From the IMG/VR virus record IMGVR_UViG_3300048438_000153, positions 211,103-275,102 of that record: a DNA stretch of 64,000 nt. One strand, given 5' to 3'. Shown here piece by piece: positions 1 through 64,000 of this stretch. Under the pieces are notes generated by a model. The model was not told the DNA's origin, ran no database searches, and saw nothing but the letters and a program-made list of their open reading frames with translations. The position numbers and the translations under genes were made by a program. Within the stretch, counting starts at the first letter, position 1. Every line of letters starts with the position of its first letter.

Positions 1-1701
1 CTTAGTGAACATCACACGATCACCTATGCGTACTTCGTCATTCCCTACCCTAACTGAGCGATGACCGAGCGCGTTCGGGTTAAGCACCGCCCTCAGCTCT
101 CGGTTAAGGTTCGTGACGCCTAGCACACCGTGATGTGTAGGACTCATTACATGGAAATCAATACCGTCGAGCTGAAGCTCTCGGCACTTCTCTAAGATAA
201 AGTCGAGAGTGTCGAACTTGGTGTAGCGATCAACCATCTGATACTCACCCTCTTCCGTCGGTATTTCTCCCGCGTGAATCTTATGAGCCGCTTTTACGAC
301 ACCGCTACCCTCACCCTGCCTAAAGATCGTGGCGAGGTGAATTCTAGGGAGCACATTCGCCTCAATAATCTCTTGTAAGACAAAGCCCGCCCCTACAGGT
401 GGAAGCTGTGCTATATCCCCCACCATAATGACCCGACAAGAGCGCGAAATACCTCTTAAGAGTCGCCACATGAGATGGAGGTCAACCATAGAAGCTTCGT
501 CTATGATTACCACGCTCTCACTACGAGGGTTGTGAGGGTTGAACTTCCAATGCTCTTTGTGGCGGTCTGAATCGGCTTTCGCACTCAAGTCTGAAGACTC
601 CTCATCTCGCTTGACACCCTCGTAGTCAGCCTTCTTTTTCTTATCGTCATCAGGCATACCTGCGCCGAAAGCTCTGTGGATAGTCTGAGCTTCTAACCCT
701 GTTAGTGACGACACCCTCTTCGCGGCTATCCCTGTCGGTGCTACGAGGAGGATCTTCTCTTTCTTTTCTATGAGCGCCTTGCAGAGCGTATTAAGTATTG
801 TCGTCTTTCCTGTCCCTGGAAGACCCGTCACAATGCTCACAGGCTCTATCAGACCTTGTTTGACTGCTCTGATCTGCTCATCGGTCAACTCAAAGCGAGA
901 ATACTTCCTGATATCATCATCTGAGATCTCCTGATAAAGATCTTCAGATTGAGTTCTTCTCTCTTCGCTCTGTAGAGAAGAAGCAACATCGTTTTCCATT
1001 CGGTACATCGAGGGTAGGTAGAGCGCGTTCTTTCCCTCGATCTTATCGACCACAAGGTCGCCGTCTTCTCTTAATGCTTTAACGACATTAGCGATCTCTC
1101 GCACATCGGATAAGCCTGTCAAGATAGATGCATCTCTGAACACCGTCCCTGAGTCAAGAAAGCAGTGACCCTGTTGAGAGGCTTGCTTCACCGACCACAG
1201 AATAGAGGCGGATACGCGCTCTTTTCTAGAGGGATCGAAATCTCCTATGAGCCTTCGGGCGATGTTATCAGCGACCTTGAAAGAAAGACCTTTTTGGACG
1301 AGCACCCAAGGGTTCTGAGCGATAATCTTAGGGTTCGCCGAGATTTCTTTCCATAAAGAGTTAAGGACGGCTACATTAGCCCCACTTTCCGCGAGCGTGG
1401 AAAGTATCTCGATACTCTCTTGGGCGTTAGGGTCAGACCAATCTTTCCATTGGGTCAGTGAGCTACCTTTAAGAAACTTAGGGTTGATAGGAGTCCTATC
1501 TATTTCAATGGCGGGACGACCTTGCTTATCGAAGGTTTTCTTGCCCTTGAAAGTGAAGACAGTACCGCGCCCTACAGGGCCAGCTATCTTACCTTTGACA
1601 ACAGCAGAGGTAGTCTCACCCTCGTAAGAAACGAGACACCTCAAAACATAAAAGGGAGGGTTCGCAAACACCTGCCCTAAGACTTTTGCTACGCAGTACA
1701 C
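1..1701 (-). CDS. recD2: RecD2/TraA-like SF1B helicase (runs off the left edge; 3' end missing)
   Basis: Absent from the ORF track because there is no stop in the window. Manual translation from GTG at 1701 gives MYCVAKVLGQVFANPPFYVLRC..., Walker A IVTGLPGTGKTT (~800-835), IDEASMVD (~481-504) and RIGDRVMFTK at the edge. Confidence 0.9.
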   Translation of the reverse strand, partial: MYCVAKVLGQVFANPPFYVLRCLVSYEGETTSAVVKGKIAGPVGRGTVFTFKGKKTFDKQGRPAIEIDRTPINPKFLKGSSLTQWKDWSDPNAQESIEILSTLAESGANVAVLNSLWKEISANPKIIAQNPWVLVQKGLSFKVADNIARRLIGDFDPSRKERVSASILWSVKQASQQGHCFLDSGTVFRDASILTGLSDVREIANVVKALREDGDLVVDKIEGKNALYLPSMYRMENDVASSLQSEERRTQSEDLYQEISDDDIRKYSRFELTDEQIRAVKQGLIEPVSIVTGLPGTGKTTILNTLCKALIEKKEKILLVAPTGIAAKRVSSLTGLEAQTIHRAFGAGMPDDDKKKKADYEGVKRDEESSDLSAKADSDRHKEHWKFNPHNPRSESVVIIDEASMVDLHLMWRLLRGISRSCRVIMVGDIAQLPPVGAGFVLQEIIEANVLPRIHLATIFRQGEGSGVVKAAHKIHAGEIPTEEGEYQMVDRYTKFDTLDFILEKCRELQLDGIDFHVMSPTHHGVLGVTNLNRELRAVLNPNALGHRSVRVGNDEVRIGDRVMFTK

Positions 1702-1740
1702 AGTATACCTTTCTGTGAGAAGGGGGTTTTACCTGTGTTC

Positions 1741-1749
1741 TACATATCA
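1741..1749 (-). promoter_or_regulatory. Putative extended -10 promoter (TGATATGTA) for recD2
   Basis: TGnTAT motif shared with sites upstream of holB, recA and the 43493 operon. Confidence 0.4.
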
Positions 1750-1762
1750 GAATTTACCGAAA

Positions 1763-2881
1763 CTAGTTTCGATATTGAGCTTCCCATTTCTTTATGTCAT
1801 CTAACTCTTCTGGAGTCAGAGGTTCAGATAAGTTCAACTGATTGATTCCCTTTAAGACTTCCTTTTCTATTATAAGGGTACTAATAGTCATCAGTCTAGA
1901 TCTCATACCCTGTAAGTATTTCCTACCGACCCTAACGATCTCTGCTCTAGTCTCTTCTCCTATTTCTGAAGGAAATAGCCCTTCAAACATGGAAGGGTCT
2001 GCGCTATCCAAGTAAGTCCCCACAATGTCTCGCGCGTAACTCTTAGCTTCAGCCTTAACTCTGTCTCTTAACCGACGCGCTTTAATAGAGCCTCTCACGC
2101 TGAAGTCAACGTATTTCGCAGCCTCTTCAACCATCTCAGCAAGTTCACCATCATCCAAGACTGAAAAGGTTCTGCTTCTGATCTCCGCCTCAATATCTGA
2201 AGCTAGAGGATTGGCGCTAAAGAACTTCTTCACCCTAGCTCTTGGATGAAAACCTCTTCTTACGGGAGTCTCTGCGCTCGACCCTGAATCTTGAGCCTTT
2301 TGCCGAGATATTTCTCTCCGCCTCTCATCCCTAGACGTAACCCTCTTAGAAATGTCGGGCATCTTAGATGCTAAGTACTGAGGAAAGTATCTTCGAGCGA
2401 CCATTGGAAGCACATTTTCTTTAAGAAAGGAAGATGCTCTAGAGTAAGCAGACTCGCCCCCATTCACAGCCTCTTCGAGTACTTCACTTGCATCGACGTA
2501 TGGCGCAACAAGGCTTTTAAGTTTATCGTTTGTCGCTAGTTCTTTCATCTCATCGTAGTCGTAGAATGAGTCTAGAGCCCTAGAAATGTCCTGATTGGTA
2601 ATCTGACTCAAAAGGCGAGTGACGAGGCTATTCTTTCTGCGAATCCTCCTCGCGTTACCTCCAATGAAAGCACCTTCACCCTCAGATCTGTACTGATCTA
2701 CGAGGATCTTCTCAGACTTTCTCCATAGAGGTGTTTGAGTCACGAGATTATAGAGGATCGAAGCCATCTCCTCAGCGAGATTATCCTCAGAAAAACCAAT
2801 AGCATCGACTTTCGTGTAGTCGATATTAGAGGCGATATGGATACTCGCGACCCTACGCGCAAAAGCTCTTTTAGAAATCAT
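1763..2881 (-). CDS. Hypothetical protein, possibly virion-internal (RRVAS leader)
   Basis: Long ORF; GGAG RBS before ATG 2881; TA-N5-TTTAT motif upstream. Confidence 0.75.
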   Translation of the reverse strand: MISKRAFARRVASIHIASNIDYTKVDAIGFSEDNLAEEMASILYNLVTQTPLWRKSEKILVDQYRSEGEGAFIGGNARRIRRKNSLVTRLLSQITNQDISRALDSFYDYDEMKELATNDKLKSLVAPYVDASEVLEEAVNGGESAYSRASSFLKENVLPMVARRYFPQYLASKMPDISKRVTSRDERRREISRQKAQDSGSSAETPVRRGFHPRARVKKFFSANPLASDIEAEIRSRTFSVLDDGELAEMVEEAAKYVDFSVRGSIKARRLRDRVKAEAKSYARDIVGTYLDSADPSMFEGLFPSEIGEETRAEIVRVGRKYLQGMRSRLMTISTLIIEKEVLKGINQLNLSEPLTPEELDDIKKWEAQYRN

Positions 2882-2929
2882 TGTGATCACTCCCTAAGTG
2901 TTATTTCTTCAACTACCTGAGAGAGCGAG

Positions 2930-2941
2930 ATAAAGACTCTA
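2930..2941 (-). promoter_or_regulatory. Putative late promoter TA-N5-TTTAT (TAGAGTCTTTAT)
   Basis: One of 8 exact copies at a conserved distance upstream of start codons. Confidence 0.6.
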
Positions 2942-3919
2942 TTAAGAAACCCCTATGACCGACCAATCAAAGTCCCCAACCATCCCATTCGCCGAATAAT
3001 CTGTGACAGTACCCTCAAAGAAATTCTTCATGGAGTCTCCTGAGATGATCCAATCGAGCCAAGAAAGAGGGTTTTCTTTCTGCTTAAAGATCGGCTTCAA
3101 ACCAAGCTGAAGCAGTCTACGATCTGCCAAGTACCTGACGTATGTCTTAATGTCCTGAGAGGTCAGCTCATTAATCGTGTCGTTTGATCCGTAGACGAGA
3201 TCGACAAGCGCGTCCTCAAGCCCTACCGCTTTCGTGTAGTTCGTGTAGATGTAACTCTTGAGCTCATCTGTCACTACTTGAGGGTTCTCAGTGCAGTATG
3301 TGTGAAAGAGCTTAGTCATACCCTCAACGTGTGTCGTCTCGTCACGGATAGACCATTCAACTACCTCACACATACCCTTCATCTTTCCGAATCTCTGAAA
3401 GTTGAGGAGCATCACGAAAGCAGAAAAGAGACTCATGCCCTCGTTACACACCGAGCGCGCCATCTCGAACGCCATGTGAGCTTCATCTGAAAGACCTTTT
3501 GGAGCTTCCATCATGAACTCGATCTTCTCTCTCATAGCATCAAACTCTAAGAAAGCTGAGTATTCTTTCTCTGCAAACCCGAGAGTGTCATTCAAGAGCG
3601 CATACGCCCTTTGATGAGTACCCTCGCGGTTGGCGAAAGAAAGAAGCATATTCCTCACTTCGTTATTCTTGAAGAAAGGAATAAAGACCTCACAGTAGTT
3701 ACCACCAACTGCGACATCACTTTGAGTGAAGATTCTCAAAATCTGAGTAATGTGTTCTTTCTCAGACTTTGAGATTTCACTGCCCTTCCACTGAGAGACA
3801 TCCTCTTGGAGCTTGGCTTCCCAAGTACCCCAATGGATCTTCTCATGGTCTTCCGCAAAGGTCATCGCCCATGCGTACTGAAAGGGCTTATAAGTCTTAC
3901 TGAACTCTGTAAGAGACAT
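2942..3919 (-). CDS. nrdB: Ribonucleotide reductase class Ia beta subunit
   Basis: YKPFQYAWA, FTQSDVAV, REGTHQRAY (radical Tyr), EGMSLFSAF, WSIRDETTH, NFFE..VTDY. Confidence 0.97.
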   Translation of the reverse strand: MSLTEFSKTYKPFQYAWAMTFAEDHEKIHWGTWEAKLQEDVSQWKGSEISKSEKEHITQILRIFTQSDVAVGGNYCEVFIPFFKNNEVRNMLLSFANREGTHQRAYALLNDTLGFAEKEYSAFLEFDAMREKIEFMMEAPKGLSDEAHMAFEMARSVCNEGMSLFSAFVMLLNFQRFGKMKGMCEVVEWSIRDETTHVEGMTKLFHTYCTENPQVVTDELKSYIYTNYTKAVGLEDALVDLVYGSNDTINELTSQDIKTYVRYLADRRLLQLGLKPIFKQKENPLSWLDWIISGDSMKNFFEGTVTDYSANGMVGDFDWSVIGVS

Positions 3920-3971
3920 ATTTTATGTCCTCCTGTGTTGAAAGGGATAGCATAGTACCCTCTCGGAGAAC

Positions 3972-3983
3972 ATAAAAGAGCTA
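3972..3983 (-). promoter_or_regulatory. Putative late promoter TA-N5-TTTAT (TAGCTCTTTTAT)
   Basis: 53 nt upstream of the nrdB start. Confidence 0.5.
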
Positions 3984-4004
3984 GTACCTGTTAAAGTACC
4001 GATC

Positions 4005-4838
4005 TTAGAGGTAATCCCTCCGATACCTACGCCTAGCGAGCTTAACTTCCTTGTACGGAGGCTTCCACTCAATCTCACCCTCTTCCATCAGCTTTTGAGC
4101 TCTCGGCACTTCATCAGGGTTAATGACAGGCATATCAACTCGGGCGGGCGCCCAGCCTGGTACTTGCTTGTTCATCGCGCGAACATTTGCACCCATCTGC
4201 TTGATGCCTTCGTTGACAGAACCGAAGCTCTTAATGAGAATGTCCTGAACCTTCTTTGGTGAGGTGAACTCGTTACCGTTGATAGCGAGGTTCTTGATCT
4301 CGTTCATCACATTCTGATCTGTGTAACGAGTGATGTCGCCCTTACCGGGATTCCCATTTCTCGTTGGGAAAAGACCCTTTGTGATGATGTTGAGAACCTT
4401 AAGAAGTGTCTTGCCCTCAAGGTCTGCGACATAACCCCCCACCTTGACATTAGGTCCGAAAGCGATGATGGCTGCTGACCATCTGTGGTGTCCGTCCATA
4501 ATCTGACCGTCATTAGAAATGATCGCACCAAGATCAGTAGTAAGCTTTCCATCAAGCATAGCGAGAGCCATACCCACAGACTTACCGAGAACCATTGTGG
4601 TCTGAGAAGGTTTGAGGTTGCTCGCTTGAGCCTTCGTCTTTCTCACAGAAATCTTATCGCTCTTGTTATCGCCTGAATCAACCAAGTGCTTAGCGAGATC
4701 GGCATCTACGTTTGAAAGACGACCAGCGTTCTGAATCTCTCTATACACCTCTTCAGGCGCTAAGACACGAGCGGTGCGCTCCATACGAGCGACTCTTATT
4801 TCTAAATCTCTAAGGACTTCTGATGCGGTTCTTCTCAT
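4005..4838 (-). CDS. ParB/Srx-like domain protein with an RRTAS...RVAR leader
   Basis: LKPSQ and IISNDGQIMDGHHRWSA match the ParB-N/sulfiredoxin-like motif. Confidence 0.7.
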   Translation of the reverse strand: MRRTASEVLRDLEIRVARMERTARVLAPEEVYREIQNAGRLSNVDADLAKHLVDSGDNKSDKISVRKTKAQASNLKPSQTTMVLGKSVGMALAMLDGKLTTDLGAIISNDGQIMDGHHRWSAAIIAFGPNVKVGGYVADLEGKTLLKVLNIITKGLFPTRNGNPGKGDITRYTDQNVMNEIKNLAINGNEFTSPKKVQDILIKSFGSVNEGIKQMGANVRAMNKQVPGWAPARVDMPVINPDEVPRAQKLMEEGEIEWKPPYKEVKLARRRYRRDYL

Positions 4839-4887
4839 TTTTTTCTCCTTACCATAGGTGTATCGAGAAGTTGGTTTACTGCCTACG

Positions 4888-4899
4888 ATAAAGAGATTA
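4888..4899 (-). promoter_or_regulatory. Putative late promoter TA-N5-TTTAT (TAATCTCTTTAT)
   Basis: 50 nt upstream of the start at 4838. Confidence 0.6.
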
Positions 4900-4907
4900 A
4901 GAAACTA

Positions 4908-6632
4908 TCAGCCCTGACAACTCATACACTCATCTATTTGAAAGTCTTTGAGTGCCTTTCGCTCTACCTTTTCAGAGACTTTCTCTCCTGTAACACCCGC
5001 ATTTGTCCTCAAATAATAAAGACCCTTGAGCTTCTTCTTATAAGCTGAGAGATGAACCGCGTTGACATAGTTCGCGTCGCTACCCGAAGGGAAAAAGAGG
5101 TTCACACTCTGCCCCTGACAGACCCACTCTTGCCTGACGCCCGCGTGTTCCACTACCCACATCTGATCAAGTTCAAACGCCGTCTTGAACACCTCTTTCT
5201 CAAGATCAGAAAAGTAGTCTAGATGCTGTACGCTCCCCTGATTCAGAATCACGTCAGAAATCTGCTCGTCTACCCAACTATCAGACTCGCCCTTCTCTTC
5301 TTTCTTCTTCTGAATTAGGTTCAGTAGATGTTCGTTCACCTGTAAGAAAGAACCTGCGCGCGTTCTGTAGGTGAAGGCATTAGACTTCCAAGGCTCAATG
5401 CTAGGAGACGTATTCAGAATGATCGCCGAGTTCGCATTCGGAGCAATCGCGAGGAGATGGCTGTTTCTTACTCCGCTACCCTCACCGTCCAAGTACTCCC
5501 CTCTCTTCTCTGCGAGGGATCTCGTGGCGCTCAGAGCTTTCTCTTTGATGGTAGAGTAGATCTTCCTATTAGCAGACACCGCGAAGACCGACTCGAAAGG
5601 AACTCCTTTACTCTGAAGATACGAGTGAAAGCCCATCGTCCCTAAGCCGAGCGATCTCTCTTTCTTGGCGGAGCTGATGGCTCTAGAAAGAGACTCAGGC
5701 GCGTTCTCTATGAAATACTCTAAGACATCATCAAGGAACTCAATCAAGTCCTCTACAATCGTGGTTTCTTTCCAAGCGTCGAAGTGCTCCACATTAAGAC
5801 TAGAAAGACAACAAACCGCTGACCTGTTCTCTCCTGTTGGGAGATGAATTTCGTTACAAAGGTTAGATCCGTTAATCTTCAAGCCTTTCTCTTTGAGGGG
5901 CTCGGGGAGGTGGCGGTTAGCCTCGTCGATGAAGTTAAGATAAGGCTCACCTGTCTTGAAGCGCACCTTCAATATTCTCTGCCATAGGTCGCGAGCGTCG
6001 AAAGTGTCTCTCACTGACCCATCTGAAGGATCAAGCAAGTCCCAAGAGTCACCCTTAAGAACTGCCTCCATAAAGTCATCTGTGATATTGAGCGCGTTGT
6101 TGAGGTTGAAGCACTTTCTGTTAGTGTCTCCACCTGTAGGAAGTCTCATGTTAAGAAACTCAATCACGTCAGGGTGAGAGATGTTGAGGTAGGCTGCGTA
6201 GCTTCCCTTTCTAGTTGACCCTTGTCGATACGCAACCATATCCGCGTCAACGGTCTTAAGAAAAGGGATAGGTCCAGGTGACTTGTCTGAGACTGAGCGC
6301 ACACTCGACCAATGCCCTCCAACACCACCTCCCATCACGCTCATCATTCTGAGCTCTTCTGTATGAGAAATGAGTCCCTTAACTGAGTCAGGAACAAAAG
6401 TGAGGAAGCAACTGATCGGCATACCTTTCCCCCCCGCGTTGGAGAGGATCGGTGAGCTGAACATGAACCACCCTTTGCAAGCGTACTCATAGATTCTTTC
6501 TGCGAGCCCTTCATCTCTCGCGTAAAAATGCGAGGCTCTCTTAAAAGCCTCTTGTGGATTCTCCTCACCTTCTTTCATGTAGTATTTCTTCAGTAGGGAC
6601 TTGGCGTGTGTTGAAAACTCGAAACCTGTCAT
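4908..6632 (-). CDS. nrdA: Ribonucleotide reductase class Ia alpha subunit (no ATP cone)
   Basis: FSSPILSN, PISCFL, GSNLCNEI, VCCLSSLN, AIAPNANS, LKGLYYLR, C-terminal CMSCQG. Confidence 0.97.
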   Translation of the reverse strand: MTGFEFSTHAKSLLKKYYMKEGEENPQEAFKRASHFYARDEGLAERIYEYACKGWFMFSSPILSNAGGKGMPISCFLTFVPDSVKGLISHTEELRMMSVMGGGVGGHWSSVRSVSDKSPGPIPFLKTVDADMVAYRQGSTRKGSYAAYLNISHPDVIEFLNMRLPTGGDTNRKCFNLNNALNITDDFMEAVLKGDSWDLLDPSDGSVRDTFDARDLWQRILKVRFKTGEPYLNFIDEANRHLPEPLKEKGLKINGSNLCNEIHLPTGENRSAVCCLSSLNVEHFDAWKETTIVEDLIEFLDDVLEYFIENAPESLSRAISSAKKERSLGLGTMGFHSYLQSKGVPFESVFAVSANRKIYSTIKEKALSATRSLAEKRGEYLDGEGSGVRNSHLLAIAPNANSAIILNTSPSIEPWKSNAFTYRTRAGSFLQVNEHLLNLIQKKKEEKGESDSWVDEQISDVILNQGSVQHLDYFSDLEKEVFKTAFELDQMWVVEHAGVRQEWVCQGQSVNLFFPSGSDANYVNAVHLSAYKKKLKGLYYLRTNAGVTGEKVSEKVERKALKDFQIDECMSCQG

Positions 6633-6660
6633 CCGTCTCTCTCCATTAAGACTCTAAGTT

Positions 6661-6714
6661 AAAAAGCGACCCTAACCTCCTCCCTCGCAGTTGAGGGGGG
6701 AGAGGGTCAGGGTC
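6661..6714 (-). terminator. Intrinsic terminator-like hairpin between holA and nrdA
   Basis: Minus strand GACCCTGAC-CCTCTCCC...GGGAGGAG-GTTAGGGTC followed by GCTTTTT. Confidence 0.6.
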
Positions 6715-6747
6715 TAGCTCGACAAAATAGGTCTAAGTGGAGCGGTA

Positions 6748-7683
6748 TTAAGAAACCATAAGACGGAGCAACCCCGTTTTGAACGCCGAAAACGGCGACA
6801 CAACTCCGCTAATTGCAAGGTTTTCGCAATGATAGAGGACACCTAAGATTTCTCTCAATTTTTTTGTAGTGAACCTACGCGCTCTAGGAACGAGCACATC
6901 ACCCACAAGCCAACTTTGAACGCCTATTTCTTCAGAGATACCTTGCACAGAAGTGACCCCTCTGTCGATACAAAGTCTTACCGATAAGAGCTGAACTATA
7001 TTCTTGTGAAGTAGACCCGCGACCAATCCCATCGTCGGGTCTTTGTCTCTGTTCTTCTCAAAGCGAGCGCAAGTTTTAAGAAAGTTAGTCGGATTCCATG
7101 AGATCACCGCATCAGTCAGAAGCACTCCATCCATTTCTTTCAAGGGCGCAATCACCGACAAGACCTCTATGGGAGTGACCTCACTCCCCTCAGCGACGTA
7201 GCCGATCTTCAGAGCCTCGTAGGTTAAGACTCCAACATCTTGACCTACTCGCTGAACCACACTCTCACAGATAGACAGACTGATCTGCTTCCCCTGATCC
7301 GCCACCATCTTCTGAAAGAACTTCGCATACCACTCCGCGAGCTTCTTCTTACTCTTAGGTATCTCGTAACAGTCTTTCTTTTTGACTCCCATGAGTGCTT
7401 TCGGCACTACGCGGTCTGCTAAATAGAGAACACCGAAGCCCTCTTTCTGAGGGATGTGTGCGAGGTTCTTTAACCCTGTCGGGTTCGAGATCACGATGAG
7501 CTTATCCACCACGTCAAAGAGTCCCAAATCAAAGGCTTCCTCGATCTCACTCTTAGAGGATTTCTTTCCATCTAGGTAGATCACCTCCCATCCGAGCGCA
7601 TAAGCATCGTTGATGATTTCTCTTGAAGCATGAAAGGCGAGGTCTTTGAACGTACCGTAGATGACTCTGTGTTCTTTCTTCAT
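6748..7683 (-). CDS. holA: DNA polymerase III delta subunit-like (clamp loader)
   Basis: LGLFDVVDKLIVI and VQRVGQDVGVLTYEALKI (delta-like); ~310 aa; adjacent to a delta'-like gene. Confidence 0.75.
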   Translation of the reverse strand: MKKEHRVIYGTFKDLAFHASREIINDAYALGWEVIYLDGKKSSKSEIEEAFDLGLFDVVDKLIVISNPTGLKNLAHIPQKEGFGVLYLADRVVPKALMGVKKKDCYEIPKSKKKLAEWYAKFFQKMVADQGKQISLSICESVVQRVGQDVGVLTYEALKIGYVAEGSEVTPIEVLSVIAPLKEMDGVLLTDAVISWNPTNFLKTCARFEKNRDKDPTMGLVAGLLHKNIVQLLSVRLCIDRGVTSVQGISEEIGVQSWLVGDVLVPRARRFTTKKLREILGVLYHCENLAISGVVSPFSAFKTGLLRLMVS

Positions 7684-8264
7684 TTGTGGACTCCTAGAAA
7701 GTATCCACTGAGGGCGGAGTGAGAAACCCTCTTCCTCGCTAAGAGTGACCTCAGCTCGTCTGTATACAAGTCGGTGTCCTCCTCTTTGATAAGGACTTCA
7801 AGATAGGCTTCCATAAATGCCCTCTCAGATCCCTTCTCCACCTTCGCAAGTACCTTGAGTCCTCTTAAGAGGTTATCTTCGCTCAGAGCGCCATACAGAG
7901 CCTCTGCGTCTTCATAGAGATCATGCTCCTGTCGGGGCGCGTAATGAAACTTCTCTCCACAGCGAGATCGGATAGTATTAGGAACGCCACCTAAGTCATT
8001 CGCCCATAGGAAAAGGGTTGGGCTGTTGGGCGTAGGCTCTTCGATGCGCTTAAGAAGAATATCAAGGGCTGACGGATCAGCCTCATCGAGTGGACCTGCT
8101 ACTAGACAGGGATTCTTATGGGGGTAAACCTGAGTGAAGAGGCTCATCAATAGCCTCACTCCGTCTACCTTCAGATTTGTGATCGGCTCATGAACAAGCT
8201 CATAGCCCTCTAGCTCTTCAGCGAGGCCGTTCTTAACGCCCCTTCCATGATGAATGAAAATCAT
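7680..8264 (-). CDS. holB: DNA polymerase III delta' subunit-like (short)
   Basis: ALDILLKRIEEP and PNTIRSRC motifs; likely start ATG 8264 after a GAGGAG RBS. Confidence 0.75.
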   Translation of the reverse strand: MIFIHHGRGVKNGLAEELEGYELVHEPITNLKVDGVRLLMSLFTQVYPHKNPCLVAGPLDEADPSALDILLKRIEEPTPNSPTLFLWANDLGGVPNTIRSRCGEKFHYAPRQEHDLYEDAEALYGALSEDNLLRGLKVLAKVEKGSERAFMEAYLEVLIKEEDTDLYTDELRSLLARKRVSHSALSGYFLGVHK

Positions 8265-8289
8265 GCTGTCTCCTCTCTTGTGACCCTTA

Positions 8290-8298
8290 CCTATATCA
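8290..8298 (-). promoter_or_regulatory. Putative extended -10 promoter (TGATATAGG) for holB-holA
   Basis: TGnTAT motif about 26 nt upstream of ATG 8264. Confidence 0.45.
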
Positions 8299-8384
8299 GA
8301 ACACCCATCAAGGTAAGAGATATCCATACAGGAGGTTATCTTAAGTTTCTGCTTGAACCTCGTCTCTGCCTCCGATATACAGGT

Positions 8385-8800
8385 TCACGATCTGACTCAA
8401 CAACGGTTTGAGTCTCATGGGCTCTTCCCTCCGACTAGCGAAACTGAGGATAATCTTATCCCGACTAAAAGGAGGCAACCCTACTGAGCTTGAGAAAGCT
8501 CTTAGGGCAGAAACCCTCATGTGACGTAAGTCACTCGGTTGAAAAGCGTACCGATGGATCTCAATCAGTAACGAGACTCGGCAACTACTCTCTCAGAGTA
8601 AGTACCCTGTAGGTTGGTCAACTCCGTTGATAGAACCTGATAAACAGTCTGCTCTTTCTCACTCCCTTGATAGTCTCTTGTGAGCCTCTAGGTTTATTCT
8701 TTCCCTTACCTAGTAGGTTGTCTCAGATAGAAACTATCTTAGTATCTCTCTTTAGTAGAGATAGGAAGTATAGTTACTCTTCTAAGAAGAATATGAATTA
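8385..8800 (+). ncRNA. Putative structured non-coding RNA, family unknown
   Basis: No ORF >=60 aa; a run of hairpins, including GAGA and GTAA GNRA tetraloops; G-U pairs favour the + strand. Confidence 0.5.
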
Positions 8801-8839
8801 GAAGTAAGTAACTAGAGAAGACTTAGTAAGTCCTCCTAA

Positions 8840-9045
8840 AAACCAAAAGAAAAACTACTCGTACTACTACAAGTACTCTTACTAATCCTCAACCAACTAC
8901 ACCTACAACTAATAGTCCTACTACTACAACAACACATACAGCTCATACTACAACAACTACTAGTCTTACTACATCTACAAGTAATACTACTCCAACTAGT
9001 ACAGCTACACATACATGAACAGATACTATAGATGAACATACACTA
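8840..9045. repeat. G-poor low-complexity CTA/CAA/ACA trinucleotide tract (candidate origin or unwinding element)
   Basis: ctactactacaacaac-type sequence; the Thr-rich + frame has no start codon and an internal TGA. Confidence 0.6.
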
Positions 9046-9189
9046 AAAAAAGAAAGAAGTAGGTTAAGAAAGAACCTACTTATAGAAACTACTTTAGAAA
9101 AAAAAGACTATAGATAAGAAAGTACCTATATAGGTGACTTATAGGCTCCTACCTAGTGGAAGCATGAAAGAACACTAGGGATAAGAATC

Positions 9190-9488
9190 ATGATCGACTT
9201 TTCAGAACAAAATCTAGATGATATGGACTTCGGAGGGATAGACCTATCAGGGTCTATCTTCAACACAAGCTCTCTTAAGAGGGCTAAGTTCATCGGAGGG
9301 ACTTACAGGGACAGCCTGTTTGAAGAACTTCAACCTGATGATCTAGAGGATAATGAGCTTTCCCCATCAGATTTTTCAGGAGCACTTTCGTGAGATTCTC
9401 GATTGCAGATGGGACGACCTTCTATAAGTGTGACTTCAAGTATGTCACGCTGACGCGCTGTATCCGAAACCGCGTCAAAGGGATCTGA
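9190..9488 (+). pseudogene. Pentapeptide-repeat protein broken by a 1-nt frameshift near 9380
   Basis: DFSEQNLDDMDFGGIDLSGSIF... continues in the -1 frame as STFVRFSIADGTTFYKCDFKYVTLTRCIRNRVKGI*, stopping 2 nt before the next ATG; total length 299 nt. Confidence 0.7.
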
Positions 9489-9490
9489 TC

Positions 9491-9895
9491 ATGTGGTTAA
9501 GAAAGTTCAGAGCGAACACAGAAAGTAAACCGCCCGAGCTACTCGCTGTAGAGTTTCCGAAGGCTCTAGAGAATCACATCAAAGAGCTTCTCTCTCTGAG
9601 GAATCAGTTCTACAAGACTTTTGATCGGAAAGTAGAGTCGGCGCTGAAAGAACACGCTGTGACAGGGCTGATCAATCTCTATCACTCTTATTTAGAGAGT
9701 ACGCCCCTACACGACTACATAAAGACCTCTCTCAACGGCGTAGTGATTAGCCGAGAAGGAGGCGTCACTCGATACGCCCTCTCAGAAGCCTCATACGCGC
9801 TTCTAAGCAAGGTTGTCGAAGAGAGAGGTGTCAGTGCCTCAGCGAGAGTCTATTTCCTCCCTGAAGGGGTTATAGACGTCGTTGAGAATTCTTAA
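9491..9895 (+). CDS. Hypothetical protein
   Basis: 134-aa ORF tightly coupled to the upstream gene. Confidence 0.7.
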   Translation: MWLRKFRANTESKPPELLAVEFPKALENHIKELLSLRNQFYKTFDRKVESALKEHAVTGLINLYHSYLESTPLHDYIKTSLNGVVISREGGVTRYALSEASYALLSKVVEERGVSASARVYFLPEGVIDVVENS

Positions 9896-10200
9896 CTCTC
9901 TGCGTTGAACTCCGCGATCTTCTCTTTCAGCTCACTATCAGGATTCTCAACCATCGCATTATAGTCAATGTGACAGCCGTCCATTCGAGATGGGACACGC
10001 ATTCCCTCACGGACAAATCTTAGAGCAAAAGCTCGATGGATTGAAGCGAGCGAAGAGGCTTCAAATCCCTCCTCTTTCAACGTGCGAAGGAAAGCATTAG
10101 ATCCCGCCACCCTACTCTGATGGATCAGGTCTTCAGTAGGGATCTCGTCGAGAATATAGCCAACCCACTCTTCAGTGGTTACAGGTGTCGTCATACCCAT
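9892..10200 (-). CDS. Hypothetical protein
   Basis: 102-aa ORF with GGAG RBS, directly downstream of the SNF2-like gene. Confidence 0.7.
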   Translation of the reverse strand: MGMTTPVTTEEWVGYILDEIPTEDLIHQSRVAGSNAFLRTLKEEGFEASSLASIHRAFALRFVREGMRVPSRMDGCHIDYNAMVENPDSELKEKIAEFNAES

Positions 10201-10205
10201 TTCTA

Positions 10206-13200
10206 TTACTCCTTGTCTTCAAACTCTGAGGCGGTCTGATAGTCGCCCTCGTCCATGAACTTCTCCCTGATGAGGGAGTTTCTTTCTACTGACTTAGCGA
10301 CCGAAAGCCAAGCTTCTTCAAGAATGACGTCGCTCTTTCTCATGAGGTCTGTCAGCGCGTCCCTCTCTCTCTCAGGGCTTAAGAGTTTACTGAAGCCCTT
10401 TGACTTGAGTTTGAGCTTCTCGATAGTGCCAACGTCAGTCATCGAGCGCACATTGTCGTTTGAGTAGTAGGCGATCTTAAACTCGTTAGAGTAGGTCGAA
10501 ATCGCCTCTAGTACGTCCTGTGCAGACCTTCTGCTCATGTAAGACTCCCAACATGAAGCGTCATCTACGTCGAAGGGCTCAGAGGGGCGCTTCAGGTAAT
10601 CTGAAAGACCCATCTCAAACTCGTTGCACTTCATCTTGAAATACACGTTGAGTACGCGCTGTGCTACGTCGCTATCGTTCAGAGAAAGAGACATCCTCTT
10701 GAGCGGAGTCCCATTCGCAGACCACCACCTCTGACCGATGAGCTCAGTCTTGTTATCGTCAGTACAGAGGAAGAGGTCAGACAAGCTAACCTCATTTCCG
10801 TTTCGGATGCGATCATTGTCTACGAGCCAATCTTTAATCGCGATCTCCTCCTTAGAAAGCACCTCATGATCAAGATCGAGGAAGTCAATCTGAATGTCTG
10901 AGCTGAAGCCGAGAGAAGGCAAGGTCATAAGGTCACTGCTGTCCATGTCGGCCTTGATAGAAGACACATTCTTATCTGCTCTCGCGCTCACAATCTGACC
11001 GAAGATGAGCCTCGAAGGAACGTCCGAAGGCAGACACTTAGAGAAAGAAAGAGCCTTATTGTAGATCGTCCTCGTCATGTCGAGATTTTCTTCAACGAAG
11101 ACCTCAAGGTTGATGTCCTCACTCTGAGAAAGAACATGACCCTCTTCAATGATCGCGAAGTCATCGTCTGACGTGAACTGATAAGAAACAATCGAAGAGA
11201 GCCCCGTGAGATCTGAGACTCTCCTAGCTTCAGAGGGGTCTTTTGATTCTTGAATTACAGAAGAGAACAGAGGATCTGACCTGAAGCGAGAGGGGTCGAG
11301 CGCGAGATACTTAAGTGGGTTCTCGTCCTCGTTCTCAAGGGCCTCTGAGACATCTTTGATGTTACTAGCAGAGGGGTCGAGGAGCATCGAGACAAGATTC
11401 TTATTGATCCTGATCGACTCACCTGTAGTCCTCTCAACGCTATCGTAGTCTGCGATCAGATCAGTCTCCATGCCCTTTCTGATGATGTCCATGAAGAAGT
11501 CCTGATCCGCGCCCTGAATCAAGTCTTTCATCTCATCAATGGTCATGTCCATAGCGTCTTTTCCAAAAGCAGATGCTTTGTCTGAGTCGCCATAGCCTGA
11601 AGTCCTATCGCCACCCTTAGCGATCACCGCGTCAAGGTAGATAACCTCTACTTGCTTGTTTTGACCTGTGCGGTATGCGCGCGCTGTCCTCTGCTTAACA
11701 AGCTCAGAGTCAAAACCCTCACCGCGATCAAGGTGAACCACCGTTCCGATGAACTGAAAGTTGAAGCCCTTCGCGTACTCGTCGGTGCAACTGATCGACT
11801 TGATGCTTGGGTTGTCTTTAAAGATCATCTTAGTAGCGGAAATAGCCCACTGCTCGGAAACGAAAGCGAAGACGCCATTAGGGTTGAAGTAAACTTTCTT
11901 AAGAGCGTTCCTTGAAGACTTGACCCTCTTCACATCCTTATCGGTGAGAGCCTTGAAGAGATCGTTGAAAGGAGTCTCAATAACCTCTTTCTCCTCTTCC
12001 TCAAGTACGCTGTCATACTTGTTGAGGTTGAACTCTACGAGCTCGAAAAGATCCTGAACCTCCTCCCTAAACTCTTCTCCCGCTTTTGGGTGAGCATTTA
12101 AGAAAGAATAGTCTACAAGCCTACGCTCAAGTGCAGATAAAGACGCGAACCTACGACTGTCAAGGTTGACCCTAGAAAGCTCAGTCTTCCCTGTGTCTTT
12201 CTTGATCGCGCCGATATTCTTACCCGCTCGATAGAACTCGATGGAGTCCCTACGGAGCGCGACGTGAACACCGCCAACGCCCGACTTACTGCACTTAACT
12301 GCGTTCTGTCTGACGATAGTCTGATCTGCTGAGAAATAACACACCGCCTTCCCCGGCCTGTCCATCAAGATTTTCTCAGCTTGATCGAGCTTCGGGTTAG
12401 GCACTTTCTCATTGAAATACTTTGAGGGGTTCGTGGTCAGGGTGATGAGATCCCTGATCTTGGAGACACTCTTAGCTTGAGCGAAGTCCACGATGTTCTT
12501 GAAAGAGGACTCCTGATACTTGCCCCCTTTCTTAATTACGTCTCTGTACTTCTTGACCATCGCCTTAAGCTCGCGAGCGAGTGCTCCTGAGAGCTTGCGG
12601 TACTCTTTCTCGACGCGCTCGTTGAGCCGAACTGTGATGACTTGTGAAGTGGGCTTCTGAAGCTTAGGGAGTCCGATTTCTTCAAGATTCACGTCCTGTT
12701 TGAAAGCGAAATAAGCGTTCGCCTTGACCCATGTGTTGAACTCTTCGCGAGTTCCTTTCTTAAGGCCGACGAATCGACCGCCGATGACGTTCCCGAATCT
12801 CTCAGCGAAAGCTCTTTCCTTCTCTGCTGAGAACTCCGCGCCCCTCGCGACTGCGACGAACCTGTAAAGGTCGAGTGGATCTCTCTCCATCGCAGAAGCT
12901 GTGAGAAGAATCTTACGAGGGTGCTTCAGGTCAGAGAGAGCCTTTCTCTTAGTTCCTGTGAGCGCCTCATTGACTTCATCAAAGAAACAGATCGCGTATT
13001 TGTCTTTGAAGTACTCAGTAGAGTCAGCGTAGTTGCTACCCATCTCAGGCTTAGAGGGGTCTTTCCAATAGTCTGAAGGGATATCCCTGAGCCTACGCTC
13101 CCTCTTCTTCGGGTCTTTCTCAGCGAGGAACTCCTCAACGCGGTCGATGCCTCTGACAATCTTAGCGAACTTGGTGTAGTTCATCTCGTAGATGCGGTTA

Positions 13201-15419
13201 TCTACGACGCCGTGATCAGTCATGAAGTCTTTCATTTCTCTTGAGAAGTTACCTTGCAGTCTCTTCGGAGAAACGAACAAGAATTGTTTCTCAGATCCAG
13301 GAGCTTCTTTGGTCTTCATGTAGTGGCGCATAGCACCGCCCGCCAAGAGAGTCTTACCCACACCTGTGTCGAGAGCCATTAGACCTGAGTATGCGTTCGC
13401 CTCAAGCCAAGCCATCGCCTCCATCTGCTTGTTGTTGAAACGGAAAGGACGCCCCTTAAACTCTGAGACGAATCCTCCGATAGCATCGGGAGTGAATTTC
13501 TTAAGGTTCTCTTCATTGAGAGCGCGGTCACGAGCTGTGAGCTCACGGTAGTACTCGTCAAGGTAGTCAAGAGCAGGCTTAGAAACAGCGCATGAGCCGA
13601 GCGTGTCTCTAATCGACTCGTAAGCAGATGGGTCGAAGTAATAGAAAGGGTTCAGACCGTTCACAGTGGGAGCGAGTCTAGGGTCTTTCTTCTGCTCGAT
13701 GGAAGGCTTCATAATCTTAGCAAGATCTTTGATCGCGTTGCGGTCTTGCTTGCTCGCGTTAGAGCTAGGGATGCCAAGAACGAGTCTCTTCTTGTTCGCA
13801 GAAAGAGTGATATAGGGCTCTCTTAAGCGGTTATTCACGACCTTCATGTACTTGGCGCGCGCAGAGCCTTCGCCAAGATCAAGGAAGCTAACCTCTTCAC
13901 CGTCAGGTACGAGATCGCCTACCTCATTTCTTACAAAGTCACCCTCGATCATCTCGATCTTCTGAGTTTCTCCATCTGCGGTGCGCGTGTAGAAGCTACC
14001 CTCGATGAGACGGCCTGAAGCATTGACGAGATCTTCTAAGAGAAAGCCTTTATATTGACCCTCAACGATCACGTCAACCATCGTGTCGCCAACGATCATC
14101 TTCTTAACTTTAACTACACGAGTCAGCGCCCTCTTTGAACTACCCTTCGCATCTGTGAGCTGAGCTGTCCTCATATCCCCTGAAAGAGCGGAGACGTCAT
14201 AGCGAGTGAGAGGGAAACTCTCTTCAGCGCCCTCATAGGTAATCTTAGAAAGGTACTCATAGACAGGAGTCTCCTGAAAGACATCCTCGCCCTCATATCC
14301 CTTTGGCTGACGCTTCTTTACTTTCTTAACGCCGACCTGAATACGCTCTTCTTCGATTGTAGGCATCTGATTGAAGAGAGCCATTTCCTTTCCGATTCGG
14401 CTCTCGAACGCCTCCTCGTAATCATCTTTCGAGGAGAACATCTGATAGTCTGAAGTCTCCTCATCCACCAAGTATGGAGAGTAGATTCCCTTGATGAAGG
14501 GCTCAAGCCTCTCCTCATAGGCTTTCATCGCCTTCTCGTACCCACTCGCCTCTACGCGCGCCTCATATGACTCCCGCGACTCTCCTCTTCTCTTAGATGG
14601 TCTGCGAGGTGGCTTACCTAGTGACTTTACTTGAGGGTCATAAGCGACTGTAGCAGTCTTAGCGCCACCGACGCCGAGGTAGTCTCTAGTCTTTCCTACG
14701 ACAAAACCCTGTTGCTCAAGTGTCGTCTCAAGCTCTTTCTGCTGAATGTCGAAAGCTCTCTTAAGAACATCATATTCCTCAGTATCATCTTTCGAGGACT
14801 TGTTGAGCGCGCTCTCAAGGCTTGAGGGAAGAGCGAACTGAATATAGGGGAGATTGACGGAGCTGTTTCTTTTCTGCTTCGTAGACACCTCAATCCCCAT
14901 CAGTTTGAAGACACGTCCAAGGAGATCAGAGTAATTCTCAACAAGGCGGTTCTTGTAGGTCGCTTTTCTGACATACTTTCTGATGCGCCTGATGCGGTCA
15001 TCTACAGGAGTGTTGATCTCTGAGGTTTCACGGATGAATTTCTCGAAGTCCTCGATCTCAGCTCTCATTCTCTGAGTGTCTTGGATGAAAGACTCCGACA
15101 TCTCGCTTGCGAACTTTCTACGGAGGTACTTAGTACCCTCATCGAACTTATCCACGAGAAGGATATTGTAGTTCTTAAACCTGTCGGCTTTCGCCAAGAT
15201 TTTAAGCATGAACTCGTTAGGCGTGATGAGGTGAGTATATACCGTAAAGAGCGCGTCGATCTCTTTGCGACGAACGGCGATAAACACTCGATCCTCAAGA
15301 CCTTTTTCCTTTCTCTCTAAGATTTCCTCCTCAGAGAGCTTACGCCTCTTACCATAACGCCTCTTAACAACATCTGTAAGGCGACCCCTAAAAGGGATGA
15401 CTGTCTGCCTGTTCTTCAT
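10206..15419 (-). CDS. Giant SNF2/SF2 helicase-domain protein, probably virion-associated
   Basis: ALDTGVGKT (I), FFDEVNE (II), LLTAS (III), AKGFNFQ (V), QRTARAYRTGQ (VI); long N- and C-terminal extensions. Confidence 0.85.
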   Translation of the reverse strand: MKNRQTVIPFRGRLTDVVKRRYGKRRKLSEEEILERKEKGLEDRVFIAVRRKEIDALFTVYTHLITPNEFMLKILAKADRFKNYNILLVDKFDEGTKYLRRKFASEMSESFIQDTQRMRAEIEDFEKFIRETSEINTPVDDRIRRIRKYVRKATYKNRLVENYSDLLGRVFKLMGIEVSTKQKRNSSVNLPYIQFALPSSLESALNKSSKDDTEEYDVLKRAFDIQQKELETTLEQQGFVVGKTRDYLGVGGAKTATVAYDPQVKSLGKPPRRPSKRRGESRESYEARVEASGYEKAMKAYEERLEPFIKGIYSPYLVDEETSDYQMFSSKDDYEEAFESRIGKEMALFNQMPTIEEERIQVGVKKVKKRQPKGYEGEDVFQETPVYEYLSKITYEGAEESFPLTRYDVSALSGDMRTAQLTDAKGSSKRALTRVVKVKKMIVGDTMVDVIVEGQYKGFLLEDLVNASGRLIEGSFYTRTADGETQKIEMIEGDFVRNEVGDLVPDGEEVSFLDLGEGSARAKYMKVVNNRLREPYITLSANKKRLVLGIPSSNASKQDRNAIKDLAKIMKPSIEQKKDPRLAPTVNGLNPFYYFDPSAYESIRDTLGSCAVSKPALDYLDEYYRELTARDRALNEENLKKFTPDAIGGFVSEFKGRPFRFNNKQMEAMAWLEANAYSGLMALDTGVGKTLLAGGAMRHYMKTKEAPGSEKQFLFVSPKRLQGNFSREMKDFMTDHGVVDNRIYEMNYTKFAKIVRGIDRVEEFLAEKDPKKRERRLRDIPSDYWKDPSKPEMGSNYADSTEYFKDKYAICFFDEVNEALTGTKRKALSDLKHPRKILLTASAMERDPLDLYRFVAVARGAEFSAEKERAFAERFGNVIGGRFVGLKKGTREEFNTWVKANAYFAFKQDVNLEEIGLPKLQKPTSQVITVRLNERVEKEYRKLSGALARELKAMVKKYRDVIKKGGKYQESSFKNIVDFAQAKSVSKIRDLITLTTNPSKYFNEKVPNPKLDQAEKILMDRPGKAVCYFSADQTIVRQNAVKCSKSGVGGVHVALRRDSIEFYRAGKNIGAIKKDTGKTELSRVNLDSRRFASLSALERRLVDYSFLNAHPKAGEEFREEVQDLFELVEFNLNKYDSVLEEEEKEVIETPFNDLFKALTDKDVKRVKSSRNALKKVYFNPNGVFAFVSEQWAISATKMIFKDNPSIKSISCTDEYAKGFNFQFIGTVVHLDRGEGFDSELVKQRTARAYRTGQNKQVEVIYLDAVIAKGGDRTSGYGDSDKASAFGKDAMDMTIDEMKDLIQGADQDFFMDIIRKGMETDLIADYDSVERTTGESIRINKNLVSMLLDPSASNIKDVSEALENEDENPLKYLALDPSRFRSDPLFSSVIQESKDPSEARRVSDLTGLSSIVSYQFTSDDDFAIIEEGHVLSQSEDINLEVFVEENLDMTRTIYNKALSFSKCLPSDVPSRLIFGQIVSARADKNVSSIKADMDSSDLMTLPSLGFSSDIQIDFLDLDHEVLSKEEIAIKDWLVDNDRIRNGNEVSLSDLFLCTDDNKTELIGQRWWSANGTPLKRMSLSLNDSDVAQRVLNVYFKMKCNEFEMGLSDYLKRPSEPFDVDDASCWESYMSRRSAQDVLEAISTYSNEFKIAYYSNDNVRSMTDVGTIEKLKLKSKGFSKLLSPERERDALTDLMRKSDVILEEAWLSVAKSVERNSLIREKFMDEGDYQTASEFEDKE

Positions 15420-15476
15420 ATATGTACCCCTTGTGACAAGTGAGGTTATTTCTCTTAAACCAATAGAGCTGAGTAG

Positions 15477-15488
15477 ATAAAACTACTA
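15477..15488 (-). promoter_or_regulatory. Putative late promoter TA-N5-TTTAT (TAGTAGTTTTAT)
   Basis: 58 nt upstream of the start at 15419. Confidence 0.55.
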
Positions 15489-15502
15489 TCGAGGAGAAAG
15501 AG

Positions 15503-15958
15503 ATGTGGTTGACATACCTAATCTTATCTGTTTTTCTAACCACATTAGCCCACGAGTACAGTCATGTCGGTATGGCTCAACTCTTAGTAGGTGTAGATCA
15601 ATACTCCATCAAACCCTTCATCCATAAACACAAAGAATTAGGGCTTGTAGGAGGATCTGTCTCAATCACTTATAAGAGAGCAAGAACAAAGTCAGAAGAA
15701 GCTTGGATTGCCTTCGCCCCACGCCTCACTAATGCTCTCTTCTTAATACTCCTACCGTTCACTGTCGATAAAGGATCTCTAGTGATCATCTTAGTAGCTA
15801 CATTAGGATGCTACGATATGCTCAGGGGATCACTCCCCAATGACTCTGACTGTAAAGTCTATTGCAGTCATTGGAGGGTGAGTCCTTACCTAGTCAGGTA
15901 CTATCAGCTCACTCTTTCTTATGTGAGCTTCCTCACCTTTCTACTCAGGCTTTCTTAG
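15503..15958 (+). CDS. Membrane zinc metalloprotease-like protein (HExxH)
   Basis: LAHEYSH inside a hydrophobic segment, IAFAP, several TM stretches; GAGGAG RBS. Confidence 0.7.
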   Translation: MWLTYLILSVFLTTLAHEYSHVGMAQLLVGVDQYSIKPFIHKHKELGLVGGSVSITYKRARTKSEEAWIAFAPRLTNALFLILLPFTVDKGSLVIILVATLGCYDMLRGSLPNDSDCKVYCSHWRVSPYLVRYYQLTLSYVSFLTFLLRLS

Positions 15959-18900
15959 AGGATCACAAAGTTGATCGTGATCACACTGTCTGCGTTAATC
16001 TGAGAACCTATCCTGTTGACAAGGCTGAACTCGAAGCTCGTAGCGTTCGTGATCGAATGCGCGTATACCTCGATACCGCCCTCAGCGAGAATGTCTCCTC
16101 CATTATCAGCAGAGGCCACTGTAGCCATGATGACGCTTGTAGATAACACTGAAGTGTTATTGACCACAAATCCGATTGAGTGAGCATCATCTGCTATCGC
16201 GGTATCGGTTGTCACCGCGACTTGGAAAGCCTTAGTGTTGGTGCTAAAGAGAGGCGCGTTAGTCACGCCCTCGTCACCTGTAAGACCTGTAGTCTTAGCG
16301 ACTGTAAGACCACCGTTCTTGACATTCAAGCTACCTACGTCAAGGGGAGCGAGATCTGAGTCAGGAACGGAATAAGATGCAGCCGGCTCAGTTATGTCAG
16401 CTCGACCATGAAAAATCTTAAACGCGCCTGACTTACCGCCTACGGTGTTGTCTACCTCATATACGACACCCATAAGGAAGTCAGCAAAGTTAGAATCACC
16501 GTAAGCACCTACAAAACCGAGATCGCGAGTTGATGCTGTATTAGTGTAGCCCACATATAGGGTAGGGTCTTTGAATCTTAAAGACCCTGAAACCGCGCTG
16601 TTTCCTGTGATCACACCTGTGACATCAAGATCGCCCGAGAGAGTCACTTTCTGATCTGCTGTCAGAGTGATCGTAGTCTCTCCGTCTGAGTTCTGAATGA
16701 CGTTATTCCCAAGAATAAGGTTACTGCCTGTCTCTACCTCGCCCGTAAACGTAGCCTTGTTTGCAGAGCTAAGAGTCAGAACAGTTGAAAGAGCACCCGC
16801 ATTATCTCCACCTGTCTGAAAGATAACCGAACCGCCTGTGCCTGTCCCATTACCAACACCCGAGGAAATAGTGAGGTTCTCACCTACGGTGTCTTCGTCA
16901 GTCTGAGTAGTCACAGAAATAGAGGTCGCGTTGCTTCCATCACCTAGAGCTACACCTCCACCGCTAACAGTAAGACTGTTCGATGTGAGTGACCCTGTAG
17001 TTGAAAGGTTCTCATCTCCGAAAGAAATAACCCCCCCCGAGTCGGTAATAGAACCGTCAGCAAGAGTAAGAGTTCCAACAGATGAGCCTGAGACTCCCTC
17101 AGACACTTTCCCGAAGACTACTTTCTCACCTTCATTCGTGGTGACGAACTTGAGGTAAGAGTTAGCTCCCTCTGCGATGTCGAGAGCAGTCGCCTGAGCA
17201 TCCGTAAGACTGATAGAAATGGTATTTCCATCGGCGGAGATACTATCTAGGGAGATATCGCCTACGTTAGTGATGTCTCCATCAGCAACACTTAACGAGG
17301 TAACAGTGGTTGCGCCCGCTCCGAGAGTTCCCGTAGTTGAGAGGTTCTCATCTCCAAAGGAAATAGCTCCGCTTGAGTCAGTAATAGAGCCGTCAGCGAG
17401 AGTAAGAGTTCCAACTGTCGAGCCTGAGACTCCCTCAGAAACCTTTCCGAAGACTACCTTCTCACCAGCGTCAGTTGTTACGAACTTGAGGTAAGAGTTA
17501 ACACCCTCTGTGATATCAAGTGATGATGCTTGGTTATCAGTGAGGTTAAGGGTGATCGCGTTTCCGTCAGCAGAAATACTATCGAGAGCAATATCCCCTA
17601 CGTTAGTGATGTCCCCATCAGTAACACTTAACGAGGTAACAGTGGCAGACCCCGCCCCGAGAGTACCTGTAGTAGAAAGGTTCTCGTTCCCAAAGGAAAT
17701 CGCGCCCCCTGAGTCGGTGATCGACCCGTCAGCGAGAGTAAGAGTTCCAACTGTCGAGCCTGAGACTCCCTCAGAAACCTTCCCGAAGACTACCTTCTCA
17801 TCAGCGTCAGTGGTGACGAACTTGAGGTAAGAGTTAGCTCCCTCAGTAATGTCGAGTGAAGACGCTTGGTTATCAGTGAGGTTAAGGGTGATCGAGTTCC
17901 CGTCAGCAGAAATACTATCGAGAGCAATATCCCCTACGTTGCTGATGTCTCCATCAGCAACACTTAATGAAGTGACAGTGGTTGCGCCCGCCCCGAGAGT
18001 ACCTGTAGTAGAAAGGTTTTCGTCCCCAAAGGAAACAGCGCCCCCTGAGTCAGTAATCGAGCCATCAGCGAGAGTAAGAGTTCCAACAGACGATCCTGAG
18101 ACTCCCTCAGACACCTTCCCGAAAACTACCTTCTCATCAGCGTCTGTAGTTACGAACTTGAGGTAAGAGTTAGCTCCCTCAGTAATGTCGAGTGAAGACG
18201 CTTGGTTATCAGTGAGACTGATGGAAATGGTATTTCCGTCAGCAGAAATACTATCTAGGGCGATGTCCCCTACGTTGGAGATGTCCCCATCAGTAACACT
18301 TAATGAAGTGACAGTGGTAGCTCCCGCGCCGAGAGTACCTGTTGTCGAGAGGTTCTCGTCCCCGAAAGAAATAGCTCCACTTGAGTCAGTGATCGACCCA
18401 TCAGCAAGAGTAAGATCTCCAAAGGTAGATCCTGTTGCTCCCGAGACTGTGCCTGTAGCCTCAAGAGTGCTGACAAGTAAACCAGCCTTAGAAAGACCCA
18501 CAACACCTGAGAAGTCGGTAGTAGTTCCATTTACCGCACCGCTGTGAGTGCCTAGTAAGAATTTACCTTCACCCTCATCCCAAATGATAAGAGCATCGTC
18601 CTCAAGACCTCTATTCAGGAAGATCCCGATATCAGAGTTATTGTTATTATCCCCAATGTCCTTGTTGAGCTCAATCACTTGATCTGCAACAGAAAGGTTG
18701 GTTGTACTGATGATAGTCTGAGTGCCGTTTACGGTAATGTTCGTACAGGTGATAGAACCTGTAGTGGTCAGGTTCTCATCATCAAAAGTGATTGTCCCAC
18801 CTGTGGAGGTAATAGAACCGTCAGCGAGAGTAAGAGTCCCTACGGTAGACCCTGAAGCAAGTGTAGCCACCCCCGCTCCGAGAGTACCTGTGGTAGAAAG

Positions 18901-21369
18901 GTTCTCATCCCCGAAAGAAATCGAACCACCTGAGTCAGTGATCGAACCATCGGCAATAGTAAGAGTTCCAACAGACGATCCTGAGACTCCCTCAGAAACC
19001 TTCCCGAAGACTACCTTCTCATCAGCGTCAGTTGTTACGAACTTGAGGTAAGAGTTAGCTCCCTCAGTGATGTCGAGAGCAGTCGCCTGAGCATCTGTTA
19101 AAGAGATGGTGAGGGTGTCTCCATCGGCGGAGATACTATCGAGGGCGATATCCCCTACATTCGTGATGTCCCCATCAGTAACACTTAACGAGGTAACAGT
19201 GGTTGCGCCCGATCCGAGAGTTCCCGTAGTTGAGAGGTTCTCATCTCCAAAGGAAATCGCGCCCCCTGAGTCAGTAATCGAGCCATCAGCGAGAGTAAGA
19301 TTTCCAACAGACGATCCTGAGACTCCCTCAGAAACCTTCCCGAAGACTACCTTCTCATCAGCGTCAGTTGTTACGAACTTGAGGTAAGAGTTAACACCCT
19401 CAGTGATGTCGAGAGCCGTTGCTTGAGCATCCGTAAGACTGATAGAAATGGTATTCCCATCAGCAGAAATACTATCAAGGGCGACATCACCTACGTTAGT
19501 GATATTTCCGTCAGTAACACTTAATGAAGTGACAGTGGCAGACCCCACTCCGAGAGTTCCCGTAGTTGAGAGGTTCTCGTTCCCGAAAGAAATAGCTCCA
19601 CCTGAGTCAGTAATAGAGCCGTCAGCGAGAGTGAGAGTTCCTACGGTAGACCCTGAGACTCCCTCAGACACTTTCCCGAAGACTACCTTCTCACCTTCAT
19701 TCGTGGTGACGAAGTTAAGGTAAGAGTTACCCGCTTCTGTGATATTGAGCGCGGTAGCTTCGTTATCCGTCAAAGTGATGGTGAGGGCACTGCCGTCAGC
19801 AGAAATGCTGTCGAGGGCGATATCCCCTACGTTAGTGATATTTCCGTCAGTAACACTTAATGAAGTGACAGTGGTAGCCCCCGCGCCGAGAGTACCTGTT
19901 GTCGAGAGGTTCTCGTTCCCAAAGGAAATAGCGCCCCCTGAGTCGGTAATCGACCCGTCAGCGAGAGTAAGAGTTCCTACGGTAGATCCTGAAGCAAGTG
20001 TGGCTACCCCCGCGCCGAGAGTTCCCGTAGTTGAGAGGTTTTCGTTCCCGAAAGAAATAGCTCCACCTGAGTCAGTAATCGACCCGTCAGCGAGAGTAAG
20101 AGTTCCTACGGTAGACCCTGAGACTCCCTCAGAAACCTTTCCGAAGACCACTTTCTCACCTGCGTCAGTTGTTACGAACTTGAGGTAAGAGTTAACACCC
20201 TCAGTAATGTCGAGTGAAGACTCTTGGTTGTCTGTAAGGCTGATAGAAATGGCATTTCCGTCAGCAGAAATGCTATCTAGGGAGATATCGCCTACATTCG
20301 TGATATTTCCGTCAGTAACACTTAATGAAGTGACAGTGGTTGCTCCAGCTCCGAGAGTACCTGAAGTTGAGAGGTTCTCATCCCCGAAAGAAATCGAACC
20401 GCCTGAGTCAGTAATCGAGCCATCAGCGAGAGTAAGAGTTCCAACTGTCGAGCCTGAAGCAAGTGTAGCCACACCCGCTCCGAGAGTTCCCGTAGTTGAG
20501 AGGTTCTCATCCCCGAAAGAAATCGCCCCACCTGAGTCAGTGATCGACCCGTCAGCGAGAGTAAGAGTCCCTACGGCAGACCCTGAGACACTCTCAAATA
20601 CTTTCCCGAAGACCACTTTCTCACCCTCGTCAGTTGTTACGAACTTGAGGTAAGAGTTAGCTCCCTCAGTAATGTCAAGAGACGACGCTTGATTGTCCGT
20701 AAGACTAATAGAAATGGTGTTGTTATCGGCGGAGATACTATCTAGGGCGATGTCCCCCACGTTAGTGATGTTTCCTTCGTTAACATTAAGAGATCCAAGA
20801 GAGAGAGTCCCTGATGTAAAGTCAGCGTTCCAAGAGTTGTCATTCTCGGTCACGTCAGCAGTACCTAGAGCGAAATAGTTGTTCTCTTCATCGAAATAGA
20901 AAACGCCAGGGTTCTGAGCCCCACCACCCTCTCCATCAGTCTGAAGTGGTCGTGTGAAGATGATGCCGATGGAGTCTCCGTTTGTTCCATTCGCATCGTG
21001 GGCGTTACCCTCACTCCCATCAGCCAAGACGATAACTCTATCCTGAACGAGAAGATCATTCGTAGTATTCTGAGTGGTTACGTTAAGTGTCCCAGGAATA
21101 GAAATGATCGAGTTGGCTTGACCTAATGTGATCGTGTTGGCTCCAAGAGTAGGACCAATCACGATTGATCCTGTCACCCCTATGTTTGAGGTGATTGAAG
21201 CATTGTTAGACATATCGGCGCGAAGAAGGTCTGCGCCTCCCGCATCTGCGCCGTTGTGGACGCGGATAGACTCAGTAGTGGTATCTACCGTGACCTCACC
21301 GATTGCGCCCGTAAAGGCATTGTTCTCAGCAGTAGTGCCTCTGCGTAATTGTACTCTTCTTACAGCCAT
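15955..21369 (-). CDS. Tail fibre/adhesin with an Mtd_N-like N-terminus and 112-aa tandem repeats
   Basis: VQLRRGTTAENNAFTGAIGEVTVDTT N-terminus; nine copies of the YL(K/N)FVTT...TLADGSITDSGG unit. Confidence 0.85.
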   Translation of the reverse strand: MAVRRVQLRRGTTAENNAFTGAIGEVTVDTTTESIRVHNGADAGGADLLRADMSNNASITSNIGVTGSIVIGPTLGANTITLGQANSIISIPGTLNVTTQNTTNDLLVQDRVIVLADGSEGNAHDANGTNGDSIGIIFTRPLQTDGEGGGAQNPGVFYFDEENNYFALGTADVTENDNSWNADFTSGTLSLGSLNVNEGNITNVGDIALDSISADNNTISISLTDNQASSLDITEGANSYLKFVTTDEGEKVVFGKVFESVSGSAVGTLTLADGSITDSGGAISFGDENLSTTGTLGAGVATLASGSTVGTLTLADGSITDSGGSISFGDENLSTSGTLGAGATTVTSLSVTDGNITNVGDISLDSISADGNAISISLTDNQESSLDITEGVNSYLKFVTTDAGEKVVFGKVSEGVSGSTVGTLTLADGSITDSGGAISFGNENLSTTGTLGAGVATLASGSTVGTLTLADGSITDSGGAISFGNENLSTTGTLGAGATTVTSLSVTDGNITNVGDIALDSISADGSALTITLTDNEATALNITEAGNSYLNFVTTNEGEKVVFGKVSEGVSGSTVGTLTLADGSITDSGGAISFGNENLSTTGTLGVGSATVTSLSVTDGNITNVGDVALDSISADGNTISISLTDAQATALDITEGVNSYLKFVTTDADEKVVFGKVSEGVSGSSVGNLTLADGSITDSGGAISFGDENLSTTGTLGSGATTVTSLSVTDGDITNVGDIALDSISADGDTLTISLTDAQATALDITEGANSYLKFVTTDADEKVVFGKVSEGVSGSSVGTLTIADGSITDSGGSISFGDENLSTTGTLGAGVATLASGSTVGTLTLADGSITSTGGTITFDDENLTTTGSITCTNITVNGTQTIISTTNLSVADQVIELNKDIGDNNNNSDIGIFLNRGLEDDALIIWDEGEGKFLLGTHSGAVNGTTTDFSGVVGLSKAGLLVSTLEATGTVSGATGSTFGDLTLADGSITDSSGAISFGDENLSTTGTLGAGATTVTSLSVTDGDISNVGDIALDSISADGNTISISLTDNQASSLDITEGANSYLKFVTTDADEKVVFGKVSEGVSGSSVGTLTLADGSITDSGGAVSFGDENLSTTGTLGAGATTVTSLSVADGDISNVGDIALDSISADGNSITLNLTDNQASSLDITEGANSYLKFVTTDADEKVVFGKVSEGVSGSTVGTLTLADGSITDSGGAISFGNENLSTTGTLGAGSATVTSLSVTDGDITNVGDIALDSISADGNAITLNLTDNQASSLDITEGVNSYLKFVTTDAGEKVVFGKVSEGVSGSTVGTLTLADGSITDSSGAISFGDENLSTTGTLGAGATTVTSLSVADGDITNVGDISLDSISADGNTISISLTDAQATALDIAEGANSYLKFVTTNEGEKVVFGKVSEGVSGSSVGTLTLADGSITDSGGVISFGDENLSTTGSLTSNSLTVSGGGVALGDGSNATSISVTTQTDEDTVGENLTISSGVGNGTGTGGSVIFQTGGDNAGALSTVLTLSSANKATFTGEVETGSNLILGNNVIQNSDGETTITLTADQKVTLSGDLDVTGVITGNSAVSGSLRFKDPTLYVGYTNTASTRDLGFVGAYGDSNFADFLMGVVYEVDNTVGGKSGAFKIFHGRADITEPAASYSVPDSDLAPLDVGSLNVKNGGLTVAKTTGLTGDEGVTNAPLFSTNTKAFQVAVTTDTAIADDAHSIGFVVNNTSVLSTSVIMATVASADNGGDILAEGGIEVYAHSITNATSFEFSLVNRIGSQINADSVITINFVIL
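16980..20780 (-). repeat. Nine coding repeats with a 336-bp core unit and optional 129-bp insert
   Basis: Equivalent positions at 17158, 17494, 17830, 18166, 19051, 19387, 19723, 20188, 20653 (spacings 336, 336, 336, 885, 336, 336, 465, 465). Confidence 0.9.
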
Positions 21370-21418
21370 TTCTTGTTCTCCTAGAAAGATGGGAGGGTTC
21401 TCTATTCTTACGTTTTAT

Positions 21419-21430
21419 ATAAACACTCTA
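21419..21430 (-). promoter_or_regulatory. Putative late promoter TA-N5-TTTAT (TAGAGTGTTTAT)
   Basis: 50 nt upstream of the tail fibre start. Confidence 0.6.
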
Positions 21431-24400
21431 CTAAACCACTAAGACCCCGTAGTCGTCAGCGCAGTAGAGTACCGTGTCAGCCACCGAGCCGAAATCAATG
21501 TTAAAGTCACCCTCCCCGAAAGCGTCGGCTACCGAGCCGTAGTCGATGACTTCCATGACTCGACCATAGATTACGAGGTCGCCTCCAACGAGAGCGTTCG
21601 GGTTCAGAGAAATACTCTGAGACGTAATCACAGGACTCTCGTTAACGTCTGTACCTATAGTTGGAACAGTACCCGGCTCAAATCTACTGTTGTTGGCGTT
21701 GTAGACAAGACCCTGACCATCGGCCAAATCAGTCAAGTCAACATCGGAGTGCGTTTCAACTGAGCCCAAGACGGTAAGATTTGAGCCATCTAACGCCCCT
21801 AACTTACCTTCTCCATCTGTAACAACCGCCTTGCCGTTCTCACCACCTCCGCCATTAATAGTAGTGTCGAGTGTAGAAGCAGAGCCGAGTCCTAAGTTGC
21901 CTCTCGCTACCGCTTCATTTCCCCCATCAGAAATCTCAGAAAGACTGTTGCCGACCTGAAGCAAGTCTGAAATGTCTGTAGTCGCTGTTGAAGTAAGACC
22001 GAGAGTAGACCTAGCTGTCGCGGAATCCGCGTCATCCAAAAGTGTTCTCGCAAAGGCTGTTACATCAGCCTCAGCCCAAGTATCTACTCCTGTAGTATAT
22101 ATGAGCTTATCAGCGCCCGTCCCGAGATCAGAAATAGCACTCAAGGTGGCGTCAAAAGCTTGGACGTCAGTGTCGATCTCTAACCCAAGAGTAGTTCGAG
22201 CCGTCGCTGAGTCAGCGTCATCTAAGAGTGTCCTAGAGAAAGCAGAAAGGGTGGCTTCAGCCCAAGTATCTACTCCCGTAGTATATATGAGCTTGTTAGC
22301 GCCTGTCCCGAGATCAGAAATACTCTGAAGAGTAGCATCGTAGGCTTGGACGTCAGTGTCGATCTCTAACCCAAGAGTAGTTCGAGCCGTCGCTGAGTTA
22401 GCGTCATCTAAGAGAGATCTAGCGAACGCCGTAAAGATGGTGATTGAGAAAGTATCTACGCCACTTGCATAAATGAGTCTATCAGCGCCCGTATTAACAC
22501 CAGCTAAAGCTTGTAATGTAGCATCATAAGCCTGAACATCAGAGCCGATCTCAACACCTAAGTTACCCCTCGCATTCGCGACGTTATCTAAGTCATTAAG
22601 ATTATTAGCTGACTGAAGAAGATTGCCAATGTCTGTTGTGGCTGTCGAAGTGAGGCCGAGGGTAGTTCTCGCTGTGTTAGCATCAGCATCGTCTAAGAGT
22701 GTTCTAGAGAAAGCAGAAAGGGTGGCCTCAGCCCAAGTGTCTACTCCCGTAGTGTAAGCGAGCTTATCAGCCCCCGTTCCGAGCGCGGAGAGAGAAGCTA
22801 ACGTCGCATCGTAGGCTTGAATATCAGTGTCGATCTCTAACCCAAGAGTAGTTCGAGCGGTCGCTGAGTTAGCATCGTCTAAGAGTGTCCTAGAGAAAGC
22901 AGAAAGGGTGGCTTCAGCCCAAGTGTCTACTCCCGTAGTATATATGAGCTTATCAGCTCCCGTCCCGAGATCAGAAATAGCACTCAAGGTGGCGTCAAAA
23001 GCTTGAACGTCAGACCCGATAGCGACACCGAGATTAGCCCTCGCATTCGCGACGTTATCTAAGTCATTAAGATTGTTAGCTGACAGAAGAAGATCAGCGA
23101 GGTCTGTTGTCGCAGTAGGGGTAAGACCGAGGGTCGCTCTAGCATCTGCTGAGTTAGCGTCATCTAAGATTGTTCTAGCGAAAGCAGAAAGAGTTGCTTC
23201 AGCCCAAGTATCCAATCCCGTAGTATATATGAGCTTATCAGCTCCCGTTCCGAGATCAGAAATAGCACTCAAGGTGCTGTCGAGAGGCTGATAAGTGTTT
23301 GCGAGATCCAAGTCTGTGATCTCTGCTTGAACATAAGCAGTAGTGGCGACGAGAGTTGAATCATCACCGAGATCAGGGCTTTCCACTCTTAATGGAGAAA
23401 GAGTCAGGTTGGCGTCATTAAACTCTGTGGCGGTGTGGGCATCAGTGGTCGTGCCTAGCTTGAACGTGTCTGTGCTCTCGTCAAAAAAGAACACCGCGTC
23501 ATTTCCCGTAGTCCCACGCTCGAAGAAAAGACCGATGTCATTGGGGTTAGCTCCGCCATCAACGCCTTTATTAAGTCTGACAATCGTATCTTCTACATCT
23601 AGTGTAGAAGTGTTGACTGTTGTCGTGTCGCCCTGAACTTGAAGATCACCACTTACGATAACCTTCGACCCAACACCTCCGAGCGTTAAGACTGAAGGGT
23701 TGCCATTATTGGTAGTCATCGTCGCGCCGATTGTTGCATCTGCGTTGGTGAAGTCGATTCCTGTCATGCCACTAAGAGTTGTGGAAGCCCCTCCCAAAGA
23801 AATGGATGTTGAACCTACAGTCAAAGAGCTGTTCGCGAGCTTATCGTTCGTGACGTCTCCATCAACAATCTTAGCAGTCGTAACAGAGTCGGCATCGAGC
23901 TTCGCCTCAGTGACGTTCCCATCTACGATTTTAGCCGTAGTAACGGAGTCAGCGTCGAGCTTCGCTTCAGTGATGTTGCCGTTCAAAATCTTAGCGGTGG
24001 TTACAGCATCGTTACTTATGGTAGCCAAGCCCTCGTTGGAGATAGAAACATCACCCGAGAGAGATACGTTCTTCCATTGATTGTCGTCCGCACCCCCATC
24101 GGAGTCGTAGACGATAATCTGAGCGTCTGCGACGTCGGCGAGGAGGACATCGTTGAGGTCATCGAGGCTAGAGACGTTGCCTGCTGCTTGCATGACGTCA
24201 TTGACCCACTCAGTAGTCGCTACTGTAGTGTCATCAGAGGCGAGGTCAGGAGTTGCTGAAGTAAGAGTACCCACCTCAAAGTTATATGCGAAAGCCCCGA
24301 AAGTAGTAGCTCTTGTGGTGAGCGCGATGCTTGCGTTGTCTGAGAGGTTAGACGTAGAAATCGTCTGATTCGCAAAACCACCATTTCCTGTACTCACTAA

Positions 24401-26929
24401 GAAATGGTTAGCGTTGACGAGTTCATCTCCATCCAAAGACACATCAGAAAGAGCGTCGATCCTCGCAGTGCTTCTCAAGAAGTTCTCTACTCCAAGCTGA
24501 ATGCTGACCTTCTCGAAAGAATCAGCTCCATTACCTAAGAGTAAATCACCGTCAGCGATCCCTGTAATGGTATCGAGAGAAGCATCTTTGGCTTGGTATG
24601 TGTTGGCGAGGTCGAGCGCAGTTATGTCTGCATCAATCGCGTCATCTACGTATTTCTTAGTGGAGGCGTGGGCATCAAGAGTAGGATCTTGGACACTGAC
24701 AGTAGAAAGCGTGAAATCGTAAGCGAAAGCCCCGAAGGTAGCTCCCACGCTCGTCTGAACTACATTACCTGTGTTAGAGAGGTCGCCGAAAGAAAGAATG
24801 CTGTTCTCAAAGGTTGAGTCATCCGCTCCGATTCTTAGGACCTGACCCTCGGCCTTCACACCGATTGTAGTGTCAGAAAGATTGTCTGAAGCTCCCACGC
24901 TCTTGAGGAAAGACTCTACGCCCTCTGTGACACTGACCTTCTCGAAAGAGTCAACGCCATTACCTAAGAGTAAATCACCGTCAGCGATCCCTGTGATGCC
25001 ATCAAGAGAAGCATCTTTAGCTTGATACGTATTGGCGAGGTCGAGCGCAGTTATGTCTGTGTCAATCTGAGCGTCTACATAGGCCGTAGTAGCGAGCTTC
25101 GTTGAGTTGTCGCTTGCGTTCTGAGTGGTAGCCGTAGCGTTCGCGCCTGTAAGGTCTACATCAGCAGTAAAGGTGTTATTCGCGGAGAAAGTCTGAACGG
25201 CATTGAGCCGAGCGACATTAGCGGTGTCTGTGAGGTCTGTAGAAGCAATGCTCACTGTCGCTGTGACTGTGCCGTCATTCACCCCCTCTGTGTCGTCATA
25301 AGAGAAAGTGATCCCTGTGTTACCCACGTTGTTTGCGGTGAACATTGGGCCGACTATATCTTGGACTTGCTCATCAGAAAGCTGAGTATCCGTATCTGTT
25401 TCGTCAGCGACCTCGAAAGACCCATTGTTATACTTAAGAATCTTTCCGTCAACGACACCTACGAGATCGACATCAGAAAGATCACCAGCAGAGAACCCCC
25501 CAAGACTTACAGTTGCGTCTATCGTGTCTGCGTTATCGTTAGGGGAGAAAGAAACACCTGTGTGAGCTCCACCTTGTAGAGCTGTGCCAACAGCGTCCCT
25601 TGCCATTTCGTCTGTGTAAGTCTGAGTAGGAGCTGTAAACTCAAATCGGTTGTTCCCCGCCACCCAAGCGAGGACGTTTCCGTCTTGAATGTTCGCAATC
25701 GAGTTGACGTCAGAAAGATCAGAGATGGAAGCACCTGAAGCGAGAAAGTCCCCTACATTACTCTGAGAAGCAGTGCCAAGAGCGAGCGCGAGGATGTCTG
25801 TGTCAATCTGAGCGTCTACATAAGCAGTGGTGGCGAGTTTCGTTGAGTTGTCGCTTGCGTTCTGAGTGGTGGCTAATACTGTTCCTGTGAAAGTCTGATT
25901 GGCGCTGAGGAGAGCGACATCTCCTGTCCCTGACAGCTCAGAGAAATCAAGATCTTCGTTAATCCAAGCGCCGTTCTCGTACTTCAAGACTTGGCTATTA
26001 GCGAGCCCCACTCCGCCAAGTGTGACGTTAGAAAGGTTTCCGATCTCAGCGTCAGTGCTTAAGAAAGACTCTAAGTCAGCACTGATGTTGATGACGCCAA
26101 AAGTGTCGTTTCCTGTAGCGATGATCAGGTCATTGTCTACAGGAGCGAGCGCGGATAAACCTGTCAAAGTCGCGTCGAGAGACTGTTTTGTAGCCACCTC
26201 GTCATCAACGTATTTCTTAGTCGATGCGTGGGCATCAAGAGTAGGATCTTGAACACTCACTGTAGAAAGAGTGAAGTCGTAAGCGAAAGCGCCGAAAGTA
26301 GACCCTGAGCTAGTCAAGACAACATCGGCGGAGTCTGAAAGCTCGGATGTTGATATCGTCTGATTCGCGAAGTTGTTTCCGTCAAAAACAAGGAACTCAT
26401 TGAGCGCGGGGTTCGCGACAGAAGCATCTCCGAGATCATTCAGATTAGCTGCGCCACCACCGCCACCTTGACCTGGTACCCACTGACCCACGTTCGCATC
26501 ATAGACTAAGGCGTTTCCGTCAACTAGACCTACTAGATTTACGTCAGAAATCAAGCTCAGAGTAAGGGTCGCGTTTTCCCATTTCCCAGCTCCCACGTTG
26601 TACTGAAGAAACTGATCATCAGCGAGTCCCGCTATCGTCACGTCAGATAGCTGAGCGAGTTGAGCGTTCCCCCCTAAGACTGCGTTTCCTACAACATCTT
26701 GGACGAACTCTGTGGTGGCGATGCGACCTGAACTCTCATTAAGTGGGATGCCACCTAAGATACTTAAAGTCCAATCACCTCCTGACCCTAGAATATAGCC
26801 TGATTGGTTGATGGAGGGTCCGGGTACAAGCCCGTCAGTACCCGCTTGCGCTCCATCTGTTCCTGTGAAAGCGGTCAAAACAATCGAAGAACCGCCCGTT
26901 GTGGTCGTGCCTGTGCCGAAAGAACTCAT
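21431..26929 (-). CDS. Long tail fibre/structural protein with several repeat types
   Basis: ATTAYVD, LSDLSDV and TLLDDA..ATARTTLGL fibre motifs; likely start ATG 26929 after AAGGAG. Confidence 0.85.
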   Translation of the reverse strand: MSSFGTGTTTTGGSSIVLTAFTGTDGAQAGTDGLVPGPSINQSGYILGSGGDWTLSILGGIPLNESSGRIATTEFVQDVVGNAVLGGNAQLAQLSDVTIAGLADDQFLQYNVGAGKWENATLTLSLISDVNLVGLVDGNALVYDANVGQWVPGQGGGGGAANLNDLGDASVANPALNEFLVFDGNNFANQTISTSELSDSADVVLTSSGSTFGAFAYDFTLSTVSVQDPTLDAHASTKKYVDDEVATKQSLDATLTGLSALAPVDNDLIIATGNDTFGVINISADLESFLSTDAEIGNLSNVTLGGVGLANSQVLKYENGAWINEDLDFSELSGTGDVALLSANQTFTGTVLATTQNASDNSTKLATTAYVDAQIDTDILALALGTASQSNVGDFLASGASISDLSDVNSIANIQDGNVLAWVAGNNRFEFTAPTQTYTDEMARDAVGTALQGGAHTGVSFSPNDNADTIDATVSLGGFSAGDLSDVDLVGVVDGKILKYNNGSFEVADETDTDTQLSDEQVQDIVGPMFTANNVGNTGITFSYDDTEGVNDGTVTATVSIASTDLTDTANVARLNAVQTFSANNTFTADVDLTGANATATTQNASDNSTKLATTAYVDAQIDTDITALDLANTYQAKDASLDGITGIADGDLLLGNGVDSFEKVSVTEGVESFLKSVGASDNLSDTTIGVKAEGQVLRIGADDSTFENSILSFGDLSNTGNVVQTSVGATFGAFAYDFTLSTVSVQDPTLDAHASTKKYVDDAIDADITALDLANTYQAKDASLDTITGIADGDLLLGNGADSFEKVSIQLGVENFLRSTARIDALSDVSLDGDELVNANHFLVSTGNGGFANQTISTSNLSDNASIALTTRATTFGAFAYNFEVGTLTSATPDLASDDTTVATTEWVNDVMQAAGNVSSLDDLNDVLLADVADAQIIVYDSDGGADDNQWKNVSLSGDVSISNEGLATISNDAVTTAKILNGNITEAKLDADSVTTAKIVDGNVTEAKLDADSVTTAKIVDGDVTNDKLANSSLTVGSTSISLGGASTTLSGMTGIDFTNADATIGATMTTNNGNPSVLTLGGVGSKVIVSGDLQVQGDTTTVNTSTLDVEDTIVRLNKGVDGGANPNDIGLFFERGTTGNDAVFFFDESTDTFKLGTTTDAHTATEFNDANLTLSPLRVESPDLGDDSTLVATTAYVQAEITDLDLANTYQPLDSTLSAISDLGTGADKLIYTTGLDTWAEATLSAFARTILDDANSADARATLGLTPTATTDLADLLLSANNLNDLDNVANARANLGVAIGSDVQAFDATLSAISDLGTGADKLIYTTGVDTWAEATLSAFSRTLLDDANSATARTTLGLEIDTDIQAYDATLASLSALGTGADKLAYTTGVDTWAEATLSAFSRTLLDDADANTARTTLGLTSTATTDIGNLLQSANNLNDLDNVANARGNLGVEIGSDVQAYDATLQALAGVNTGADRLIYASGVDTFSITIFTAFARSLLDDANSATARTTLGLEIDTDVQAYDATLQSISDLGTGANKLIYTTGVDTWAEATLSAFSRTLLDDADSATARTTLGLEIDTDVQAFDATLSAISDLGTGADKLIYTTGVDTWAEADVTAFARTLLDDADSATARSTLGLTSTATTDISDLLQVGNSLSEISDGGNEAVARGNLGLGSASTLDTTINGGGGENGKAVVTDGEGKLGALDGSNLTVLGSVETHSDVDLTDLADGQGLVYNANNSRFEPGTVPTIGTDVNESPVITSQSISLNPNALVGGDLVIYGRVMEVIDYGSVADAFGEGDFNIDFGSVADTVLYCADDYGVLVV
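21990..23290 (-). repeat. About six copies of a ~62-aa coding repeat (DATLSAISDLGTGADKLIYTTGVDTWAEATLSAFSRTLLDDA...)
   Basis: Visible in both protein and DNA (186-bp spacing at 22201/22387). Confidence 0.85.
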
Positions 26930-26938
26930 ATCGAACTC

Positions 26939-26984
26939 CTTTATATGTCTCTCTTCTTTCTCCAAGAGACATATAAAGACTTAA
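26939..26984 (-). promoter_or_regulatory. 14-bp perfect hairpin overlapping a near-consensus late promoter and the RBS of the fibre gene
   Basis: CTTTATATGTCTCT (26939-26952) / AGAGACATATAAAG (26965-26978); TTAAGTCTTTAT at 26973-26984. Confidence 0.7.
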
Positions 26985-27000
26985 TCAACCAAGACCGAGA

Positions 27001-27110
27001 AGGAGAAGACTACAAAGTGGATAAGGTTATCTGTGTGATAGACCGCACCGATGCTTTGAAAGAGGTTCTTTCTTCTGAAGGCATAGGCTATGAGAGCTTG
27101 ATTAAAGCCT
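27001..27110 (+). pseudogene. C-terminal remnant of an orotate phosphoribosyltransferase-like gene
   Basis: YKVDKVICVIDRTDALKEVLSSEGIGYESLI resembles the PyrE C-terminus; no PRPP-binding loop upstream. Confidence 0.45.
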
Positions 27111-27235
27111 CCCCGTTTCCTCGCGCAAAGAGAAAGGGTGAAAACCTTTACGCTACGAACGGTATTACGCCCCCAAAACTCGCTGACACCCTTCTTCTTC
27201 GCTTTTTTAAGAGAATGGGGGGACGAGGGAGAGGG

Positions 27236-27739
27236 TCACACCTTTACGAAGAAAGAAAGATTACCTGTGTTTCGGTCGGACTCTTTGTGGAAAGAGTTAC
27301 CCTTAGCCAAGAGACCTCTATCTACGCAGACCTTAAAAGATTTCTTAAAGTCCTCGATAGCGGAGGCTCGTTCCTCTTTCATGCGCTCTTTGAGAGAGAT
27401 GTCAAAGTTAAAGGCTTCGATCTCTAGGCACTCTTTGGTCGCTTTAGAAACCGAGTGGAGCGATGTCTTTCTTAAGTAATGGCGAACTTCTACAGAAGAG
27501 AAACCAACTACAGTCAGACAGATCAAGCCCTTATTGACAGTAAGGGTTTCGATATCCAAAGTGAGCGCCGACAAGCACTTGCGAAGGTACTTCTCCGCTT
27601 CAACACTAGCTATCTCTACGCACTGTTCTCTTAAGTCACCGAAAAAGTCGATGCGTAAGCTCTCTTCACTAGGAAGGTAAGTCGAAGAGAGTCCTCTTTT
27701 AGAAAACTCTTTCTTAACTTGAGTTATTGTGGGATTCAT
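27236..27739 (-). CDS. Hypothetical protein
   Basis: ORF with AAGGA RBS before ATG 27739 and a late motif 45 nt upstream. Confidence 0.65.
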   Translation of the reverse strand: MNPTITQVKKEFSKRGLSSTYLPSEESLRIDFFGDLREQCVEIASVEAEKYLRKCLSALTLDIETLTVNKGLICLTVVGFSSVEVRHYLRKTSLHSVSKATKECLEIEAFNFDISLKERMKEERASAIEDFKKSFKVCVDRGLLAKGNSFHKESDRNTGNLSFFVKV

Positions 27740-27783
27740 TTCTATGTCCTTTTCTCTGAAGTTCATCTCACACACAGTGTTAG

Positions 27784-27795
27784 ATAAATAAACTA
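27784..27795 (-). promoter_or_regulatory. Putative late promoter TA-N5-TTTAT (TAGTTTATTTAT)
   Basis: 45 nt upstream of ATG 27739. Confidence 0.55.
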
Positions 27796-27842
27796 TCCCT
27801 AAGAAGAAAGAGGTCTTTGATCATAGGGAATGAGAGCGACGC

Positions 27843-28256
27843 CTACACGATAACATCGTACTTGACGTCTCCTGTAAAAGCCGTCGATAACTCAACTACA
27901 AACCCTGTGGTAGACTTACTCTTGGCTCGCGCAAAAACGAAGTCTCCCACGAAAAAGAGGACTCGATAGTTAATGTTGGGCATAGGGGAGTCAAAGAAAA
28001 CGCTAGCTTCAGATTGGTTCGCAAAAGTAACCGTACCGCTCAGGGTAGAAATGTTAGACATGATAACCTCCAAGTTTGAAATAGCATCACTGATCGCTCT
28101 TTGAACCTCTACAGGGTAAGACCCTAAGAAAGCTATATTGTCTTTAGTGACGCTTGATACGGAAATAGACCCGTACTTGTTAGCCGACACAGAGAACTTG
28201 AATAGCCCCTGAGTAGACGGGTAAGAGTAAGAAAGAGTAGTTTCTTGCAGTATCAT
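27843..28256 (-). CDS. Small structural protein with an H-type-lectin-like C-terminal domain
   Basis: SGTVTF...VFFDSPMPNINYRV...KSTTGFVVEL pattern. Confidence 0.55.
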   Translation of the reverse strand: MILQETTLSYSYPSTQGLFKFSVSANKYGSISVSSVTKDNIAFLGSYPVEVQRAISDAISNLEVIMSNISTLSGTVTFANQSEASVFFDSPMPNINYRVLFFVGDFVFARAKSKSTTGFVVELSTAFTGDVKYDVIV

Positions 28257-28257
28257 T

Positions 28258-28506
28258 TCAGCACTCCTCTACAAAGTAACCTTTGCTCTTGAGATAAGCC
28301 ATTAAAGAGACAATCTTATAGGGGTCATTTGACGTGACTACGAGCTTGTTCTCTTTGAGCGAACACTCCCACTCCTCTTTCTCTTTAAGGGTTCTAAGAA
28401 ACCTCTCAGAGAACTCTCCATACTGAGGGTGGACGGTCACAGAGTATTCTTTCTTAATAATTCTCTCTAACCACTTATCTGCTACTTTCTTGCTGATAAT
28501 GCTCAC
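28258..28506 (-). CDS. Hypothetical protein (MSIISKKVADKWL leader)
   Basis: GTG start overlapping the upstream TGA (GTGA); the longer track ORF is an overlap extension. Confidence 0.6.
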   Translation of the reverse strand: MSIISKKVADKWLERIIKKEYSVTVHPQYGEFSERFLRTLKEKEEWECSLKENKLVVTSNDPYKIVSLMAYLKSKGYFVEEC

Positions 28507-29072
28507 AGAAGAACTCGCCTTACTTCCTGACCCCCCCCTGTCTTTCTTAGGAGGGTGAGGTTTGAGTTGACTGTGCTTAGAGCTAGGTGGATCTCTTTCA
28601 AGTCCTCGATCTTTTCTAGTGCGCTGAGACATCTTAGAAACCTATACCTTACTTTCCCTTGAGACTCTCCGATTTCCCTAGCCGCATGGCTTTGACTAGA
28701 GTAGAGATAAAGAAGTATCATTACTCTTATATCCTTCTTATCAGAAAAGTACCGAGAAAGATTATCTTGTAAGTATGCTTCTGTGAAGACAGGTATCGTG
28801 AGCAATACTCTGAGTCTATCCATAGCCCGATTCACACGATAGTGTATGTTCGGCTGAGTGTACCCGAATATCTTACCGAGAGATGATTGAGGCACACCTT
28901 TCAAGACGTGAAGCTCGATCATATCAGCCTCCACAGGGCTAATCCGACCCATGTGGTCGAGGACACACTCAAGCCTCTCTAAAGTCTCCTCGCTTGATTC
29001 TTCTGAGTACGTTGGGAAGTTCGACATTGAGTGCTCATTAGAGAAGATTCTCTCCATGATGTGGCTATCCAT
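28503..29072 (-). CDS. Sigma-70 region-4-like tandem HTH protein (candidate phage sigma factor or regulator)
   Basis: ISPVEADMIELHVLKGVPQSSLGKIFGYTQPNIHYRVNRAMDRLR and a second HTH SQSHAAREIGESQGKVRYR. Confidence 0.65.
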   Translation of the reverse strand: MDSHIMERIFSNEHSMSNFPTYSEESSEETLERLECVLDHMGRISPVEADMIELHVLKGVPQSSLGKIFGYTQPNIHYRVNRAMDRLRVLLTIPVFTEAYLQDNLSRYFSDKKDIRVMILLYLYSSQSHAAREIGESQGKVRYRFLRCLSALEKIEDLKEIHLALSTVNSNLTLLRKTGGGQEVRRVLL

Positions 29073-29601
29073 TAGAATCTCCTACTGAGAAAGAATCCAC
29101 TGTGAGAATCACTTCCGCGCTCCTCAGAGTGATCAATATCGAGTACCGTCCACCCTCAAACTCGCTTTCTTTTTCCAAGATATCGAGGACAATCCCTACG
29201 CACCCTTTAAAGTCACCCCCCGTGATTTCAACCTCATCCCCCAATCGGTAGTTCCCACCACGACTGTAAGCCTCAGAGATCATCTTTCTTAAGTCGGACT
29301 CGCTTATCGTTCCTTGAGATATCATGTCGCTTCGGGTGTCGTATTGACTGATCATGCTGTCTATGTAAACAGACCTCGCTAAGTCATAATACTTAGCTGA
29401 GGGATAGCCAGACTTGACGAAGATATACCCTTCTATAAGAAAGGTCGCTTTTGAAGAACCTCCTCTTAAGATCGGTATGTAGATGTCTTCAAGGCTTACC
29501 TCAGCTAAGTCTTTCAGCCGTTGCGCTAAAAGTCCTAGCTTAGCTTCTTCCTCCCCCTTCGGCGATGTTTGCATCACCACCCAAGTCGATCTCTTTCTCA
29601 T
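29065..29601 (-). CDS. nusG: NusG/RfaH-family transcription elongation factor
   Basis: NGN (WVVM...IYIP...LIEGYIFV) and KOW (GDEVEITGGDFKGCVGIV). Confidence 0.85.
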   Translation of the reverse strand: MRKRSTWVVMQTSPKGEEEAKLGLLAQRLKDLAEVSLEDIYIPILRGGSSKATFLIEGYIFVKSGYPSAKYYDLARSVYIDSMISQYDTRSDMISQGTISESDLRKMISEAYSRGGNYRLGDEVEITGGDFKGCVGIVLDILEKESEFEGGRYSILITLRSAEVILTVDSFSVGDSNG

Positions 29602-30850
29602 CTACACTCCCTCTGTAAGAGTTTGATCTCTCTATTATTCTCTTTACCCATTTCGAGAATAACATCAATGAAACTTCCTCTTCTTTCTCGCTAGTTTCTT
29701 TATCCGAAGGTGCGTTTTTTGCGTTTTCGGGGGCTGTGTCCAAAGAAGCGACCGCAGACTCTTCCGTAGAAGGGGCGACCGCCTCTATCTTAACTCCCCT
29801 AAATCGAAGCCACTTCAAGAGTTCACACTTGAACAGCGCCTCTGTAGAACGGCGCGGTTTTGAAGAGATTGCTTCTGCTAAGAAAATGAGCTTGTCTCCA
29901 TTCTTCTCCCAAGCCTGAGAAAGAACATCTTTGTTCCAATAAGGAGGAGGGTTGCCCACGCCCATACCCAAGCTGATCGCAAGCATCGTGGCTGATAAGA
30001 GCCTGTCGAAAGCCACCCCCACAGGAGTGCTCGAAAGAACCTCATCGGATATTCTTAGAGCTTCTTTTTCATCGCTCACCAAGAGCTTGCAGATGAGGTC
30101 ATTCCTGTCTACATGAAGATAAGAGCGAACCGCCTCTAGTGACACACTCTTAGAGTTCGATGAAGCAACTCCCTCAACTCCCTTGAGCGCGTCTCGGATG
30201 TGACCCTCAGTGAAGTCTGCGATGAGTATGAGAGCTTCTCTTTCGTATGAGAAACCCTCCTGATCACAGACCACAGCAAGCCTACTTGCGATCTCTTCAG
30301 AATCGACATGGTGGATGATAAAGGCGGGAGCGCATCGAGAAAGAACTGTGGCTCTCATCTTCTCGGGCTCTGTAGTACAGAAGATGCAAACGAGCCTCTT
30401 CTCTTCAGACCCTTTGCGATTGTCCTCCATAGGCTTTAAGAGAGCGTCGAGGGCGCTAGGGGAGAGCTGATGCGACTCGTCAAAGAGGTAGAGCTTACGC
30501 CTACCTGAGAAAGCACTGTAGTCCAACTCTTCGAGGATTTTCTTAACGTCAGCTTTACCGCTGTTGGTGGCTGCGTCCACTTCGACAAAAGCGTCACTCC
30601 CTCCCTCAAGCATACCCTTGCAAGATGAACACTCGTCACAGGGGTTTCCCTCGCTTGGGTTCTCACATAAAAGAGCGCGAGCTAGGATTCTCCCTAGCGT
30701 CGTTTTCCCTGATCCGAACGGGCCTGCGAACAGGTAAGACTGCTTCCACCCCGCTCCTTCCGAGACGATTCCTCTTAAGGTCTTGACCGCACCTGATTGA
30801 CCCAACACATCTTCATAGGTGCGAGGTCTATACTTTGTATCTAAGCTCAT
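29540..30850 (-). CDS. dnaX: DNA polymerase III gamma/tau clamp-loader ATPase
   Basis: KYRPRTYEDVLGQ, GPFGSGKTT, C...PCDECSSC zinc module, DESH, TVLSRC, GHIRDAL. Confidence 0.95.
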   Translation of the reverse strand: MSLDTKYRPRTYEDVLGQSGAVKTLRGIVSEGAGWKQSYLFAGPFGSGKTTLGRILARALLCENPSEGNPCDECSSCKGMLEGGSDAFVEVDAATNSGKADVKKILEELDYSAFSGRRKLYLFDESHQLSPSALDALLKPMEDNRKGSEEKRLVCIFCTTEPEKMRATVLSRCAPAFIIHHVDSEEIASRLAVVCDQEGFSYEREALILIADFTEGHIRDALKGVEGVASSNSKSVSLEAVRSYLHVDRNDLICKLLVSDEKEALRISDEVLSSTPVGVAFDRLLSATMLAISLGMGVGNPPPYWNKDVLSQAWEKNGDKLIFLAEAISSKPRRSTEALFKCELLKWLRFRGVKIEAVAPSTEESAVASLDTAPENAKNAPSDKETSEKEEEVSLMLFSKWVKRIIERSNSYRGSVDEKEIDLGGDANIAEGGGRS

Positions 30851-30896
30851 CTCTTCCTCTTAACAGCATAGGTTTAACACCCCTACTCATATAGGA

Positions 30897-31874
30897 TTAG
30901 GAGAGAGCTGACCACCTTATCGTCTCGTCAATCGGATTCCCGTAGGTCAACGTGAATCCCTGATTAGTCTGATTAGATATTGAAGGCATAACACCTTGTG
31001 ATGAGGGCTGTACTGAGATCGTGTACTCCGCGCCCTCCAAAGGACATGGGAGAGAGATTTCTTTCTCCGCTTCATTGTCAAAGTCTGAAGATCCGCTCAC
31101 GACACTCTGCTTCAGCGTGCTTCCGACATCGCCAACACAAGTATTGGCGTTCCCACTCAAGTAGAGATTAGAGTTAGTCAGCGCCACATCAAGAACGCTC
31201 GACACAGAAACGAAACTCTGACTGATCATATCGACGAGAGTGATGTCGGGCGCGCGAGCGCCTACTACCTCTAAATGACTCGCCTCAGAAACAGAGATAG
31301 AACCTTGCCCTGAGAAAGAACATCCTGACGCGAGTACGCTCACCTTAGACGAGCTTAAGAAAGAAGAATCGGGGTGATCAGTCGTGTCAAGAGAACAGCC
31401 GACAAGCTCGATGGATTGCGTTGTGTCTTGCGCGGTAACTTCAATGATCGAAGGGTTATTGTTACCGACGAGATCCCTGATCACAAGACTCAGATTATAA
31501 CCTTTCAACGAAGCATCTGAGAGGGTGATACAGGGCGCGTCCGTTGAGTCTATAACCACCTCTCCCCTTGAGAACATCACCACAGGCTTAGAGATAGAGA
31601 GTGACTCAGAGTAAGTGCCTTGATAAACGACAACCACGCCCCCACTTTGAGGGAGGAAGTCAATGGCTTCCTGTACGCTATTGAAGTCAGCTCCCTGATT
31701 ACTCTTAGAGACAGAAACCACGTCATCGACGGCTCTTTCCCCTACAAGAGCCTTAAGCGAAATGCTCCCGACACTTGTGTCGTAAAACACTAGGCTAGAG
31801 GTTGTGTCTCTTTGGATGTTGGGATGGCTCGCTAGACTACCGAACTGAATCTTATCTGCTTTTATAGGGTTCAT
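30897..31874 (-). CDS. Structural protein with a pectin-lyase-like beta-helix
   Basis: ADFNSVQEAID...VVVYQGTYSESL pectinesterase-like start; lectin-like C-terminus. Confidence 0.6.
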   Translation of the reverse strand: MNPIKADKIQFGSLASHPNIQRDTTSSLVFYDTSVGSISLKALVGERAVDDVVSVSKSNQGADFNSVQEAIDFLPQSGGVVVVYQGTYSESLSISKPVVMFSRGEVVIDSTDAPCITLSDASLKGYNLSLVIRDLVGNNNPSIIEVTAQDTTQSIELVGCSLDTTDHPDSSFLSSSKVSVLASGCSFSGQGSISVSEASHLEVVGARAPDITLVDMISQSFVSVSSVLDVALTNSNLYLSGNANTCVGDVGSTLKQSVVSGSSDFDNEAEKEISLPCPLEGAEYTISVQPSSQGVMPSISNQTNQGFTLTYGNPIDETIRWSALS

Positions 31875-31910
31875 AACCGTTCTCCTTTAGCTCTTCAGAA
31901 AGAGCTGACT

Positions 31911-31922
31911 ATAAACGAGGTA
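31911..31922 (-). promoter_or_regulatory. Putative late promoter TA-N5-TTTAT (TACCTCGTTTAT)
   Basis: 37 nt upstream of the start at 31874. Confidence 0.5.
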
Positions 31923-32405
31923 CTACTCTTCAAGTCTCTTTCTATGTCTCTTGACAGCGCGGTAACAGTTAGACCTGTCAGTAAAGCCCGCTATTTTGGC
32001 GATCTTTTCATAAGACCAGCCATTTTTCTTTCTTAACTTGTAAGCGAACTCCGCTCTCTTGTCTATGAAAGGGTTAGGTAGGCTCTTGTCCTCACAATAT
32101 CTTCTGATTCGATAGTAAACCTTGTCTTTGTGAAGCCCTACAAGCTGAGAAATATCCCGAACGCTCATGCCGTTCATAAAAAGCGCATGAAGGTAGTCTC
32201 CGTTGTATTTTCTAGTAGGCAAAGGATAGGGTGCGCTCGTCTTTCTCGCGTACTTGACGACCTGATACCTCACTCTTTCTTTCTTAATGCCCAAAGCATA
32301 CGCGATCTCTCGGTATGTCATGCCCTGAGAATAGAGGCTGTAAGCCTCGAAAGAAAGGGTGTCTAGTCCTCCCAAATCTGACTCCACCAACAGGCACAAT
32401 CCCAC
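31923..32405 (-). CDS. Triple helix-turn-helix DNA-binding protein (start uncertain)
   Basis: GMTYREIAYALG, GMSVRDISQLVG, GWSYEKIAKIAG. Confidence 0.75.
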   Translation of the reverse strand: MGLCLLVESDLGGLDTLSFEAYSLYSQGMTYREIAYALGIKKERVRYQVVKYARKTSAPYPLPTRKYNGDYLHALFMNGMSVRDISQLVGLHKDKVYYRIRRYCEDKSLPNPFIDKRAEFAYKLRKKNGWSYEKIAKIAGFTDRSNCYRAVKRHRKRLEE

Positions 32406-33313
32406 TTGTTAGCGGTGATATGGTGATGTCCTACAACGCCTGTAAAAGAACTCGTCATGTAACTCTTATCCATGACTCCATGATAGAAATCTCCCTCGTA
32501 GGACTGACCGTCCACACCGCGAGGACACTGATAAGGGATGTCGAGCACGTCGCAGAGAGACTTAATCGCCTCACGAACTGCGAGCGCGACTCTTGGGTCA
32601 AGCGTCAAGACCTTCTTGTCTCCGCGCCCTGTTGTGTTCTCTTCCACTGAAAGATTGTAGCCTTTTTTAGTGTAGTGGTCTTTCCACTTCAGGCTAGGTT
32701 GCTGACAGATGTCGATCCCTACTGAATAAGAGTTTGACCAACCTCCATGCCACGACTTGTGGTTGAGGTCGAGATACTGATAAATCGTAGGATCTCCGCT
32801 AGGGCTAAGTCCGATACCCGCATGACTAGAAACCTTTCTGTCAGGGTTTGAGAATATCCTATGACAGTGTGTGGGGTCGAGCCCTCCCCAATGCACGACG
32901 ATGAACGTAGGCTTTCTGCCGTTTCTAGAAGAGAAGTGACCAAAGCGGTGGAGATCAAGACCACCACTCTGATCGAAGTTGATAGTATGAACGTCTCCAT
33001 CAATCTCTACGTTGATGCGCCTGTCGTTCAGTGTCCAAAAGGGTTGGGTATCGTCAACGTGATCGAATTTCTTAAGGAGAACTGACCATGTTCCGCGCCC
33101 CATCTTACCATCTACTTGACTACCTGAGCCGTAGGTGTCTTCTTGGAAAGACTCAACCGCTAAAGCGAACTCTACTGAGTCATAAGGCGCGTCGAGATTC
33201 GGATATGCTTCTATAGCACCACAGGGGATAGAACCGCCCCAACCGACACTTGAAGATGCTTTCAGATTGTAAGTGCAAGCACTCTTTTTCGTCTGTGTGA
33301 TCAAACTTGACAT
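32363..33313 (-). CDS. N-acetylmuramoyl-L-alanine amidase (endolysin) with an N-terminal PG-binding domain
   Basis: FQ...VDGKMGRGTW PG-binding motif; IVVHWGG, SSHAGI, SWHGG..NSYSVGIDIC, VVGHHH..KWD. Confidence 0.85.
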   Translation of the reverse strand: MSSLITQTKKSACTYNLKASSSVGWGGSIPCGAIEAYPNLDAPYDSVEFALAVESFQEDTYGSGSQVDGKMGRGTWSVLLKKFDHVDDTQPFWTLNDRRINVEIDGDVHTINFDQSGGLDLHRFGHFSSRNGRKPTFIVVHWGGLDPTHCHRIFSNPDRKVSSHAGIGLSPSGDPTIYQYLDLNHKSWHGGWSNSYSVGIDICQQPSLKWKDHYTKKGYNLSVEENTTGRGDKKVLTLDPRVALAVREAIKSLCDVLDIPYQCPRGVDGQSYEGDFYHGVMDKSYMTSSFTGVVGHHHITANKWDCACWWSQIWED

Positions 33314-33362
33314 AAAATGACCTCTTTTCTTTCTTAAAGAAGGTTATTGAGAGAGGAAAGCA

Positions 33363-34730
33363 ATGAGCTTCCGTTTATTTATACCCGACATTGAAGAAAT
33401 ATCAGCTCTCCTAGTCTGCTCCCACGCCTCTAGTGGGAAAACTGTCGCGATCTGTAGAAATGGGCAAGTTTTCACTAACTTATCAGCCAAGTCTACAGTC
33501 AATCAATGGACTCCTCGACACCATTTCGTACAAAAAGCATTCTTAGAGATCATTGGCGAGGGTGATGGAGGGAAGCTAGGTTGCTTTCTCGCTATTTCTC
33601 TCATCAGAAGTTTAGCCAAACACAAACATGGTGGGCATCCTGATCTTACGAGGGAAGTGCTCAGCCACCTCCCTGAAATAGAAGCTCAGATTATCTCAAG
33701 ATCGAGGGGCGCAGGAAGAAATGATCTCGTCAGCCTAGCTCAAGACTTGCCCTTTGCTGAGAGACTCGCCGATGCGGTTTTTCTATCAGGAGCGGAGTCT
33801 CATATATCCCTTGAGAAATACGAAGGTATTGGGTGTGAAGTCGTTGAGTCCGAGAGTCTATACTCTGAAGTGCGCTCAATGGGCGTGTCAGAGCAAGTCT
33901 CTCTCAAGGGCGCTATGGTAGCTCTAATCCCTAAGAGGCTATCTTCTTTCCAAGATATAGCTGAGCCCTTAGAGCTCATGGGTTCTTTCCCAAATAGACC
34001 TCTTCTGATTGTTGCCCCGATGATCAGGGGGGAAGCACTCGCCACTATTAAGAAGAACAGAGATGGTGGTGTCGTTGAAGTATACGGTGTTGAAGCCCCT
34101 CTAGTCTCATGGGGGCGCGGTTGGTTAGAGGATATCGCCTCTTTCACAGGAGGGACGCTCTACGACCCTATGGTATACTCTGAATACGGCTTAGAGATGT
34201 ACGGCTCAGCGAGAGAAGTAACTCTCAAGCCTAATGAGATCATCATAGAACCTTATGATGATCACGCTGAATGCACCGCGCAGAGAATCAGTCAGCTTCT
34301 ACATGAGGCGAGTCAGTCACCTCACGCGCACACAAGGGACTTGTGGAGAAAGAGGGCGTCCATGCTCGGAGGAACTCTTATTCGCTTGAAAGTGGGAGGG
34401 GTGACTGAAGCAGAGGGGCGCGTGAATAGGAATAAGGCAGAAAAGGCGATCACCTCTATGGGTATGATGTTACAAGGAGGTTGCGTGGAGGGTGTTATCC
34501 CAATTCTTTCAGAAATACAGGGGGTACACCCTATTGTTGACCGAGCTTTGTTAGCTCCGCTTAGAGTAGTCGCGCTCAACAACAACATCGCTAACCTAGA
34601 GAGTGCTAAATCTCTTTCTCCTCGATTAAGAGATCCATTCCCGACAGAAAGAGCTCTCTCGTTGGTTCGGAAAAGCTTTTCAGTAGCCACCACGCTTTGT
34701 TCAGTTGCTAAGATTATTAAGGGGAAGTAA
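33363..34730 (+). CDS. groEL: Divergent GroEL/Cpn60-like chaperonin
   Basis: GDGG, RPLLIVA..GEALATI..N, LEDIASFTGG, IRLKVGGVTEAE, RALLAPL, SVATTL. Confidence 0.8.
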   Translation: MSFRLFIPDIEEISALLVCSHASSGKTVAICRNGQVFTNLSAKSTVNQWTPRHHFVQKAFLEIIGEGDGGKLGCFLAISLIRSLAKHKHGGHPDLTREVLSHLPEIEAQIISRSRGAGRNDLVSLAQDLPFAERLADAVFLSGAESHISLEKYEGIGCEVVESESLYSEVRSMGVSEQVSLKGAMVALIPKRLSSFQDIAEPLELMGSFPNRPLLIVAPMIRGEALATIKKNRDGGVVEVYGVEAPLVSWGRGWLEDIASFTGGTLYDPMVYSEYGLEMYGSAREVTLKPNEIIIEPYDDHAECTAQRISQLLHEASQSPHAHTRDLWRKRASMLGGTLIRLKVGGVTEAEGRVNRNKAEKAITSMGMMLQGGCVEGVIPILSEIQGVHPIVDRALLAPLRVVALNNNIANLESAKSLSPRLRDPFPTERALSLVRKSFSVATTLCSVAKIIKGK

Positions 34731-34838
34731 ATGATAGAAATAAAGATAGATAACGGCACAGAAAGACTCAAGGGTCTAGAGGATAACTCTGTGGGCGCAA
34801 TCATCTGTGATCCTCTATGTATAAGGATTAAGAAATGA
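34731..34838 (+). pseudogene. Internally deleted duplicate of the MTase catalytic-half gene (35 aa)
   Basis: MIEIKIDNGTERLKGLEDNSVGAIICDP|LCIRIKK matches both the start (MIEIKIGDCVDRLKDLEDNSVDAIICDP) and the end (VCVGIKK) of 35152-35733. Confidence 0.8.
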
Positions 34839-35155
34839 TCATCACATTACTTAGAAAACCCTTAGAGGGGACAGTAGCTGAAAACACCCTTAAACATGGA
34901 TGTGGGGCGATTAATATAGATGCCACTAGAGTTTCTTTTGATGATAACGAAAGCATCAATTTCAAAGCCCGACAAAGACAGCAAACAGCTTCCTACAAAG
35001 AGAGCGGGTGGTCTGGTCATGTCGCGCAAGTTGGTTCTGACATACAGATGTATAAAGAAAAGGGCAGATGGCCTGCTAACTTCTTCTTAACTAGTAATAT
35101 CAAATGTGAAGGGTCAAATTTTTTTAAGCAGTTCAAGAAAGATAATGACCAATGA
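34835..35155 (+). CDS. DNA N4/N6 methyltransferase middle module
   Basis: RKPLEGTVAENTLKHGCGAINIDATRV...GRWPAN, normally internal to phage beta-class MTases. Confidence 0.75.
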   Translation: MIITLLRKPLEGTVAENTLKHGCGAINIDATRVSFDDNESINFKARQRQQTASYKESGWSGHVAQVGSDIQMYKEKGRWPANFFLTSNIKCEGSNFFKQFKKDNDQ

Positions 35156-35733
35156 TAGAAATAAAGATAGGTGATTGTGTAGATCGCCTCAAAGACCTAG
35201 AAGATAACTCAGTTGACGCAATCATCTGCGACCCTCCTTATGGACTTAAGTTTATGTCTAAAGGATGGGATGACATCGGTGACGGTAGTCAGCAGAGAGA
35301 ATGGCATAGAGCTTGGCTAACTGAAGCCCACAGAGTTCTTAAGTCAAGTGGAGTCCTCAAGGCTTTCTCAGGCACAAGGACTTTCCATCATCTGATAGCG
35401 ATGATGGAAGAAATAGGCTTCTCAGAGTTACGGGTAGAAGCATGGACTTACGGATCAGGCTTCCCAAAGTCACATAGCCTCTCGAAACAGTTTGAAAAGA
35501 GAGCGGGTGTAGAAGGTGATATAGTCGGTTACTCTAAGGGGGTTTCAGTGGAAGACTCTCAAGGCTACGGAGGGATCGGAAGAGGCGCTGTGGGTATTGT
35601 TCAGAAAGTAGTAGACTTACCTGTGAGAGCTCTCGTCACAGAAGAGGCAAAGACTTGGGAAGGTTGGGGGACTGCGCTCAAACCCTCATGGGAGCCTGTG
35701 TGTGTAGGGATTAAGAAAGAAAAACATGAGTAA
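35152..35733 (+). CDS. DNA N4/N6 methyltransferase catalytic (DPPY) module lacking SAM motif I
   Basis: GDCVDRLK..NSVDAIICDPPYG, WTYGSGFPKS, WEGWGTALKPSWEP. Confidence 0.85.
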   Translation: MIEIKIGDCVDRLKDLEDNSVDAIICDPPYGLKFMSKGWDDIGDGSQQREWHRAWLTEAHRVLKSSGVLKAFSGTRTFHHLIAMMEEIGFSELRVEAWTYGSGFPKSHSLSKQFEKRAGVEGDIVGYSKGVSVEDSQGYGGIGRGAVGIVQKVVDLPVRALVTEEAKTWEGWGTALKPSWEPVCVGIKKEKHE

Positions 35734-35944
35734 AGAGTACGAGAAAGTAGACCACCCTGACCACTATCAGAGTGAGCGCATCGAAGCCATCGACGTGATA
35801 GAGGCTTTCCGCCTCAACTTTTCTTTAGGGTCTGCGGTCAAGTACATCTTGAGAGCGGGAAAGAAACCTTCAGAGAAAGCCACTGAAGACCTCAGTAAAG
35901 CCGTTTGGTATCTACAGAGAGAAATTGAGCGCAGAAAACAATGA
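35726..35944 (+). CDS. DUF3310 (T7 gp1.7-like) protein
   Basis: VDHPDHY..IEAIDVI..FSLGSAVKYILRAGKK..EDLSKAVWYL. Confidence 0.85.
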   Translation: MSKEYEKVDHPDHYQSERIEAIDVIEAFRLNFSLGSAVKYILRAGKKPSEKATEDLSKAVWYLQREIERRKQ

Positions 35945-36417
35945 ACCCTAAGCATCTTAGAGTAAGAGTCGCTCAGTGCGATTTGATATCCTCAAACTCT
36001 CCATGCCCTCGTAGGAAAGTGGGTGCTCTTATCATTGACCCTCAGACTAATGTGGTAATCAGCGAGGGTTACAACGGCACTCCTAGAGGATCAGACAAAA
36101 GATACTGCGGTGGGGAGTATCTCTGTGAACGCGAAGAGATGGCTATCCCGAGCGGGACGAGAAACGATGTCGGATGTCACCACGCAGAAATGAACGCAAT
36201 ACTTAATGCTTCAAGGGTAGGGCAATCTACACTTGGAAAATGGCTTATCGCCAACTGCGACCCATGCCTGATGTGCGCGAAAGCGATACATCATGCTGGT
36301 ATTGAGAAACTATTCGCCCCCAACCTATCTTCGGGAGATCACATAGAGGGTCTTGAATATCTCAAGAATAATGGCATCTCACTCGAAGCACTGCCTACCA
36401 CAGAGGAAGACCCATGA
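35941..36417 (+). CDS. dCMP deaminase
   Basis: RRKVGA, GYNG.P, HAEMNAI, PCLMCAKAI. Confidence 0.92.
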   Translation: MNPKHLRVRVAQCDLISSNSPCPRRKVGALIIDPQTNVVISEGYNGTPRGSDKRYCGGEYLCEREEMAIPSGTRNDVGCHHAEMNAILNASRVGQSTLGKWLIANCDPCLMCAKAIHHAGIEKLFAPNLSSGDHIEGLEYLKNNGISLEALPTTEEDP

Positions 36418-37115
36418 AAGAAATGATCGACTATTTCCTAGCGATGATAACCCCTCCGATTGAGGACGCTTTAGTTCTCGTCTCAAAGCCTTCAGAAATA
36501 GACTATGATAAGTATCTAGACAACAGTGGGATAATCCCAACCTATAAGCCCTCTGTTCATGGATTAATATTACTTTCCGAACCCACTGAGAAAGAGGCGG
36601 AGCTTATTTTCTCAATACTTAAACCTGGCGCCCACATCGTGCTAATCCCAAGCGAAGACACCCTAATCGGACATAAGGGTGTCATAGAGTTAGAGGACAT
36701 TGGATGTGAGGTTCGAGATGCAATCTTTGTAGCAGAAGACGCTGAGAGCTTTTATTACACGTCAAAAGCGAGCCGTTCAGAAAGAGAATCGGGATTAACA
36801 CCTGAGAAAGAGGGGGCGCGAGCTAACACACATCCTACAGTGAAGCCCATTTCTATCATGGAGTGGTGCGCTAGAGACACCCCACCCAACTCCACTGTTG
36901 TAGACCCATTCTTAGGCTCGGGTACGACAGGCATTGCGATGTCTCGTTTAGGGCATTGCTTTGTGGGGATAGAGCTTCAGCCTGAGTACGCTAAAATCTG
37001 CGAGGCGCGTATTCGGTATTGGATGCCCATAGGCACTGAGGTTAACTCTGAAGCAGAGGTAGGAAAGACCGAAGAGAAAGAGGGGAGGACTCTTTCCATC
37101 TTCGACCTCTTCTAA
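36414..37115 (+). CDS. DNA methyltransferase SAM-binding module with a degenerate catalytic region
   Basis: FYYTSKASRSER, NTHPTVKP, VVDPFLGSGTTG, FVGIE; no DPPY/NPPY. Confidence 0.85.
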   Translation: MKEMIDYFLAMITPPIEDALVLVSKPSEIDYDKYLDNSGIIPTYKPSVHGLILLSEPTEKEAELIFSILKPGAHIVLIPSEDTLIGHKGVIELEDIGCEVRDAIFVAEDAESFYYTSKASRSERESGLTPEKEGARANTHPTVKPISIMEWCARDTPPNSTVVDPFLGSGTTGIAMSRLGHCFVGIELQPEYAKICEARIRYWMPIGTEVNSEAEVGKTEEKEGRTLSIFDLF

Positions 37116-37283
37116 TATCTCTCGTACCATCGCTCTGCTTTGTACTCAGGACTCTCTATTTTCACTGAGAAGAACAGAGGGAGCAGAGAGATAAAAAGTA
37201 AGAATAAAAAACACATCAAATAGCCTCCTTAGTTAGTATACACACAGTATGTGGATGTAAGACTTATCGAAAGGAGATTACAT

Positions 37284-37934
37284 ATGATACTTGGATTAGA
37301 CCCCTCTCTCCGAAACTTCGGATGGGTTCTCATGGAAGATGACGGCATCTTCTTAGACAAAGGAATGATGTCTACAGAAGCGAGCATGGTCTTCGTTGAG
37401 AGGTATGTCTTTCTCAGAGAAGGTCTGCGAGAAGTCGTTCAGAAAGTACGAGCAGATCACCCTGATAAGACGCTCAGAGTAGGTATCGAGTCACCCATCT
37501 TCAACGACCTTTACTCTGAGGGTATGTACGGACTCTTTCTCTACTCTAACGAAGCTCTCATGCTAGAGAAGTGTGACACGGTGTACTTGTCGCCCAATCA
37601 AGTCAAAGCTCACGCCGCTTCTTTCTTAAATCGACCGAAAGGGTGGAAGATGCAGAAAGGAGACATGGTGGACGCGGTTAAGGAAGCCACTGAGGGTCAG
37701 GGCGCGAAGAGGTGGAATCACCACCAAGCAGACGCTTATTGGGTCGGGCGCACTGCGGGTCGGTTTTGGCAACTGACCGAGGGTACGATCACCCGAGATG
37801 ATCTCTCAGACTTAGAGCGTAGGCAATTCACTGATTATGAGAAATATGTGCGCGGAAAGAAGGCGGGCAAGACCAAAAGGAAAGGCATAACCTACAAGGA
37901 AAACGACAGATATTTCCGTTGGTCTGAAGATTAA
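37284..37934 (+). CDS. ruvC: RuvC-like Holliday junction resolvase
   Basis: MILGLDPSLRNFG, GIESP, PNQVK, ADAY; AAGGAG RBS before ATG 37284. Confidence 0.8.
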   Translation: MILGLDPSLRNFGWVLMEDDGIFLDKGMMSTEASMVFVERYVFLREGLREVVQKVRADHPDKTLRVGIESPIFNDLYSEGMYGLFLYSNEALMLEKCDTVYLSPNQVKAHAASFLNRPKGWKMQKGDMVDAVKEATEGQGAKRWNHHQADAYWVGRTAGRFWQLTEGTITRDDLSDLERRQFTDYEKYVRGKKAGKTKRKGITYKENDRYFRWSED

Positions 37935-37965
37935 GTTTTTTATTCGGTGTGCGCCCTCACGACTC

Positions 37966-37974
37966 TGATATAAG
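37966..37974 (+). promoter_or_regulatory. Putative extended -10 promoter (TGATATAAG) for recA
   Basis: Close match to TGnTATAAT, about 44 nt upstream of the start. Confidence 0.5.
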
Positions 37975-38017
37975 GGTGTGTCACCTTTGATCCCTAAGAG
38001 GAAAGGAAGCCGAGAAC

Positions 38018-39181
38018 ATGGCTAAAGGAAAGAGAAAGACAGATTTAATGGCGGCGGCAAAAGTCGTAGCAGGCGTTTTGAAAGAGGATCATGTTGTTTC
38101 TCTCGACCCAAACAGTCTTAAAGAAAGCAGACCTCACGTTTCAACAGGGTCAGTAGCTCTCGATTATCTCATCGGGGGGAAAGAGAACGAACATGGAGTG
38201 CGCCCATGTCCAGGAATACCGAAAGGAAATATCACAAACCTTTACGGCTTGGCGGGTGCGGGAAAGACTACAATCGCGCTTCAGACTGCCGCTCAGGTGT
38301 GCGCGGAGGGCGGTACTTGTGTTTATATTGATTGGGAGCACGAAGTTGACCATAGATACGCCTCAGTCTTAGGTGTTCCTGTTTCTGACCCCTCCAAGTT
38401 TCTCCTGATTCAGCCTGATACTCTTGAGGCGGGACTGCGCTACATCTTTACCATGACTGATGCGGGAGTAGACCTCATCGTCATCGACTCTGTGGGCGCG
38501 GCTGTTCCGAAAGCCGTCTTTGAAAAGAATGACGATGGCCCTACGCCCGTAGGTCTTAACGCTCGTCTTTGGAGCACCTACCTCCCTAAGATCAAGAGTA
38601 AGATCAAATCCTCTGAGACTGCAATAATAGGCATTTCTCAGCTCCGTGAGTCCATCGGGGGAATGTCCTTCGCAGGCCCTAAGAAGATCCCTCAAGGTGG
38701 TAAGGCTTGGACGTTCTACTCGACCCTTCAGATTATGCTTCGCGTAGTCGGAAAAGAGAAAGGAAAACAGTGGGACGGTATGCAAGGAAAGGTCGTGGAA
38801 ACCGTACTCGGTACTGCGGTGAGGGCGAAGCTCGACAAGTGCAAGGTTTCTGACTCGGCGCACAAGGAAGTTGATTTCTATCTGATGTCGGGAGAAGGTG
38901 TCGATAACGTCCGTACTGTCCTTGAGCTTGGCGTTAAGACAGGCGTGGTAAGCAAGAAGGGATCTTGGTTCTCTTGGACGGGGAGTGAGGGTGAGGTTCG
39001 AGGTCAAGGTCTTAACTCTTTCAAGGATATGCTCACCGACGATCACGTCTCTCAGATTTTCGCTCAAGTTAAGCCGTTCCTCGCTGACCCGAAGAAAGCG
39101 AAGAGCGAAGAAGCGCCGAGCCTTGAGGATCTCGCAAATCTCGGAGGCGATGAGGATGACGATCTTCTAGGGGATTTGTGA
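38018..39181 (+). CDS. recA: RecA recombinase
   Basis: STGSVALD, GLAGAGKTT, YIDWEH, QPD, VIDSV, ISQLRE, GGKA..FY, KKGSWFS. Confidence 0.95.
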   Translation: MAKGKRKTDLMAAAKVVAGVLKEDHVVSLDPNSLKESRPHVSTGSVALDYLIGGKENEHGVRPCPGIPKGNITNLYGLAGAGKTTIALQTAAQVCAEGGTCVYIDWEHEVDHRYASVLGVPVSDPSKFLLIQPDTLEAGLRYIFTMTDAGVDLIVIDSVGAAVPKAVFEKNDDGPTPVGLNARLWSTYLPKIKSKIKSSETAIIGISQLRESIGGMSFAGPKKIPQGGKAWTFYSTLQIMLRVVGKEKGKQWDGMQGKVVETVLGTAVRAKLDKCKVSDSAHKEVDFYLMSGEGVDNVRTVLELGVKTGVVSKKGSWFSWTGSEGEVRGQGLNSFKDMLTDDHVSQIFAQVKPFLADPKKAKSEEAPSLEDLANLGGDEDDDLLGDL

Positions 39182-39438
39182 AAGCGTATTTCTTATTGAT
39201 CCTTCTCATCTTCACGATGATCGTTAATGCGTATAAAGCGAAGCCTGATGAAAAGGTAACTTTGTATGCATGTAGAGACAGCCGTGAGCGCCTTTTTTTC
39301 GTGGGCGAGAAAGAACACTACCGAGACTTTCTGAAGAGAGGTGTATTTTCTAAGTCCTCTTGCAGATCGGCTGATATTAGTGTTCATAAGTGGATGAGCT
39401 TAAGAAGAAGGCGTCGCAAGTTGCCTCACCCACTCTAA
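39178..39438 (+). CDS. Small exported or membrane hypothetical protein
   Basis: Hydrophobic N-terminus; GTGA overlap with recA. Confidence 0.6.
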   Translation: MKAYFLLILLIFTMIVNAYKAKPDEKVTLYACRDSRERLFFVGEKEHYRDFLKRGVFSKSSCRSADISVHKWMSLRRRRRKLPHPL

Positions 39439-39452
39439 GAAAGAGAGAAACC

Positions 39453-40583
39453 ATGAAGATCAAAGTAGAGAACTTTCAGTCTATCAAGAACACAGAGATA
39501 GAGGTTAAAGGACTCACTGTGATCACAGGTGAGAACAGCATCGGAAAGTCGGCTCTCGCTCGCGCTTTCAATGGGGTGTTCACGAATCTTAGAGGTAATG
39601 CTCATGTGAGGAATGGCGAGTCTCATTCTTCTGTGTGCGTCTCCTTTGAAGATGGGAATGAAGTCCTATGGGAGAAGGGCAAGAAGGTCAATCGGTATGT
39701 TGTAAATGGGAAAGAGATCGCTAAGGTTGGATCGGGTGTCCCTGACGAAGTTAAGAGTCTAGGTGTCAGCGGTGTAGAGGTCGATGGGAAAGAGCTGTAC
39801 CCTCAGATCGCGAAGCAGTTTCAAAACATCTTTCTCTTAGACCTCCCTCCAAGCGCACTGTCCTCTGCGCTCTCTGATGTTAATGTGATCCAACAGCTTG
39901 AGAAAGCATCTGCAAAAGCGCGATCAGAAGTCCGAGATATCAAGTCGAGAATGAAGGTCAAGAGAGAAGACCTAACGCAAGCTCAGAGTAACCTCAATGC
40001 CTATGTGGGTTTTGACTACTCCAAAGTCCTTTCTTACGAGCAAGCTGAGCAGAGAAAGAACGAGACTGAGGCTCTTCTTCTTAAAGCGGAGAAGCTCGCA
40101 GAAAAAAGAGCCAAGATCACCTCGATCATCGACGCTCTTTCTGAAGCAGATCGCGTGACTTTACCTAAGCTCGACCAATCGAAGTTCAGTCACCTAGATG
40201 AAGCCGTAACCGCGAGAAGAAAGAAAAACAAGATAGAGAACCTTATCTTAATCATTGAGGTCGGACTCGATAGTTACTCCGCTCCTGTGACTCCAAACGT
40301 GAGAGACACCTCAGAGATAGAGAGGCTAAGGGCTCGAAGGGTCAAGCTCAGTCGCGCAGTAGGGGTGCTTTCCGATATAGCAAAAGCACCTGAGCTGATC
40401 CCGATGGAGGACCACTCTGAGACGATCAATATGCTAGAGAGAAAGAAGAAGCTCGGTTGGGGTATCGTCCTCGTTGAGAAAGAGATTCGGACTCTCGGAA
40501 AGGAAAGAACAATGGTTCAGAAGAAGATTACAGAGGGCATCTGCCCTGTCTGTCTGAGAGAGGGAGACTCATGCCTAAGCTAG
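39453..40583 (+). CDS. sbcC: SbcC/Rad50 N-terminal half (Walker A, coiled coil, zinc hook)
   Basis: MKIKVENFQSI, ITGENSIGKS, QIAKQ, ends at CPVC; no signature motif or Walker B. Confidence 0.85.
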   Translation: MKIKVENFQSIKNTEIEVKGLTVITGENSIGKSALARAFNGVFTNLRGNAHVRNGESHSSVCVSFEDGNEVLWEKGKKVNRYVVNGKEIAKVGSGVPDEVKSLGVSGVEVDGKELYPQIAKQFQNIFLLDLPPSALSSALSDVNVIQQLEKASAKARSEVRDIKSRMKVKREDLTQAQSNLNAYVGFDYSKVLSYEQAEQRKNETEALLLKAEKLAEKRAKITSIIDALSEADRVTLPKLDQSKFSHLDEAVTARRKKNKIENLILIIEVGLDSYSAPVTPNVRDTSEIERLRARRVKLSRAVGVLSDIAKAPELIPMEDHSETINMLERKKKLGWGIVLVEKEIRTLGKERTMVQKKITEGICPVCLREGDSCLS

Positions 40584-41545
40584 TGTGGCGAACAGATGTT
40601 CATATGGGAGATAGGACACCGCGCCGACGCACAGGAGATTGGTGCGCCGATGTGGTTAAGAAACTCAAATGGGTTGGAGAGAAAGCGAAAGAGATAGGAG
40701 CTGACGCTGTGATTGATGGGGGCGATTTCTTCGACGTTAAGTCGCCCGCTAAAAACTCCCACAACCTTGTTAGAAAGAGCTGTGAGACTCACTCAGAATA
40801 CCCCTGTCCTGTCTATGCGCTCGTTGGGAATCATGATGTTAAGTATGGCAACATCGACTACCTACCTGAGCAACCTCTAGGTGTCCTCTTCTCTTCGGGT
40901 GTGTTCAAGCAGTTCGGAGACGAGAAAGAAATAATCTTAGAGGGTGATGGAGTCAAAGTCAGAGTGGTCGGAATCCCTTATCATGGGGTGGAGTATGACT
41001 TCGATAGGCTCTCATCTATCACTAAGAAAGATGAGGACTACTTGCTCGTGGCTTGTCATCTTCTAGCGAGGCGCGGAAAGACAGGCTCGATGTTTGAGGG
41101 TGAGGATATCATCGGGTATGACTTTCTGAACTCCATACAGGGAGTTGATGGTTGGTTCTTTGGTCATTGGCATAAGGATCAGGGCATAAAGACTCTTAAG
41201 AACGGCTCTACAGTAGTCAATGTGGGTTCTTTAACGAGAGGGTCGCTCCACCTAGACGACTTAGATCGGAAGCCTTGTGTAGTAGAGGTTGAAGCCACGA
41301 AAGAAGGGATCAGATTCACGCGCCACAACGTACCCGTGAGGGATACAAAGGATGCTTTTAAGATAGAGGAAGCGGTGAGAGAGAATGAGGACTCAGATCG
41401 CATGATAGAGATTGTTGAGAAGATGAAGGCTGTAGCTACATCAGGTTGGTCGGGCATGACGCTCATTGATAAGGTCAGCGGAATGTCTCTCTCAAATGAA
41501 GTGAGGGAGAAGGTCATATCTTACTTGGAGGAGACAGCGAAATGA
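40571..41545 (+). CDS. sbcD: SbcD/Mre11 metallophosphoesterase nuclease
   Basis: TDVH, GGDFFD, VGNHD, FGHWH, NVGSL. Confidence 0.9.
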   Translation: MPKLVWRTDVHMGDRTPRRRTGDWCADVVKKLKWVGEKAKEIGADAVIDGGDFFDVKSPAKNSHNLVRKSCETHSEYPCPVYALVGNHDVKYGNIDYLPEQPLGVLFSSGVFKQFGDEKEIILEGDGVKVRVVGIPYHGVEYDFDRLSSITKKDEDYLLVACHLLARRGKTGSMFEGEDIIGYDFLNSIQGVDGWFFGHWHKDQGIKTLKNGSTVVNVGSLTRGSLHLDDLDRKPCVVEVEATKEGIRFTRHNVPVRDTKDAFKIEEAVRENEDSDRMIEIVEKMKAVATSGWSGMTLIDKVSGMSLSNEVREKVISYLEETAK

Positions 41546-42384
41546 AGAATCTATTTACTTTCTTAATATTGGTTTCTATCCCTTTGAACGCCCATGCTTT
41601 TGAGAAGAGGCTCGAAGAGTGCAAGGCGAGCTATCAGAGGTTCTTTCCCAAGTGCATCAGCTCCTTTAATCAGAAGAGATGCTTGTGGGAAGGTCTAGAG
41701 GCACTAAGAAATAGTGATGTCTTCAGTTACAAGCCTCAAGACAATGACCCCATTACTGAGGTCAGCAGAGCTCGATACAAGACCACTCGCGAGTATAAGG
41801 TTCGCCTGAAAGCCTTAAAGAGAGACAGGGCAAGCCTACCTCTCAAAACCTTCTGCTTCTTAGAGCCGAATCTAGTTGACTACACCGATGACATCAGAGC
41901 GTGGCGCTATGACAGAAAGAAAAAAAAGCTAAGGGCTTTGCTCAGAGGAGTTAATCAGCAAGTGGACACCGCGTCCTCAGAGTTATCAGGCTTCGTCGCT
42001 ACGAACCTTATGCCTGTAGCAGACCTCGACGAGCCTGTTTTCTTTTCGGTGGGTCGCTTTATTGGAGGCGGTCTTGAAGGACTGTTTCTCACGCACACTA
42101 AGATCTTCTTATTCTTCAAGATCAAGTCGGTACGTCTCAAGTCTCACCCCAACTACGAACACCCTCGCTATTTGTCTAAGAATGAGCTAAAGGAAGAAGC
42201 ACTACGGGTGGGCATCTCTGTCAAAGAGATGAGAGACTTTCTTGGGAAAGAACACAGCCCCACTACGAAGCACATTGAAGTCAGAGTAACTGACCTCCTC
42301 CTATGTGAAGATCTGTACCACTCAGACCAAGACTGCTTTGATCCTTTCCCACTCCTAGTCAGCTCAAGAGGGAGGATTTACTGA
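41542..42384 (+). CDS. Hypothetical protein with signal peptide
   Basis: MKNLFTFLILVSIPLNAHA; ATGA overlap with sbcD. Confidence 0.7.
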   Translation: MKNLFTFLILVSIPLNAHAFEKRLEECKASYQRFFPKCISSFNQKRCLWEGLEALRNSDVFSYKPQDNDPITEVSRARYKTTREYKVRLKALKRDRASLPLKTFCFLEPNLVDYTDDIRAWRYDRKKKKLRALLRGVNQQVDTASSELSGFVATNLMPVADLDEPVFFSVGRFIGGGLEGLFLTHTKIFLFFKIKSVRLKSHPNYEHPRYLSKNELKEEALRVGISVKEMRDFLGKEHSPTTKHIEVRVTDLLLCEDLYHSDQDCFDPFPLLVSSRGRIY

Positions 42385-42445
42385 TCTGTCTTACCTTGTT
42401 CCGATATGAGTAGTCCTAGATTCGGTATTGTAGGAGGTAACAGAT

Positions 42446-43429
42446 TTGAATCAGGACGACGAGATGAAGAACCTATATTGGTCACACGTTAAGATGATGA
42501 GGGAATGTCCTCAGAAGTTCCTTTGGCATAAGGGTCACCCACTCCATGATCTCGGAGCTGGACAAGGAAAGCGAAAGCCACTCCCCCCTGAAGATCAGAG
42601 ACAGTCTGAGCATCACCTATTGATGGGTAGTGTGCTTTCTAAGGTGGTTGAAGACCTTTATAACCATGAGCTTTGGAAAGAACCTAAGAATCTCCCTCAA
42701 AAGGTTGAGGAGATCGCTCGGAAAGAGTTCGTTTTTGAGGAACAGAGGCGCTACTGTCTGTGGACGTACATGACGCGAGAAGACTGCATCGACATCTGCG
42801 TGAAAGGTGCGCTCAACTACCTCAGAATAATGAAAGAGAACCGCTTGCTCGGAGTGTGGAACAAGTCAGAGCTTAAGATGACACCCTCAGTGAACAAGTA
42901 TTTCAATGCGTCAGGGATCGCGGATCTTGTGTATCGAGACAAACAAGATCAAATCCATATTCTTGATGGAAAGAACGCCTCAACGCCAGGGAAATATGAG
43001 GATGAGGATCAGCTCAGGTGGTATGCGCTCTGTTTCCGTTTACAGTATGGTCAGATGCCTCATCGTCTCGGTTTCTTTTACTTTCGATATCCTTCAGACA
43101 ATCCACCTGGAAACCTCAGCCACGTTGATGAGAAATACAGAGAGGATTGGACAGGGTTCATTGAGGTAGACTGCGATATCAGCGACATTAAGAGACTCGC
43201 GAAAGAAGCGGTAGAGACAAGCAAGGCGATCCACAGAGGTGTGTTCGAGCCCAACCCTGTCCCGAAGCACTGCACAATGTGTGTCTACGAGTCTGTATGC
43301 GAAGAGCGCCAAGCCCAAAAGCAAAGAAACGCAGCCAAGAGAGGGTTAAGAAGAACAAGCACACCCGACCCACTTAAAGACAGGGGAGAAACAGGATTCT
43401 TAGATCTGTCTTTTGGTGTGAAAAAATAA
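42446..43429 (+). CDS. PD-(D/E)XK nuclease, AddB/Cas4-like with four Cys
   Basis: ECP..., GIADLV..ILDGK, QLRWYA, HCTMCVYESVC; AGGAGG RBS before TTG. Confidence 0.85.
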   Translation: MNQDDEMKNLYWSHVKMMRECPQKFLWHKGHPLHDLGAGQGKRKPLPPEDQRQSEHHLLMGSVLSKVVEDLYNHELWKEPKNLPQKVEEIARKEFVFEEQRRYCLWTYMTREDCIDICVKGALNYLRIMKENRLLGVWNKSELKMTPSVNKYFNASGIADLVYRDKQDQIHILDGKNASTPGKYEDEDQLRWYALCFRLQYGQMPHRLGFFYFRYPSDNPPGNLSHVDEKYREDWTGFIEVDCDISDIKRLAKEAVETSKAIHRGVFEPNPVPKHCTMCVYESVCEERQAQKQRNAAKRGLRRTSTPDPLKDRGETGFLDLSFGVKK

Positions 43430-43449
43430 GCTCAGCCCTCCTTATTTTC

Positions 43450-43458
43450 TGATATATC
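43450..43458 (+). promoter_or_regulatory. Putative extended -10 promoter (TGATATATC)
   Basis: Upstream of the 43493-47608 operon. Confidence 0.45.
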
Positions 43459-43492
43459 CTAGCTCCCCTAATCTCGGAGAAAGGAAAGACTT

Positions 43493-43765
43493 ATGTCTGA
43501 ACCTACAGTCCAAGACCTAGTAGAAAGACGAGACGAAATCGAGAGCCGTAAAGCCAAACTCAGCGGTAAGCTAGAGTCTGCCAAATCTGCTCTCGGAGAG
43601 ATCGACACTCGCCTTTCTGAAATGGGTCTTGACCCCTCAGACCTAGACGCTGAAATAGAGCGCCTGAGATCAGAGCGCGACCTCGCACTCGCTAAATTTA
43701 AACAAGAGCTTGAAGAAGCTGAAGAAATCATCACCACCATAGAAGACAGGATTAGAAACCTATGA
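43493..43765 (+). CDS. Coiled-coil protein
   Basis: Heptad-rich 90-aa ORF. Confidence 0.75.
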   Translation: MSEPTVQDLVERRDEIESRKAKLSGKLESAKSALGEIDTRLSEMGLDPSDLDAEIERLRSERDLALAKFKQELEEAEEIITTIEDRIRNL

Positions 43766-45021
43766 TGAAGATATCTAAGAATGACTTGAAGGAAACTCTT
43801 TCAATCGCACAGGCGACGCTCGGAAGCGGGCCTGACATCACCTCACATTTCTTATTTGAAAGCGTGAGTGGCGAAGTTTTCGTTTCTGCGTGTAACCCAC
43901 CGCGCATTTACTCCTCTATTCCGCTCAAGGGAGCAAAAGTCGATGAGGTTGAGAATGACGATGGTGAGACAGAGAGCGCCTTTCAAGCATTTACTATTGA
44001 AGGTAAGCGCGTGCTTCAAGCGATTGATGCAGTAGAAGGTCTTCTTTCTATCTCTATTTCAGAGGGTCAGGTTTCTATCGTCTCCGACAAGGGAACTGTC
44101 GATCTGTCTAGTCTCGATCCTACAGTGTTTCCCCCTTGGAGAGATATGCTCAAGGACGCTCAGAAGCAGTCTGAAGTCCCTTCAGGTGTGCTCCATGACA
44201 CTCTCCTCATCTCTAAGCCTTTCGCGTCTACCGATGAGGCTCGACGCCCTGAGCTCGCTCAGGTCTACGTCAAAGATGGTATGGCTTTCTCGTGTGATGG
44301 GTTTGGTCTTTCTATGGCTAAGTCTGAGGGCTTCAAAGACCTAGAAGTCAAGTTCCACCTCAAGGACGTGTCTCCCGCAGTCAAGTTCTTAAAGGCTCAT
44401 GAGGGTCACTCTGTTGAGGTTTCTAAGTCAGACAAGGCAGTGTTTCTCAAAGCTGAGGACGGGGCAATCTTCGGTCTTATGGATGTACCATTTGATATGC
44501 CTACAGTTATCACTCAGAAATACATGGATGCGTTTGATTGGACACCTCGCCGTGTATGGCGTATTAAGAAGGCTGACTTCTCCAACGCGCTTAAGTTTCT
44601 TTCTTCGGGCGCTGATGGTTCCAACATGAAAGTAAAGCTCATTGACGCGGAGGCCGAGACTCTTTCTCCCCCTCGCCTAGAGATGGATGCCTACAACGGA
44701 CGCAGTGTAATCTCGTATAACCTCGACCCTGTTAGTCTGAGCGTGGAGCTTACAGATGACTTTGACCTCAACACGATTGAAGACATCGAGGAGCGCCTGT
44801 ATGCCTCACGTCTGCTTGAGGATAAGAAAGGCGAGACAGAGGGAGAGGACATTGACTCTTTCCACTTTAATCTGAGCTACATGAAGCGAAGCCTAGATGT
44901 GACTTCCGATATAATCACATTCGGCTGTAACCGAGAGGGAGAGAAGCGCGGTTATATGCTCTTCAAGCAATCGACCTCTAGCGGTGTCGAAATCGTGTCA
45001 ATCTTAGGTTGGATGTTATAA
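43762..45021 (+). CDS. dnaN: DNA polymerase III beta sliding clamp-like protein
   Basis: MKISKNDLKETL..., L...DP..FPP, ASTDEARRPELAQV, SCDGFGLS (ATDGHRL-like), FNLSYM. Confidence 0.7.
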   Translation: MMKISKNDLKETLSIAQATLGSGPDITSHFLFESVSGEVFVSACNPPRIYSSIPLKGAKVDEVENDDGETESAFQAFTIEGKRVLQAIDAVEGLLSISISEGQVSIVSDKGTVDLSSLDPTVFPPWRDMLKDAQKQSEVPSGVLHDTLLISKPFASTDEARRPELAQVYVKDGMAFSCDGFGLSMAKSEGFKDLEVKFHLKDVSPAVKFLKAHEGHSVEVSKSDKAVFLKAEDGAIFGLMDVPFDMPTVITQKYMDAFDWTPRRVWRIKKADFSNALKFLSSGADGSNMKVKLIDAEAETLSPPRLEMDAYNGRSVISYNLDPVSLSVELTDDFDLNTIEDIEERLYASRLLEDKKGETEGEDIDSFHFNLSYMKRSLDVTSDIITFGCNREGEKRGYMLFKQSTSSGVEIVSILGWML

Positions 45022-45025
45022 GCTA

Positions 45026-45643
45026 ATGTATACACTCAAGGAACGCTTTCTTAAGGTAAAGACCCTTCAAGAAACAGAGCAGAAGAAAGTCAATAACCTC
45101 GATCTTGAGATCGCGATCCTTGAGTCAGACTTAGATGTCAAACAACAAGCACAGGGAGTGCTTGACCTCCTCGCAGAGAAAGAAGTCGAGGAGGGTGTTA
45201 AGACGTATATCGCACTACTTGATGAGGGGTTGAAAGCAATCTTCCCTGAGCAAGATATCAGTCAGGTAGCTGAGATCACAAAGATCAGAGGAAAAGTCTC
45301 TGTCCGTCTTAAAACGGTCGTTAAGGGCAAGGATGGTATCGAAGTAGAGGGAGAGGGGCTTGACACATTTGGAGGCGCTGTGAGTACAGTACAGAGCCTC
45401 CTGTTGCGCGTCTCGCTCTTACTTAAGAGAGGTCTTAGACCTGTCCTCGTTCTCGATGAGACTTTCCCCGCCGTAGATGAGAATCGCGTGGAACTCCTCG
45501 TCGATTTCTTAAAGGCTCTATGTTCAAGATTGGACATGGATATATTATGTGTTTCCCACAACACCTCTCTAGCCGATAGTGCTGACCGATCATACAAGGT
45601 CAAAGCTACGAAAAACGGAGCGGTGTTCACCGAGATGAGTTGA
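45026..45643 (+). CDS. SbcC/Rad50 C-terminal half (signature, Walker B, H-loop)
   Basis: FGGAVSTVQSLLLR, LVLDETF, ILCVSH, ADRSYKV. Confidence 0.85.
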   Translation: MYTLKERFLKVKTLQETEQKKVNNLDLEIAILESDLDVKQQAQGVLDLLAEKEVEEGVKTYIALLDEGLKAIFPEQDISQVAEITKIRGKVSVRLKTVVKGKDGIEVEGEGLDTFGGAVSTVQSLLLRVSLLLKRGLRPVLVLDETFPAVDENRVELLVDFLKALCSRLDMDILCVSHNTSLADSADRSYKVKATKNGAVFTEMS

Positions 45644-45646
45644 GCT

Positions 45647-46081
45647 ATGAAATCTGAAGGAAAGATCAAACACAAGCTCAAGCAAGTGAAACACCGCATC
45701 ACTCAGAAAGAGATGCGGAAAGCTACCTCAAAGAAGCCCTGTAACTGTAAGCACAGTGGTGTCGTGAGAGGTAGTGCTTCCGAACCTCTTTTCCATGTGT
45801 GCCTCATGGATTCAGATAAACCCGATGAGTGGGAGGGGATGATCTGTGACGCGAGCGTTCCGAACACCTGTCCGTTCTTTCAACCTAGAAAGAGCAAGGG
45901 TGAAGTTCAGGCAGAGGTCGATGAACTCTTAAATAGTGGTGACATGGGTATCATAGCATCGAAGTATCCTGATATCGCTGCCCTTCTTTGGGTTCTCGCG
46001 GGTGTTGACATAAACTCTGAAGAAAGAAATGAAGATGATGAACCCTCAGATCCTAGAGATCATACAGATGAAGAAAGATAA
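45647..46081 (+). CDS. Cys-rich hypothetical protein
   Basis: PCNCKH...C...ICD...CPFF. Confidence 0.7.
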   Translation: MKSEGKIKHKLKQVKHRITQKEMRKATSKKPCNCKHSGVVRGSASEPLFHVCLMDSDKPDEWEGMICDASVPNTCPFFQPRKSKGEVQAEVDELLNSGDMGIIASKYPDIAALLWVLAGVDINSEERNEDDEPSDPRDHTDEER

Positions 46082-46505
46082 GACTCCCCTCATGCTCGAA
46101 ATGCCTGTGCCTGAAAAGTCTTTCCCTTACCTCGTGGGAAACCCCAAAGAAGGGTCTGATCTTCTTAAGTGGGTAGAAGCACCTTCAGTCAGAGGTACGA
46201 TTCTTTCTTGGGGGATTGAGTGCTCCGTAGAGGATATTCTTTCAGAGATGGAGCGCATGATAAAAAATCGAGGAACTGAAGAGCAGTGGGGCATCATTCA
46301 GATATGTAGTAACACAGCGGGGCAAAGGATGCTTTCTCTAGGTATCTCTGAAACCCGAAAAGTTGGCAACGCTGTCGTACCTAAAAACCCTAGCTTACTA
46401 GGGTGCATCATTATCATCGGGGGAAAGAAATACCCCCTCATCCATAACCCATCGAGAGGTATCACCTACCTCTCAGAAAATCAGGAGAGCCATCACAATG
46501 GATAG
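46029..46505 (+). CDS. Hypothetical protein
   Basis: 158-aa ORF in the operon. Confidence 0.65.
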   Translation: MKMMNPQILEIIQMKKDKTPLMLEMPVPEKSFPYLVGNPKEGSDLLKWVEAPSVRGTILSWGIECSVEDILSEMERMIKNRGTEEQWGIIQICSNTAGQRMLSLGISETRKVGNAVVPKNPSLLGCIIIIGGKKYPLIHNPSRGITYLSENQESHHNG

Positions 46506-46953
46506 ATGGAAAGCGGGCGATCAAGTCCAAGAGCAAATCAGAAATCTTATCGGTCAAGCACACCCTCATCTCGTAGATATCTGCGACGACATCATCGTGA
46601 TCTTCAAAGAGAAAGCGTCCCGAAAGGGCGGTCAGCCCGTACTCGGTAAGACCTCCAAAGCACCTTCCCTTATTTCTCTTCTCGGTGAGCGCGAGTATCA
46701 GTTCGTGATTGAGCTTGCCGCTGACACTTGGAATCAGCTTGACGACGTTCAGAAAAACTCCCTCCTCGACCATCAGCTCTGCTTTATCGGAGGCGAGGAA
46801 GATCAGAAGTCGGGCGAGATGAAATATCACCTCACGACTCCTGATATCTCTTATTTCTCTTCTGAGGTTGAGCGTAACGGACATTGGCGTCCCGACCTCT
46901 CAGAGAAAGACGAAGAGAGCGAAGACGAGGGTCTGTTAGAGGATCTTGTATGA
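46498..46953 (+). CDS. Phage metallopeptidase-like protein, probably inactive
   Basis: VLGKTSK..FVIELAADTWNQL..LLDHQLCF (HExxH altered)...PD..F..VER.G.W. Confidence 0.7.
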   Translation: MDRWKAGDQVQEQIRNLIGQAHPHLVDICDDIIVIFKEKASRKGGQPVLGKTSKAPSLISLLGEREYQFVIELAADTWNQLDDVQKNSLLDHQLCFIGGEEDQKSGEMKYHLTTPDISYFSSEVERNGHWRPDLSEKDEESEDEGLLEDLV

Positions 46954-47132
46954 GATATTGGCTCGGCTCTGTGATCCATAACTGCATCGCACACCCACTC
47001 ATCCCTTTCTTACCCGATTCATGGGGAGATCGCTTCCATGATTGGACTGCTCAGTTCATGGACGGATCGCCTTACTACGAGACTGAAGATGAGTGTGTAC
47101 TCACTAAGATTGAGAAAGAAGATTCGCTTTGA
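46950..47132 (+). CDS. Small hypothetical protein
   Basis: ATGA-coupled start; IHNCIAHPL...RFHDWTA. Confidence 0.65.
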   Translation: MRYWLGSVIHNCIAHPLIPFLPDSWGDRFHDWTAQFMDGSPYYETEDECVLTKIEKEDSL

Positions 47133-47608
47133 AGTACGCCTTTAATGAGGATGGGAAAACGATCATCGTCTCTAGGGAAGAGATCGAGTTTCTCGTCACT
47201 AAGAATGACATGACAGAAGAAGAGAAAGAGCGCGCCGTCTTTGACTATCTCAACGAAGTCAACGCCTCCGTCTACTCAGATATTACTTTCAATGAGTATC
47301 AAGATTTCACTAAGCAAACCGCTATCTACCCTCAAAGCAGAGCCCTTGAGTATCTGTGTTTAGGGCTCGCATCTGAAGCGGGTGAAGTAGCGGGGAAACT
47401 TAAGAAGATCATCCGAGATGAAGACGGTCAAGTGAGCCCCACAACCCGATCTCAAATGGTAAAGGAAATCGGTGATGTCCTTTGGTACTGCGCTCGCTTC
47501 GTAGATGAGCTCGGCGGTTCTCTTTCTGAAGTAGCGGAGCTGAACATGGATAAGCTCATCAGCCGAAAGAACAGGGAAGTTCTAGGTGGCTCAGGAGACG
47601 ACCGATAA
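47129..47608 (+). CDS. MazG-like nucleotide pyrophosphohydrolase
   Basis: LGLASEAGEVAGKLKK..KEIGDVLWY..N.DKL..R. Confidence 0.9.
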   Translation: MKYAFNEDGKTIIVSREEIEFLVTKNDMTEEEKERAVFDYLNEVNASVYSDITFNEYQDFTKQTAIYPQSRALEYLCLGLASEAGEVAGKLKKIIRDEDGQVSPTTRSQMVKEIGDVLWYCARFVDELGGSLSEVAELNMDKLISRKNREVLGGSGDDR

Positions 47609-47614
47609 AACGAG

Positions 47615-47666
47615 AAAGGGGGGCTTGCTAGGCATTTCTAAAAGACCACCCAACAAGCCCCCCTTT
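47615..47666. terminator. Bidirectional terminator-like inverted repeat between convergent genes
   Basis: AAAGGGGGGCTTG ... CAAGCCCCCCTTT. Confidence 0.65.
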
Positions 47667-47702
47667 AGAGCTTAAGAAAAGCTCCTGTCAGAGACAATGA
47701 TC

Positions 47703-50700
47703 TCAGTAGAGGCTGAGCGCCTCGTCGATCTCTGCGTCAGTCATATCGTCATCCTCGATGGTGACATCCTCTGAAAGAATCTCAAGGGCTGTCGCGAGCT
47801 TCGTTGAACCCGTCTTAGAGCCACAATCAAGACCCATCTTCCCGATGAACTCTGAAGGCTCAAGCTCCTCTCCCTTTTCATTCTGCTCGTAAGAAAGAAC
47901 CGTGACGCTCTTCATACCGCGAGTGACTGCGACGTAGGCGAGCTTCTGCTCTTGTTCTGCTTTATCAGCCTGAGCCTGAGCTTCGTTAGCGTGGATGATA
48001 GGGTCGAAATCCACTTTGTCTGAGGGGAACTTGCCTTCGATCATCGGGACGTAAAGGTTCGGAACTTCAAGACCCTTCCAACCGTGAACGGTGTCGAGGA
48101 CAACAGCATCCTCATCGCTCTTGGCGAACCCTCTCTTAGCCTTGCTCTTCATGACCTTAATCTTATCAAGAGCTTCTTGGACGCTCTCATGCTTATTGAA
48201 GAGAGATCGCAGAGAAGGGAGAGGAGCAAGGTTGTACTCTTCAGGGTCGCCTTGACTGTCGCCTTCAGATTCGACGCTCGGCTCAATTTCACCGCCTCCG
48301 TCAGAAACCATCTTGCTAAGGTACTCCGTGTCAGAAGCCTTCACCTTTGAAGCGAGGATTTCATGGAGTTTCTTTCCATTAGGTCCTTCTACATAGAAGT
48401 CTTCGTCTCCCTCATAGATGGGCTTATATCCGAGAGCGATGTCGAAAGCCTCTTTAGGTCTAGCCGTACCCTCACCACCCCAATGAGCAAGCATCTCCAA
48501 ATACTTAAAAATCTCGTTCTTCTTCTTATCTTTAGAATCAATGCCAAGAGCTTCTAAAAGGGTGTAGAAGTTATCTTCTTGACCCTCGTCAACTTGATCC
48601 ATGATATGATCAGGCAGATCTTCAACTTTTACTTTAAAAGAGTCAGCCACTTTTCCGAGCGTCTTTCCGTTGAAAGAGCTTGGGAAGTCGTACCCGAAAT
48701 CTCTCCATGAGTTGAAGAGAGCACTCATTCTGAGAGAAACGTCTGAGCTTGACGCGCCCATTACTCTGATGATTGACTTTGTAGAGGTGTGGTTGAAGGG
48801 ATCTACGCCTGATACGAAAGGGATGTCTTGCTCAAGTAAAGCGAGGGCGTATGGGATGACCTCAGCGTTGGTTCGGCAAGCGATACCGAAATCGCTAGGT
48901 GTGCTCGTCTGAACACTACTAGTGATAGCTGTCTTAATGTCTGAAGCGAGGCTACGAGCAGACTCATTCGCGTTCTTCTTTCTTTCGTGCTTAATAGAGT
49001 CTTGACTACCCTTGAAAGAAGCGACGCAAGAAAGCCCTAGACCCTTACTCGCGAGTCGGTTGGCTGCGCTGACAATGTTCTCACCTGAGCGGAAGTTAAG
49101 CCCGATAGACATAAGATCGAAAGAGCCTTGATTAGTCTTAGACTTACTCGTGAACTCTTGTGAGGTCGCGCCTCGGAAGCCGTAGATACTCTGATTCTCA
49201 TCGCCGATGAGAGTGAAGCTCGTACCCTGAGTCGCTACAGGGGCTTTCACAGGAACAGGCTTAGAGTTAGAACCCTTAGCTGAGTATGTTCCCGCAATCA
49301 TGCCGAAGAAAGCGTGCTGGACAAGGTTCAAGTCTTGAGCTTCGTCAACAATGATGTGCTTGTATTGAGCGCGGATCTCATCAAGGTTTTTCTTATAAGA
49401 AAGAAGCCTCGTAGCTTTGATCAGAACATCGTCGAAGTCCATTCGGTCGTCAATGTTTAAGAGATGCTGATAAGCACCATAGACTCTCGCTTGCATCTCA
49501 AAGAGATCACCCTTACCTGAGACTTTTACCCAAGCCTCAGAAGGGGATAGCATACGCGCCTTACATTTAGTAATGAAGAGCTGACATTTCTTAGCTGAAG
49601 GGATCTTAATCTCAGCCCCTTGACTTCCCATCCCCATGATGCCCCACCAAGCAGACTCAGTAGATGCTTTCTTTCCTTTCTTCTCCACTGCACTAGGGAA
49701 AGAATAAGAGTCGATTTTCTCTTGGTTTCCGCCGAAAGCTCTCGCCAAGATTTTCTCGCCTCTCGACGTTTTCAAGATAGAGTCAATGAGGCTGACGTTC
49801 TCGGTAGTTACGCTCCCTACTCCGTTTTTCTTATAGCTCTCTCTAATACCCAAGACGACAGAAGACACGTTTTCTTTCTCGTATCCTTTCTCCTCACGCC
49901 AATTCTCAACGGTGTAGATCATAGAAAGAACACGGATGTCGTCTCTTTCTGCACTCGCACTCATTGGAGTCATCTTCTCAGACCAAAAGCTATCACTCTT
50001 AGGTCTTGAGCCTGAATTGGGCGTGTCTTTCGCGAGCTTAACTGCTCTCTGTACGAAAGAAAGAAGATCGTACTCATCAACTATTTTCTTAACTCCCGCA
50101 GAAGGGTCAAAGCGGTTGATAAACTCAATCGCAATTGAGTGAGTGGTGCGCCCAATCGTAGTGTACTCAATGTTCTTGAGTGATCTACCTACGGCGTCCT
50201 CGATCTTTTTCTTAAGGTCACTAGCAGACTTCCTAGAGAAAGAACAAGCAAGGATAGAGTAAGGGTCTGCTCCCTTGTCTTTGATGAGGTGAGCTACCTT
50301 ACCTGAGAGAACACGGGTCTTACCTGATCCCGCGCCCGCAGAAATGATAGTCATCCCGTCAGAAAGCATCGCGTCCTCTTGCTCTCTCGTAAGACCTAGA
50401 TCGCCACCGATATCAGTTTTATGCTCAGCGTCTGTGACGAGAACCTTAGCCTCATTCAAGACCTTGATAACCTCTACGATAGAGCTATCTAGATTGCCCT
50501 CAGTCTGCGCCTCTTCGATAAGGTTGTTCTGCTCTCTAAGAATCTCGGGGAGAGAAGCTCCGCTTTCCCTATTCTCTTTGAGAGACTTAAGTAGACCCCG
50601 AACCTCGGCAGATTCGCTCGCAGTCTTCGCAGGAGAGCCATACGCTTCGGCTACTTTCTGCATGGACTTGATTAAGGCTTTAGACCTTCCATCGGGAGGA

Positions 50701-51353
50701 GTCTTAGTGCTGACGTTAACGATATCTGTTAAAGTTGGCGCATCGGTCAATGAGCGAAGCTCTTTCACCCTAGCGTTGTCGAAAACGTCTTTGACCTCTT
50801 GAAGATCAGTGTTTTTAATCTTATTGAGCGTCACATGAGTTGCCCTCGCAGCGTATGCGATTTCTCTCACATTGTTCAGATTTCCTCTGACGGTCTTGAG
50901 GAGGCGACTGATCTGTGTTCTCGCGCTGTTGTTACTAATGGCGCTGATGAGGTCTCTTTGAACATCGAAAAACACGTTGTGCTGTACGTCGAGCTTCTTA
51001 ATGCTATCTTGAAGATCAGAAACCGCCTCAGAAAGAGATGGGTCAGGGTTGTTGTGTGAAGCAACAATCGCATCGTAGTAAACTTTAAGAGACTTGACGA
51101 TAAGCACCATTCTCTTCTGCTGATTCTGATCAACTTTGGTAGGCTTGGGCATACTCTTGAGAGATTTGATCTGAGCCTTGTTCAGACCAACCTCTAATCT
51201 AAGAGTGTTTTCGCCTGTGACACCTTTCTCAAGGAGAGCGTATGCCGACTCGATTGAGTCAATCATGCGGTATTCAATGGCATCTTCGATCAACCTAATG
51301 GCGGTTATGTAGTTTTCGCGGTTCGTAGCCGCTTCTTTCTTAAGATTGGACAT
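47703..51353 (-). CDS. UvrD/PcrA-like SF1A helicase with a ~310-aa N-terminal extension
   Basis: SAGAGSGKT, TTHS, VDEAQD, IGDENQSIYGFRGA, NFRS, RTN, TVHGWKGLE, AYVAVTRG. Confidence 0.92.
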   Translation of the reverse strand: MSNLKKEAATNRENYITAIRLIEDAIEYRMIDSIESAYALLEKGVTGENTLRLEVGLNKAQIKSLKSMPKPTKVDQNQQKRMVLIVKSLKVYYDAIVASHNNPDPSLSEAVSDLQDSIKKLDVQHNVFFDVQRDLISAISNNSARTQISRLLKTVRGNLNNVREIAYAARATHVTLNKIKNTDLQEVKDVFDNARVKELRSLTDAPTLTDIVNVSTKTPPDGRSKALIKSMQKVAEAYGSPAKTASESAEVRGLLKSLKENRESGASLPEILREQNNLIEEAQTEGNLDSSIVEVIKVLNEAKVLVTDAEHKTDIGGDLGLTREQEDAMLSDGMTIISAGAGSGKTRVLSGKVAHLIKDKGADPYSILACSFSRKSASDLKKKIEDAVGRSLKNIEYTTIGRTTHSIAIEFINRFDPSAGVKKIVDEYDLLSFVQRAVKLAKDTPNSGSRPKSDSFWSEKMTPMSASAERDDIRVLSMIYTVENWREEKGYEKENVSSVVLGIRESYKKNGVGSVTTENVSLIDSILKTSRGEKILARAFGGNQEKIDSYSFPSAVEKKGKKASTESAWWGIMGMGSQGAEIKIPSAKKCQLFITKCKARMLSPSEAWVKVSGKGDLFEMQARVYGAYQHLLNIDDRMDFDDVLIKATRLLSYKKNLDEIRAQYKHIIVDEAQDLNLVQHAFFGMIAGTYSAKGSNSKPVPVKAPVATQGTSFTLIGDENQSIYGFRGATSQEFTSKSKTNQGSFDLMSIGLNFRSGENIVSAANRLASKGLGLSCVASFKGSQDSIKHERKKNANESARSLASDIKTAITSSVQTSTPSDFGIACRTNAEVIPYALALLEQDIPFVSGVDPFNHTSTKSIIRVMGASSSDVSLRMSALFNSWRDFGYDFPSSFNGKTLGKVADSFKVKVEDLPDHIMDQVDEGQEDNFYTLLEALGIDSKDKKKNEIFKYLEMLAHWGGEGTARPKEAFDIALGYKPIYEGDEDFYVEGPNGKKLHEILASKVKASDTEYLSKMVSDGGGEIEPSVESEGDSQGDPEEYNLAPLPSLRSLFNKHESVQEALDKIKVMKSKAKRGFAKSDEDAVVLDTVHGWKGLEVPNLYVPMIEGKFPSDKVDFDPIIHANEAQAQADKAEQEQKLAYVAVTRGMKSVTVLSYEQNEKGEELEPSEFIGKMGLDCGSKTGSTKLATALEILSEDVTIEDDDMTDAEIDEALSLY

Positions 51354-51404
51354 ACAGCGCCCCTCGCTTTCTTATTTCAAGATAGGTTCTATTCAACCAA
51401 CTCC

Positions 51405-51416
51405 ATAAAGAGACTA
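51405..51416 (-). promoter_or_regulatory. Putative late promoter TA-N5-TTTAT (TAGTCTCTTTAT)
   Basis: 52 nt upstream of the UvrD-like start. Confidence 0.6.
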
Positions 51417-51493
51417 TCACCACTTCAAACGCGGATAAGAATCGGTAAAGTGGTTATAGTGCTCTTAGAGAAAACTCCCCAACAAAGAGGACT

Positions 51494-51739
51494 ATGATCA
51501 TGAATGAGAAAGACATTGAAGAGGCGAGCCTGGTGTTTCTCGTCATAGACGAAGAAGGCAACCTCATCTCCGTTCAGAATGAGATCCATAAAATGACTGA
51601 AAAACAGCACGAAATGTTTACGAGAGTAATCGCCGTACACAAACCCTCTTTCGTCCTGTTTTTCTTTCTCAAAGTAGAGCTTCTCTTCGACATCTTATCG
51701 GAAAAAATCTTAAACATTTTCGAGGACAGATTTAAATGA
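51494..51739 (+). CDS. Hypothetical protein
   Basis: GAGGA RBS; coupled to the next gene. Confidence 0.6.
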   Translation: MIMNEKDIEEASLVFLVIDEEGNLISVQNEIHKMTEKQHEMFTRVIAVHKPSFVLFFFLKVELLFDILSEKILNIFEDRFK

Positions 51740-52290
51740 AACAAGTGATTCTAATCAGAGGCTTATCAGGGTCGGGAAAGACGACTCTAGCTGAGACAAT
51801 CGTTTCGGGTAATGACAACTCAGGCGAGGTGTGCGCCGACGATTTCTTTCTAGACGAAGAGGGCAACTATCACTTCGACTTTAAGAAGATCAAGGAATCC
51901 CACGCTTGGTGTCAGTCAGAAACGAGAGAGATGATGGAAGATGGCCTTGAGGTCATTGTCGTACACAACACCTTTAAACAACAGTGGGAAGCAACGCCCT
52001 ACTTTGATCTCGCGAAAGAATACTCTTACGAGGTTCAAGTTGTCTCTCTTTATGATGGAGGACTAAGCAATGGAGATCTCGCGAAGAGGTGTGTTCATGG
52101 TCTGAATCCGCGTCAGATTAACGATCAAAGAGGGAAGTGGGATCTCAACGTCCACCCTCACAGAAAGAACCGACCTCGCGCTCCGAAGAATATGTTCATG
52201 TATGGGTGGAATATGCCTCCATATCCGCATTTCCCTCCTCATCAGAATGACCCGAGACAATGGCGATCAAAGTCGGGCAGAGACTACTGA
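51736..52290 (+). CDS. P-loop kinase (AAA_33/N4BP2-like polynucleotide kinase)
   Basis: IRGLSGSGKTT, ADDFF, SHAWCQ, VVHNTF, RCVHG. Confidence 0.85.
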   Translation: MKQVILIRGLSGSGKTTLAETIVSGNDNSGEVCADDFFLDEEGNYHFDFKKIKESHAWCQSETREMMEDGLEVIVVHNTFKQQWEATPYFDLAKEYSYEVQVVSLYDGGLSNGDLAKRCVHGLNPRQINDQRGKWDLNVHPHRKNRPRAPKNMFMYGWNMPPYPHFPPHQNDPRQWRSKSGRDY

Positions 52291-52691
52291 CCTCATCTTT
52301 AGAGGAAGTCTTAGTCTTACAAGTGGAAGAAAGAAACTTTCTCGTGTCCTGTAAGAAAAGAGCTTTTCCTCTAAGCCCGTATGAAATCTATGGGGTAATC
52401 TTAGACGTGAACGCGCCCGAGACAGAAGATGTGGGTCATGTTCAGTTGAGCGTGGGGGAAACAAAAAAAGCCCACACCACTTTCCGAAAAAGTGGTGTGG
52501 GCTTATTTCGTTTTGGGGCTAGAGCCTCTTGGACTGTTGACGTAGGTGGGGCTGAGCTTAATATCAGAGGCTTTGTCTTAAGGGACAACCCCTACCTCAC
52601 GCTACTCTCGGAGCTAGGGGTGAGTAAGCCCGAGAGAACGTGGGTTGTCCCTACACACCTATTAGAACCCTGTCTTAATGTTGACGACTAG
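52260..52691 (+). CDS. Hypothetical protein
   Basis: 143-aa ORF. Confidence 0.55.
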   Translation: MAIKVGQRLLTSSLEEVLVLQVEERNFLVSCKKRAFPLSPYEIYGVILDVNAPETEDVGHVQLSVGETKKAHTTFRKSGVGLFRFGARASWTVDVGGAELNIRGFVLRDNPYLTLLSELGVSKPERTWVVPTHLLEPCLNVDD

Positions 52692-53607
52692 GCTCGTAGA
52701 GACAAGGAATCAGGCGGTCGGTGAAGTAGCTCACAGCTTGGTAAAACTGCTCCTCGCTCATAGGGATTCCACGCGGAGAACCTGCAATACCCTGATGGCC
52801 TCCTGCCTCATCTCCCCAAAGCTCTTGAACAATTTCTCTACATGAGAAACCCTCAATGGGTTCGGCGAGACTTACAGAGATTGATCTCCATTTCTCATTG
52901 TAAGTGACAACTGCGATACCTCTTACTCCATCAGGGTCAGAGTATAAGTGGTTGCAGAAGTCTCCATCAGGCGATCTTCGGATCACCACCGAGAGGGGTG
53001 TCATGTACTGAAAGGTCTTAAGATTCAGATCTCGCTCACCCTGAACAAACCCTAAACCCTTTTCATAGTTGCTTCCCTCAAAGGGAGAAGAAAGGGCGTC
53101 AGAAATGTAGTTAGAAATAGAACTGACGAAAGAACTGACCTCAAGGTTGTGGTCTTTAGGGAACTGAGGGCGTGTGTCCTTGATTTCTTTCTGAATGCCC
53201 ATCAAGCAGAAATAGTAAGGGTCTTTCTCATCGAGAGAGTGTACTCCATCAACATCGCATTTCTCAGCCAAGTCCCAAAAATCACTGTGATCAGAGAAAG
53301 ACGAGTTGTAGAGACCTGTCGCTCTCATCAGACCGCCGATAGTGTCGAGGTCGAGGTGGGAAATCAAAGCGACCTCATCGTCCGAGAGAACAGGAATATT
53401 CTTATCATTACAGGGCGCGGGTCGGCCTTCGGGGTGGAGGTGTCTCCCCACATAGTCTGAACCCACAGGCTGATGGTGGGCAGCGGTATAGCGAGTTCCC
53501 TCGCACACGAACGCGCCGTACTCAGCTTCTACAGTCAAAGAGGGAGGTTTATCGAGGCTCAGGGTGTCTGATGCGAGTTGAGCAGTGGGTGAGAGAATGA
53601 CGATCAT
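52675..53607 (-). CDS. DHH/DHHA1-like hydrolase-fold hypothetical protein
   Basis: AAHH, SHLDLDT, GGH.GIAGSPR. Confidence 0.55.
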   Translation of the reverse strand: MIVILSPTAQLASDTLSLDKPPSLTVEAEYGAFVCEGTRYTAAHHQPVGSDYVGRHLHPEGRPAPCNDKNIPVLSDDEVALISHLDLDTIGGLMRATGLYNSSFSDHSDFWDLAEKCDVDGVHSLDEKDPYYFCLMGIQKEIKDTRPQFPKDHNLEVSSFVSSISNYISDALSSPFEGSNYEKGLGFVQGERDLNLKTFQYMTPLSVVIRRSPDGDFCNHLYSDPDGVRGIAVVTYNEKWRSISVSLAEPIEGFSCREIVQELWGDEAGGHQGIAGSPRGIPMSEEQFYQAVSYFTDRLIPCLYEPSRQH

Positions 53608-53667
53608 TATTCAATAACCTTTCTATAAAATCGGTGGGTTAGTCTTATATCGTAAAAGGAGTTTCGC

Positions 53668-54321
53668 ATGAACAGAAATCAAATGATAAGAATCGCTCAT
53701 CAAAACCCCCACATGAGGGAGCAGGTTCTTCGTATTATTCAAGCTACAGACAGAGTTGCATCAGCGATAGATCGAGCTGAAGGGCTTCTTATGAAAGAAG
53801 CATCCAAGGGGTTACCGATCTCTAAGCTTTTAAGATATGCTCAGTCAGGTATCTTCATCGTCTCAGCTTACCGCAATCAGTTCTCACGCAAGCAGAACAA
53901 AGAAAGAAACGAAGAGCTCAGGCAGATGATTCTTTCTCTCGGCGTCCCTGTCAGTAAGATTGTTAAGCTCAAGTCTCAATGGCTTGAGGAAAACTCGGAC
54001 GTACCGACTCAGGAGCAGAGCTTTGCAATCCTCGCCCCTGTCTCATGGGCAGACGCGCTCAGAATCTCAAACCACTTCGAGCAAGACGGCTTCATTTGGT
54101 CTAGCTCAACAAACCCTCTCGCTATGTATGAGCAGACAGGGAAAGTCACTTTCGCTGTAGATAAAGATATGGCAACTCAGATTAGTCTGAGCAGTGCGAA
54201 AGACCTCTATTCTAGAGGTCGAGGTGGCTCTTTCGACATCGGCTTCAATTGGAACAACCCTCTTGATTGGAATCGCACAAGCCCTATCAAGACCTCAGAC
54301 ATCTTGGCGGTTGCTAGTTAA
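53668..54321 (+). CDS. DUF3293-like protein with an IRIAHQNP leader
   Basis: IVSAYR..QNKERNEEL..W.E..EQSF..FEQDGFIW; near-consensus late motif at 53639-53650. Confidence 0.6.
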   Translation: MNRNQMIRIAHQNPHMREQVLRIIQATDRVASAIDRAEGLLMKEASKGLPISKLLRYAQSGIFIVSAYRNQFSRKQNKERNEELRQMILSLGVPVSKIVKLKSQWLEENSDVPTQEQSFAILAPVSWADALRISNHFEQDGFIWSSSTNPLAMYEQTGKVTFAVDKDMATQISLSSAKDLYSRGRGGSFDIGFNWNNPLDWNRTSPIKTSDILAVAS

Positions 54322-54637
54322 TCTGAGGCTTCGCCCAACCACTGTGGTCAAGAGATTCAACGCCCTCTCTCCATTTGTCGTTGCGAAAGAACTCTTTGCG
54401 AAGCTCTGCTTTCTTCTTCATTAAGATATTGTCGAACTTAAGTGGGTCGGTAGCTTCAGAGAGCCTTGCGCTCGCCTCCTCCCGACCGTACTTGAGCGCG
54501 ATCATGTTGAGCATGAGAGCTGTGGGCGTAGTGCCTCTCTCGGGGAACTTAGTGTTAAAGTCAGCCTTAGCTTGGCGTAAAGCCTCTAGGCGCTCTTTAC
54601 GGTTCTTTCTTCTTGCTCTGCTGTTTCGTCTACTCAT
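54314..54637 (-). CDS. Basic hypothetical protein
   Basis: AGGAGG RBS. Confidence 0.7.
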   Translation of the reverse strand: MSRRNSRARRKNRKERLEALRQAKADFNTKFPERGTTPTALMLNMIALKYGREEASARLSEATDPLKFDNILMKKKAELRKEFFRNDKWREGVESLDHSGWAKPQIN

Positions 54638-54653
54638 CGTTTCCTCCTGATTC

Positions 54654-54809
54654 TTAAAGCTGTATCTCGATCACTCGCTTTGGTTCGCGCTTGGTTTCTT
54701 TCTTCGGGCGCTCTATCGGTGGCGGTGGTATTTCAAGGTAAACCCTGTGATCCTCCTCCACCTCTCTCTGTTGACGCTCCTCCACTCTTTCAATGATAGA
54801 GATGCCCAT
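54654..54809 (-). CDS. 51-aa hypothetical protein (below the track cutoff)
   Basis: MGISIIERVEERQQREVEEDHRVYLEIPPPPIERPKKETKREPKRVIEIQL; AGGAG RBS. Confidence 0.7.
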   Translation of the reverse strand: MGISIIERVEERQQREVEEDHRVYLEIPPPPIERPKKETKREPKRVIEIQL

Positions 54810-54867
54810 CTTCTTTCTCCTATAGGTGGTCGGTTTCTTAAAGTGTAACTGTCCGAAACGGATTCGG

Positions 54868-55245
54868 TCAAACTTGAAGCTCGGGGGATCTGTTTAAACT
54901 ATTCTTTCTCAGAGTCTGCGTAGCTTTCTCTTTCCAGCCCCACACGTCTTCTATCTTGAGGTTCTTGAGCTTCTCCGCCGACTTGTCCCCTAAGTAAGAC
55001 TTGATATCCTTGTTTCTATGCGCTCGAAAGTAAGAGAAGCTCAGTCCATAGGTGACCCCCTGACCCTCAATGTCATGGACAAAAACCGCTAGATATTCTT
55101 GATAATCAGGGTACTCCCACCAACTTCCTTCAGGCTTGACCCACAAAGAAACGCCTTGCGGTAAGTCTTTAGCGTAGGGGATGCGGAAGTAGCCTCCTCT
55201 GTAGAGATCTTTCTTAACATCTATCATCACGGCCACCCCCCTCAA
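54868..55245 (-). CDS. Hypothetical protein
   Basis: ORF in the leftward early-type cluster. Confidence 0.6.
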   Translation of the reverse strand: MRGVAVMIDVKKDLYRGGYFRIPYAKDLPQGVSLWVKPEGSWWEYPDYQEYLAVFVHDIEGQGVTYGLSFSYFRAHRNKDIKSYLGDKSAEKLKNLKIEDVWGWKEKATQTLRKNSLNRSPELQV

Positions 55246-55691
55246 GTACAGTCCAACTCAAGTTGATCTCTCTTAAAGGCTTTCCAAAGAGCCTCCTCGA
55301 TGCCCTTGATGTAGGGCGCGGAGTCGTTAAGAGTCGATTTAACCCACTTAGTGCGGATACGGACTCGACCCTCTCCCTCAAGGATTGCTCTGATCTTCAA
55401 GATCTCGCTCTCGACGTCCATGCGAACCTCAGAAAACAAGGTGTACTTGACCGTCTCTTTCCGACCTACGAACATCACCTCTTTCTTTGTGAGCGTAACC
55501 ATCCGACCACCTTTTGACGGGTTCTGACGATACTCTGAAGTCGAGTAAACCTCGTCGTATCCGAACTCGTTGAGTAGTGGGTCGGCTACTCCGTTAAGTA
55601 GCCTAAAGCAGTGCTCTTGTTTCTGTGTAAGGTTGTTCATGCTTACTCTCCTAAAAGGGGAATCGACCCCCCTCTCTTCAAATGCCTTCAT
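55242..55691 (-). CDS. Hypothetical protein (alternative start at 55640)
   Basis: RBS before both ATGs. Confidence 0.65.
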   Translation of the reverse strand: MKAFEERGVDSPFRRVSMNNLTQKQEHCFRLLNGVADPLLNEFGYDEVYSTSEYRQNPSKGGRMVTLTKKEVMFVGRKETVKYTLFSEVRMDVESEILKIRAILEGEGRVRIRTKWVKSTLNDSAPYIKGIEEALWKAFKRDQLELDCT

Positions 55692-55714
55692 CTTTACCTC
55701 CTTCTAACACATAT

Positions 55715-55745
55715 CCCAAACCCGATACCTCACCAATACCTCAAC
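55715..55745 (-). promoter_or_regulatory. Early-region repeated motif, copy 1 (GAGGTATTGGTGAGG...GGTTTGGG)
   Basis: One of five intergenic copies. Confidence 0.7.
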
Positions 55746-55747
55746 TC

Positions 55748-56149
55748 CTACTTTTGTCTCATTTTTAATAGTTCCCGAGTGATTTCAAGAGCTTGGTCTT
55801 CTTTATTAGGGTTCTTGTCGGGATGACAGAAGCTAATCAGCTTCTTTAAGAAGGATGGGCTCAAGATGATCTGACTCATCGCCTCCTCTACGTTACTCTG
55901 AGACTCTAGCAAGTCCATCTTGAGCCTGTGAGCCTCTTCTTCAAGGTCTTTCACTCTCTCCCTCAAGTGAGTCATCTCTGATGAAGATCCCTCAATCAGA
56001 AGACCCTGTATGATCTTCTGAAGCTCGAAGTATTTCTCGTCACTCTTATTCCTCTCCCAACCGTTGATCTCTTTCCAACAGTCGTAACAGTGGGCGTAAG
56101 GTGAACTCTCCATCGGGTAGGCGCACCGATCACAGTGTTGTATCTCCAT
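55748..56149 (-). CDS. Zn-finger and coiled-coil protein with a C-terminal J-domain-like HPD motif
   Basis: CDRC...CYDC; KKLISFCHPDKNP...ITRELLK. Confidence 0.65.
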   Translation of the reverse strand: MEIQHCDRCAYPMESSPYAHCYDCWKEINGWERNKSDEKYFELQKIIQGLLIEGSSSEMTHLRERVKDLEEEAHRLKMDLLESQSNVEEAMSQIILSPSFLKKLISFCHPDKNPNKEDQALEITRELLKMRQK

Positions 56150-56161
56150 CAGGTTTCTTTC

Positions 56162-56299
56162 TTAATACAAAGCTAGGATCGTCTCAACTACCGCGCAAAC
56201 CACTAAAATAAATTTCACTAATAGTGAGAGATCATACTTTCCCACCTTATGGAAATGAAACGAGAGAAAGATGATGAACACAAGCGTGAGATAAAGCAT
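56162..56299 (-). CDS. Small membrane protein (45 aa)
   Basis: MLYLTLVFIIFLSFHFHKVGKYDLSLLVKFILVVCAVVETILALY. Confidence 0.5.
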   Translation of the reverse strand: MLYLTLVFIIFLSFHFHKVGKYDLSLLVKFILVVCAVVETILALY

Positions 56300-56310
56300 A
56301 GCGATCACTC

Positions 56311-56646
56311 TTAAAGAGGGAGAGAGAAAGCGAGACAGATGACCGCTAGGTAGAAAGATATCATCTTCATGTTGCCCATGCGATCAGACTCTAAGACTAA
56401 CATACAAGACTCAGGGTCACTGAAGATCACCTCTTTCCTGAAGACCTGACCTGTCTCAGAAATCACGAGCAACTCTTCACCTTCCTCAACCGCGCTCTCG
56501 AAGACCTCTTGAGTTAGGTAAGTCTTGGAATCGGGCTTACTCTTGATGACCTCCTGTATGCGGAGGATTAGGTTATGGAGCGCCTTCTTCTCTTTCTGTC
56601 TGAAGAAAATAGAGGCGCAGAACAGAAACAGAGTTAAGTAGTACAT
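56311..56646 (-). CDS. Membrane hypothetical protein
   Basis: Hydrophobic termini. Confidence 0.65.
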   Translation of the reverse strand: MYYLTLFLFCASIFFRQKEKKALHNLILRIQEVIKSKPDSKTYLTQEVFESAVEEGEELLVISETGQVFRKEVIFSDPESCMLVLESDRMGNMKMISFYLAVICLAFSLPL

Positions 56647-56659
56647 GATTTAACCACTC

Positions 56660-56974
56660 TTAAATAGTATAGGACAGGAGCACTAGAGAGGATTGTGCAA
56701 TCACCATAGCCCTCTGATAGTTTAACATCAAAGAAGCATCATGAAGATGATCCCAAAACTCTCTCTCAGAGAAAGGCAGAATCCCACCTCGCTCCTTAAA
56801 GACATACAGAGCCTCCGCTTTAAGAAGAGAAAGCGTCTCTAAGTCTTTGAGGTAAAACGACGCGATAATCGAGAGTAGGAGGAGCACTGAGATTGTGAGA
56901 CTGCTATTCACGACACAGCAGAAAGCAAAACCGTACTGCGCCCACAAGATCCAACTGTTCTTATCATTGTTCAT
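56660..56974 (-). CDS. Membrane hypothetical protein
   Basis: Hydrophobic segments. Confidence 0.65.
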   Translation of the reverse strand: MNNDKNSWILWAQYGFAFCCVVNSSLTISVLLLLSIIASFYLKDLETLSLLKAEALYVFKERGGILPFSEREFWDHLHDASLMLNYQRAMVIAQSSLVLLSYTI

Positions 56975-56987
56975 TGTATTTTCTCTT

Positions 56988-57491
56988 TCAAGCCAAAGCT
57001 AAGATTTTAATCTCTTCGTTATCCCAAAGAACCTTCCCTCCCGAAACCTTCTCATAAGCCTCTCTCAAGAAAGGATTAGAGGGGTAAGAGGATGATCCGC
57101 TGATGATCCCACACCACTTGAACTTGTAAGACTCTCGATCCGAGATCTTCTCGTAGAAAGAAGTCTTGGAAGAATACTCTCCCATCCAATGATGAATCCC
57201 CGCAGACCAAGTAGATCGCCAATTTTTAGTGCGCTTGAAGTGCTTCCTATCCCGCGCCTTTCTGTTAAGAGTCCATCCGTTCAGACGCGATACAAGACGG
57301 AGGTTCATGCTCGCGTTCCCATGACCCATCGACTTATCATCCCGCGTCTGCGTAGAAGAAAGAAGAATCGCCACATTGTCTGAAAGGAGGATGTGGTAAA
57401 TCCCCGCTCGACCATCAACGCGCTCCCAATCAAAGTTCTCAGAAGTTAACCAACCCTCTAGATCGTCTCGGGTGATATTAACGTAACTCAT
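56988..57491 (-). CDS. Hypothetical protein
   Basis: AAGGAG RBS, 167 aa. Confidence 0.75.
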   Translation of the reverse strand: MSYVNITRDDLEGWLTSENFDWERVDGRAGIYHILLSDNVAILLSSTQTRDDKSMGHGNASMNLRLVSRLNGWTLNRKARDRKHFKRTKNWRSTWSAGIHHWMGEYSSKTSFYEKISDRESYKFKWCGIISGSSSYPSNPFLREAYEKVSGGKVLWDNEEIKILALA

Positions 57492-57548
57492 CTGATCTCC
57501 TTAGTGTGTGTGAAGCATCAGTTCTTAAGGCTGATGCTTTAAGTGGTT

Positions 57549-58160
57549 TTATTTATATGGGTTTAAACCCTTCAAACCGCTCCAATTGGTGAAGACTCTC
57601 TCGTGGGTTCCCACGCCATGTAAGAGATGCCCCGATATTCCATAAGCAGAGATATAGTCAACCACCATTTCTTTTATTTCTCCTGAAAGACAGAGCCTCT
57701 TTACTCCTATGAAATAGGGGTGGCTGACTCTCTTAAAATGACCAATGTCAGCTAAGATAATGTCGGACTTCTCTACTTCTTTCTTGTGGGCAAAAACACT
57801 CCCCTTCTCTACTTCTGTGACCCAATCAACTAGAGTCTCACAAAGACACTCAAGAGCACAATAATCAAGGGTATTGTCCTCGCCCACATGATCATTACAA
57901 ACTAGAACATTCTTAGCATGAGTTCTGTTGTCGTCTACAGCCATGTTCTTGTGTTCAAAGTCGATTCTCAGAGAGTCAGGTCTTTTCATTACTCTGACTG
58001 AAAGGTGAGAGTCAGATCCGATAAATCCATTTTTCCTTAGCAGGATGCCCGCCACCACTGAAAACTCTTTACCTTCACAGAAAGTATCGACGCCGATAAC
58101 TTTGACCATCTCGCGTACAAAGTTGCTTCTGCTCATTTCTTTCTCCTTAAGATAATACAC
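57549..58160 (-). CDS. Hypothetical protein (probable start MSRSNF)
   Basis: AAGGAG RBS before the internal ATG. Confidence 0.65.
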   Translation of the reverse strand: MYYLKEKEMSRSNFVREMVKVIGVDTFCEGKEFSVVAGILLRKNGFIGSDSHLSVRVMKRPDSLRIDFEHKNMAVDDNRTHAKNVLVCNDHVGEDNTLDYCALECLCETLVDWVTEVEKGSVFAHKKEVEKSDIILADIGHFKRVSHPYFIGVKRLCLSGEIKEMVVDYISAYGISGHLLHGVGTHERVFTNWSGLKGLNPYK

Positions 58161-58641
58161 CTGTGATTGAAGCCCAAGACACCCACTCTTTGGTCATTTC
58201 GTTAAAGTCACCGAAAACCGCGAGAGGCGTCACAACATTGACACGAAAAATACCCTCTGCCCCCTCGTCTACGATCAGTTCAGACCCAACTTTGAGATCG
58301 AAGCTCTTATAGCTCTCCACGCTCGATTGGAAAGCCTTCCTGATCTCAACATCTGACGACCCCCTCTCGACATACACAGGTAAGAATGGAATCCACTCAG
58401 TGGAAGTGGGGGACGAAGGATCAGGCTCAAAGCGAACTCCTACCTCAAAGAGATCGAAGCCCTCTTTCTCAGGGTAGTCGTGGTAAGCCATAAGACAGCT
58501 CGTGTAGCTCTCCATCACACACCCACCCCCATAGATCTTTCTTAAGCAGACTAAAGTATGTGATACGAATCCTGTCGCTAAGTCATGGCGAAACATCGCA
58601 TCCACTAAAGTATTGTTGACTCGTTCGTTGTAGGCAGTCAT
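58147..58641 (-). CDS. Hypothetical protein
   Basis: 164-aa ORF downstream of a repeated-motif copy. Confidence 0.65.
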   Translation of the reverse strand: MTAYNERVNNTLVDAMFRHDLATGFVSHTLVCLRKIYGGGCVMESYTSCLMAYHDYPEKEGFDLFEVGVRFEPDPSSPTSTEWIPFLPVYVERGSSDVEIRKAFQSSVESYKSFDLKVGSELIVDEGAEGIFRVNVVTPLAVFGDFNEMTKEWVSWASITGVLS

Positions 58642-58687
58642 ATAAATCTCTTTCTCTAGAAGCCCTCGTATGGATCTTGATCTAGTC

Positions 58688-58732
58688 GTTACTCTTAGTT
58701 ACCTAATCCTGATACCTCACCAATACCTCAAC
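58688..58732 (-). promoter_or_regulatory. Early-region repeated motif, copy 2
   Basis: GTTGAGGTATTGGTGAGGTATCAGGATTAGGTAACTAAGAGTAAC. Confidence 0.7.
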
Positions 58733-58777
58733 AATTCGACGCGCCACTATGTGTCAGAAAACCCCCTCAATCTCACA

Positions 58778-58897
58778 CTACCCGATCAGAGTAGGCTTGC
58801 CATTGTGTGAAAACTTCGCTCCAAAAGGGAAGACCTCTAATACTTCGTGAGCCTCCGCGTTCTTCTGAATCATCTTAAAGAACTTTTCGTCTGTCAT
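58778..58897 (-). CDS. 39-aa hypothetical protein
   Basis: MTDEKFFKMIQKNAEAHEVLEVFPFGAKFSHNGKPTLIG; starts just after the HNH stop. Confidence 0.4.
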   Translation of the reverse strand: MTDEKFFKMIQKNAEAHEVLEVFPFGAKFSHNGKPTLIG

Positions 58898-58901
58898 TTA
58901 C

Positions 58902-59369
58902 TTATCTTTCTGACTCAAGCCAACTCAAGTCCAATGTCCATTGATGCTGTGACCTCTCAGCGTGTTTCTGAAAGACCTCTACGATGTAAGCCTCAAGCTC
59001 ATCTACGGTCATCTCATTCTGCTCAAGAATATGGATCAACACTTTCTCTCTCGCTTGAGGCTTCTCTACAGAAAGAGTGCGTCCAAGATGCTTCGCCTTG
59101 TGACAAGTAGGGCAGAGCGCGATCAGACCCTTTAAAGTCTGCTCTTTCTTTCTGTCATCGTATGACCAAATCTCGTGACACTCGACAATACTCTTAGGCT
59201 TTCCGTTGTATCTCCTCCAGCCTACTCCGCCACAGATCTCACATTTGTGACCCGCGCTCTCATAACAAGCCTTCCTTAACTTATCCCACTCTTTCTTAGA
59301 GAGGTTCGCCTCAGAACGTAGGTTGTCCCCCCATGAGGAACTAGGCACAAGCTCAATACTCAACTTCAT
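58902..59369 (-). CDS. HNH-like endonuclease
   Basis: CEICGG..ECHEIW..LIALCPTCHKAKH. Confidence 0.85.
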   Translation of the reverse strand: MKLSIELVPSSSWGDNLRSEANLSKKEWDKLRKACYESAGHKCEICGGVGWRRYNGKPKSIVECHEIWSYDDRKKEQTLKGLIALCPTCHKAKHLGRTLSVEKPQAREKVLIHILEQNEMTVDELEAYIVEVFQKHAERSQHQWTLDLSWLESER

Positions 59370-59390
59370 AGTCTCTTCCTTTCGTTGTGA

Positions 59391-59433
59391 TTACTCTTAC
59401 TCTCCCAAACCTGTTGACTCACCAATACTTCAA
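59391..59433 (-). promoter_or_regulatory. Early-region repeated motif, copy 3
   Basis: TTGAAGTATTGGTGAGTCAACAGGTTTGGGAGAGTAAGAGTAA. Confidence 0.65.
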
Positions 59434-59445
59434 GTCACCAAACGC

Positions 59446-59493
59446 AAAAAAGCGCGGTGTAAAGTGCCGAATATCAACACTTTACACCGCGCT
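59446..59493 (-). terminator. Intrinsic terminator
   Basis: 16-bp perfect stem AGCGCGGTGTAAAGTG/CACTTTACACCGCGCT, extended by G-U pairs on the minus strand, followed by a U-tract. Confidence 0.8.
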
Positions 59494-59519
59494 CCTCACT
59501 TCAAACTCCGCTCGATCTG

Positions 59520-59708
59520 TCAGGCGATCTTCTTAGACTCCCTCTCCTCTCGTCTCTTGCCCTCTTCACATGAACAGTAAGGTGAGTCATTCAGGTGGTG
59601 GTCTAAGTTTGCCCTGAAAGAGAAATCAAAGAAGCCTCTCTTCTTCAATCCACCCTCGCACAAACCACATTCTTTCTTAATGTTTTCTTTCTTCATATCT
59701 ATCCTCAC
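59520..59708 (-). CDS. Small zinc-ribbon-like protein
   Basis: CGLC...YCSCEEG. Confidence 0.6.
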   Translation of the reverse strand: MRIDMKKENIKKECGLCEGGLKKRGFFDFSFRANLDHHLNDSPYCSCEEGKRREERESKKIA

Positions 59709-62242
59709 TTCTTAAGGAATCCATAGCTGTAAACTCCATGCTCAAGACTCTTTCCTAGACGACTGTGCTTCTCTCTTAAAGCATCCCACTTCGCTTTCAA
59801 CACAGGGTCGGTGTACCACATCTTCTTGTGCTGATAGATACCCGCATCCCACGCGCCTAAGTGAAGGTCAATGCTCTTTCCCCTCTCTACCACATGGTCA
59901 GTCTTAGACCTCAAGGCAAAGCTCTCAACGAATAACTCTCTCAAGTCAGTCATGATCTCTTTAGCCAAGTCAGAGAGATTAAGAGTCGGAAGCACATGAG
60001 AGAAGTAAGGGTCGCCGTTCTTTCTCCACTCAGGTGTCACATCCTCTCCTAACTCAATCCCTTTCTCGTAAGGAATCGGATTACTCTTAGCATCTCGGTA
60101 AAGAGCGCGAGCTTGCTTGTGTGATCCGTAAAGATCAAGAGCCTCTTTCCGAGTCATCCAAAAGAAATGGTTGTGGATGTTGTGAGTCTGACCCTTGTAC
60201 TCAACTCCTCTCATCGCGCTCATGTTATTAGAGATATGTAGGAGAGCATAAACGTGACAGTCATCAACCCACTGCTCATAGCCTTCTTTCTCAGTCTGAG
60301 GAGCTAGATACTCGTCCTTGTTGTTGATCCAAGTGTCTGTTGAGAGCTTGCGAGCAGAGTAAAGGGCGATAGCTCGTCTAAACCCTTCACCTGCAAGAAT
60401 GGGGATAGAGCGATTGTTTGAGTAAGGGGGCAAGGGGGCAAAGTAAACAAGCTGATTTTGGTAAGGGGAGTTGGAGTCGTTTACAAAGTAAACTAGTCCT
60501 TTTGGATCATGCTTTATTTTTTCACCTGAAACCATGAGTCCACTTCGACAGGTCAGATACGCAGACTTTTTAGCGGTGCTGTTCTTTAACCCTACCCATT
60601 TAGAAGCCTCTCTTTCAGTTGCCGAATACAAGTTTTTTCTCCTTAGAGAAACAACGCTTTCTTCTGCTATATCTTTCAGAGTGAGGGGAAGGTCTTGATT
60701 AGCTTCAGTAGTACCCTCGTTCCATAAAGTGAAGCTAATCGCCCAAGACCCTTTCACATCAGCGAAATGAGAGGCTTGGAACATGAAGCCCGACTGATAA
60801 GAATAACGCTCGTACCAATAGGGGCGAAACTTAGCGAAAGAGCCACTCACCATGTAAAGGATAGGCGAGAACACTCCCACACTCTTATCCTTGAACCCAT
60901 ACTCAGACGCTACCTGCTCACATTGAAATAAGAACTGAGCATAGAGCTGTTGAGAGCAAGCCCCTAACTTAGCCCCCTTCATCTCTTGGTTTACAATGGT
61001 ACTCGCTACTCCCTTTCGAGATTCTGCACTCTTTACCCCTGCTGTGGCATAAGGGGGGTTGATCAGAAACACCAATCGCTTCCCACTCTCCGCGCCCTTT
61101 CTCAGCATCTTCTTAACTGAAAGAGGTAACACGTTCTCGCGCTCCGAAAAGAAAGGGCTATCAGACTCAGGGTTCAAGAAATCATACTGAAAGACCTCCG
61201 CGCCCTCATTGTAACCCTCTCTAACAATCGCCTTCACGTCAGGTGCTTCCGCCGTAGAAAGAATAAGATTCTCGAAGTCAAAGTCGCGAGTCAAGTTCCC
61301 CGTCCCCGCGCAACAATCCCACACAATACACTCATCTCTCCAACCCTCCCCCAACACCTTGTCCATCTCAGAATGTGCCTCGTTTACCCATAACGTAGGC
61401 GTGTAGAAAGCACCCTGACGACGACGTGTGTCATCCTCAATGATCCTGTCTCTCATCGACACAAGCTCATCAATCTCTTTCGCGGATAAACCACGCTCTC
61501 GGCGCTCAAAGAAAGCCTCCATCGCCTTGAGATTCAGACGGTACTCCTTGCCCCCCATAACGAGCGTTTCTTTCTTCGAGGGATGCGCGTAAGCAAAGTG
61601 ATCATCTTCCTCAGAGTAAAACACACAACCAAAGAAAATGTCCGTCATCTCAACAGCCTCATAAAGATCTTCAGGGATGATGTGCTCCACCCAATACTGA
61701 TACATCGCTGAGATGTTCTTCTTAGATGGTTTCACCTTCAAAAGACAACCCTCTGATAACTGCTCGCAGAGACTCTTCAAGTGATGACCGTCAACTCCCA
61801 ACGTAGGCTCAAGATGAGCTGAGTGAGACACCTTAAGAGATGCGTCAGGACTCGATGGACGACGACTCCAATCAACCTCCGCGTTCAAGAACTCTTTCAC
61901 GCTCTCGAAAGAAATCGCGAAACAATGCGACTCGTCTCCAATAAAGATCACATTAGGAAGATCGTCTCCGCGCTCCTCAAATCGCTTGCAATAGTAAAGC
62001 GCCTGAGCCAACACCGATGAACGCACCTCTTCTTTCTTAAGGTCTGTGCCAAACTTCGTCTCAAGCAAAACACGCACCGAAGACTTCGTAGGTGACTCCC
62101 AAGAAAGAACTCCGTCCGTTGCCCAACCCGATCCCTTAAGACTCTTAAAGTGCTCGTCCGTTGCCTCCTCAAGAAGCCTACGGAAATGTGTAGTTACGTC
62201 CATCTCTGAATGGAATCTCATACTCAATCTCTTTCTCGACAC
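59705..62242 (-). CDS. Type IIG-like fused restriction endonuclease / N6-adenine methyltransferase
   Basis: N-terminal TDGV...LLETK...LAQALYY; GAFYTP, WDCCAGTGNL (motif I), INPPY (motif IV); long C-terminal TRD-like region. Confidence 0.8.
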   Translation of the reverse strand: MSRKRLSMRFHSEMDVTTHFRRLLEEATDEHFKSLKGSGWATDGVLSWESPTKSSVRVLLETKFGTDLKKEEVRSSVLAQALYYCKRFEERGDDLPNVIFIGDESHCFAISFESVKEFLNAEVDWSRRPSSPDASLKVSHSAHLEPTLGVDGHHLKSLCEQLSEGCLLKVKPSKKNISAMYQYWVEHIIPEDLYEAVEMTDIFFGCVFYSEEDDHFAYAHPSKKETLVMGGKEYRLNLKAMEAFFERRERGLSAKEIDELVSMRDRIIEDDTRRRQGAFYTPTLWVNEAHSEMDKVLGEGWRDECIVWDCCAGTGNLTRDFDFENLILSTAEAPDVKAIVREGYNEGAEVFQYDFLNPESDSPFFSERENVLPLSVKKMLRKGAESGKRLVFLINPPYATAGVKSAESRKGVASTIVNQEMKGAKLGACSQQLYAQFLFQCEQVASEYGFKDKSVGVFSPILYMVSGSFAKFRPYWYERYSYQSGFMFQASHFADVKGSWAISFTLWNEGTTEANQDLPLTLKDIAEESVVSLRRKNLYSATEREASKWVGLKNSTAKKSAYLTCRSGLMVSGEKIKHDPKGLVYFVNDSNSPYQNQLVYFAPLPPYSNNRSIPILAGEGFRRAIALYSARKLSTDTWINNKDEYLAPQTEKEGYEQWVDDCHVYALLHISNNMSAMRGVEYKGQTHNIHNHFFWMTRKEALDLYGSHKQARALYRDAKSNPIPYEKGIELGEDVTPEWRKNGDPYFSHVLPTLNLSDLAKEIMTDLRELFVESFALRSKTDHVVERGKSIDLHLGAWDAGIYQHKKMWYTDPVLKAKWDALREKHSRLGKSLEHGVYSYGFLKK

Positions 62243-62270
62243 ACCCTCTTATGAGCGCGCCTGTTTAATC

Positions 62271-62315
62271 GTTACTCTTAGTTACCCAACTCTGTCACCT
62301 CACCAATACCTCAAC
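62271..62315 (-). promoter_or_regulatory. Early-region repeated motif, copy 4
   Basis: GTTGAGGTATTGGTGAGGTGACAGAGTTGGGTAACTAAGAGTAAC. Confidence 0.7.
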
Positions 62316-62336
62316 CCCAACTAACCCCTAAACAAC

Positions 62337-62960
62337 CTAAACCACTCGGTAAAATCCCCTCGAAACACGCTCAATCAAACCGAGATCACACAACGCTCCC
62401 AAACCACCTCCAACCCGACCATACGACATACCCTCAATAGTAATGTCCCTCCTGAAAAAAGTAGCTCCCTTACCCAAAGATTCAAGCTCAGACCACACAA
62501 CATCTCTGCCCCTTCTCTTCGCCCCCATATCCTTAAGAAATGCATAGACTGTCGTTGTAGACTTACCACACTCATTCGCCAAATCTTGTACCCTCTCGCC
62601 CGATAAATACCTCTCTATTAAACCTTCACTCAATAAAGCCTCATGCCTAATCTTCTTATTCAGACCCTTTATGTCCCTCTTGCCCTCTCTCAAAGCCCCA
62701 TACACTAAAGAGGGACGCACACCAAAATGTGAGGACAAGTCAGCTACGCCCATACCCAAATCAAAAGCCTCGACAATCTGCGCCCTCAATGCCTTCTTAT
62801 TCTTGTAAACACCATGACGCTTCAAGACATTTAAGACTGTCCTATACGATACTCCATAATCCCGCGAAATGTCCTTTGCACCTTTACCCCCCGAGTAAGA
62901 CCGACAAACATTCTTCTCTTGCTTCTCCGTAAAAGCCCTACGGTTATCTCCCAATTTCAT
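62337..62960 (-). CDS. Multi-HTH DNA-binding protein with a C-terminal winged-helix-like segment
   Basis: Three HTH units (e.g. GAKDISRDYGVSYRTVLNVL); AGGAGG RBS before ATG 62960. Confidence 0.75.
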   Translation of the reverse strand: MKLGDNRRAFTEKQEKNVCRSYSGGKGAKDISRDYGVSYRTVLNVLKRHGVYKNKKALRAQIVEAFDLGMGVADLSSHFGVRPSLVYGALREGKRDIKGLNKKIRHEALLSEGLIERYLSGERVQDLANECGKSTTTVYAFLKDMGAKRRGRDVVWSELESLGKGATFFRRDITIEGMSYGRVGGGLGALCDLGLIERVSRGFYRVV

Positions 62961-63032
62961 GTGACACCTCCTGAATGTGTTTTGAGCTAATGAGTGAGAA
63001 TATATGAAAACTCCCTCCCTGATGACCACTTT

Positions 63033-63060
63033 CCCAAACCTGTTACCTCACCAATACCCC
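63033..63060 (-). promoter_or_regulatory. Early-region repeated motif, copy 5
   Basis: GGGGTATTGGTGAGGTAACAGGTTTGGG. Confidence 0.65.
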
Positions 63061-63431
63061 CACTCAAAATCAAACACGAAAAATCCAAAACCAAATAATA
63101 TATGGCTGACGCTTTATAAGAAAAACAATCCTAAAAATCTCTCGTGTAAGACCCCCCCTCTCTGAGAGGAAATACTAAGGAAGTCTATCCGCACAAGAGA
63201 AAAGGAAGGTGAGAAAGAAACAGGGTTCAAACATGGTTCAGAATCAGGCTTCTCATTTTCAATGCGTTTTCAATATGGCTTTTCGGGGGTCCCGACCCAC
63301 TCCGCCCACTTTTTGGCGCGAATCTGTGAGGTCGAAAGCGTGAACTCAAGGATCGCGCCGAGCCACACGCCTAGTTAGAGAGGGTTACGCCCCTATATAG
63401 ACCCTGACCCCCCCTCATCCCCTGAGCGCGC

Positions 63432-63563
63432 GCCGAACACTCCTTCTAGCCTGACCTCACCCTTGAACGAGCCGAACACTCCTTCTAGCCTGACCTCACC
63501 CTTGAACGAACCGAGCCTCAAGCTGACCCCGCCCTTGAACGAGCCGAGCCTCAAGCTGACCCC
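63432..63563. repeat. Tandem repeats (2 x 39 bp, then ~1.6 x 33 bp) sharing a CCCTTGAACGARCCGA core
   Basis: 63432-63470 equals 63471-63509; 63510-63542 is partly repeated at 63543-63563. Confidence 0.85.
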
Positions 63564-63610
63564 AACCACCCCACATGACCTCCGAGCGCCAACCTGAGCC
63601 GACCTCTAGT

Positions 63611-63655
63611 CATCAGCTAGAGGAGAGGTCAGCTCAACCCCTCCTCTAGCTGATG
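63611..63655. other. 15-bp perfect inverted repeat
   Basis: CATCAGCTAGAGGAG / CTCCTCTAGCTGATG; extends with G-U pairs on the minus strand. Confidence 0.75.
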
Positions 63656-64000
63656 GCTGAGCTAACCCCGAGCTGACCTGATTACTCCCTCACTCAACCC
63701 CTAGCCCTGATCCGACCTTGACCCCCTCCCCTGACAGAAAGGAGCGCCCCTCCCTCTCGCTTCTTTCTGTTGATCCCCTAGCTCGCCTGATCCTCTACGA
63801 GAAATAGGAATCTGTAGGTAACTAAGGGGAGTGAACTCATAAGGGAAGGGGCGCGTCAGCGACCCAACCTCGACCCTCAGCCTACCACGCCCTATCCGAT
63901 CCCTCAGTGAGTCCCAACCGCGCCATAGAACGCGAGCAGATGCTCCACGTCCTCGATGAGTGCCTCCCTTGCACTCATCACTGTAGGTAGCTTCGAGAGG

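What the first reader, a model, noticed from the sequence alone, without database searches (positions are those of the whole stretch)
1763..54321. Candidate head-packaged enzyme system: late-motif genes share basic K/R-x-A leader peptides on a ParB-like protein, UvrD, SNF2 and a DUF3293-like protein
Seen: unrelated proteins share short basic-helix/Ala motifs at their termini or domain joins. These are RRVASIHIAS (1763-2881), MRRTAS..EIRVARMERTAR and C-terminal KLARRRY (ParB-like), KKVADKWL (28258-28506), KKEAA/KTAS/KKAS/KLAT (UvrD), IRIAHQNP..RVAS..KEAS (DUF3293-like) and RRFAS (SNF2). Almost all of these genes have their own TA-N5-TTTAT motif, as the tail-fibre genes do, while replication genes such as recA and holB have extended -10 sites instead. 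Established: T4 and phiKZ head proteins carry leaders cleaved by the prohead protease, and P1 packages the helicase/MTase DarB. Inference: these are capsid-targeting or cleavage signals marking DNA-handling enzymes that are injected with the genome (anti-defence or genome establishment).
Basis: partly seen in the sequence, partly recalled or inferred. Interest (0 to 1): 0.75.

Follow-up and report, generated by a model that had tools for sequence, protein, structure and literature searches.

The report
Shared leader peptides on phage proteins

Summary
The window is the last 64 kb of a 275-kb seawater jumbo-phage contig of the phage G lineage. All quoted peptide strings exist, and TA-N5-TTTAT is a real promoter-like motif.

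Real:
- [KR]-x-A-S occurs 142 times genome-wide against 56 in shuffles. It is concentrated sevenfold in the head module just upstream of the window (scaffold-like, ejection-like and maturation-protease proteins). It is conserved at orthologous sites and enriched in three related genomes.
- About 22 proteins carry one of three recurrent N-terminal leader types.
- Homologues of the window's ParB/Srx-like protein in other phages carry any of four leader types, or none, so the leaders are swappable modules.
- Leader genes are ten times likelier to have their own TA-N5-TTTAT.

Window members: 4005-4838, 1763-2881 and 53668-54321 (SAM-lyase-like).

Not supported: the UvrD, SNF2 and 28258 sites are at chance density and not conserved in orthologues.

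Best reading: a T4-CTS-like capsid-targeting and propeptide system with a herpesvirus-like Ala|Ser cleavage site. This is inferred, not shown. No virion proteomics exists for this phage, and my structure tests gave no answer. Cultured relatives (phage G, Tunturi_5) make it testable.

The parts
4005..4838 (-). ParB/Srx-fold protein (277 aa) lying between nrdA and nrdB. It carries the type-A N-terminal leader.
   Evidence: Invariant DGHHRW motif. AF2 pLDDT 94, with top Foldseek hits all ParB-N, Noc, KorB or Srx at E about 0.03. 201 homologues, whose N-termini carry four different leader types or none.
4779..4838 (-). Type-A leader, codons 1-20 (MRRTASEVLRDLEIRVARME). [KR]xAS sits at residues 3-6, followed by an amphipathic helix.
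   Evidence: Shared by 11-14 otherwise unrelated proteins of this genome. Amino-acid identity is 0.71 in the leader against 0.06 in the next 20 residues. Invariant residues carry only synonymous codon changes. Predicted helix at residues 5-21.
4888..4899 (-). TA-N5-TTTAT promoter-like motif, 50 nt upstream of the ParB-like gene
1763..2881 (-). Protein of unknown function (372 aa, start at the ATG at 2881) with the class-2 terminal motif at its N-terminus
   Evidence: No Pfam, PHROG or NCBIfam hit. The first ~60 residues are nearly invariant in homologues that are 46-60% identical overall.
2828..2881 (-). N-terminal 18 codons holding the class-2 motif [KR][VI]A[SN]x[YH][LIM] (here RVASIHI)
   Evidence: Motif seen 10 times against 0.12 in shuffles. 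Eight of the ten copies lie within 10 residues of an N- or C-terminus. The motif is also present in G001-G003.
2930..2941 (-). TA-N5-TTTAT motif, 49 nt upstream of 1763-2881
53668..54321 (+). S-adenosylmethionine-lyase-family protein (217 aa) with a class-3 N-terminal leader
   Evidence: PF23780 at 30.6 bits, matching residues 64-158. All 9 homologues keep the leader.
53668..53805 (+). Class-3 leader (residues 1-46). It holds an MIRIAHQNPHMR-type helix, then a conserved [KR]-E-[AS]-[ASG] junction just before the enzyme domain.
   Evidence: Class-3 motif seen 5 times against 0.03 expected in this genome. The same leader type precedes the ParB-like cargo in other phages. The junction is conserved, but RVAS at residue 29 is not.
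47703..51353 (-). UvrD-family helicase (1216 aa). It is NOT part of the system. It has its own TA-N5-TTTAT at 51405-51416.
   Evidence: Pfam. 4 [KR]xAS sites against 1.3 expected, p = 0.045 uncorrected. None is conserved in the G002 or G003 orthologues.
10206..15419 (-). SNF2-family protein (1737 aa). It is NOT part of the system. It has its own TA-N5-TTTAT at 15477-15488.
   Evidence: Pfam. 2 [KR]xAS sites (4 counting Ser or Thr) against about 1.2 by composition. RRFAS lies in a non-conserved insertion.
28258..28506 (-). It is NOT part of the system.
   Evidence: Orthologues are 65-85 aa long. KKVAD is replaced by KAVVD or KDLVK in them. There is no promoter motif of its own.
15955..26929 (-). 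Two tail-fibre genes (15955-21369 and 21431-26929). The first has TA-N5-TTTAT at 21419-21430.
   Evidence: PHROG tail and tail-fibre hits. 336-nt tandem repeats. [KR]xAS is at chance density.
3972..3983 (-). TA-N5-TTTAT upstream of nrdB (2942-3919). This shows that the motif is not restricted to virion or leader genes.

Best explanation
The phage is a marine jumbo phage of the phage G lineage.

Proposed mechanism.
- Its head-maturation protease most likely recognises and cuts [KR]-x-Ala|Ser. The gene lies about 23 kb upstream of the window.
- Multiple such sites let it dismantle the scaffold-like and ejection-like head proteins and process itself.
- About 22 small, fast-evolving accessory proteins carry one of three interchangeable N-terminal leader peptides that contain this motif or are followed by it.
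- Type A is MRRTAS plus an amphipathic helix ending RIARLE. Class 2 is RVASxYL at a terminus. Class 3 is a LIRIAYxNPxLR helix.
- The leaders most likely act like the T4 capsid-targeting sequence. They bring the cargo into the assembling prohead, where the protease trims it. The cargo is then packaged with the DNA and can be delivered into the next cell.

Window members.
- The cargoes are the ParB/Srx-like protein (4005-4838), the unknown protein 1763-2881 and the SAM-lyase-like protein (53668-54321).
- Most leader genes are transcribed from their own TA-N5-TTTAT promoter, the class that also drives the capsid operon and a tail-fibre gene.
- UvrD, SNF2 and the 28258 protein are ordinary genes that happen to contain the tetrapeptide.

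Shown: motif statistics, conservation, modularity and promoter association.
Inferred: cleavage, targeting, packaging and injection.
For: Motif excess.
- [KR]xAS occurs 142 times against 55.7 +/- 6.5 in shuffles.
- AS is the dipeptide with the highest K/R frequency at position -2 among all dipeptides tested, 23% against 12% background.

Localisation.
- Density per 100 aa is 0.50 in the head module. It is 0.063 in the tail block, 0.048-0.074 in the window's replication and fibre genes, and 0.069 by chance.
- The Bonferroni-significant carriers are the scaffold-like protein (9 sites), the 866-aa protein (10), the protease (5) and two small head-module proteins.
- The protease is identified by phrog_18299 at E = 1.6e-15, by homology to annotated maturation proteases, and by its position next to the scaffold-like and major capsid genes.

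Conservation.
- Protease sites: RVAS at residue 25 in 25 of 27 sequences; a K-x-A-[SFG] site directly after the catalytic domain inside a hypervariable linker; residue 393 in 17 of 27.
- Scaffold sites at 112, 622 and 645 are kept in 10 of 10 sequences. The 1133-aa protein keeps its C-terminal KVASxY[LM] in 7 of 7 despite 28% overall identity.
- The same excess, z = 10-13.6, appears in three related genomes, including one of 31% GC. The same three orthologous groups are the top carriers there.
- In cultured Tunturi_5 the motif is nearly confined to the 'DNA ejection protein', the protease and the protein after it.
- In phage G the protease has two K-x-A-S sites after its catalytic domain.

Leaders.
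- The type-A family has 11-14 members and is under protein-level purifying selection.
- Consensus sequences are genome-specific: G003 has MRTASEVLRSLEARIARLE and G002 has MISQKLASLEARIAKLE.
- Many leaders are followed by a second [KR]xAS.

Modularity.
- Homologues of the ParB-like cargo carry type A, class 2, class 3, a fourth leader type, or none.
- The SAM-lyase homologues all keep a class-3 leader plus a [KR]E[AS][ASG] junction.

Promoter link. 13 of 22 leader genes have their own TA-N5-TTTAT, against 28 of 227 other genes (p = 1.8e-6). The motif also precedes the capsid operon and a tail fibre.

Precedents. T4 CTS and internal proteins, and SPN3US propeptides (PMC5694885, PMC10052503). Phage G particle proteomics reported many nucleic-acid enzymes (PMC12484599).
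Against: - There is no proteomic or biochemical evidence for cleavage or packaging in this phage or its relatives.
- The complex prediction of protease with leader gave no answer. The protease model was too poor for a fold comparison (pLDDT 45).
- In most type-A leaders the clear [KR]xAS lies at residues 3-6. A cut there would remove only four or five residues and leave the helix. A second site after the helix is present in only some members; the window's ParB-like protein has RTAR there.
- The SAM-lyase gene lacks the TA-N5-TTTAT motif.
- The timing of that promoter is unknown, and nrdB, UvrD and SNF2 have it too.
- The major capsid protein has no site.
- Phage G shows only weak genome-wide enrichment, z = 2.8-4.4.
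- A ClpP-like gene exists and could be the relevant protease instead.
Confidence: 0.5

Rival explanations
1. [KR]xAS is the head-protease site, but the N-terminal leaders are something else. On this view they are anchoring or oligomerisation helices that attach variable proteins to another late structure, such as capsid-surface decoration, the neck, the baseplate or fibres. They would not be signals for internal packaging.
For: - Type-A leaders are amphipathic, heptad-like helices.
- They are co-expressed from the same promoter class as fibre and capsid genes.
- In most members a cut at residues 3-6 would leave the helix on the mature protein.
Against: - The cargoes include intracellular enzymes (ParB/Srx-like, SAM-lyase-like, a WGR-domain protein), which have no obvious role on a virion surface.
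- Class-2 motifs occur at either terminus.
- Four unrelated leader types substitute for one another on the same cargo.
Confidence: 0.15
2. The terminal motifs are degrons or recognition tags for a protease or chaperone. Candidates are the phage's ClpP-like protein or host AAA+ proteases. The tags would give timed turnover of accessory proteins rather than capsid targeting.
For: - Placement at either the N- or the C-terminus is typical of AAA+ degrons (my knowledge).
- The genome encodes a ClpP-like protein next to a leader gene.
- Phage G carries ClpP and ClpX (PMC12484599).
Against: - No ClpX homologue was found in this 88%-complete contig.
- The motif is concentrated in the scaffold, ejection and protease proteins of the head module. 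It sits right after the head protease's catalytic domain. Both point to the maturation protease.
Confidence: 0.1
3. UvrD, SNF2, the ParB-like protein and the DUF3293-like protein together form a head-packaged DNA-handling enzyme set that is marked by K/R-x-A signals at termini and domain joins.
For: - UvrD and SNF2 have their own TA-N5-TTTAT.
- UvrD has 4 [KR]xAS sites against 1.3 expected, p = 0.045 uncorrected.
- P1 packages DarB (my knowledge).
- Phage G particle proteomics lists many nucleic-acid enzymes.
Against: - None of the quoted UvrD or SNF2 sites is conserved in orthologues.
- Their densities are at chance after correction.
- Neither protein has a recurrent leader.
- nrdB has the same promoter.
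Confidence: 0.07
4. No function. The shared N-termini would be by-products of duplication or gene conversion of promoter-plus-5'-end cassettes of inserted accessory genes. The tetrapeptide excess would be compositional.
For: - The first 21 nt of many type-A leaders are nearly identical at the DNA level.
- Leader genes are scattered, accessory and mostly without orthologues.
Against: - Invariant residues carry only synonymous changes: 31-41 pairwise synonymous against 0 non-synonymous at A5, L12, R15 and E20.
- The family persists with a genome-specific consensus in a 31%-GC relative.
- Expectations based on each protein's own composition fail by a factor of about ten.
- Different leader types replace one another on one cargo family.
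Confidence: 0.05
5. [KR]-x-A-S marks phosphorylation sites of a basophilic Ser kinase (R-x-x-S type).
For: The spacing of the basic residue and the Ser resembles R-x-x-S kinase motifs (my knowledge).
Against: - No Pkinase-family gene was found in the genome.
- The strict Ala at position -1, and replacement of Ser by Gly or Phe at the conserved protease site, fit a protease site rather than a phospho-acceptor.
Confidence: 0.03

Closest known systems
T4 capsid-targeting sequence (CTS) and internal proteins IPI-III and Alt, cut by prohead protease gp21
   Same: - A short N-terminal leader is shared by otherwise unrelated, fast-evolving accessory proteins.
- A protease site lies at or after the leader.
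- The same protease degrades the scaffold at many sites.
- The cargo is injected to counter host defence (my knowledge; PMC5694885, PMC9026906).
   Different: - The sequences are unrelated. T4 has a leader of about 10 aa ending in L/I-x-Glu. Here the leaders are 8-45 aa and built on [KR]-x-Ala-Ser.
- At least three leader types coexist in one genome and are swapped between lineages.
- The phage lineage differs (phage G-like, with a capsid protein that is not cleaved).
- Nothing has been shown experimentally here.
phiKZ, 201phi2-1 and SPN3US head propeptides, cut by gp175 or gp245
   Same: - These are jumbo phages.
- Many head and ejection proteins carry N-terminal propeptides with several protease motifs.
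- The protease processes itself (PMC10052503, PMC7411985).
   Different: - The motif there is S/A/G-x-Glu.
- No shared leader family is described there.
- Those phages are chimalliviruses unrelated to this lineage.
Herpesvirus assemblin maturation (M) and release (R) sites
   Same: - The scissile pair is Ala|Ser.
- One site lies directly after the protease domain, and one lies a short distance from the C-terminus of scaffold-type proteins.
- Phage prohead proteases share the assemblin fold (Cheng et al. 2004, cited in PMC10052503; site details from my knowledge).
   Different: - P3 is basic here, whereas herpesviruses have V/L/I-x-A|S.
- The fold of this protease could not be verified.
Encapsulin cargo-loading peptides
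   Same: A short peptide at either terminus of diverse cargo enzymes directs them to the interior of an HK97-fold shell (my knowledge). The class-2 motif here likewise occurs at the N- or the C-terminus.
   Different: Encapsulin cargo-loading peptides are not cleaved and have a different consensus. No binding to the capsid protein has been shown here.
P1 Dar system (DarB helicase/methyltransferase packaged in the head)
   Same: It is the precedent for a large DNA enzyme being packaged and injected (PMC9024508; my knowledge).
   Different: Packaging there depends on partner proteins, not on a shared leader. The helicases in this window show no leader or conserved site.

Membership tests
Prohead (head-maturation) protease substrates with a defined cleavage motif | Motif over-represented in scaffold or internal head proteins and in the protease itself, and rare in tail and replication proteins | tested here: met
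   relatives
Prohead (head-maturation) protease substrates with a defined cleavage motif | Sites conserved in position across orthologues while the flanks diverge | tested here: met
   Some sites turn over while the density is kept.
Prohead (head-maturation) protease substrates with a defined cleavage motif | Observed cleavage (new N-termini in virion proteins) | not testable with these tools
   No proteomics for this phage. The supplements of the phage G paper are not held.
Capsid-targeting leader (T4 CTS type) | The same short N-terminal peptide on several unrelated proteins | tested here: met
Capsid-targeting leader (T4 CTS type) | The leader is a transferable module, independent of the cargo | tested here: met
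   One cargo family is found with four leader types or none.
Capsid-targeting leader (T4 CTS type) | A protease site lies at the leader-cargo junction | tested here: inconclusive
   Present in several type-A members, in G003, and at the SAM-lyase junction. Degenerate (RTAR) in the window's ParB-like protein.
Capsid-targeting leader (T4 CTS type) | The leader is necessary and sufficient for incorporation into proheads | not testable with these tools
   The complex prediction gave no answer.
HK97/T4/herpesvirus-type serine prohead protease (clan SH) | Sequence membership in a maturation-protease family, and gene position between the portal/terminase side and the scaffold/capsid side | tested here: met
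   phrog_18299 at E = 1.6e-15. tblastn matches to annotated maturation proteases. Gene order.
HK97/T4/herpesvirus-type serine prohead protease (clan SH) | Assemblin-like fold with catalytic His and Ser | tested here: inconclusive
   AF2 model pLDDT 45. No PDB or Pfam hit. Invariant His and Ser residues exist, but the catalytic residues could not be assigned.
ParB/Srx-fold (ParB-like nuclease domain) proteins, for 4005-4838 | DGxHR-type motif and ParB N-domain fold | tested here: met
   DGHHRW is invariant. Foldseek top 20 hits are all ParB, Noc, KorB or Srx, but E is only about 0.03 and TM 0.25-0.37. No Pfam hit.
S-adenosylmethionine lyase family, for 53668-54321 | Pfam PF23780 above the gathering score | tested here: met
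   30.6 bits against a cut-off of 28. Homologues are pre-annotated with PF23780.
Late promoter class | Conserved motif at a fixed distance upstream of structural genes | tested here: met
Late promoter class | Late timing of transcription | not testable with these tools
   Only low-depth metatranscriptome contigs are available.

The most novel reading that the evidence does not exclude
Phage G-lineage megaphages use a modular 'address label' system. Several interchangeable short terminal peptides, co-evolving within each genome, would load dozens of fast-evolving accessory enzymes into the capsid. These include a ParB/Srx-type nuclease, a SAM lyase and a WGR-domain protein. A maturation protease with herpesvirus-like Ala|Ser specificity would process them, and they would be injected as a pre-made counter-defence or establishment kit.
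Probability: 0.35. Interest if true: 0.8.

Novelty: new variant of a known kind. Interest (0 to 1): 0.62.

Why it matters
- If the reading is right, sequence alone can list the packaged, co-injected proteins of an uncultured and globally distributed marine megaphage lineage. The list would include a candidate injected SAM lyase (anti-restriction) and a ParB/Srx-type nuclease.
- It would define a new prohead-protease specificity ([KR]-x-Ala|Ser) that echoes herpesvirus assemblin.
- It would provide portable leader peptides that could be used to load foreign proteins into large capsids, as the T4 CTS is used.
- Phage G and Tunturi_5 are cultured, so the prediction can be tested directly.
The helicases are not marked.

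Tried and rejected
- Complex prediction of the protease (residues 26-292) with leader residues 1-40: no answer, so it counts neither way.
- AF2 model of the protease from an 18-sequence alignment: pLDDT 45, catalytic domain unusable, so no fold search was run.
- Profile search of the protease against PDB sequences: nothing relevant.
- Pfam, PHROGs and NCBIfam on leader proteins and on homologues with other leader types: no model covers any leader. Most cargoes are unknown.
- Literature searches for a described leader or cleavage motif in phage G-like or huge phages: none found. The library is limited, and González et al. 2020 is not held.
- Supplements of the phage G multi-omics paper: not held.
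- Metatranscriptome contigs: 100% identical pieces cover parts of 1763-2881 and 4005-4838. Depth is about 2-3, they have no strand information and no defined ends, so they give neither transcription start sites nor timing.
- Sigma-70 -35/-10 scan of 28.0-47.8 kb: fewer hits than in shuffles and none with TG.
- Phosphorylation idea: no kinase gene.
- ClpX: none found.
- KKAS at the start of ORF 39390: it lies upstream of the true start at about 39453, judged from orthologues.
- The candidate 'capsid' protein at window -55330 (385 aa): dropped. The real major capsid protein is the 292-aa protein at -28108.

Full report
Context. The window is G000:C1:211103-275102, the last 64 kb of a 275,102-bp IMG/VR contig that is 88% complete. 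The sequence occurs in many seawater metagenomes. I fetched the whole contig and called 249 genes with a simple codon-bias and RBS caller. The 292-aa major capsid protein lies at window coordinates -28108 to -27230, upstream of the window. It is 88.6% identical to a protein of a 485-kb uncultured huge phage, 47% to Tunturiibacter phage Tunturi_5 and 38% to Bacillus phage G gp27. The phage therefore belongs to the phage G lineage. No tRNA gene lies in the window.

Checking the observation. All quoted strings are present. UvrD is 47703-51353(-) and SNF2 is 10206-15419(-). The 'DUF3293-like' gene, 53668-54321(+), is better called S-AdoMet-lyase family. The 'ParB-like' gene, 4005-4838(-), sits between nrdA (4908-6632) and nrdB (2942-3919). 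It has no Pfam hit, but DGHHRW is invariant in 57 homologues. An AF2 model with pLDDT 94 has only ParB-N, Noc, KorB or Srx structures among its top Foldseek hits, with weak scores. That label stands as a fold assignment.

The promoter motif. TA-N5-TTTAT has 67 hits, and 46 of them lie in the 8.7% of the genome that is non-coding, typically 35-58 nt upstream of a start codon. There is no -35 element, and the extended consensus is aTA(g/a)-N4-TTTAT. In the window it precedes 1763-2881, nrdB, the ParB-like gene, SNF2, tail fibre 15955-21369, 27236, 30897 and UvrD. It does not precede 28258 or the SAM-lyase gene. Elsewhere it precedes the capsid operon and other head genes. It is also found upstream of leader genes in relatives G003 (9 of 12) and G002 (5 of 10).

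A second element, GATAT[AG]AG, lies 36-44 nt upstream of recA, 29540, 42446 and 52675. A standard -35/-10 scan is depleted in this region.

Is K/R-x-A more than chance? Within the six named proteins taken alone, mostly not. Genome-wide the answer was unexpected. [KR]xA[ST] occurs 170 times against 85 in shuffles, and [KR]xAS occurs 142 times against 55.7 +/- 6.5. RVAS, RTAS, KKAS and KTAS dominate. Among all dipeptides tested, AS has the highest K/R frequency two residues upstream.

The excess is localised. Density per 100 aa is 0.50 in the head module (-32 to -2.5 kb), 0.063 in the giant tail-protein block, 0.074 in the window's fibres plus SNF2, 0.048 in the window's replication block, and 0.069 expected from composition. 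Five proteins pass Bonferroni correction against their own composition:
- a very acidic, Met/Ala/Glu-repeat scaffold-like protein (669 aa, 9 sites);
- an 866-aa protein (10 sites);
- the 472-aa head-maturation protease (5 sites; phrog_18299, E = 1.6e-15);
- two small head-module proteins.

UvrD reaches only p = 0.045 uncorrected, and SNF2 is not enriched.

Comparative evidence. The protease retrieved 41 related viral contigs. In their alignments, RVAS at protease residue 25 is kept in 25 of 27 sequences. A K-x-A-[S/F/G] site directly after the catalytic domain survives inside an otherwise hypervariable, gap-rich linker. A third site at residue 393 is kept in 17 of 27. Scaffold sites 112, 622 and 645 are kept in 10 of 10. 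The 1133-aa protein next to the protease keeps a C-terminal KVASxY[LM] in 7 of 7 sequences at 28% overall identity. The capsid protein has no site.

I fetched three near-complete relatives: G001 (296 kb), G002 (316 kb, only 31% GC) and G003 (290 kb). All show the same excess, z = 10 to 13.6, and the same three orthologous groups are the top carriers. In the 866-aa family some sites are conserved and others turn over while the number per protein stays at 8-10. In cultured Tunturi_5 the motif is almost confined to the annotated 'DNA ejection protein' (6 sites), the protease (1 site, C-terminal) and the following hypothetical protein (4 sites). Fourteen other head and tail proteins have none. In phage G the protease gp19 has KVAS and KIAS after its catalytic domain, and gp7, gp4 and the portal carry several sites. 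Genome-wide enrichment there is weak.

The most economical reading is that [KR]-x-Ala-Ser is the maturation protease's recognition or cleavage site. The Ala|Ser pair and the site placed right after the protease domain recall the herpesvirus assemblin R and M sites (my knowledge). The fold relationship between phage and herpesvirus proteases is cited in PMC10052503.

Leaders. Listing every site showed that many proteins begin with the motif. A BLAST of all N-terminal 45-mers against the proteome gave one large family, with consensus MRRTASEILSDLEIRIARLE. It is found on 11 proteins, plus 2-3 weaker members, and similarity ends after about 20-25 residues. The window's ParB-like protein is a member.

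Leader identity averages 0.71 against 0.06 for the next 20 residues. The invariant positions A5, L12, R15 and E20 carry 31-41 pairwise synonymous differences and no non-synonymous ones. The peptide, not the DNA, is therefore conserved.

Relatives have the family with their own consensus. G003 has MRTASEVLRSLEARIARLE on at least 12 proteins, often followed at once by a second [KR]xAS. G002 has MISQKLASLEARIAKLE on 10-11 proteins. G001 has 1-2. This pattern is concerted, genome-specific evolution, as expected for peptides that share one partner.

Two further terminal motifs recur.
- Class 2, [KR][VI]A[SN]x[YH][LIM], occurs 10 times against 0.12 expected. Eight copies lie within 10 residues of an N- or C-terminus. 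It is also present at termini in G001-G003, and it includes the N-terminus of window gene 1763-2881.
- Class 3, a LIRIAYxNPxLR helix, occurs 5-6 times against 0.03 expected. It includes the N-terminus of the window's SAM-lyase-like protein.

The modularity test. The ParB-like protein has more than 200 homologues in aquatic phage contigs. Their conserved core starts at the same point, but the N-termini differ:
- 17 of 120 carry type A;
- others carry class 2 (for example MNRRRMAVRVASMYM);
- many carry class 3 (LIRLAHxNPELRxxLLPLL, then RVAK and the core);
- many carry a fourth type (LIRLASxLPxGSxERR);
- many carry none.

All nine SAM-lyase homologues keep the class-3 leader and a [KR]-E-[AS]-[ASG] junction just before the enzyme domain. 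The RVAS at residue 29 is not conserved. The first 60 residues of the 1763 protein are nearly invariant in homologues that are 46-60% identical overall.

Cargo proteins are mostly orphan and unannotated. One has a WGR domain.

Leader genes are strongly linked to their own TA-N5-TTTAT: 13 of 22 against 28 of 227, odds ratio 10, p = 1.8e-6. For any N-terminal [KR]xAS the figures are 12 of 41 against 16 of 208, p = 4e-4.

Phage G has an analogous but different leader, MKRLIKKS, on at least 10 proteins. One of them is gp17, inside its head module.

What fails. In the orthologues of UvrD (G002, G003) and SNF2 (G003, G002 paralogues), none of the quoted sites is conserved, and RRFAS lies in an insertion. 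KKVADKWL of the 28258 protein becomes KAVVD or KDLVK in orthologues, which also show that the protein is only about 82 aa long. Neither helicase has a recurrent N-terminus. nrdB carries the same promoter motif, so the motif does not imply a virion protein.

Mechanism and its limits. By analogy with the T4 CTS and internal proteins and with SPN3US and phiKZ propeptides (PMC5694885, PMC10052503, PMC7411985), I propose that the leaders bring accessory proteins into the prohead and that the protease cuts at [KR]-x-A|S. Four caveats apply.
- Nothing here shows cleavage or packaging.
- A cut at residues 3-6 would leave the type-A helix attached unless a second site follows.
- The SAM-lyase gene lacks the promoter motif.
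- A ClpP-like gene exists, although no ClpX or kinase gene was found.

My structural attempts gave nothing usable. A phage G study reports that 55% of 69 nucleic-acid-metabolism ORFs were detected in particle proteomics (PMC12484599). This makes packaged enzymes plausible in the lineage, but those particles were only gradient-purified.

I found no prior description of these leaders or of this cleavage motif in the searchable literature.

Verdict. The real feature is larger than the finding, because it is genome-wide and lineage-wide. It is centred outside the window, in the head module. It includes only three of the six named window genes. I rate it a new variant of a known kind, a CTS/propeptide-type system.

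Noticed in passing
L015:13473-16607 (window -17629 to -14495): A 1044-aa head-module protein contains an intein with a LAGLIDADG homing-endonuclease domain (Pfam PF14890 and PF14528). By position it is probably the large terminase.
   Followed up: no
window 2942-6632: The leader-bearing ParB/Srx-like gene, with its own promoter, sits between nrdA and nrdB. This is the same slot where T4 carries the free-standing homing endonuclease mobE (my knowledge). A mobile-element role for this gene is not excluded.
   Followed up: partly
G003 loci L098-L112, e.g. upstream of the genes at G003:149811 and 224581: Leader genes of relative G003 share a conserved 5'-UTR hairpin between the TTTAT motif and the start codon. 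Its 3' arm contains the GGAG ribosome-binding site, which suggests translational control.
   Followed up: no
L113 (G000:C1:90839-91321; window about -120263 to -119781): A ClpP-family protease gene (PF00574, E = 1e-29) lies directly upstream of a type-A leader gene. No ClpX was found in the contig.
   Followed up: partly
Bacillus phage G, NC_023719.1 (L115-L139): At least 10 phage G proteins with unrelated bodies start with MKRLIKKS-like peptides. They include gp17, which lies between the portal and the protease. This is an analogous leader family in a cultured megaphage.
   Followed up: partly
P0059 and window -23006 to -19605 (L015:8096-11497): The C-terminal module of about 110 aa of the 1133-aa head-module protein follows an RLAT|S site. 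It reappears as the N-terminal part of a ParB-like homologue (P0059), so it may be a further kind of targeting module.
   Followed up: no
window 37967, 30886, 42403, 53644: A second promoter-like element, GATAT[AG]AG, lies 36-44 nt upstream of recA, a clamp-loader-like gene, 42446 and 52675. Sigma-70-type -35/-10 pairs are depleted in this region.
   Followed up: partly
window 16994-20789 and 22071-23262: The two tail-fibre genes contain 336-nt (112-aa) and 186- or 471-nt tandem repeats. These create the periodic antisense ORFs seen in the ORF list.
   Followed up: no
window 39390-40583 and 28258-28632: The longest-ORF starts are too far upstream. Orthologues place the starts near 39453 and 28506.
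   Followed up: yes
window 63432-63561: Short 33- and 39-nt tandem repeats near the contig end, in a gene-poor stretch with strong negative GC skew. This may be a genome terminus or an assembly end.
   Followed up: no
window -5663 to -4809 and -3024 to -2482 (L016): Two small head-module proteins are packed with [KR]xAS sites (5 in 284 aa, 4 in 180 aa). One has an internal repeat, [KR][KR]AS followed by FYDDEIIDDIGL. They are candidate internal head proteins.
   Followed up: partly
window 1-1701 (gene -386 to 1701): A RecD/Dda-like helicase (PHROG exonuclease V, E = 3e-105) spans the window start. An amidase/endolysin lies at 32363-33313, and an HTH (sigma region-4-like) protein lies at 31923-32375.
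   Followed up: no

What the first reader, a model, noticed from the sequence alone, without database searches (positions are those of the whole stretch)
2930..51416. Putative phage late promoter TA-N5-TTTAT at a fixed distance from nine genes
Seen: exact copies at 2930, 3972, 4888, 15477, 21419, 27784, 31911 and 51405 (all minus strand), plus a one-mismatch copy at 26973, lie 37-58 nt upstream of the likely start codons. A weaker copy sits at 53639 (+). A 7-base pattern also occurs by chance, so the evidence is the positional consistency in short intergenic gaps. No shared -35 box is apparent, as with T4 gp55 late promoters (established: TATAAATA, activated by the sliding clamp). Inference: it is read by a phage sigma factor, possibly 28503-29072 with the NusG paralogue, and perhaps clamp-coupled since the phage encodes its own beta clamp and loader.
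Basis: partly seen in the sequence, partly recalled or inferred. Interest (0 to 1): 0.65.

Follow-up and report, generated by a model that had tools for sequence, protein, structure and literature searches.

The report
Conserved promoter motif of marine jumbo phages
A short DNA word (TAG, four bases, TTTAT) sits about 25-60 bases in front of some 45 genes of a 275-kb uncultured marine phage and of its distant relatives, and is most likely the phage's own promoter for capsid, tail and some DNA-metabolism genes, read with the help of an unusual phage protein pair rather than an ordinary sigma factor.

Summary
The window is the last 64 kb of a 275,102-bp IMG/VR phage contig from seawater. Exact TA-N5-TTTAT occurs 67 times on both strands; 32 copies lie 25-65 nt upstream of a start codon on the gene's strand. 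Dinucleotide shuffles give 0.98 (maximum 5); permuted motifs give 1-6.

The full element is about 16 bp: y-R-R-T-A-R-N4-Y-Y-T-A-T. It recurs at the same position in relatives of 41-64% GC, as CGGTAG-N4-YCTAT in the GC-rich ones, and heads the capsid operon in five genomes. It is absent from a complete 298-kb phage of another lineage.

Leaders as short as 25 nt that already contain the ribosome-binding site put the motif at about -20 to -8, like a -10-region promoter without a -35 box.

"Late" is plausible, not shown. The motif heads capsid and tail-fibre-like genes, but also RNR, helicases and DnaX. Core replication genes carry a different motif, TTCTGATAT.

The proposed "sigma factor" has two sigma-region-4-type HTH domains and no sigma-2 domain. 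It is always paired with a true NusG paralogue. No phage RNA polymerase and no beta clamp was found. The reader protein remains an inference; no start-site data exist.

The parts
2930..2941 (-). Motif A copy TAGAGTCTTTAT, 48 nt before the ATG at 2881 of an unknown 372-aa gene (1763-2881)
   Evidence: highest PWM score in the genome
3972..3983 (-). Motif A copy TAGCTCTTTTAT, 52 nt before the ribonucleotide reductase small-subunit gene (2942-3919)
4888..4899 (-). Motif A copy TAATCTCTTTAT, 49 nt before a 277-aa gene (4005-4838, phrog_2859, function unknown)
15477..15488 (-). Motif A copy TAGTAGTTTTAT, 57 nt before a 1737-aa SNF2-related gene (10206-15419). The intergenic region is divergent, with only 14 nt between the motif and the neighbour's start.
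21419..21430 (-). Motif A copy TAGAGTGTTTAT, 49 nt before a 1804-aa gene with an Mtd_N (tropism determinant) N-terminus (15955-21369). It directly follows the stop codon of the upstream gene.
26973..26984 (-). One-mismatch copy TTAAGTCTTTAT, 43 nt before the ATG at 26929 of a giant unknown gene (21431-26929)
27784..27795 (-). Motif A copy TAGTTTATTTAT, 44 nt before a 167-aa gene (27236-27739). The same 12 bases stand before the orthologue in L093.
31911..31922 (-). Motif A copy TACCTCGTTTAT, 36 nt before the operon of the 325-aa gene, DnaX, NusG-like and tandem-sigma4. The orthologous site in L093 is TATCTCGTTTAT.
51405..51416 (-). Motif A copy TAGTCTCTTTAT, 51 nt before a 1216-aa helicase gene (47703-51353), in a divergent intergenic region
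53615..53626 (+). Variant TAACCTTTCTAT, 41 nt before the SAM-lyase-like gene 53668-54321.
37932..37943 (+). Exact copy TAAGTTTTTTAT, 74 nt before RecA (38018-39181). A class C site (CTGATAT, 37965) lies between it and the gene.
28503..29072 (-). 189-aa protein with two HTH domains. Residues 20-94 resemble sigma region 4 of ECF sigmas; residues 95-176 resemble RpoS region 4 and LuxR/NarL HTH domains. No sigma-2 domain. Candidate reader of the motif.
29065..29601 (-). 178-aa NusG paralogue (NGN + KOW). Its stop overlaps the start of the tandem-sigma4 gene by 8 nt. The pair is conserved in all relatives examined.
29540..30850 (-). DnaX-type clamp-loader ATPase, first conserved member of the DnaX / NusG-like / tandem-sigma4 block

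Best explanation
Motif A is the core promoter of the phage's largest recognisable transcription class.

Shown:
- It is a strand-specific element of about 16 bp, y-R-R-T-A-(G/A)-N4-Y-Y-T-A-T. In this phage it reads ttRR-TAG-N4-TTTAT-(c/a)-T.
- It lies 25-65 nt before about 45 start codons. Fifteen exact copies are in divergent intergenic regions.
- It keeps its place in related phages of very different GC content, including in front of the capsid operon.

Inferred from geometry:
- Leaders of 25-33 nt already contain the Shine-Dalgarno sequence, so transcription must start within about 15 nt of the TAT.
- TAT therefore acts like a -10 element and TAG sits near -20. There is no -35 element.

Inferred from gene content:
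- No phage RNA polymerase was found, so the host core enzyme is used and redirected by a phage factor.
- The best candidate is the conserved, translationally coupled pair of a NusG paralogue and a 189-aa protein made of two sigma-region-4-type HTH domains. Their two nearly invariant recognition helices could read the two conserved half-sites, TAR and YTAT, about 9 bp apart.
- Class A probably corresponds to late expression (capsid, tail-fibre-like and many unknown genes), with some nucleotide-metabolism genes included. A TTCTGATAT class serves replication genes. A 45-nt repeat serves small genes at the contig ends.
For: Position:
- 32 copies at -25..-65 against 0.98 in shuffles. Permuted and re-spaced controls give 1-6.
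- The distance peaks at 40-49 nt.

Promoter rather than leader element:
- 15 of 35 genes with an exact copy have a divergent neighbour. For 8 of these genes the motif is within 14 nt of, or inside, the neighbour's coding region, so no room is left for another promoter in the gap.
- Nothing is conserved upstream of -4.
- Motifs A, B and C occupy the same distance range and are almost mutually exclusive: 42 A, 13 C, 8 B and 2 A+C among 153 gaps of 40 nt or more.
- Sigma-70-type sites are not enriched: 13 against 18.3 expected. TTGACA and TATAAT are not enriched upstream of genes.

-10-like geometry: five sites in G007 leave 25 nt to the ATG with AGGAG starting 16 nt after the motif. G003 has sites at 26 nt and G000 at 33 nt.

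Conservation (copies at -25..-65 out of all exact copies in the genome):
- G002: 14 of 27. G003: 13 of 41.
- G007 (64% GC): 15 sites of CGGTAG-N4-YCTAT.
- L093-L096 carry copies before orthologous genes.
- The capsid operon is preceded by the motif in G000, L096, G003, G005 and G007.
- G009, a complete phage of another lineage without the factor genes, is at control level: 2 of 57.

Factor:
- More than 80 homologues of 47-93% identity on contigs up to 375 kb.
- The block DnaX / NusG-like / tandem-sigma4 is conserved.
- Recognition helices QPxxxYR and QGxVRxR are invariant.
- Structure: domain 1 matches sigma region 4 at Z 7.4-8.4, rmsd 1.3-2.8 over about 60-70 residues.

No phage polymerase: no Pfam RNAP beta or T7-type match, no DFDGD motif, and no family match in six giant ORFs.

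Gene classes: capsid and Mtd_N under A. DNA polymerase A, RecA, RecD2-like and SNF2 helicases, delta' under C.
Against: - No transcription start site has been seen. The only RNA data are assembled metatranscriptome contigs, which cannot show ends.
- A protein made only of sigma-4-type domains has no known way to melt DNA, so a sigma-2-like partner (host or phage) is still needed and was not found.
- Co-occurrence of motif and factor follows phylogeny, so it is not independent evidence.
- One relative that carries the factor (L097, 35% GC) showed no motif in 20 kb. G005 shows only a few copies.
- 88 of 153 intergenic gaps of 40 nt or more carry none of the three motifs.
- My gene calls are a crude ORF-plus-SD heuristic.
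- The 'late' label is contradicted in part by RNR, helicase, PhoH and DnaX genes under motif A.
Confidence: 0.6

Rival explanations
1. The motif is not a promoter. It is an ops-like loading or pause site in the transcribed leader. The phage NusG paralogue would recognise it in the non-template strand of elongating host polymerase and make transcription of phage operons termination-resistant, as RfaH does at ops.
For: - A true NusG paralogue (NGN + KOW) is conserved in the lineage.
- In the GC-rich relative the 5' half is CGGTAG in 10 of 14 sites. This equals positions 3-8 of the RfaH ops element GGCGGTAG (PMC5995543).
- Like ops, the motif is strand-specific and lies in 5' regions.
- Nine of 20 co-directional copies abut or overlap the upstream stop codon, so read-through transcripts would cross them.
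Against: - For 8 of the 15 genes in divergent regions the gap leaves no room for a promoter upstream of the motif, and nothing is conserved there.
- The C3:G8 pairing needed for the ops hairpin shows no covariation: 58 pairable against 58.3 expected. The commonest form in G003 is CAATAA.
- Three consecutive genes each have their own copy (2930, 3972, 4888), which is unnecessary for a processive antiterminator.
- The motif is an alternative to motifs B and C at the same distance, not an addition to them.
Confidence: 0.12
2. The motif is a promoter read by a host sigma factor (primary or alternative) without any phage-encoded specificity factor. The tandem-HTH protein does something else.
For: - No sigma-2 domain and no polymerase is encoded, so a host sigma must at least do the melting.
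- The host is unknown, so its promoter consensus cannot be compared.
Against: - The element is kept in phages of 41-64% GC, which probably infect different hosts.
- It does not resemble TTGACA/TATAAT or an extended -10.
- The lineage keeps a dedicated regulator pair whose recognition helices are invariant.
Confidence: 0.15
3. The motif acts at the RNA level, as a processing site, stability element or translational operator in 5' leaders of transcripts made from other promoters.
For: - Fixed distance to start codons.
- The U-rich UUUAU word resembles endonuclease-preferred sites (general knowledge only).
- Copies lie between co-directional genes.
Against: - The divergent regions leave no space for upstream promoters.
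- GC-rich relatives keep only discrete bases (TAG, YCTAT), as expected of protein-DNA recognition.
- No associated structure or covariation was found.
Confidence: 0.05

Closest known systems
Phage T4 late promoters (TATAAATA, read by gp55 with gp33 and the gp45 clamp; PMC7892883, PMC6024815)
   Same: - A compact AT-rich element in the -10 region with no -35 box.
- Present in many copies directly before capsid and tail genes.
- Host polymerase is redirected by small phage proteins. One of them (gp33) takes the place of sigma region 4 on the beta flap.
   Different: - The word differs: TATAAATA occurs 4 times in the genome, once in position. The element here extends to about -20.
- No sigma-2-like gp55 counterpart was found.
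- The candidate factor is DNA-binding sigma-4-like, whereas gp33 does not bind DNA by itself.
- No clamp gene was found.
Phage T4 middle promoters and sigma appropriation (MotA box plus AsiA; PMC2988021)
   Same: - A phage DNA-binding protein supplies the upstream promoter contact that sigma region 4 normally makes.
- A small partner gene follows the regulator here (an ~82-aa ORF conserved after the tandem-sigma4 gene).
   Different: - The MotA box lies at about -30 and works with a normal sigma-70 -10 element. Here the upstream half-site is only about 9 bp from the TAT.
- No sequence similarity to MotA or AsiA was detected or tested.
Minimal single-HTH sigma factors of jumbo phages without their own polymerase (Iyer et al. 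2021, PMC7824862)
   Same: - Jumbo phage without an RNA polymerase.
- A phage protein consisting of the promoter-binding and flap-binding HTH of sigma.
   Different: - Two HTH domains in tandem, always next to a NusG paralogue.
- This is a different phage group: HK97 capsid of the PF25209 type, bacterial-type clamp loader, family A polymerase.
RfaH and the ops element (PMC5995543)
   Same: - A NusG paralogue is encoded.
- GC-rich relatives have CGGTAG, the ops core, as the 5' half of the motif.
- Strand-specific and upstream of genes.
   Different: - About 45 copies rather than a handful.
- No support for the ops hairpin pairing.
- The position argues for initiation rather than elongation.

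Membership tests
T4-type late transcription system | Promoter word TATAAATA at -10 | tested here: not met
   TATAAATA occurs 4 times in 275 kb, once at 25-60 nt upstream of a start. The conserved word is TAR-N4-YYTAT.
T4-type late transcription system | No -35 element | tested here: met
   No conserved position upstream of -4 relative to the motif in 38 aligned sites.
T4-type late transcription system | gp55-like sigma-2 domain specificity factor | tested here: inconclusive
   No Sigma70_r2 match in six frames of the genome. No gp55-specific model was run, and most proteins have no family match.
T4-type late transcription system | Phage sliding clamp that activates the promoter | tested here: inconclusive
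   No DNA_pol3_beta N- or C-domain match. A clamp loader is present. A divergent clamp cannot be excluded, and coupling is not testable here.
Sigma-70 family sigma factor (for 28503-29072) | Region 4 HTH | tested here: met
   Pfam Sigma70_r4 E 3.7e-5, just under the cut-off. In the model, residues 20-94 match region 4 of SigW, BldN, SigK and SigL at Z 7.9-8.4.
Sigma-70 family sigma factor (for 28503-29072) | Region 2 (core binding, -10 recognition, melting) | tested here: not met
   No region 2 match. The second domain is another HTH of RpoS-region-4 / LuxR-NarL type, Z 5.5-6.0.
NusG/Spt5 family (for 29065-29601) | NGN domain followed by a KOW domain | tested here: met
   KOW E 1.3e-4 and NusG NGN E 8.8e-3, both under the cut-offs. 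The model matches full-length NusG at Z 9.2 and 9.0 over 143-144 residues, the NGN alone at Z 7.2-7.3, and the KOW at Z 8-9. Model pLDDT is only 69.
RfaH-type ops element | GGTAG core with the C3:G8 pair that closes the non-template hairpin | tested here: not met
   CGGTAG in 10 of 14 sites of G007 only. Across four genomes, pairable -3/+3 combinations number 58 against 58.3 expected.
RfaH-type ops element | Lies in the transcribed leader, downstream of a separate promoter | not testable with these tools
   No start-site data. Indirect evidence is against it: for 8 of 15 genes in divergent regions there is no room.
Sigma-70 / extended -10 promoter | TTGACA-N17-TATAAT or TGnTATAAT | tested here: not met
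   Sigma-70-type sites: 13 against 18.3 expected, none in the gaps concerned. TTGACA and TATAAT are not enriched upstream.

The most novel reading that the evidence does not exclude
The NusG paralogue and the tandem-sigma4 protein together replace sigma. The NGN domain would sit on the beta' clamp helices, the site sigma-2 uses, and read the ops-like 5' half (yRR-TAG) in the opened non-template strand. A sigma-4-type domain would hold the beta flap and the duplex. Host core polymerase would then initiate at the 16-bp element without any sigma-2 domain. That would make an elongation-factor fold an initiation factor.
Probability: 0.1. Interest if true: 0.9.

Novelty: new variant of a known kind. 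Interest (0 to 1): 0.55.

Why it matters
Promoters of uncultured jumbo phages are almost unknown. A motif that is this clear and this conserved does three things:
- It lets transcription units and temporal classes be predicted for a whole lineage of abundant marine phages. The phage's DNA was found in seawater runs from 18 studies.
- It gives a concrete 16-bp target and two small candidate proteins that can be tested in vitro without the host.
- The candidate reader has two sigma-4-type domains, no sigma-2, and is welded to a NusG paralogue. This does not fit any described way of redirecting bacterial RNA polymerase, so a positive test would add a new mechanism.

Tried and rejected
- Near-identity DNA search against deposited phages: no match.
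- Protein search with the helicase found only distant helicases.
- PHROGs on 30 genes behind motif A: 26 without any family, so functional classing had to rest on a few genes.
- Pfam on six giant ORFs and on the capsid-region genes: almost nothing.
- PWM iteration drifted to TTTCT words that are antisense coding sequence, and was abandoned.
- A downstream -10-like element: only a weak T-A-R signal 14-16 nt after the motif. Too weak and too inconsistent to call; short leaders exclude the motif being a -35 element.
- Alignment of the orthologous region upstream of the 325-aa gene was uninformative beyond the closest relative.
- Complex prediction of the tandem-sigma4 protein with the E. coli beta flap (residues 820-950): no verdict, score 0.01. 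This is no evidence either way.
Run X20 holds identical short contigs inside two genes, but contigs give no ends.
- Hairpin covariation for an ops-like structure: none.
- The large representative protein search was not used. No alternative genetic code was needed.
Full report
**Context.** The window is bases 211,103-275,102 of a single 275,102-bp IMG/VR virus contig. The contig is linear, with a CheckV completeness of 88%. GC content is 47.5%. Genes use strong AGGAG-type ribosome-binding sites. Near-identical DNA is found in seawater and marine metagenome runs from 18 studies. There is no close relative among deposited phages. I called 276 genes with a simple longest-ORF plus SD heuristic. About 7% of the genome is intergenic.

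**The observation.**
- The window has 11 exact TA-N5-TTTAT matches against 4.6 expected.
- Genome-wide there are 67 matches on both strands. Of these, 32 lie 25-65 nt upstream of a start codon on the gene's strand.
- 500 dinucleotide-preserving shuffles of the upstream regions give 0.98 ± 0.98, with a maximum of 5.
- Words with the same letters in another order, or with N4 or N6 spacing, give 1-5. The reverse complement gives 6.
- The distance from motif end to start codon peaks at 40-49 nt.
- Of 153 intergenic gaps of 40 nt or more, 44 carry the motif or a close variant (TTCTAT, TTGAT).

**Anatomy.** Alignment of the sites extends the motif to t-t-R-R-T-A-G-n-n-n-y-T-T-T-A-T-(c/a)-T. Nothing is conserved further upstream, so there is no -35 box. 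The R-R before TA is often the upstream gene's stop codon. In 9 of 20 co-directional cases the upstream ORF ends exactly at, or in the first three bases of, the motif. This reflects tight packing, and the stop codons that the motif itself supplies. A weak T-A-R signal 14-16 nt downstream is too inconsistent to be a -10 element.

**Why a promoter, and where it sits.**
- Fifteen of the 35 genes with an exact copy have a divergent neighbour. For eight of these genes the motif's 5' end is within 14 nt of, or inside, the neighbouring gene. A separate upstream promoter would therefore have to lie in that gene's coding sequence.
- Two other upstream motifs occupy the same distance range and are nearly exclusive with motif A. 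This is how alternative promoter classes behave.
- Sigma-70-type sites are not enriched.
- In relatives the motif can be as close as 25-27 nt to the ATG, with the AGGAG starting about 16 nt after the TAT. In this phage the shortest reliable leaders are 33 nt.
- Transcription must therefore begin within roughly 15 nt of the TAT. That places TAT near -10 and TAG near -20. This excludes a -35-type role.

**Relatives.**
- The 189-aa protein at 28503-29072 has more than 80 homologues of 47-93% identity, many on contigs of 240-375 kb.
- The gene order DnaX / NusG-like / this protein / a small ORF is conserved.
- Loci around these homologues show the motif before orthologous genes.
- Four larger IMG/VR relatives were fetched whole. 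At -25..-65, G002 (protein 51% identical) has 14 of its 27 exact copies and G003 (41%) has 13 of 41.
- G007 (34%, 64% GC) has no exact copies, but 15 sites reading cGG-TAG-N4-YCTAT at 25-70 nt. G005 (61% GC) has a few of the same kind.
- G009 is a complete 298-kb phage that shares only one unrelated gene and has none of the lineage's marker genes. It is at control level, 2 of 57.
- The lineage-wide consensus is y-R-R-T-A-R-N4-Y-Y-T-A-T.
- The gene pair ending in the HK97 major capsid protein is preceded by the motif and a structured leader of about 100 nt in G000 and L096. A copy also stands 730-812 nt before the capsid gene in G003, G005 and G007.
- One relative with the factor (L097, 35% GC) showed no motif in the 20 kb available.

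**Which genes.**
- Motif A heads the capsid operon and the Mtd_N-type 1804-aa gene. It also heads two further giant genes, one of them SNF2-related, and many genes without any family match (26 of 30 in PHROGs).
- It also heads RNR small subunit, a 1216-aa helicase, PhoH, a gamma-glutamyl cyclotransferase, and the operon that contains DnaX, the NusG paralogue and the 189-aa protein.
- A second motif, TTCTGATAT(a/g), stands before DNA polymerase A, an SNF2 helicase, a RecD2-like helicase, RecA, Pol III delta' and a GIY-YIG gene. The word TCTGATAT occurs 18 times in the genome, 10 of them in position.
- A third element is a ~45-nt repeat, present in nine copies only near the two contig ends, before small ORFs.
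- This looks like an early, replication and late/structural programme, so 'late' is a fair guess for motif A. It is not shown, and the class is not purely structural.

**Who reads it.**
- No phage RNA polymerase was found. There is no Pfam RNAP beta or T7-type match, no DFDGD-type catalytic motif in called proteins, and no family match in the giant ORFs.
- The 189-aa protein is not a full sigma factor. The AlphaFold model (pLDDT 82) has two helix-turn-helix domains. Domain 1 matches region 4 of ECF sigmas (Z 7.4-8.4). Domain 2 matches RpoS region 4 and LuxR/NarL-type domains (Z 5.5-6.0). There is no region 2, and none anywhere in the genome.
- Its two recognition helices are invariant in pattern (QPxxxYR and QGxVRxR) across the lineage. 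The clade with PTVCYR/GxVRHR uses mostly YCTAT, while the clade with PNIHYR/GKVRYR uses TTTAT. G003 shows this even though its GC content is lower than that of this phage. This hints at co-variation but is confounded by descent.
- The neighbouring 178-aa protein is a genuine NusG paralogue. NGN plus KOW match full-length NusG at Z 9.2 and 9.0.
- The two genes overlap by 8 nt and travel together in all relatives.
- That this pair reads the motif is an inference from conservation, co-occurrence and domain type.
- A complex prediction with the E. coli beta flap gave no verdict.

**The ops lead.** In GC-rich relatives the 5' half is CGGTAG. This is the core of the RfaH ops element, which RfaH reads as a small hairpin in the non-template strand (PMC5995543). 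I therefore tested the pairing that closes that hairpin. Across 111 sites in four genomes, pairable combinations are at expectation (58 against 58.3). The commonest form in G003 cannot pair. Together with the divergent-region argument, this keeps the ops-like reading as a minority rival. It also inspires the most novel reading: that the NGN domain takes the place of sigma region 2 at initiation.

**Clamp coupling.** The phage encodes Pol III delta-like (6748-7683), delta' (7680-8327) and DnaX (29540-30850). No beta-clamp family match exists in six frames. The 325-aa gene beside DnaX has a consensus that, from memory, resembles the start of right-handed beta-helix proteins rather than a clamp. 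There is no evidence for or against clamp-activated transcription.

**RNA data.** One seawater metatranscriptome holds identical contigs at window 2502-2652, 2755-2905 and 4124-4545. Assembled contigs cannot show starts or strands, and DNA carry-over is not excluded, so this says nothing about the promoter.

**Verdict.** The element is very probably a lineage-specific -10-region promoter without a -35 box. The 'sigma factor' is an unusual two-HTH protein tied to a NusG paralogue, and its role is unproven. 'Late' and 'clamp-coupled' are, respectively, plausible and unsupported.

Noticed in passing
window 55715-55740, 58702-58727, 62285-62310, 63033-63058 (all minus); G000 5753, 6342, 8238, 8681, 24194: A ~45-nt repeat, gTTGA-GGTATTGGTGAGGTAnCAGGnTTGGG-taactaagagtaa, in nine copies. 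It contains TGAGGTA twice, 11 nt apart. It occurs only near the two contig ends, before small ORFs. Candidate early-class promoter or operator array.
   Followed up: partly
window 1744, 8293, 33399 (minus); 37965, 43449, 45969 (plus); about 10 more in G000: A second upstream motif, TTCTGATAT(a/g), 28-53 nt before DNA polymerase A, RecA, RecD2-like and SNF2 helicases, Pol III delta' and a GIY-YIG gene. TCTGATAT occurs 18 times in the genome, 10 of them in position. Probably the replication-gene promoter class.
   Followed up: partly
G000 182994-183872 (L010:16194-17072, minus) and homologues in L096, G003, G005, G007: The HK97-fold major capsid protein is 80-96% identical between phages whose DnaX is 42-64% identical, whose tandem-sigma4 protein is 34-50% identical, and whose GC content ranges from 41 to 64%. 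The capsid protein is unusually frozen.
   Followed up: no
G000 184498-184620 (L010), and L096:4585-4709: The capsid operon has a leader of about 100 nt between motif A and the start codon, with two conserved hairpin-like stretches (ggggggttgggtttcccgcccc; ctctcttgaaaacagagag).
   Followed up: no
window 6748-7683, 7680-8327, 29540-30850: A complete bacterial-type clamp loader (delta-like, delta', DnaX) is encoded, but no beta clamp is detectable by Pfam anywhere in the contig.
   Followed up: partly
window 30897-31874: This is the 325-aa protein next to DnaX. Its family consensus begins ...DFxTIQEAIDFLPxTGGxIVVYEGTY..., which from memory resembles right-handed beta-helix (pectate-lyase-like) proteins. 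If so it is structural, not a clamp. It was not folded.
   Followed up: no
G000 193473-196607 (L011:8873-12007, minus): A 1044-aa ORF carries an intein splicing domain with a LAGLIDADG endonuclease. The host protein of the intein was not identified.
   Followed up: no
window 33379-33405 (minus) and L093:5657-5690, L094:5365-5398: Upstream of the amidase gene, a motif-A/C-like word is followed after 6 nt by a conserved GGTATAAATA or GGTATAAAAG. GGTATAAA occurs 8 times in the genome, mostly intergenic. Possibly a fourth promoter type.
   Followed up: no
window 15955-21369: The opposite strand of the 1804-aa Mtd_N gene shows two similar series of ORFs of about 90-150 aa (17219-18547 and 19106-20653). 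This suggests a large internal duplication in the gene. Not examined.
   Followed up: no
window 28258-28500 and L094:10564-10812, L095:10567-10818, L096:10564-10815: A small ORF of 82-90 aa always follows the tandem-sigma4 gene, overlapping its stop codon. No family match. It could be a partner or an anti-factor.
   Followed up: no

Follow-up and report, generated by a model that had tools for sequence, protein, structure and literature searches.

We analyzed a 64-kb window (the whole stretch of DNA under study, 64,000 nucleotides of IMG/VR record IMGVR_UViG_3300048438_000153) from an uncultured 275-kb jumbo phage. The window is identical to part of a 275-kb IMG/VR contig and an 84-kb one, and searches of GenBank phages at the DNA and protein levels showed no cultured relative. 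On the left of the region of interest is a minus-strand module of ribonucleotide reductase (RNR) and two clamp-loader subunits, one of which is holB-like (delta-prime; Pfam DNA_pol3_delta2). On the right is a short plus-strand pentapeptide-repeat gene. Although the mechanical ORF call of the holB-like gene begins at 8327, the likely true start is ATG 8264, behind a GGAG. All 60 homologues found at high significance begin there, with MI(F/I)IHHG, and are 193-199 aa long. This leaves about 920 nt (8265-9189) without a credible gene. The pentapeptide-repeat gene matches only the first 65 residues of the 339-aa homologue in L009 (an L number denotes a locus found in our searches), so it looks truncated, and the ORF that follows is unrelated to it. 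The features of the region are listed in Table 1.

Table 1. Features of the window, with positions counted from its first nucleotide.
Feature	Position	Strand	Description
holB-like clamp-loader gene	7680..8264	-	Divergent from the RNA
Promoter-like element of the RNA	8353..8380	+	TTGAAC (8353-58), 15-nt spacer, GATATA(C) (8374-80); the box ends about 10 nt before the first helix
Antisense ORF	8341-8520	-	59 aa
5' domain of the RNA	8389..8560	+	Multi-way junction closed by H1
H1	8389-93 with 8556-60	+	GAUCU with GGAUC
H2	8394-8414	+	GACTCAA/TTGAGTC
H3	8419-21 and UCC, with 8510-16	+	GGG and UCC paired with GAA and CCC; GGG 8419-21 pairs with CCC 8514-16
H4	8428-32 with 8471-75	+	CCTCC/GGAGG
H5	8479-8507	+	CCCTA..GAGA..TAGGG, GNRA loop
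H6	8521-34	+	GTGAC-GTAA-GTCAC, GNRA loop
H7	8535-39 with 8550-54	+	TCGGT/ACCGA, conserved 10-nt loop
Linker and second junction	8561..8660	+	Conserved linker (AAUCAGUA, ACUCGGC), two hairpins, invariant ACCCUGU between them, conserved GUCUGCUCUUUC after them
Hairpin of the second junction	8586-8600	+	TACTCT/AGAGTA
Hairpin of the second junction	8611-38	+	AGGTT-GTCAAC/GTTGAT-AACCT
Long irregular hairpin H10	8669..8738	+	8669-8692 with 8709-8738, pyrimidine-rich loop
Hairpin	8743..8763	+	UAUCUCU/AGAGAUA
3' strand of a candidate pseudoknot	8787..8793	+	AAGAAUA, pairs with the H10 loop UAUUCUU (8695-8701)
Conserved purine-rich block	8800..8829	+	UAAGUAA .. GAGAAGACUU
Tract almost free of G	8830..9016	+	A 41%, C 28%, T 24%, G about 5%; (A-C-W)n
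Terminator-like hairpin	9057-9081	-	9-bp hairpin followed by a T-run, for leftward transcription
Palindromic probable promoter box	9125..9134	+	CCTATATAGG, 65 nt upstream of the next gene
Pentapeptide-repeat gene	9190-9393	+	67 aa
ORF	9491-9895	+	134 aa
Probable tail fibre gene	15958-21369	-	1804 aa, begins with an Mtd_N domain (N-terminal domain of the major tropism determinant), Fn3-like stretches
Recurrent YYKATATA box	8299(-), 8372(+), 9125(+)/9134(-), 21423(-), 37965(+), 43449(+), 63392(+)/63401(-)		Probable -10-like promoter element
Repeated motif of about 25 nt	55728, 58715, 59420, 62298, 63046	+	Core CCTCACCAATACC, in short gaps between minus-strand genes; probably a second promoter or regulatory class for that gene block

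A conserved RNA fold beside the clamp-loader genes

A sequence-only reading had proposed eleven pairings between 8350 and 8800 and a plus-strand RNA, and every inverted repeat it listed is present. Folding energy alone is weak evidence for such an RNA. The 451 nt of 8350-8800 fold only slightly better than shuffles on the + strand (z = -1.48, with 10 of 100 shuffles as good) and better on the - strand (z = -2.93). The 5' domain on its own folds with z = -3.13, and its MFE equals the structure supported by the comparative data described below.

We searched with the clamp-loader protein and obtained three IMG/VR loci and 65 metagenome loci from marine and freshwater samples, on contigs of up to 345 kb. 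In each locus, the region upstream of the clamp loader was examined by BLASTN, iterated nhmmer, and a covariance model of the 5' domain (R1). About 20 distinct relatives carry a homologous RNA (group 1) in the same slot, always on the strand opposite the clamp loader, and their clamp loaders are 90% down to about 40% identical to that of the window. Detection was strong in the window, L003, L008, L009, L012-L015, L017, L020, L026, L030, L033, L034, L044, and L073, and weak but well placed in L036, L045, L063, L062, L066, and L068. A 20-nt hairpin pattern searched in IMG/VR gave one chance hit (L007) in high-GC coding DNA. A gapped pattern scan of 185,579 bacterial and archaeal genomes gave 20 hits, all of which were rejected by R1.

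On the model-based alignment of the 5' domain, 39 pairs in 9 helices are 94.3% paired, and 31 of them show changes on both sides. None of 500 shuffles reached any of the five measures, and sliding the partners by 1-3 columns dropped the pairing to 31-54%. On a nine-sequence alignment of the whole RNA, 82 pairs are 96.7% paired and 36 are compensated. Because the sequences are related, these cell counts overstate the number of independent events, but the slid controls and the many different pair types argue that the signal is nevertheless real. In the linker and second junction, three of four helices have 2, 3, and 5 pairs with compensatory change, whereas the other has none, and the sequence blocks there are invariant across group 1. 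H10 contains 15 pairs, 8 with compensatory change, and is absent from the shorter L026/L030/L034 subgroup.

Eight of the eleven pairings proposed earlier (H2, H4, H5, H6, H7, and the hairpins at 8586-8600, 8611-38, and 8743-63) are kept by compensatory changes in related phages. The last of these is replaced by UACCU/AGGUA and UACU/AGUA in relatives, as read by eye. A GGATAA-TC-TTATCC hairpin enclosed by H4 is lineage-specific, being replaced by other hairpins or absent in relatives. Two proposed helices are not supported. Instead of a long-range GGGCTC/GAGCCT helix, the GGG and CCC of H3 pair and covary (GAG/CUC), and instead of a local AGATAG/CTATCT hairpin, CUAUC 8734-38 pairs with GAUAG 8669-73 as the base of H10, and this pair also covaries. 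A downstream CCUCC that could compete for the GGAGG of H4 shows no covariation. The closing helix H1 had been missed, and the RNA is longer than the earlier reading supposed. Its minimum 3' extent of 8793 is set by a tentative pseudoknot with the H10 loop. Four of the seven positions are compensated across four lineages (UUAUCUU/AAGAUAA, UUAUCCU/AGGAUAG, GUAUCCU/AGGAUAC), although single-sequence shuffles are not significant and a local hairpin competes for the same bases.

The strand assignment is supported by 29-33 G-U pairs against 7-13 A-C or C-A mismatches, and every alignment folds better forward than reverse-complemented. The GNRA loops are kept (GAGA to GUGA in H5) even where the stem is fully replaced, as in GUGAC-GUAA-GUCAC becoming AGGG-GAAA-CCCU. 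ORFs of 40-59 aa exist on both strands, but they are absent or in other frames in homologues, and L026/L034 have no antisense ORF. Stem replacements change the putative amino acids radically while keeping the pairs, and indels are not multiples of three. A protein-coding reading is thus very unlikely. Membership of a known ribozyme class, such as group I intron, RNase P, or tmRNA, is equally doubtful. Rfam gave no match at gathering or relaxed thresholds (E up to 10 in the window and up to 1 in eight homologous loci), ARAGORN found no tRNA or tmRNA in the window, a group I-like long-range pairing between GACUA and UAGUC is not conserved, and there are no flanking exons. Literature searches found no description of this RNA.

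Transcription unit and the G-poor tract

The promoter-like element is conserved in position in all group 1 homologues, as TTGA(A/T)N, a 15-16 nt spacer, and (T/G)ATATA. A consensus sigma-70 scan did not call it, and the -10-like box lacks the usual final T of sigma-70 promoters. However, the YYKATATA box class occurs 12 times in the window, 10 of them intergenic and several 35-65 nt upstream of gene starts, including those of the clamp-loader operon, the pentapeptide gene, and the RecA gene. The earlier remark that this site resembles the -10 sites of the phage therefore holds. An order of promoter, folded RNA, rut-like tract, and gene would fit a cis-acting leader in which the RNA senses a signal or modifies RNA polymerase and so controls Rho-dependent termination and read-through, and co-directional genes do follow in window-type loci and in those of the second RNA described below (group 2). 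This reading is unlikely, because the downstream gene differs between relatives and lies on the opposite strand in L026/L030/L034 and in the weak-hit loci. In the window the downstream gene has its own promoter box, and no riboswitch family matches.

A tract of 130-430 nt almost free of G on the RNA strand follows the RNA in every homologue examined, starting roughly 40-100 nt after it. G is 1-8% and C exceeds G, while the sequence of the tract is not conserved. The tract shows strong three-base periodicity, with a period-3 power of z = 35 in the window and 7-37 in 26 of the 31 distinct tracts analyzed, including every tract that follows a strong RNA match. Repeat units and spacings are multiples of three. 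The tract is without ATG, GTG, or TTG, which argues against ordinary coding, and no intrinsic terminator lies between the RNA and the tract. Its composition, C-rich, unstructured, and longer than 80 nt, fits a Rho loading and termination region, although a Rho site does not explain the periodicity, which rut sites are not known to need.

The periodicity raises the possibility that the RNA and its tail are read in triplets, with the fold recruiting ribosomes or another machine to make a Thr/Ser/Pro-rich peptide without a start codon, in the manner of tmRNA or an IRES. The window tract has a stop-free Thr/Ser-rich frame, and a sense Thr/Ser/Pro/Gln frame is open for up to 133 codons (L039), about twice the shuffled expectation, while antisense frames are not consistently open. 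Nevertheless, this translation is very unlikely. There is no conserved Shine-Dalgarno sequence or tRNA-like domain, some tracts have early stops in every frame, and the frame differs relative to the conserved GAGAAGACUU block between the window, L014, and L003, as judged by eye. The third position is never G and rarely C, against 52% GC3 in the phage's genes, and ACC plus ACG make up 1 of 32 Thr codons, against 34% in genes. Another version, the loading of a protein that binds in triplets, such as a recombinase or helicase, at a replication-control site, is not excluded, but the triplet-register idea in either form remains remote. A diversity-generating-retroelement reading of the A-rich tract was rejected, since no variable-repeat copy or template repeat was found in the 64 kb, although a giant protein carries an Mtd_N domain.

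The earlier reading had also suggested a replication-primer RNA leading into the tract, and this is neither shown nor excluded. In such an origin transcript, the folded RNA would position or stabilize an RNA-DNA hybrid that primes or activates replication. The fixed position beside the clamp-loader and RNR genes, the low GC of the tract (33% against 48%), and the bacterial-type replisome and RecA encoded by the phage are in its favor. Freshwater relatives also carry large arrays in this intergenic region. L017 (1500-2060) has 34-nt x7 and 17-nt x8 repeats, L039 (1390-1700) has five CCTACTGAGAGA copies plus TTATCCA clusters, and L051/L057/L060 have 600-750 nt of CTTATC repeats, with CTTATC/GATAAG at 10-33 per kb. 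These arrays suggest a protein-binding hub, possibly an origin. However, iteron arrays are absent from the window and the marine relatives, and DnaA-box enrichment appears only in a few freshwater relatives and not in the window. There is no GC-skew inflection at 8-9 kb within the 64-kb window, where skew follows gene orientation. A G-poor RNA with a G-poor non-template strand is expected to be poorly suited to a stable R-loop, and the tertiary-style conservation exceeds what primer RNAs usually show. We consider the origin transcript the main rival, possible but less likely.

Relatives with a second RNA or none, and the likely role of the RNA

In a sister set of phages (L022-L025, L027-L029, L032, L035, L037, L038, L039), the same slot again holds a promoter box, an RNA, and a G-poor periodic tract, but the RNA is sequence-distinct (for example L024:2581-2945, minus strand). 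It has 61 predicted pairs, 24 of them compensated, and 97.7% of cells are paired. A model of it (R2) finds only that set, and R1 does not find it. The two groups share a few motifs (GUACCCU, UAGUCUCUU, and a GNRA-type hairpin directly followed by a stem with a GCG/ACG-containing loop), so their homology is possible but unproven. Other relatives lack an RNA, so it is dispensable or replaceable. Some of these have the CTTATC-type repeats, and some have unrelated genes there, an AdoMet-decarboxylase-like gene and an endonuclease V-like gene, both recognized by eye. In L053, for example, the slot holds a 130-aa gene that looks like S-adenosylmethionine decarboxylase (2554-2946, +) and a 144-aa gene that looks like a pyrimidine-dimer glycosylase (2033-2467, -), again recognized by eye only.

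Taken from sequence comparison without expression data, 8389 to about 8793 (+) is a gene for a roughly 400-nt non-coding RNA with an evolutionarily maintained, multi-domain fold. It is not a leader of a fixed downstream gene, and it belongs to no Rfam family. With moderate confidence, we infer that it is a stand-alone RNA acting in trans, as a ribonucleoprotein scaffold or a ribozyme-like molecule, because its junction nucleotides are more conserved than its helices, as in RNAs with tertiary structure. Its strict back-to-back position with the clamp-loader and ribonucleotide-reductase module suggests a role linked to genome replication or its control, although this link rests on synteny alone. 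Transcription is inferred to run on into the tract, which probably serves as a Rho loading and termination zone or as a single-strand binding platform.

GOLLD, ROOL, and OLE are similarly several hundred nucleotides long, with multi-domain folds, GNRA loops, pseudoknot candidates, conserved junctions, and no obvious partner gene, and GOLLD and ROOL are also phage-borne. The present RNA matches none of them, nor HEARO or raiA, in Rfam 15, and it is tied to one genomic slot and followed by a G-free periodic tract. ColE1 RNA II and the T4 and T7 origin transcripts are likewise promoter-driven, folded, untranslated RNAs that run into an AT-rich region next to replication functions. Here, the sequence alone gives no evidence of a hybrid or of RNase H processing, and the conservation looks like tertiary structure rather than a folding pathway. 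The phi29 packaging RNA is also a phage-encoded, promoter-proximal RNA conserved in fold more than in sequence, and it works as part of a protein machine, but it is about 170 nt, has a different architecture, and sits beside packaging genes near a genome end, and no packaging link is seen here.

Large RNAs with conserved, tertiary-looking folds are rare, and nearly every such class has turned out to be a ribozyme, a ribonucleoprotein core, or a new assembly. The RNA described here is of a new family confined to an uncultured clade of aquatic jumbo phages, although its mechanism may still turn out to be of a known type. A second, unrelated-looking structured RNA in the same slot of a sister clade suggests that the slot itself requires a folded RNA. 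The result is a concrete, testable entry point into RNA-based functions in jumbo-phage replication or host takeover.
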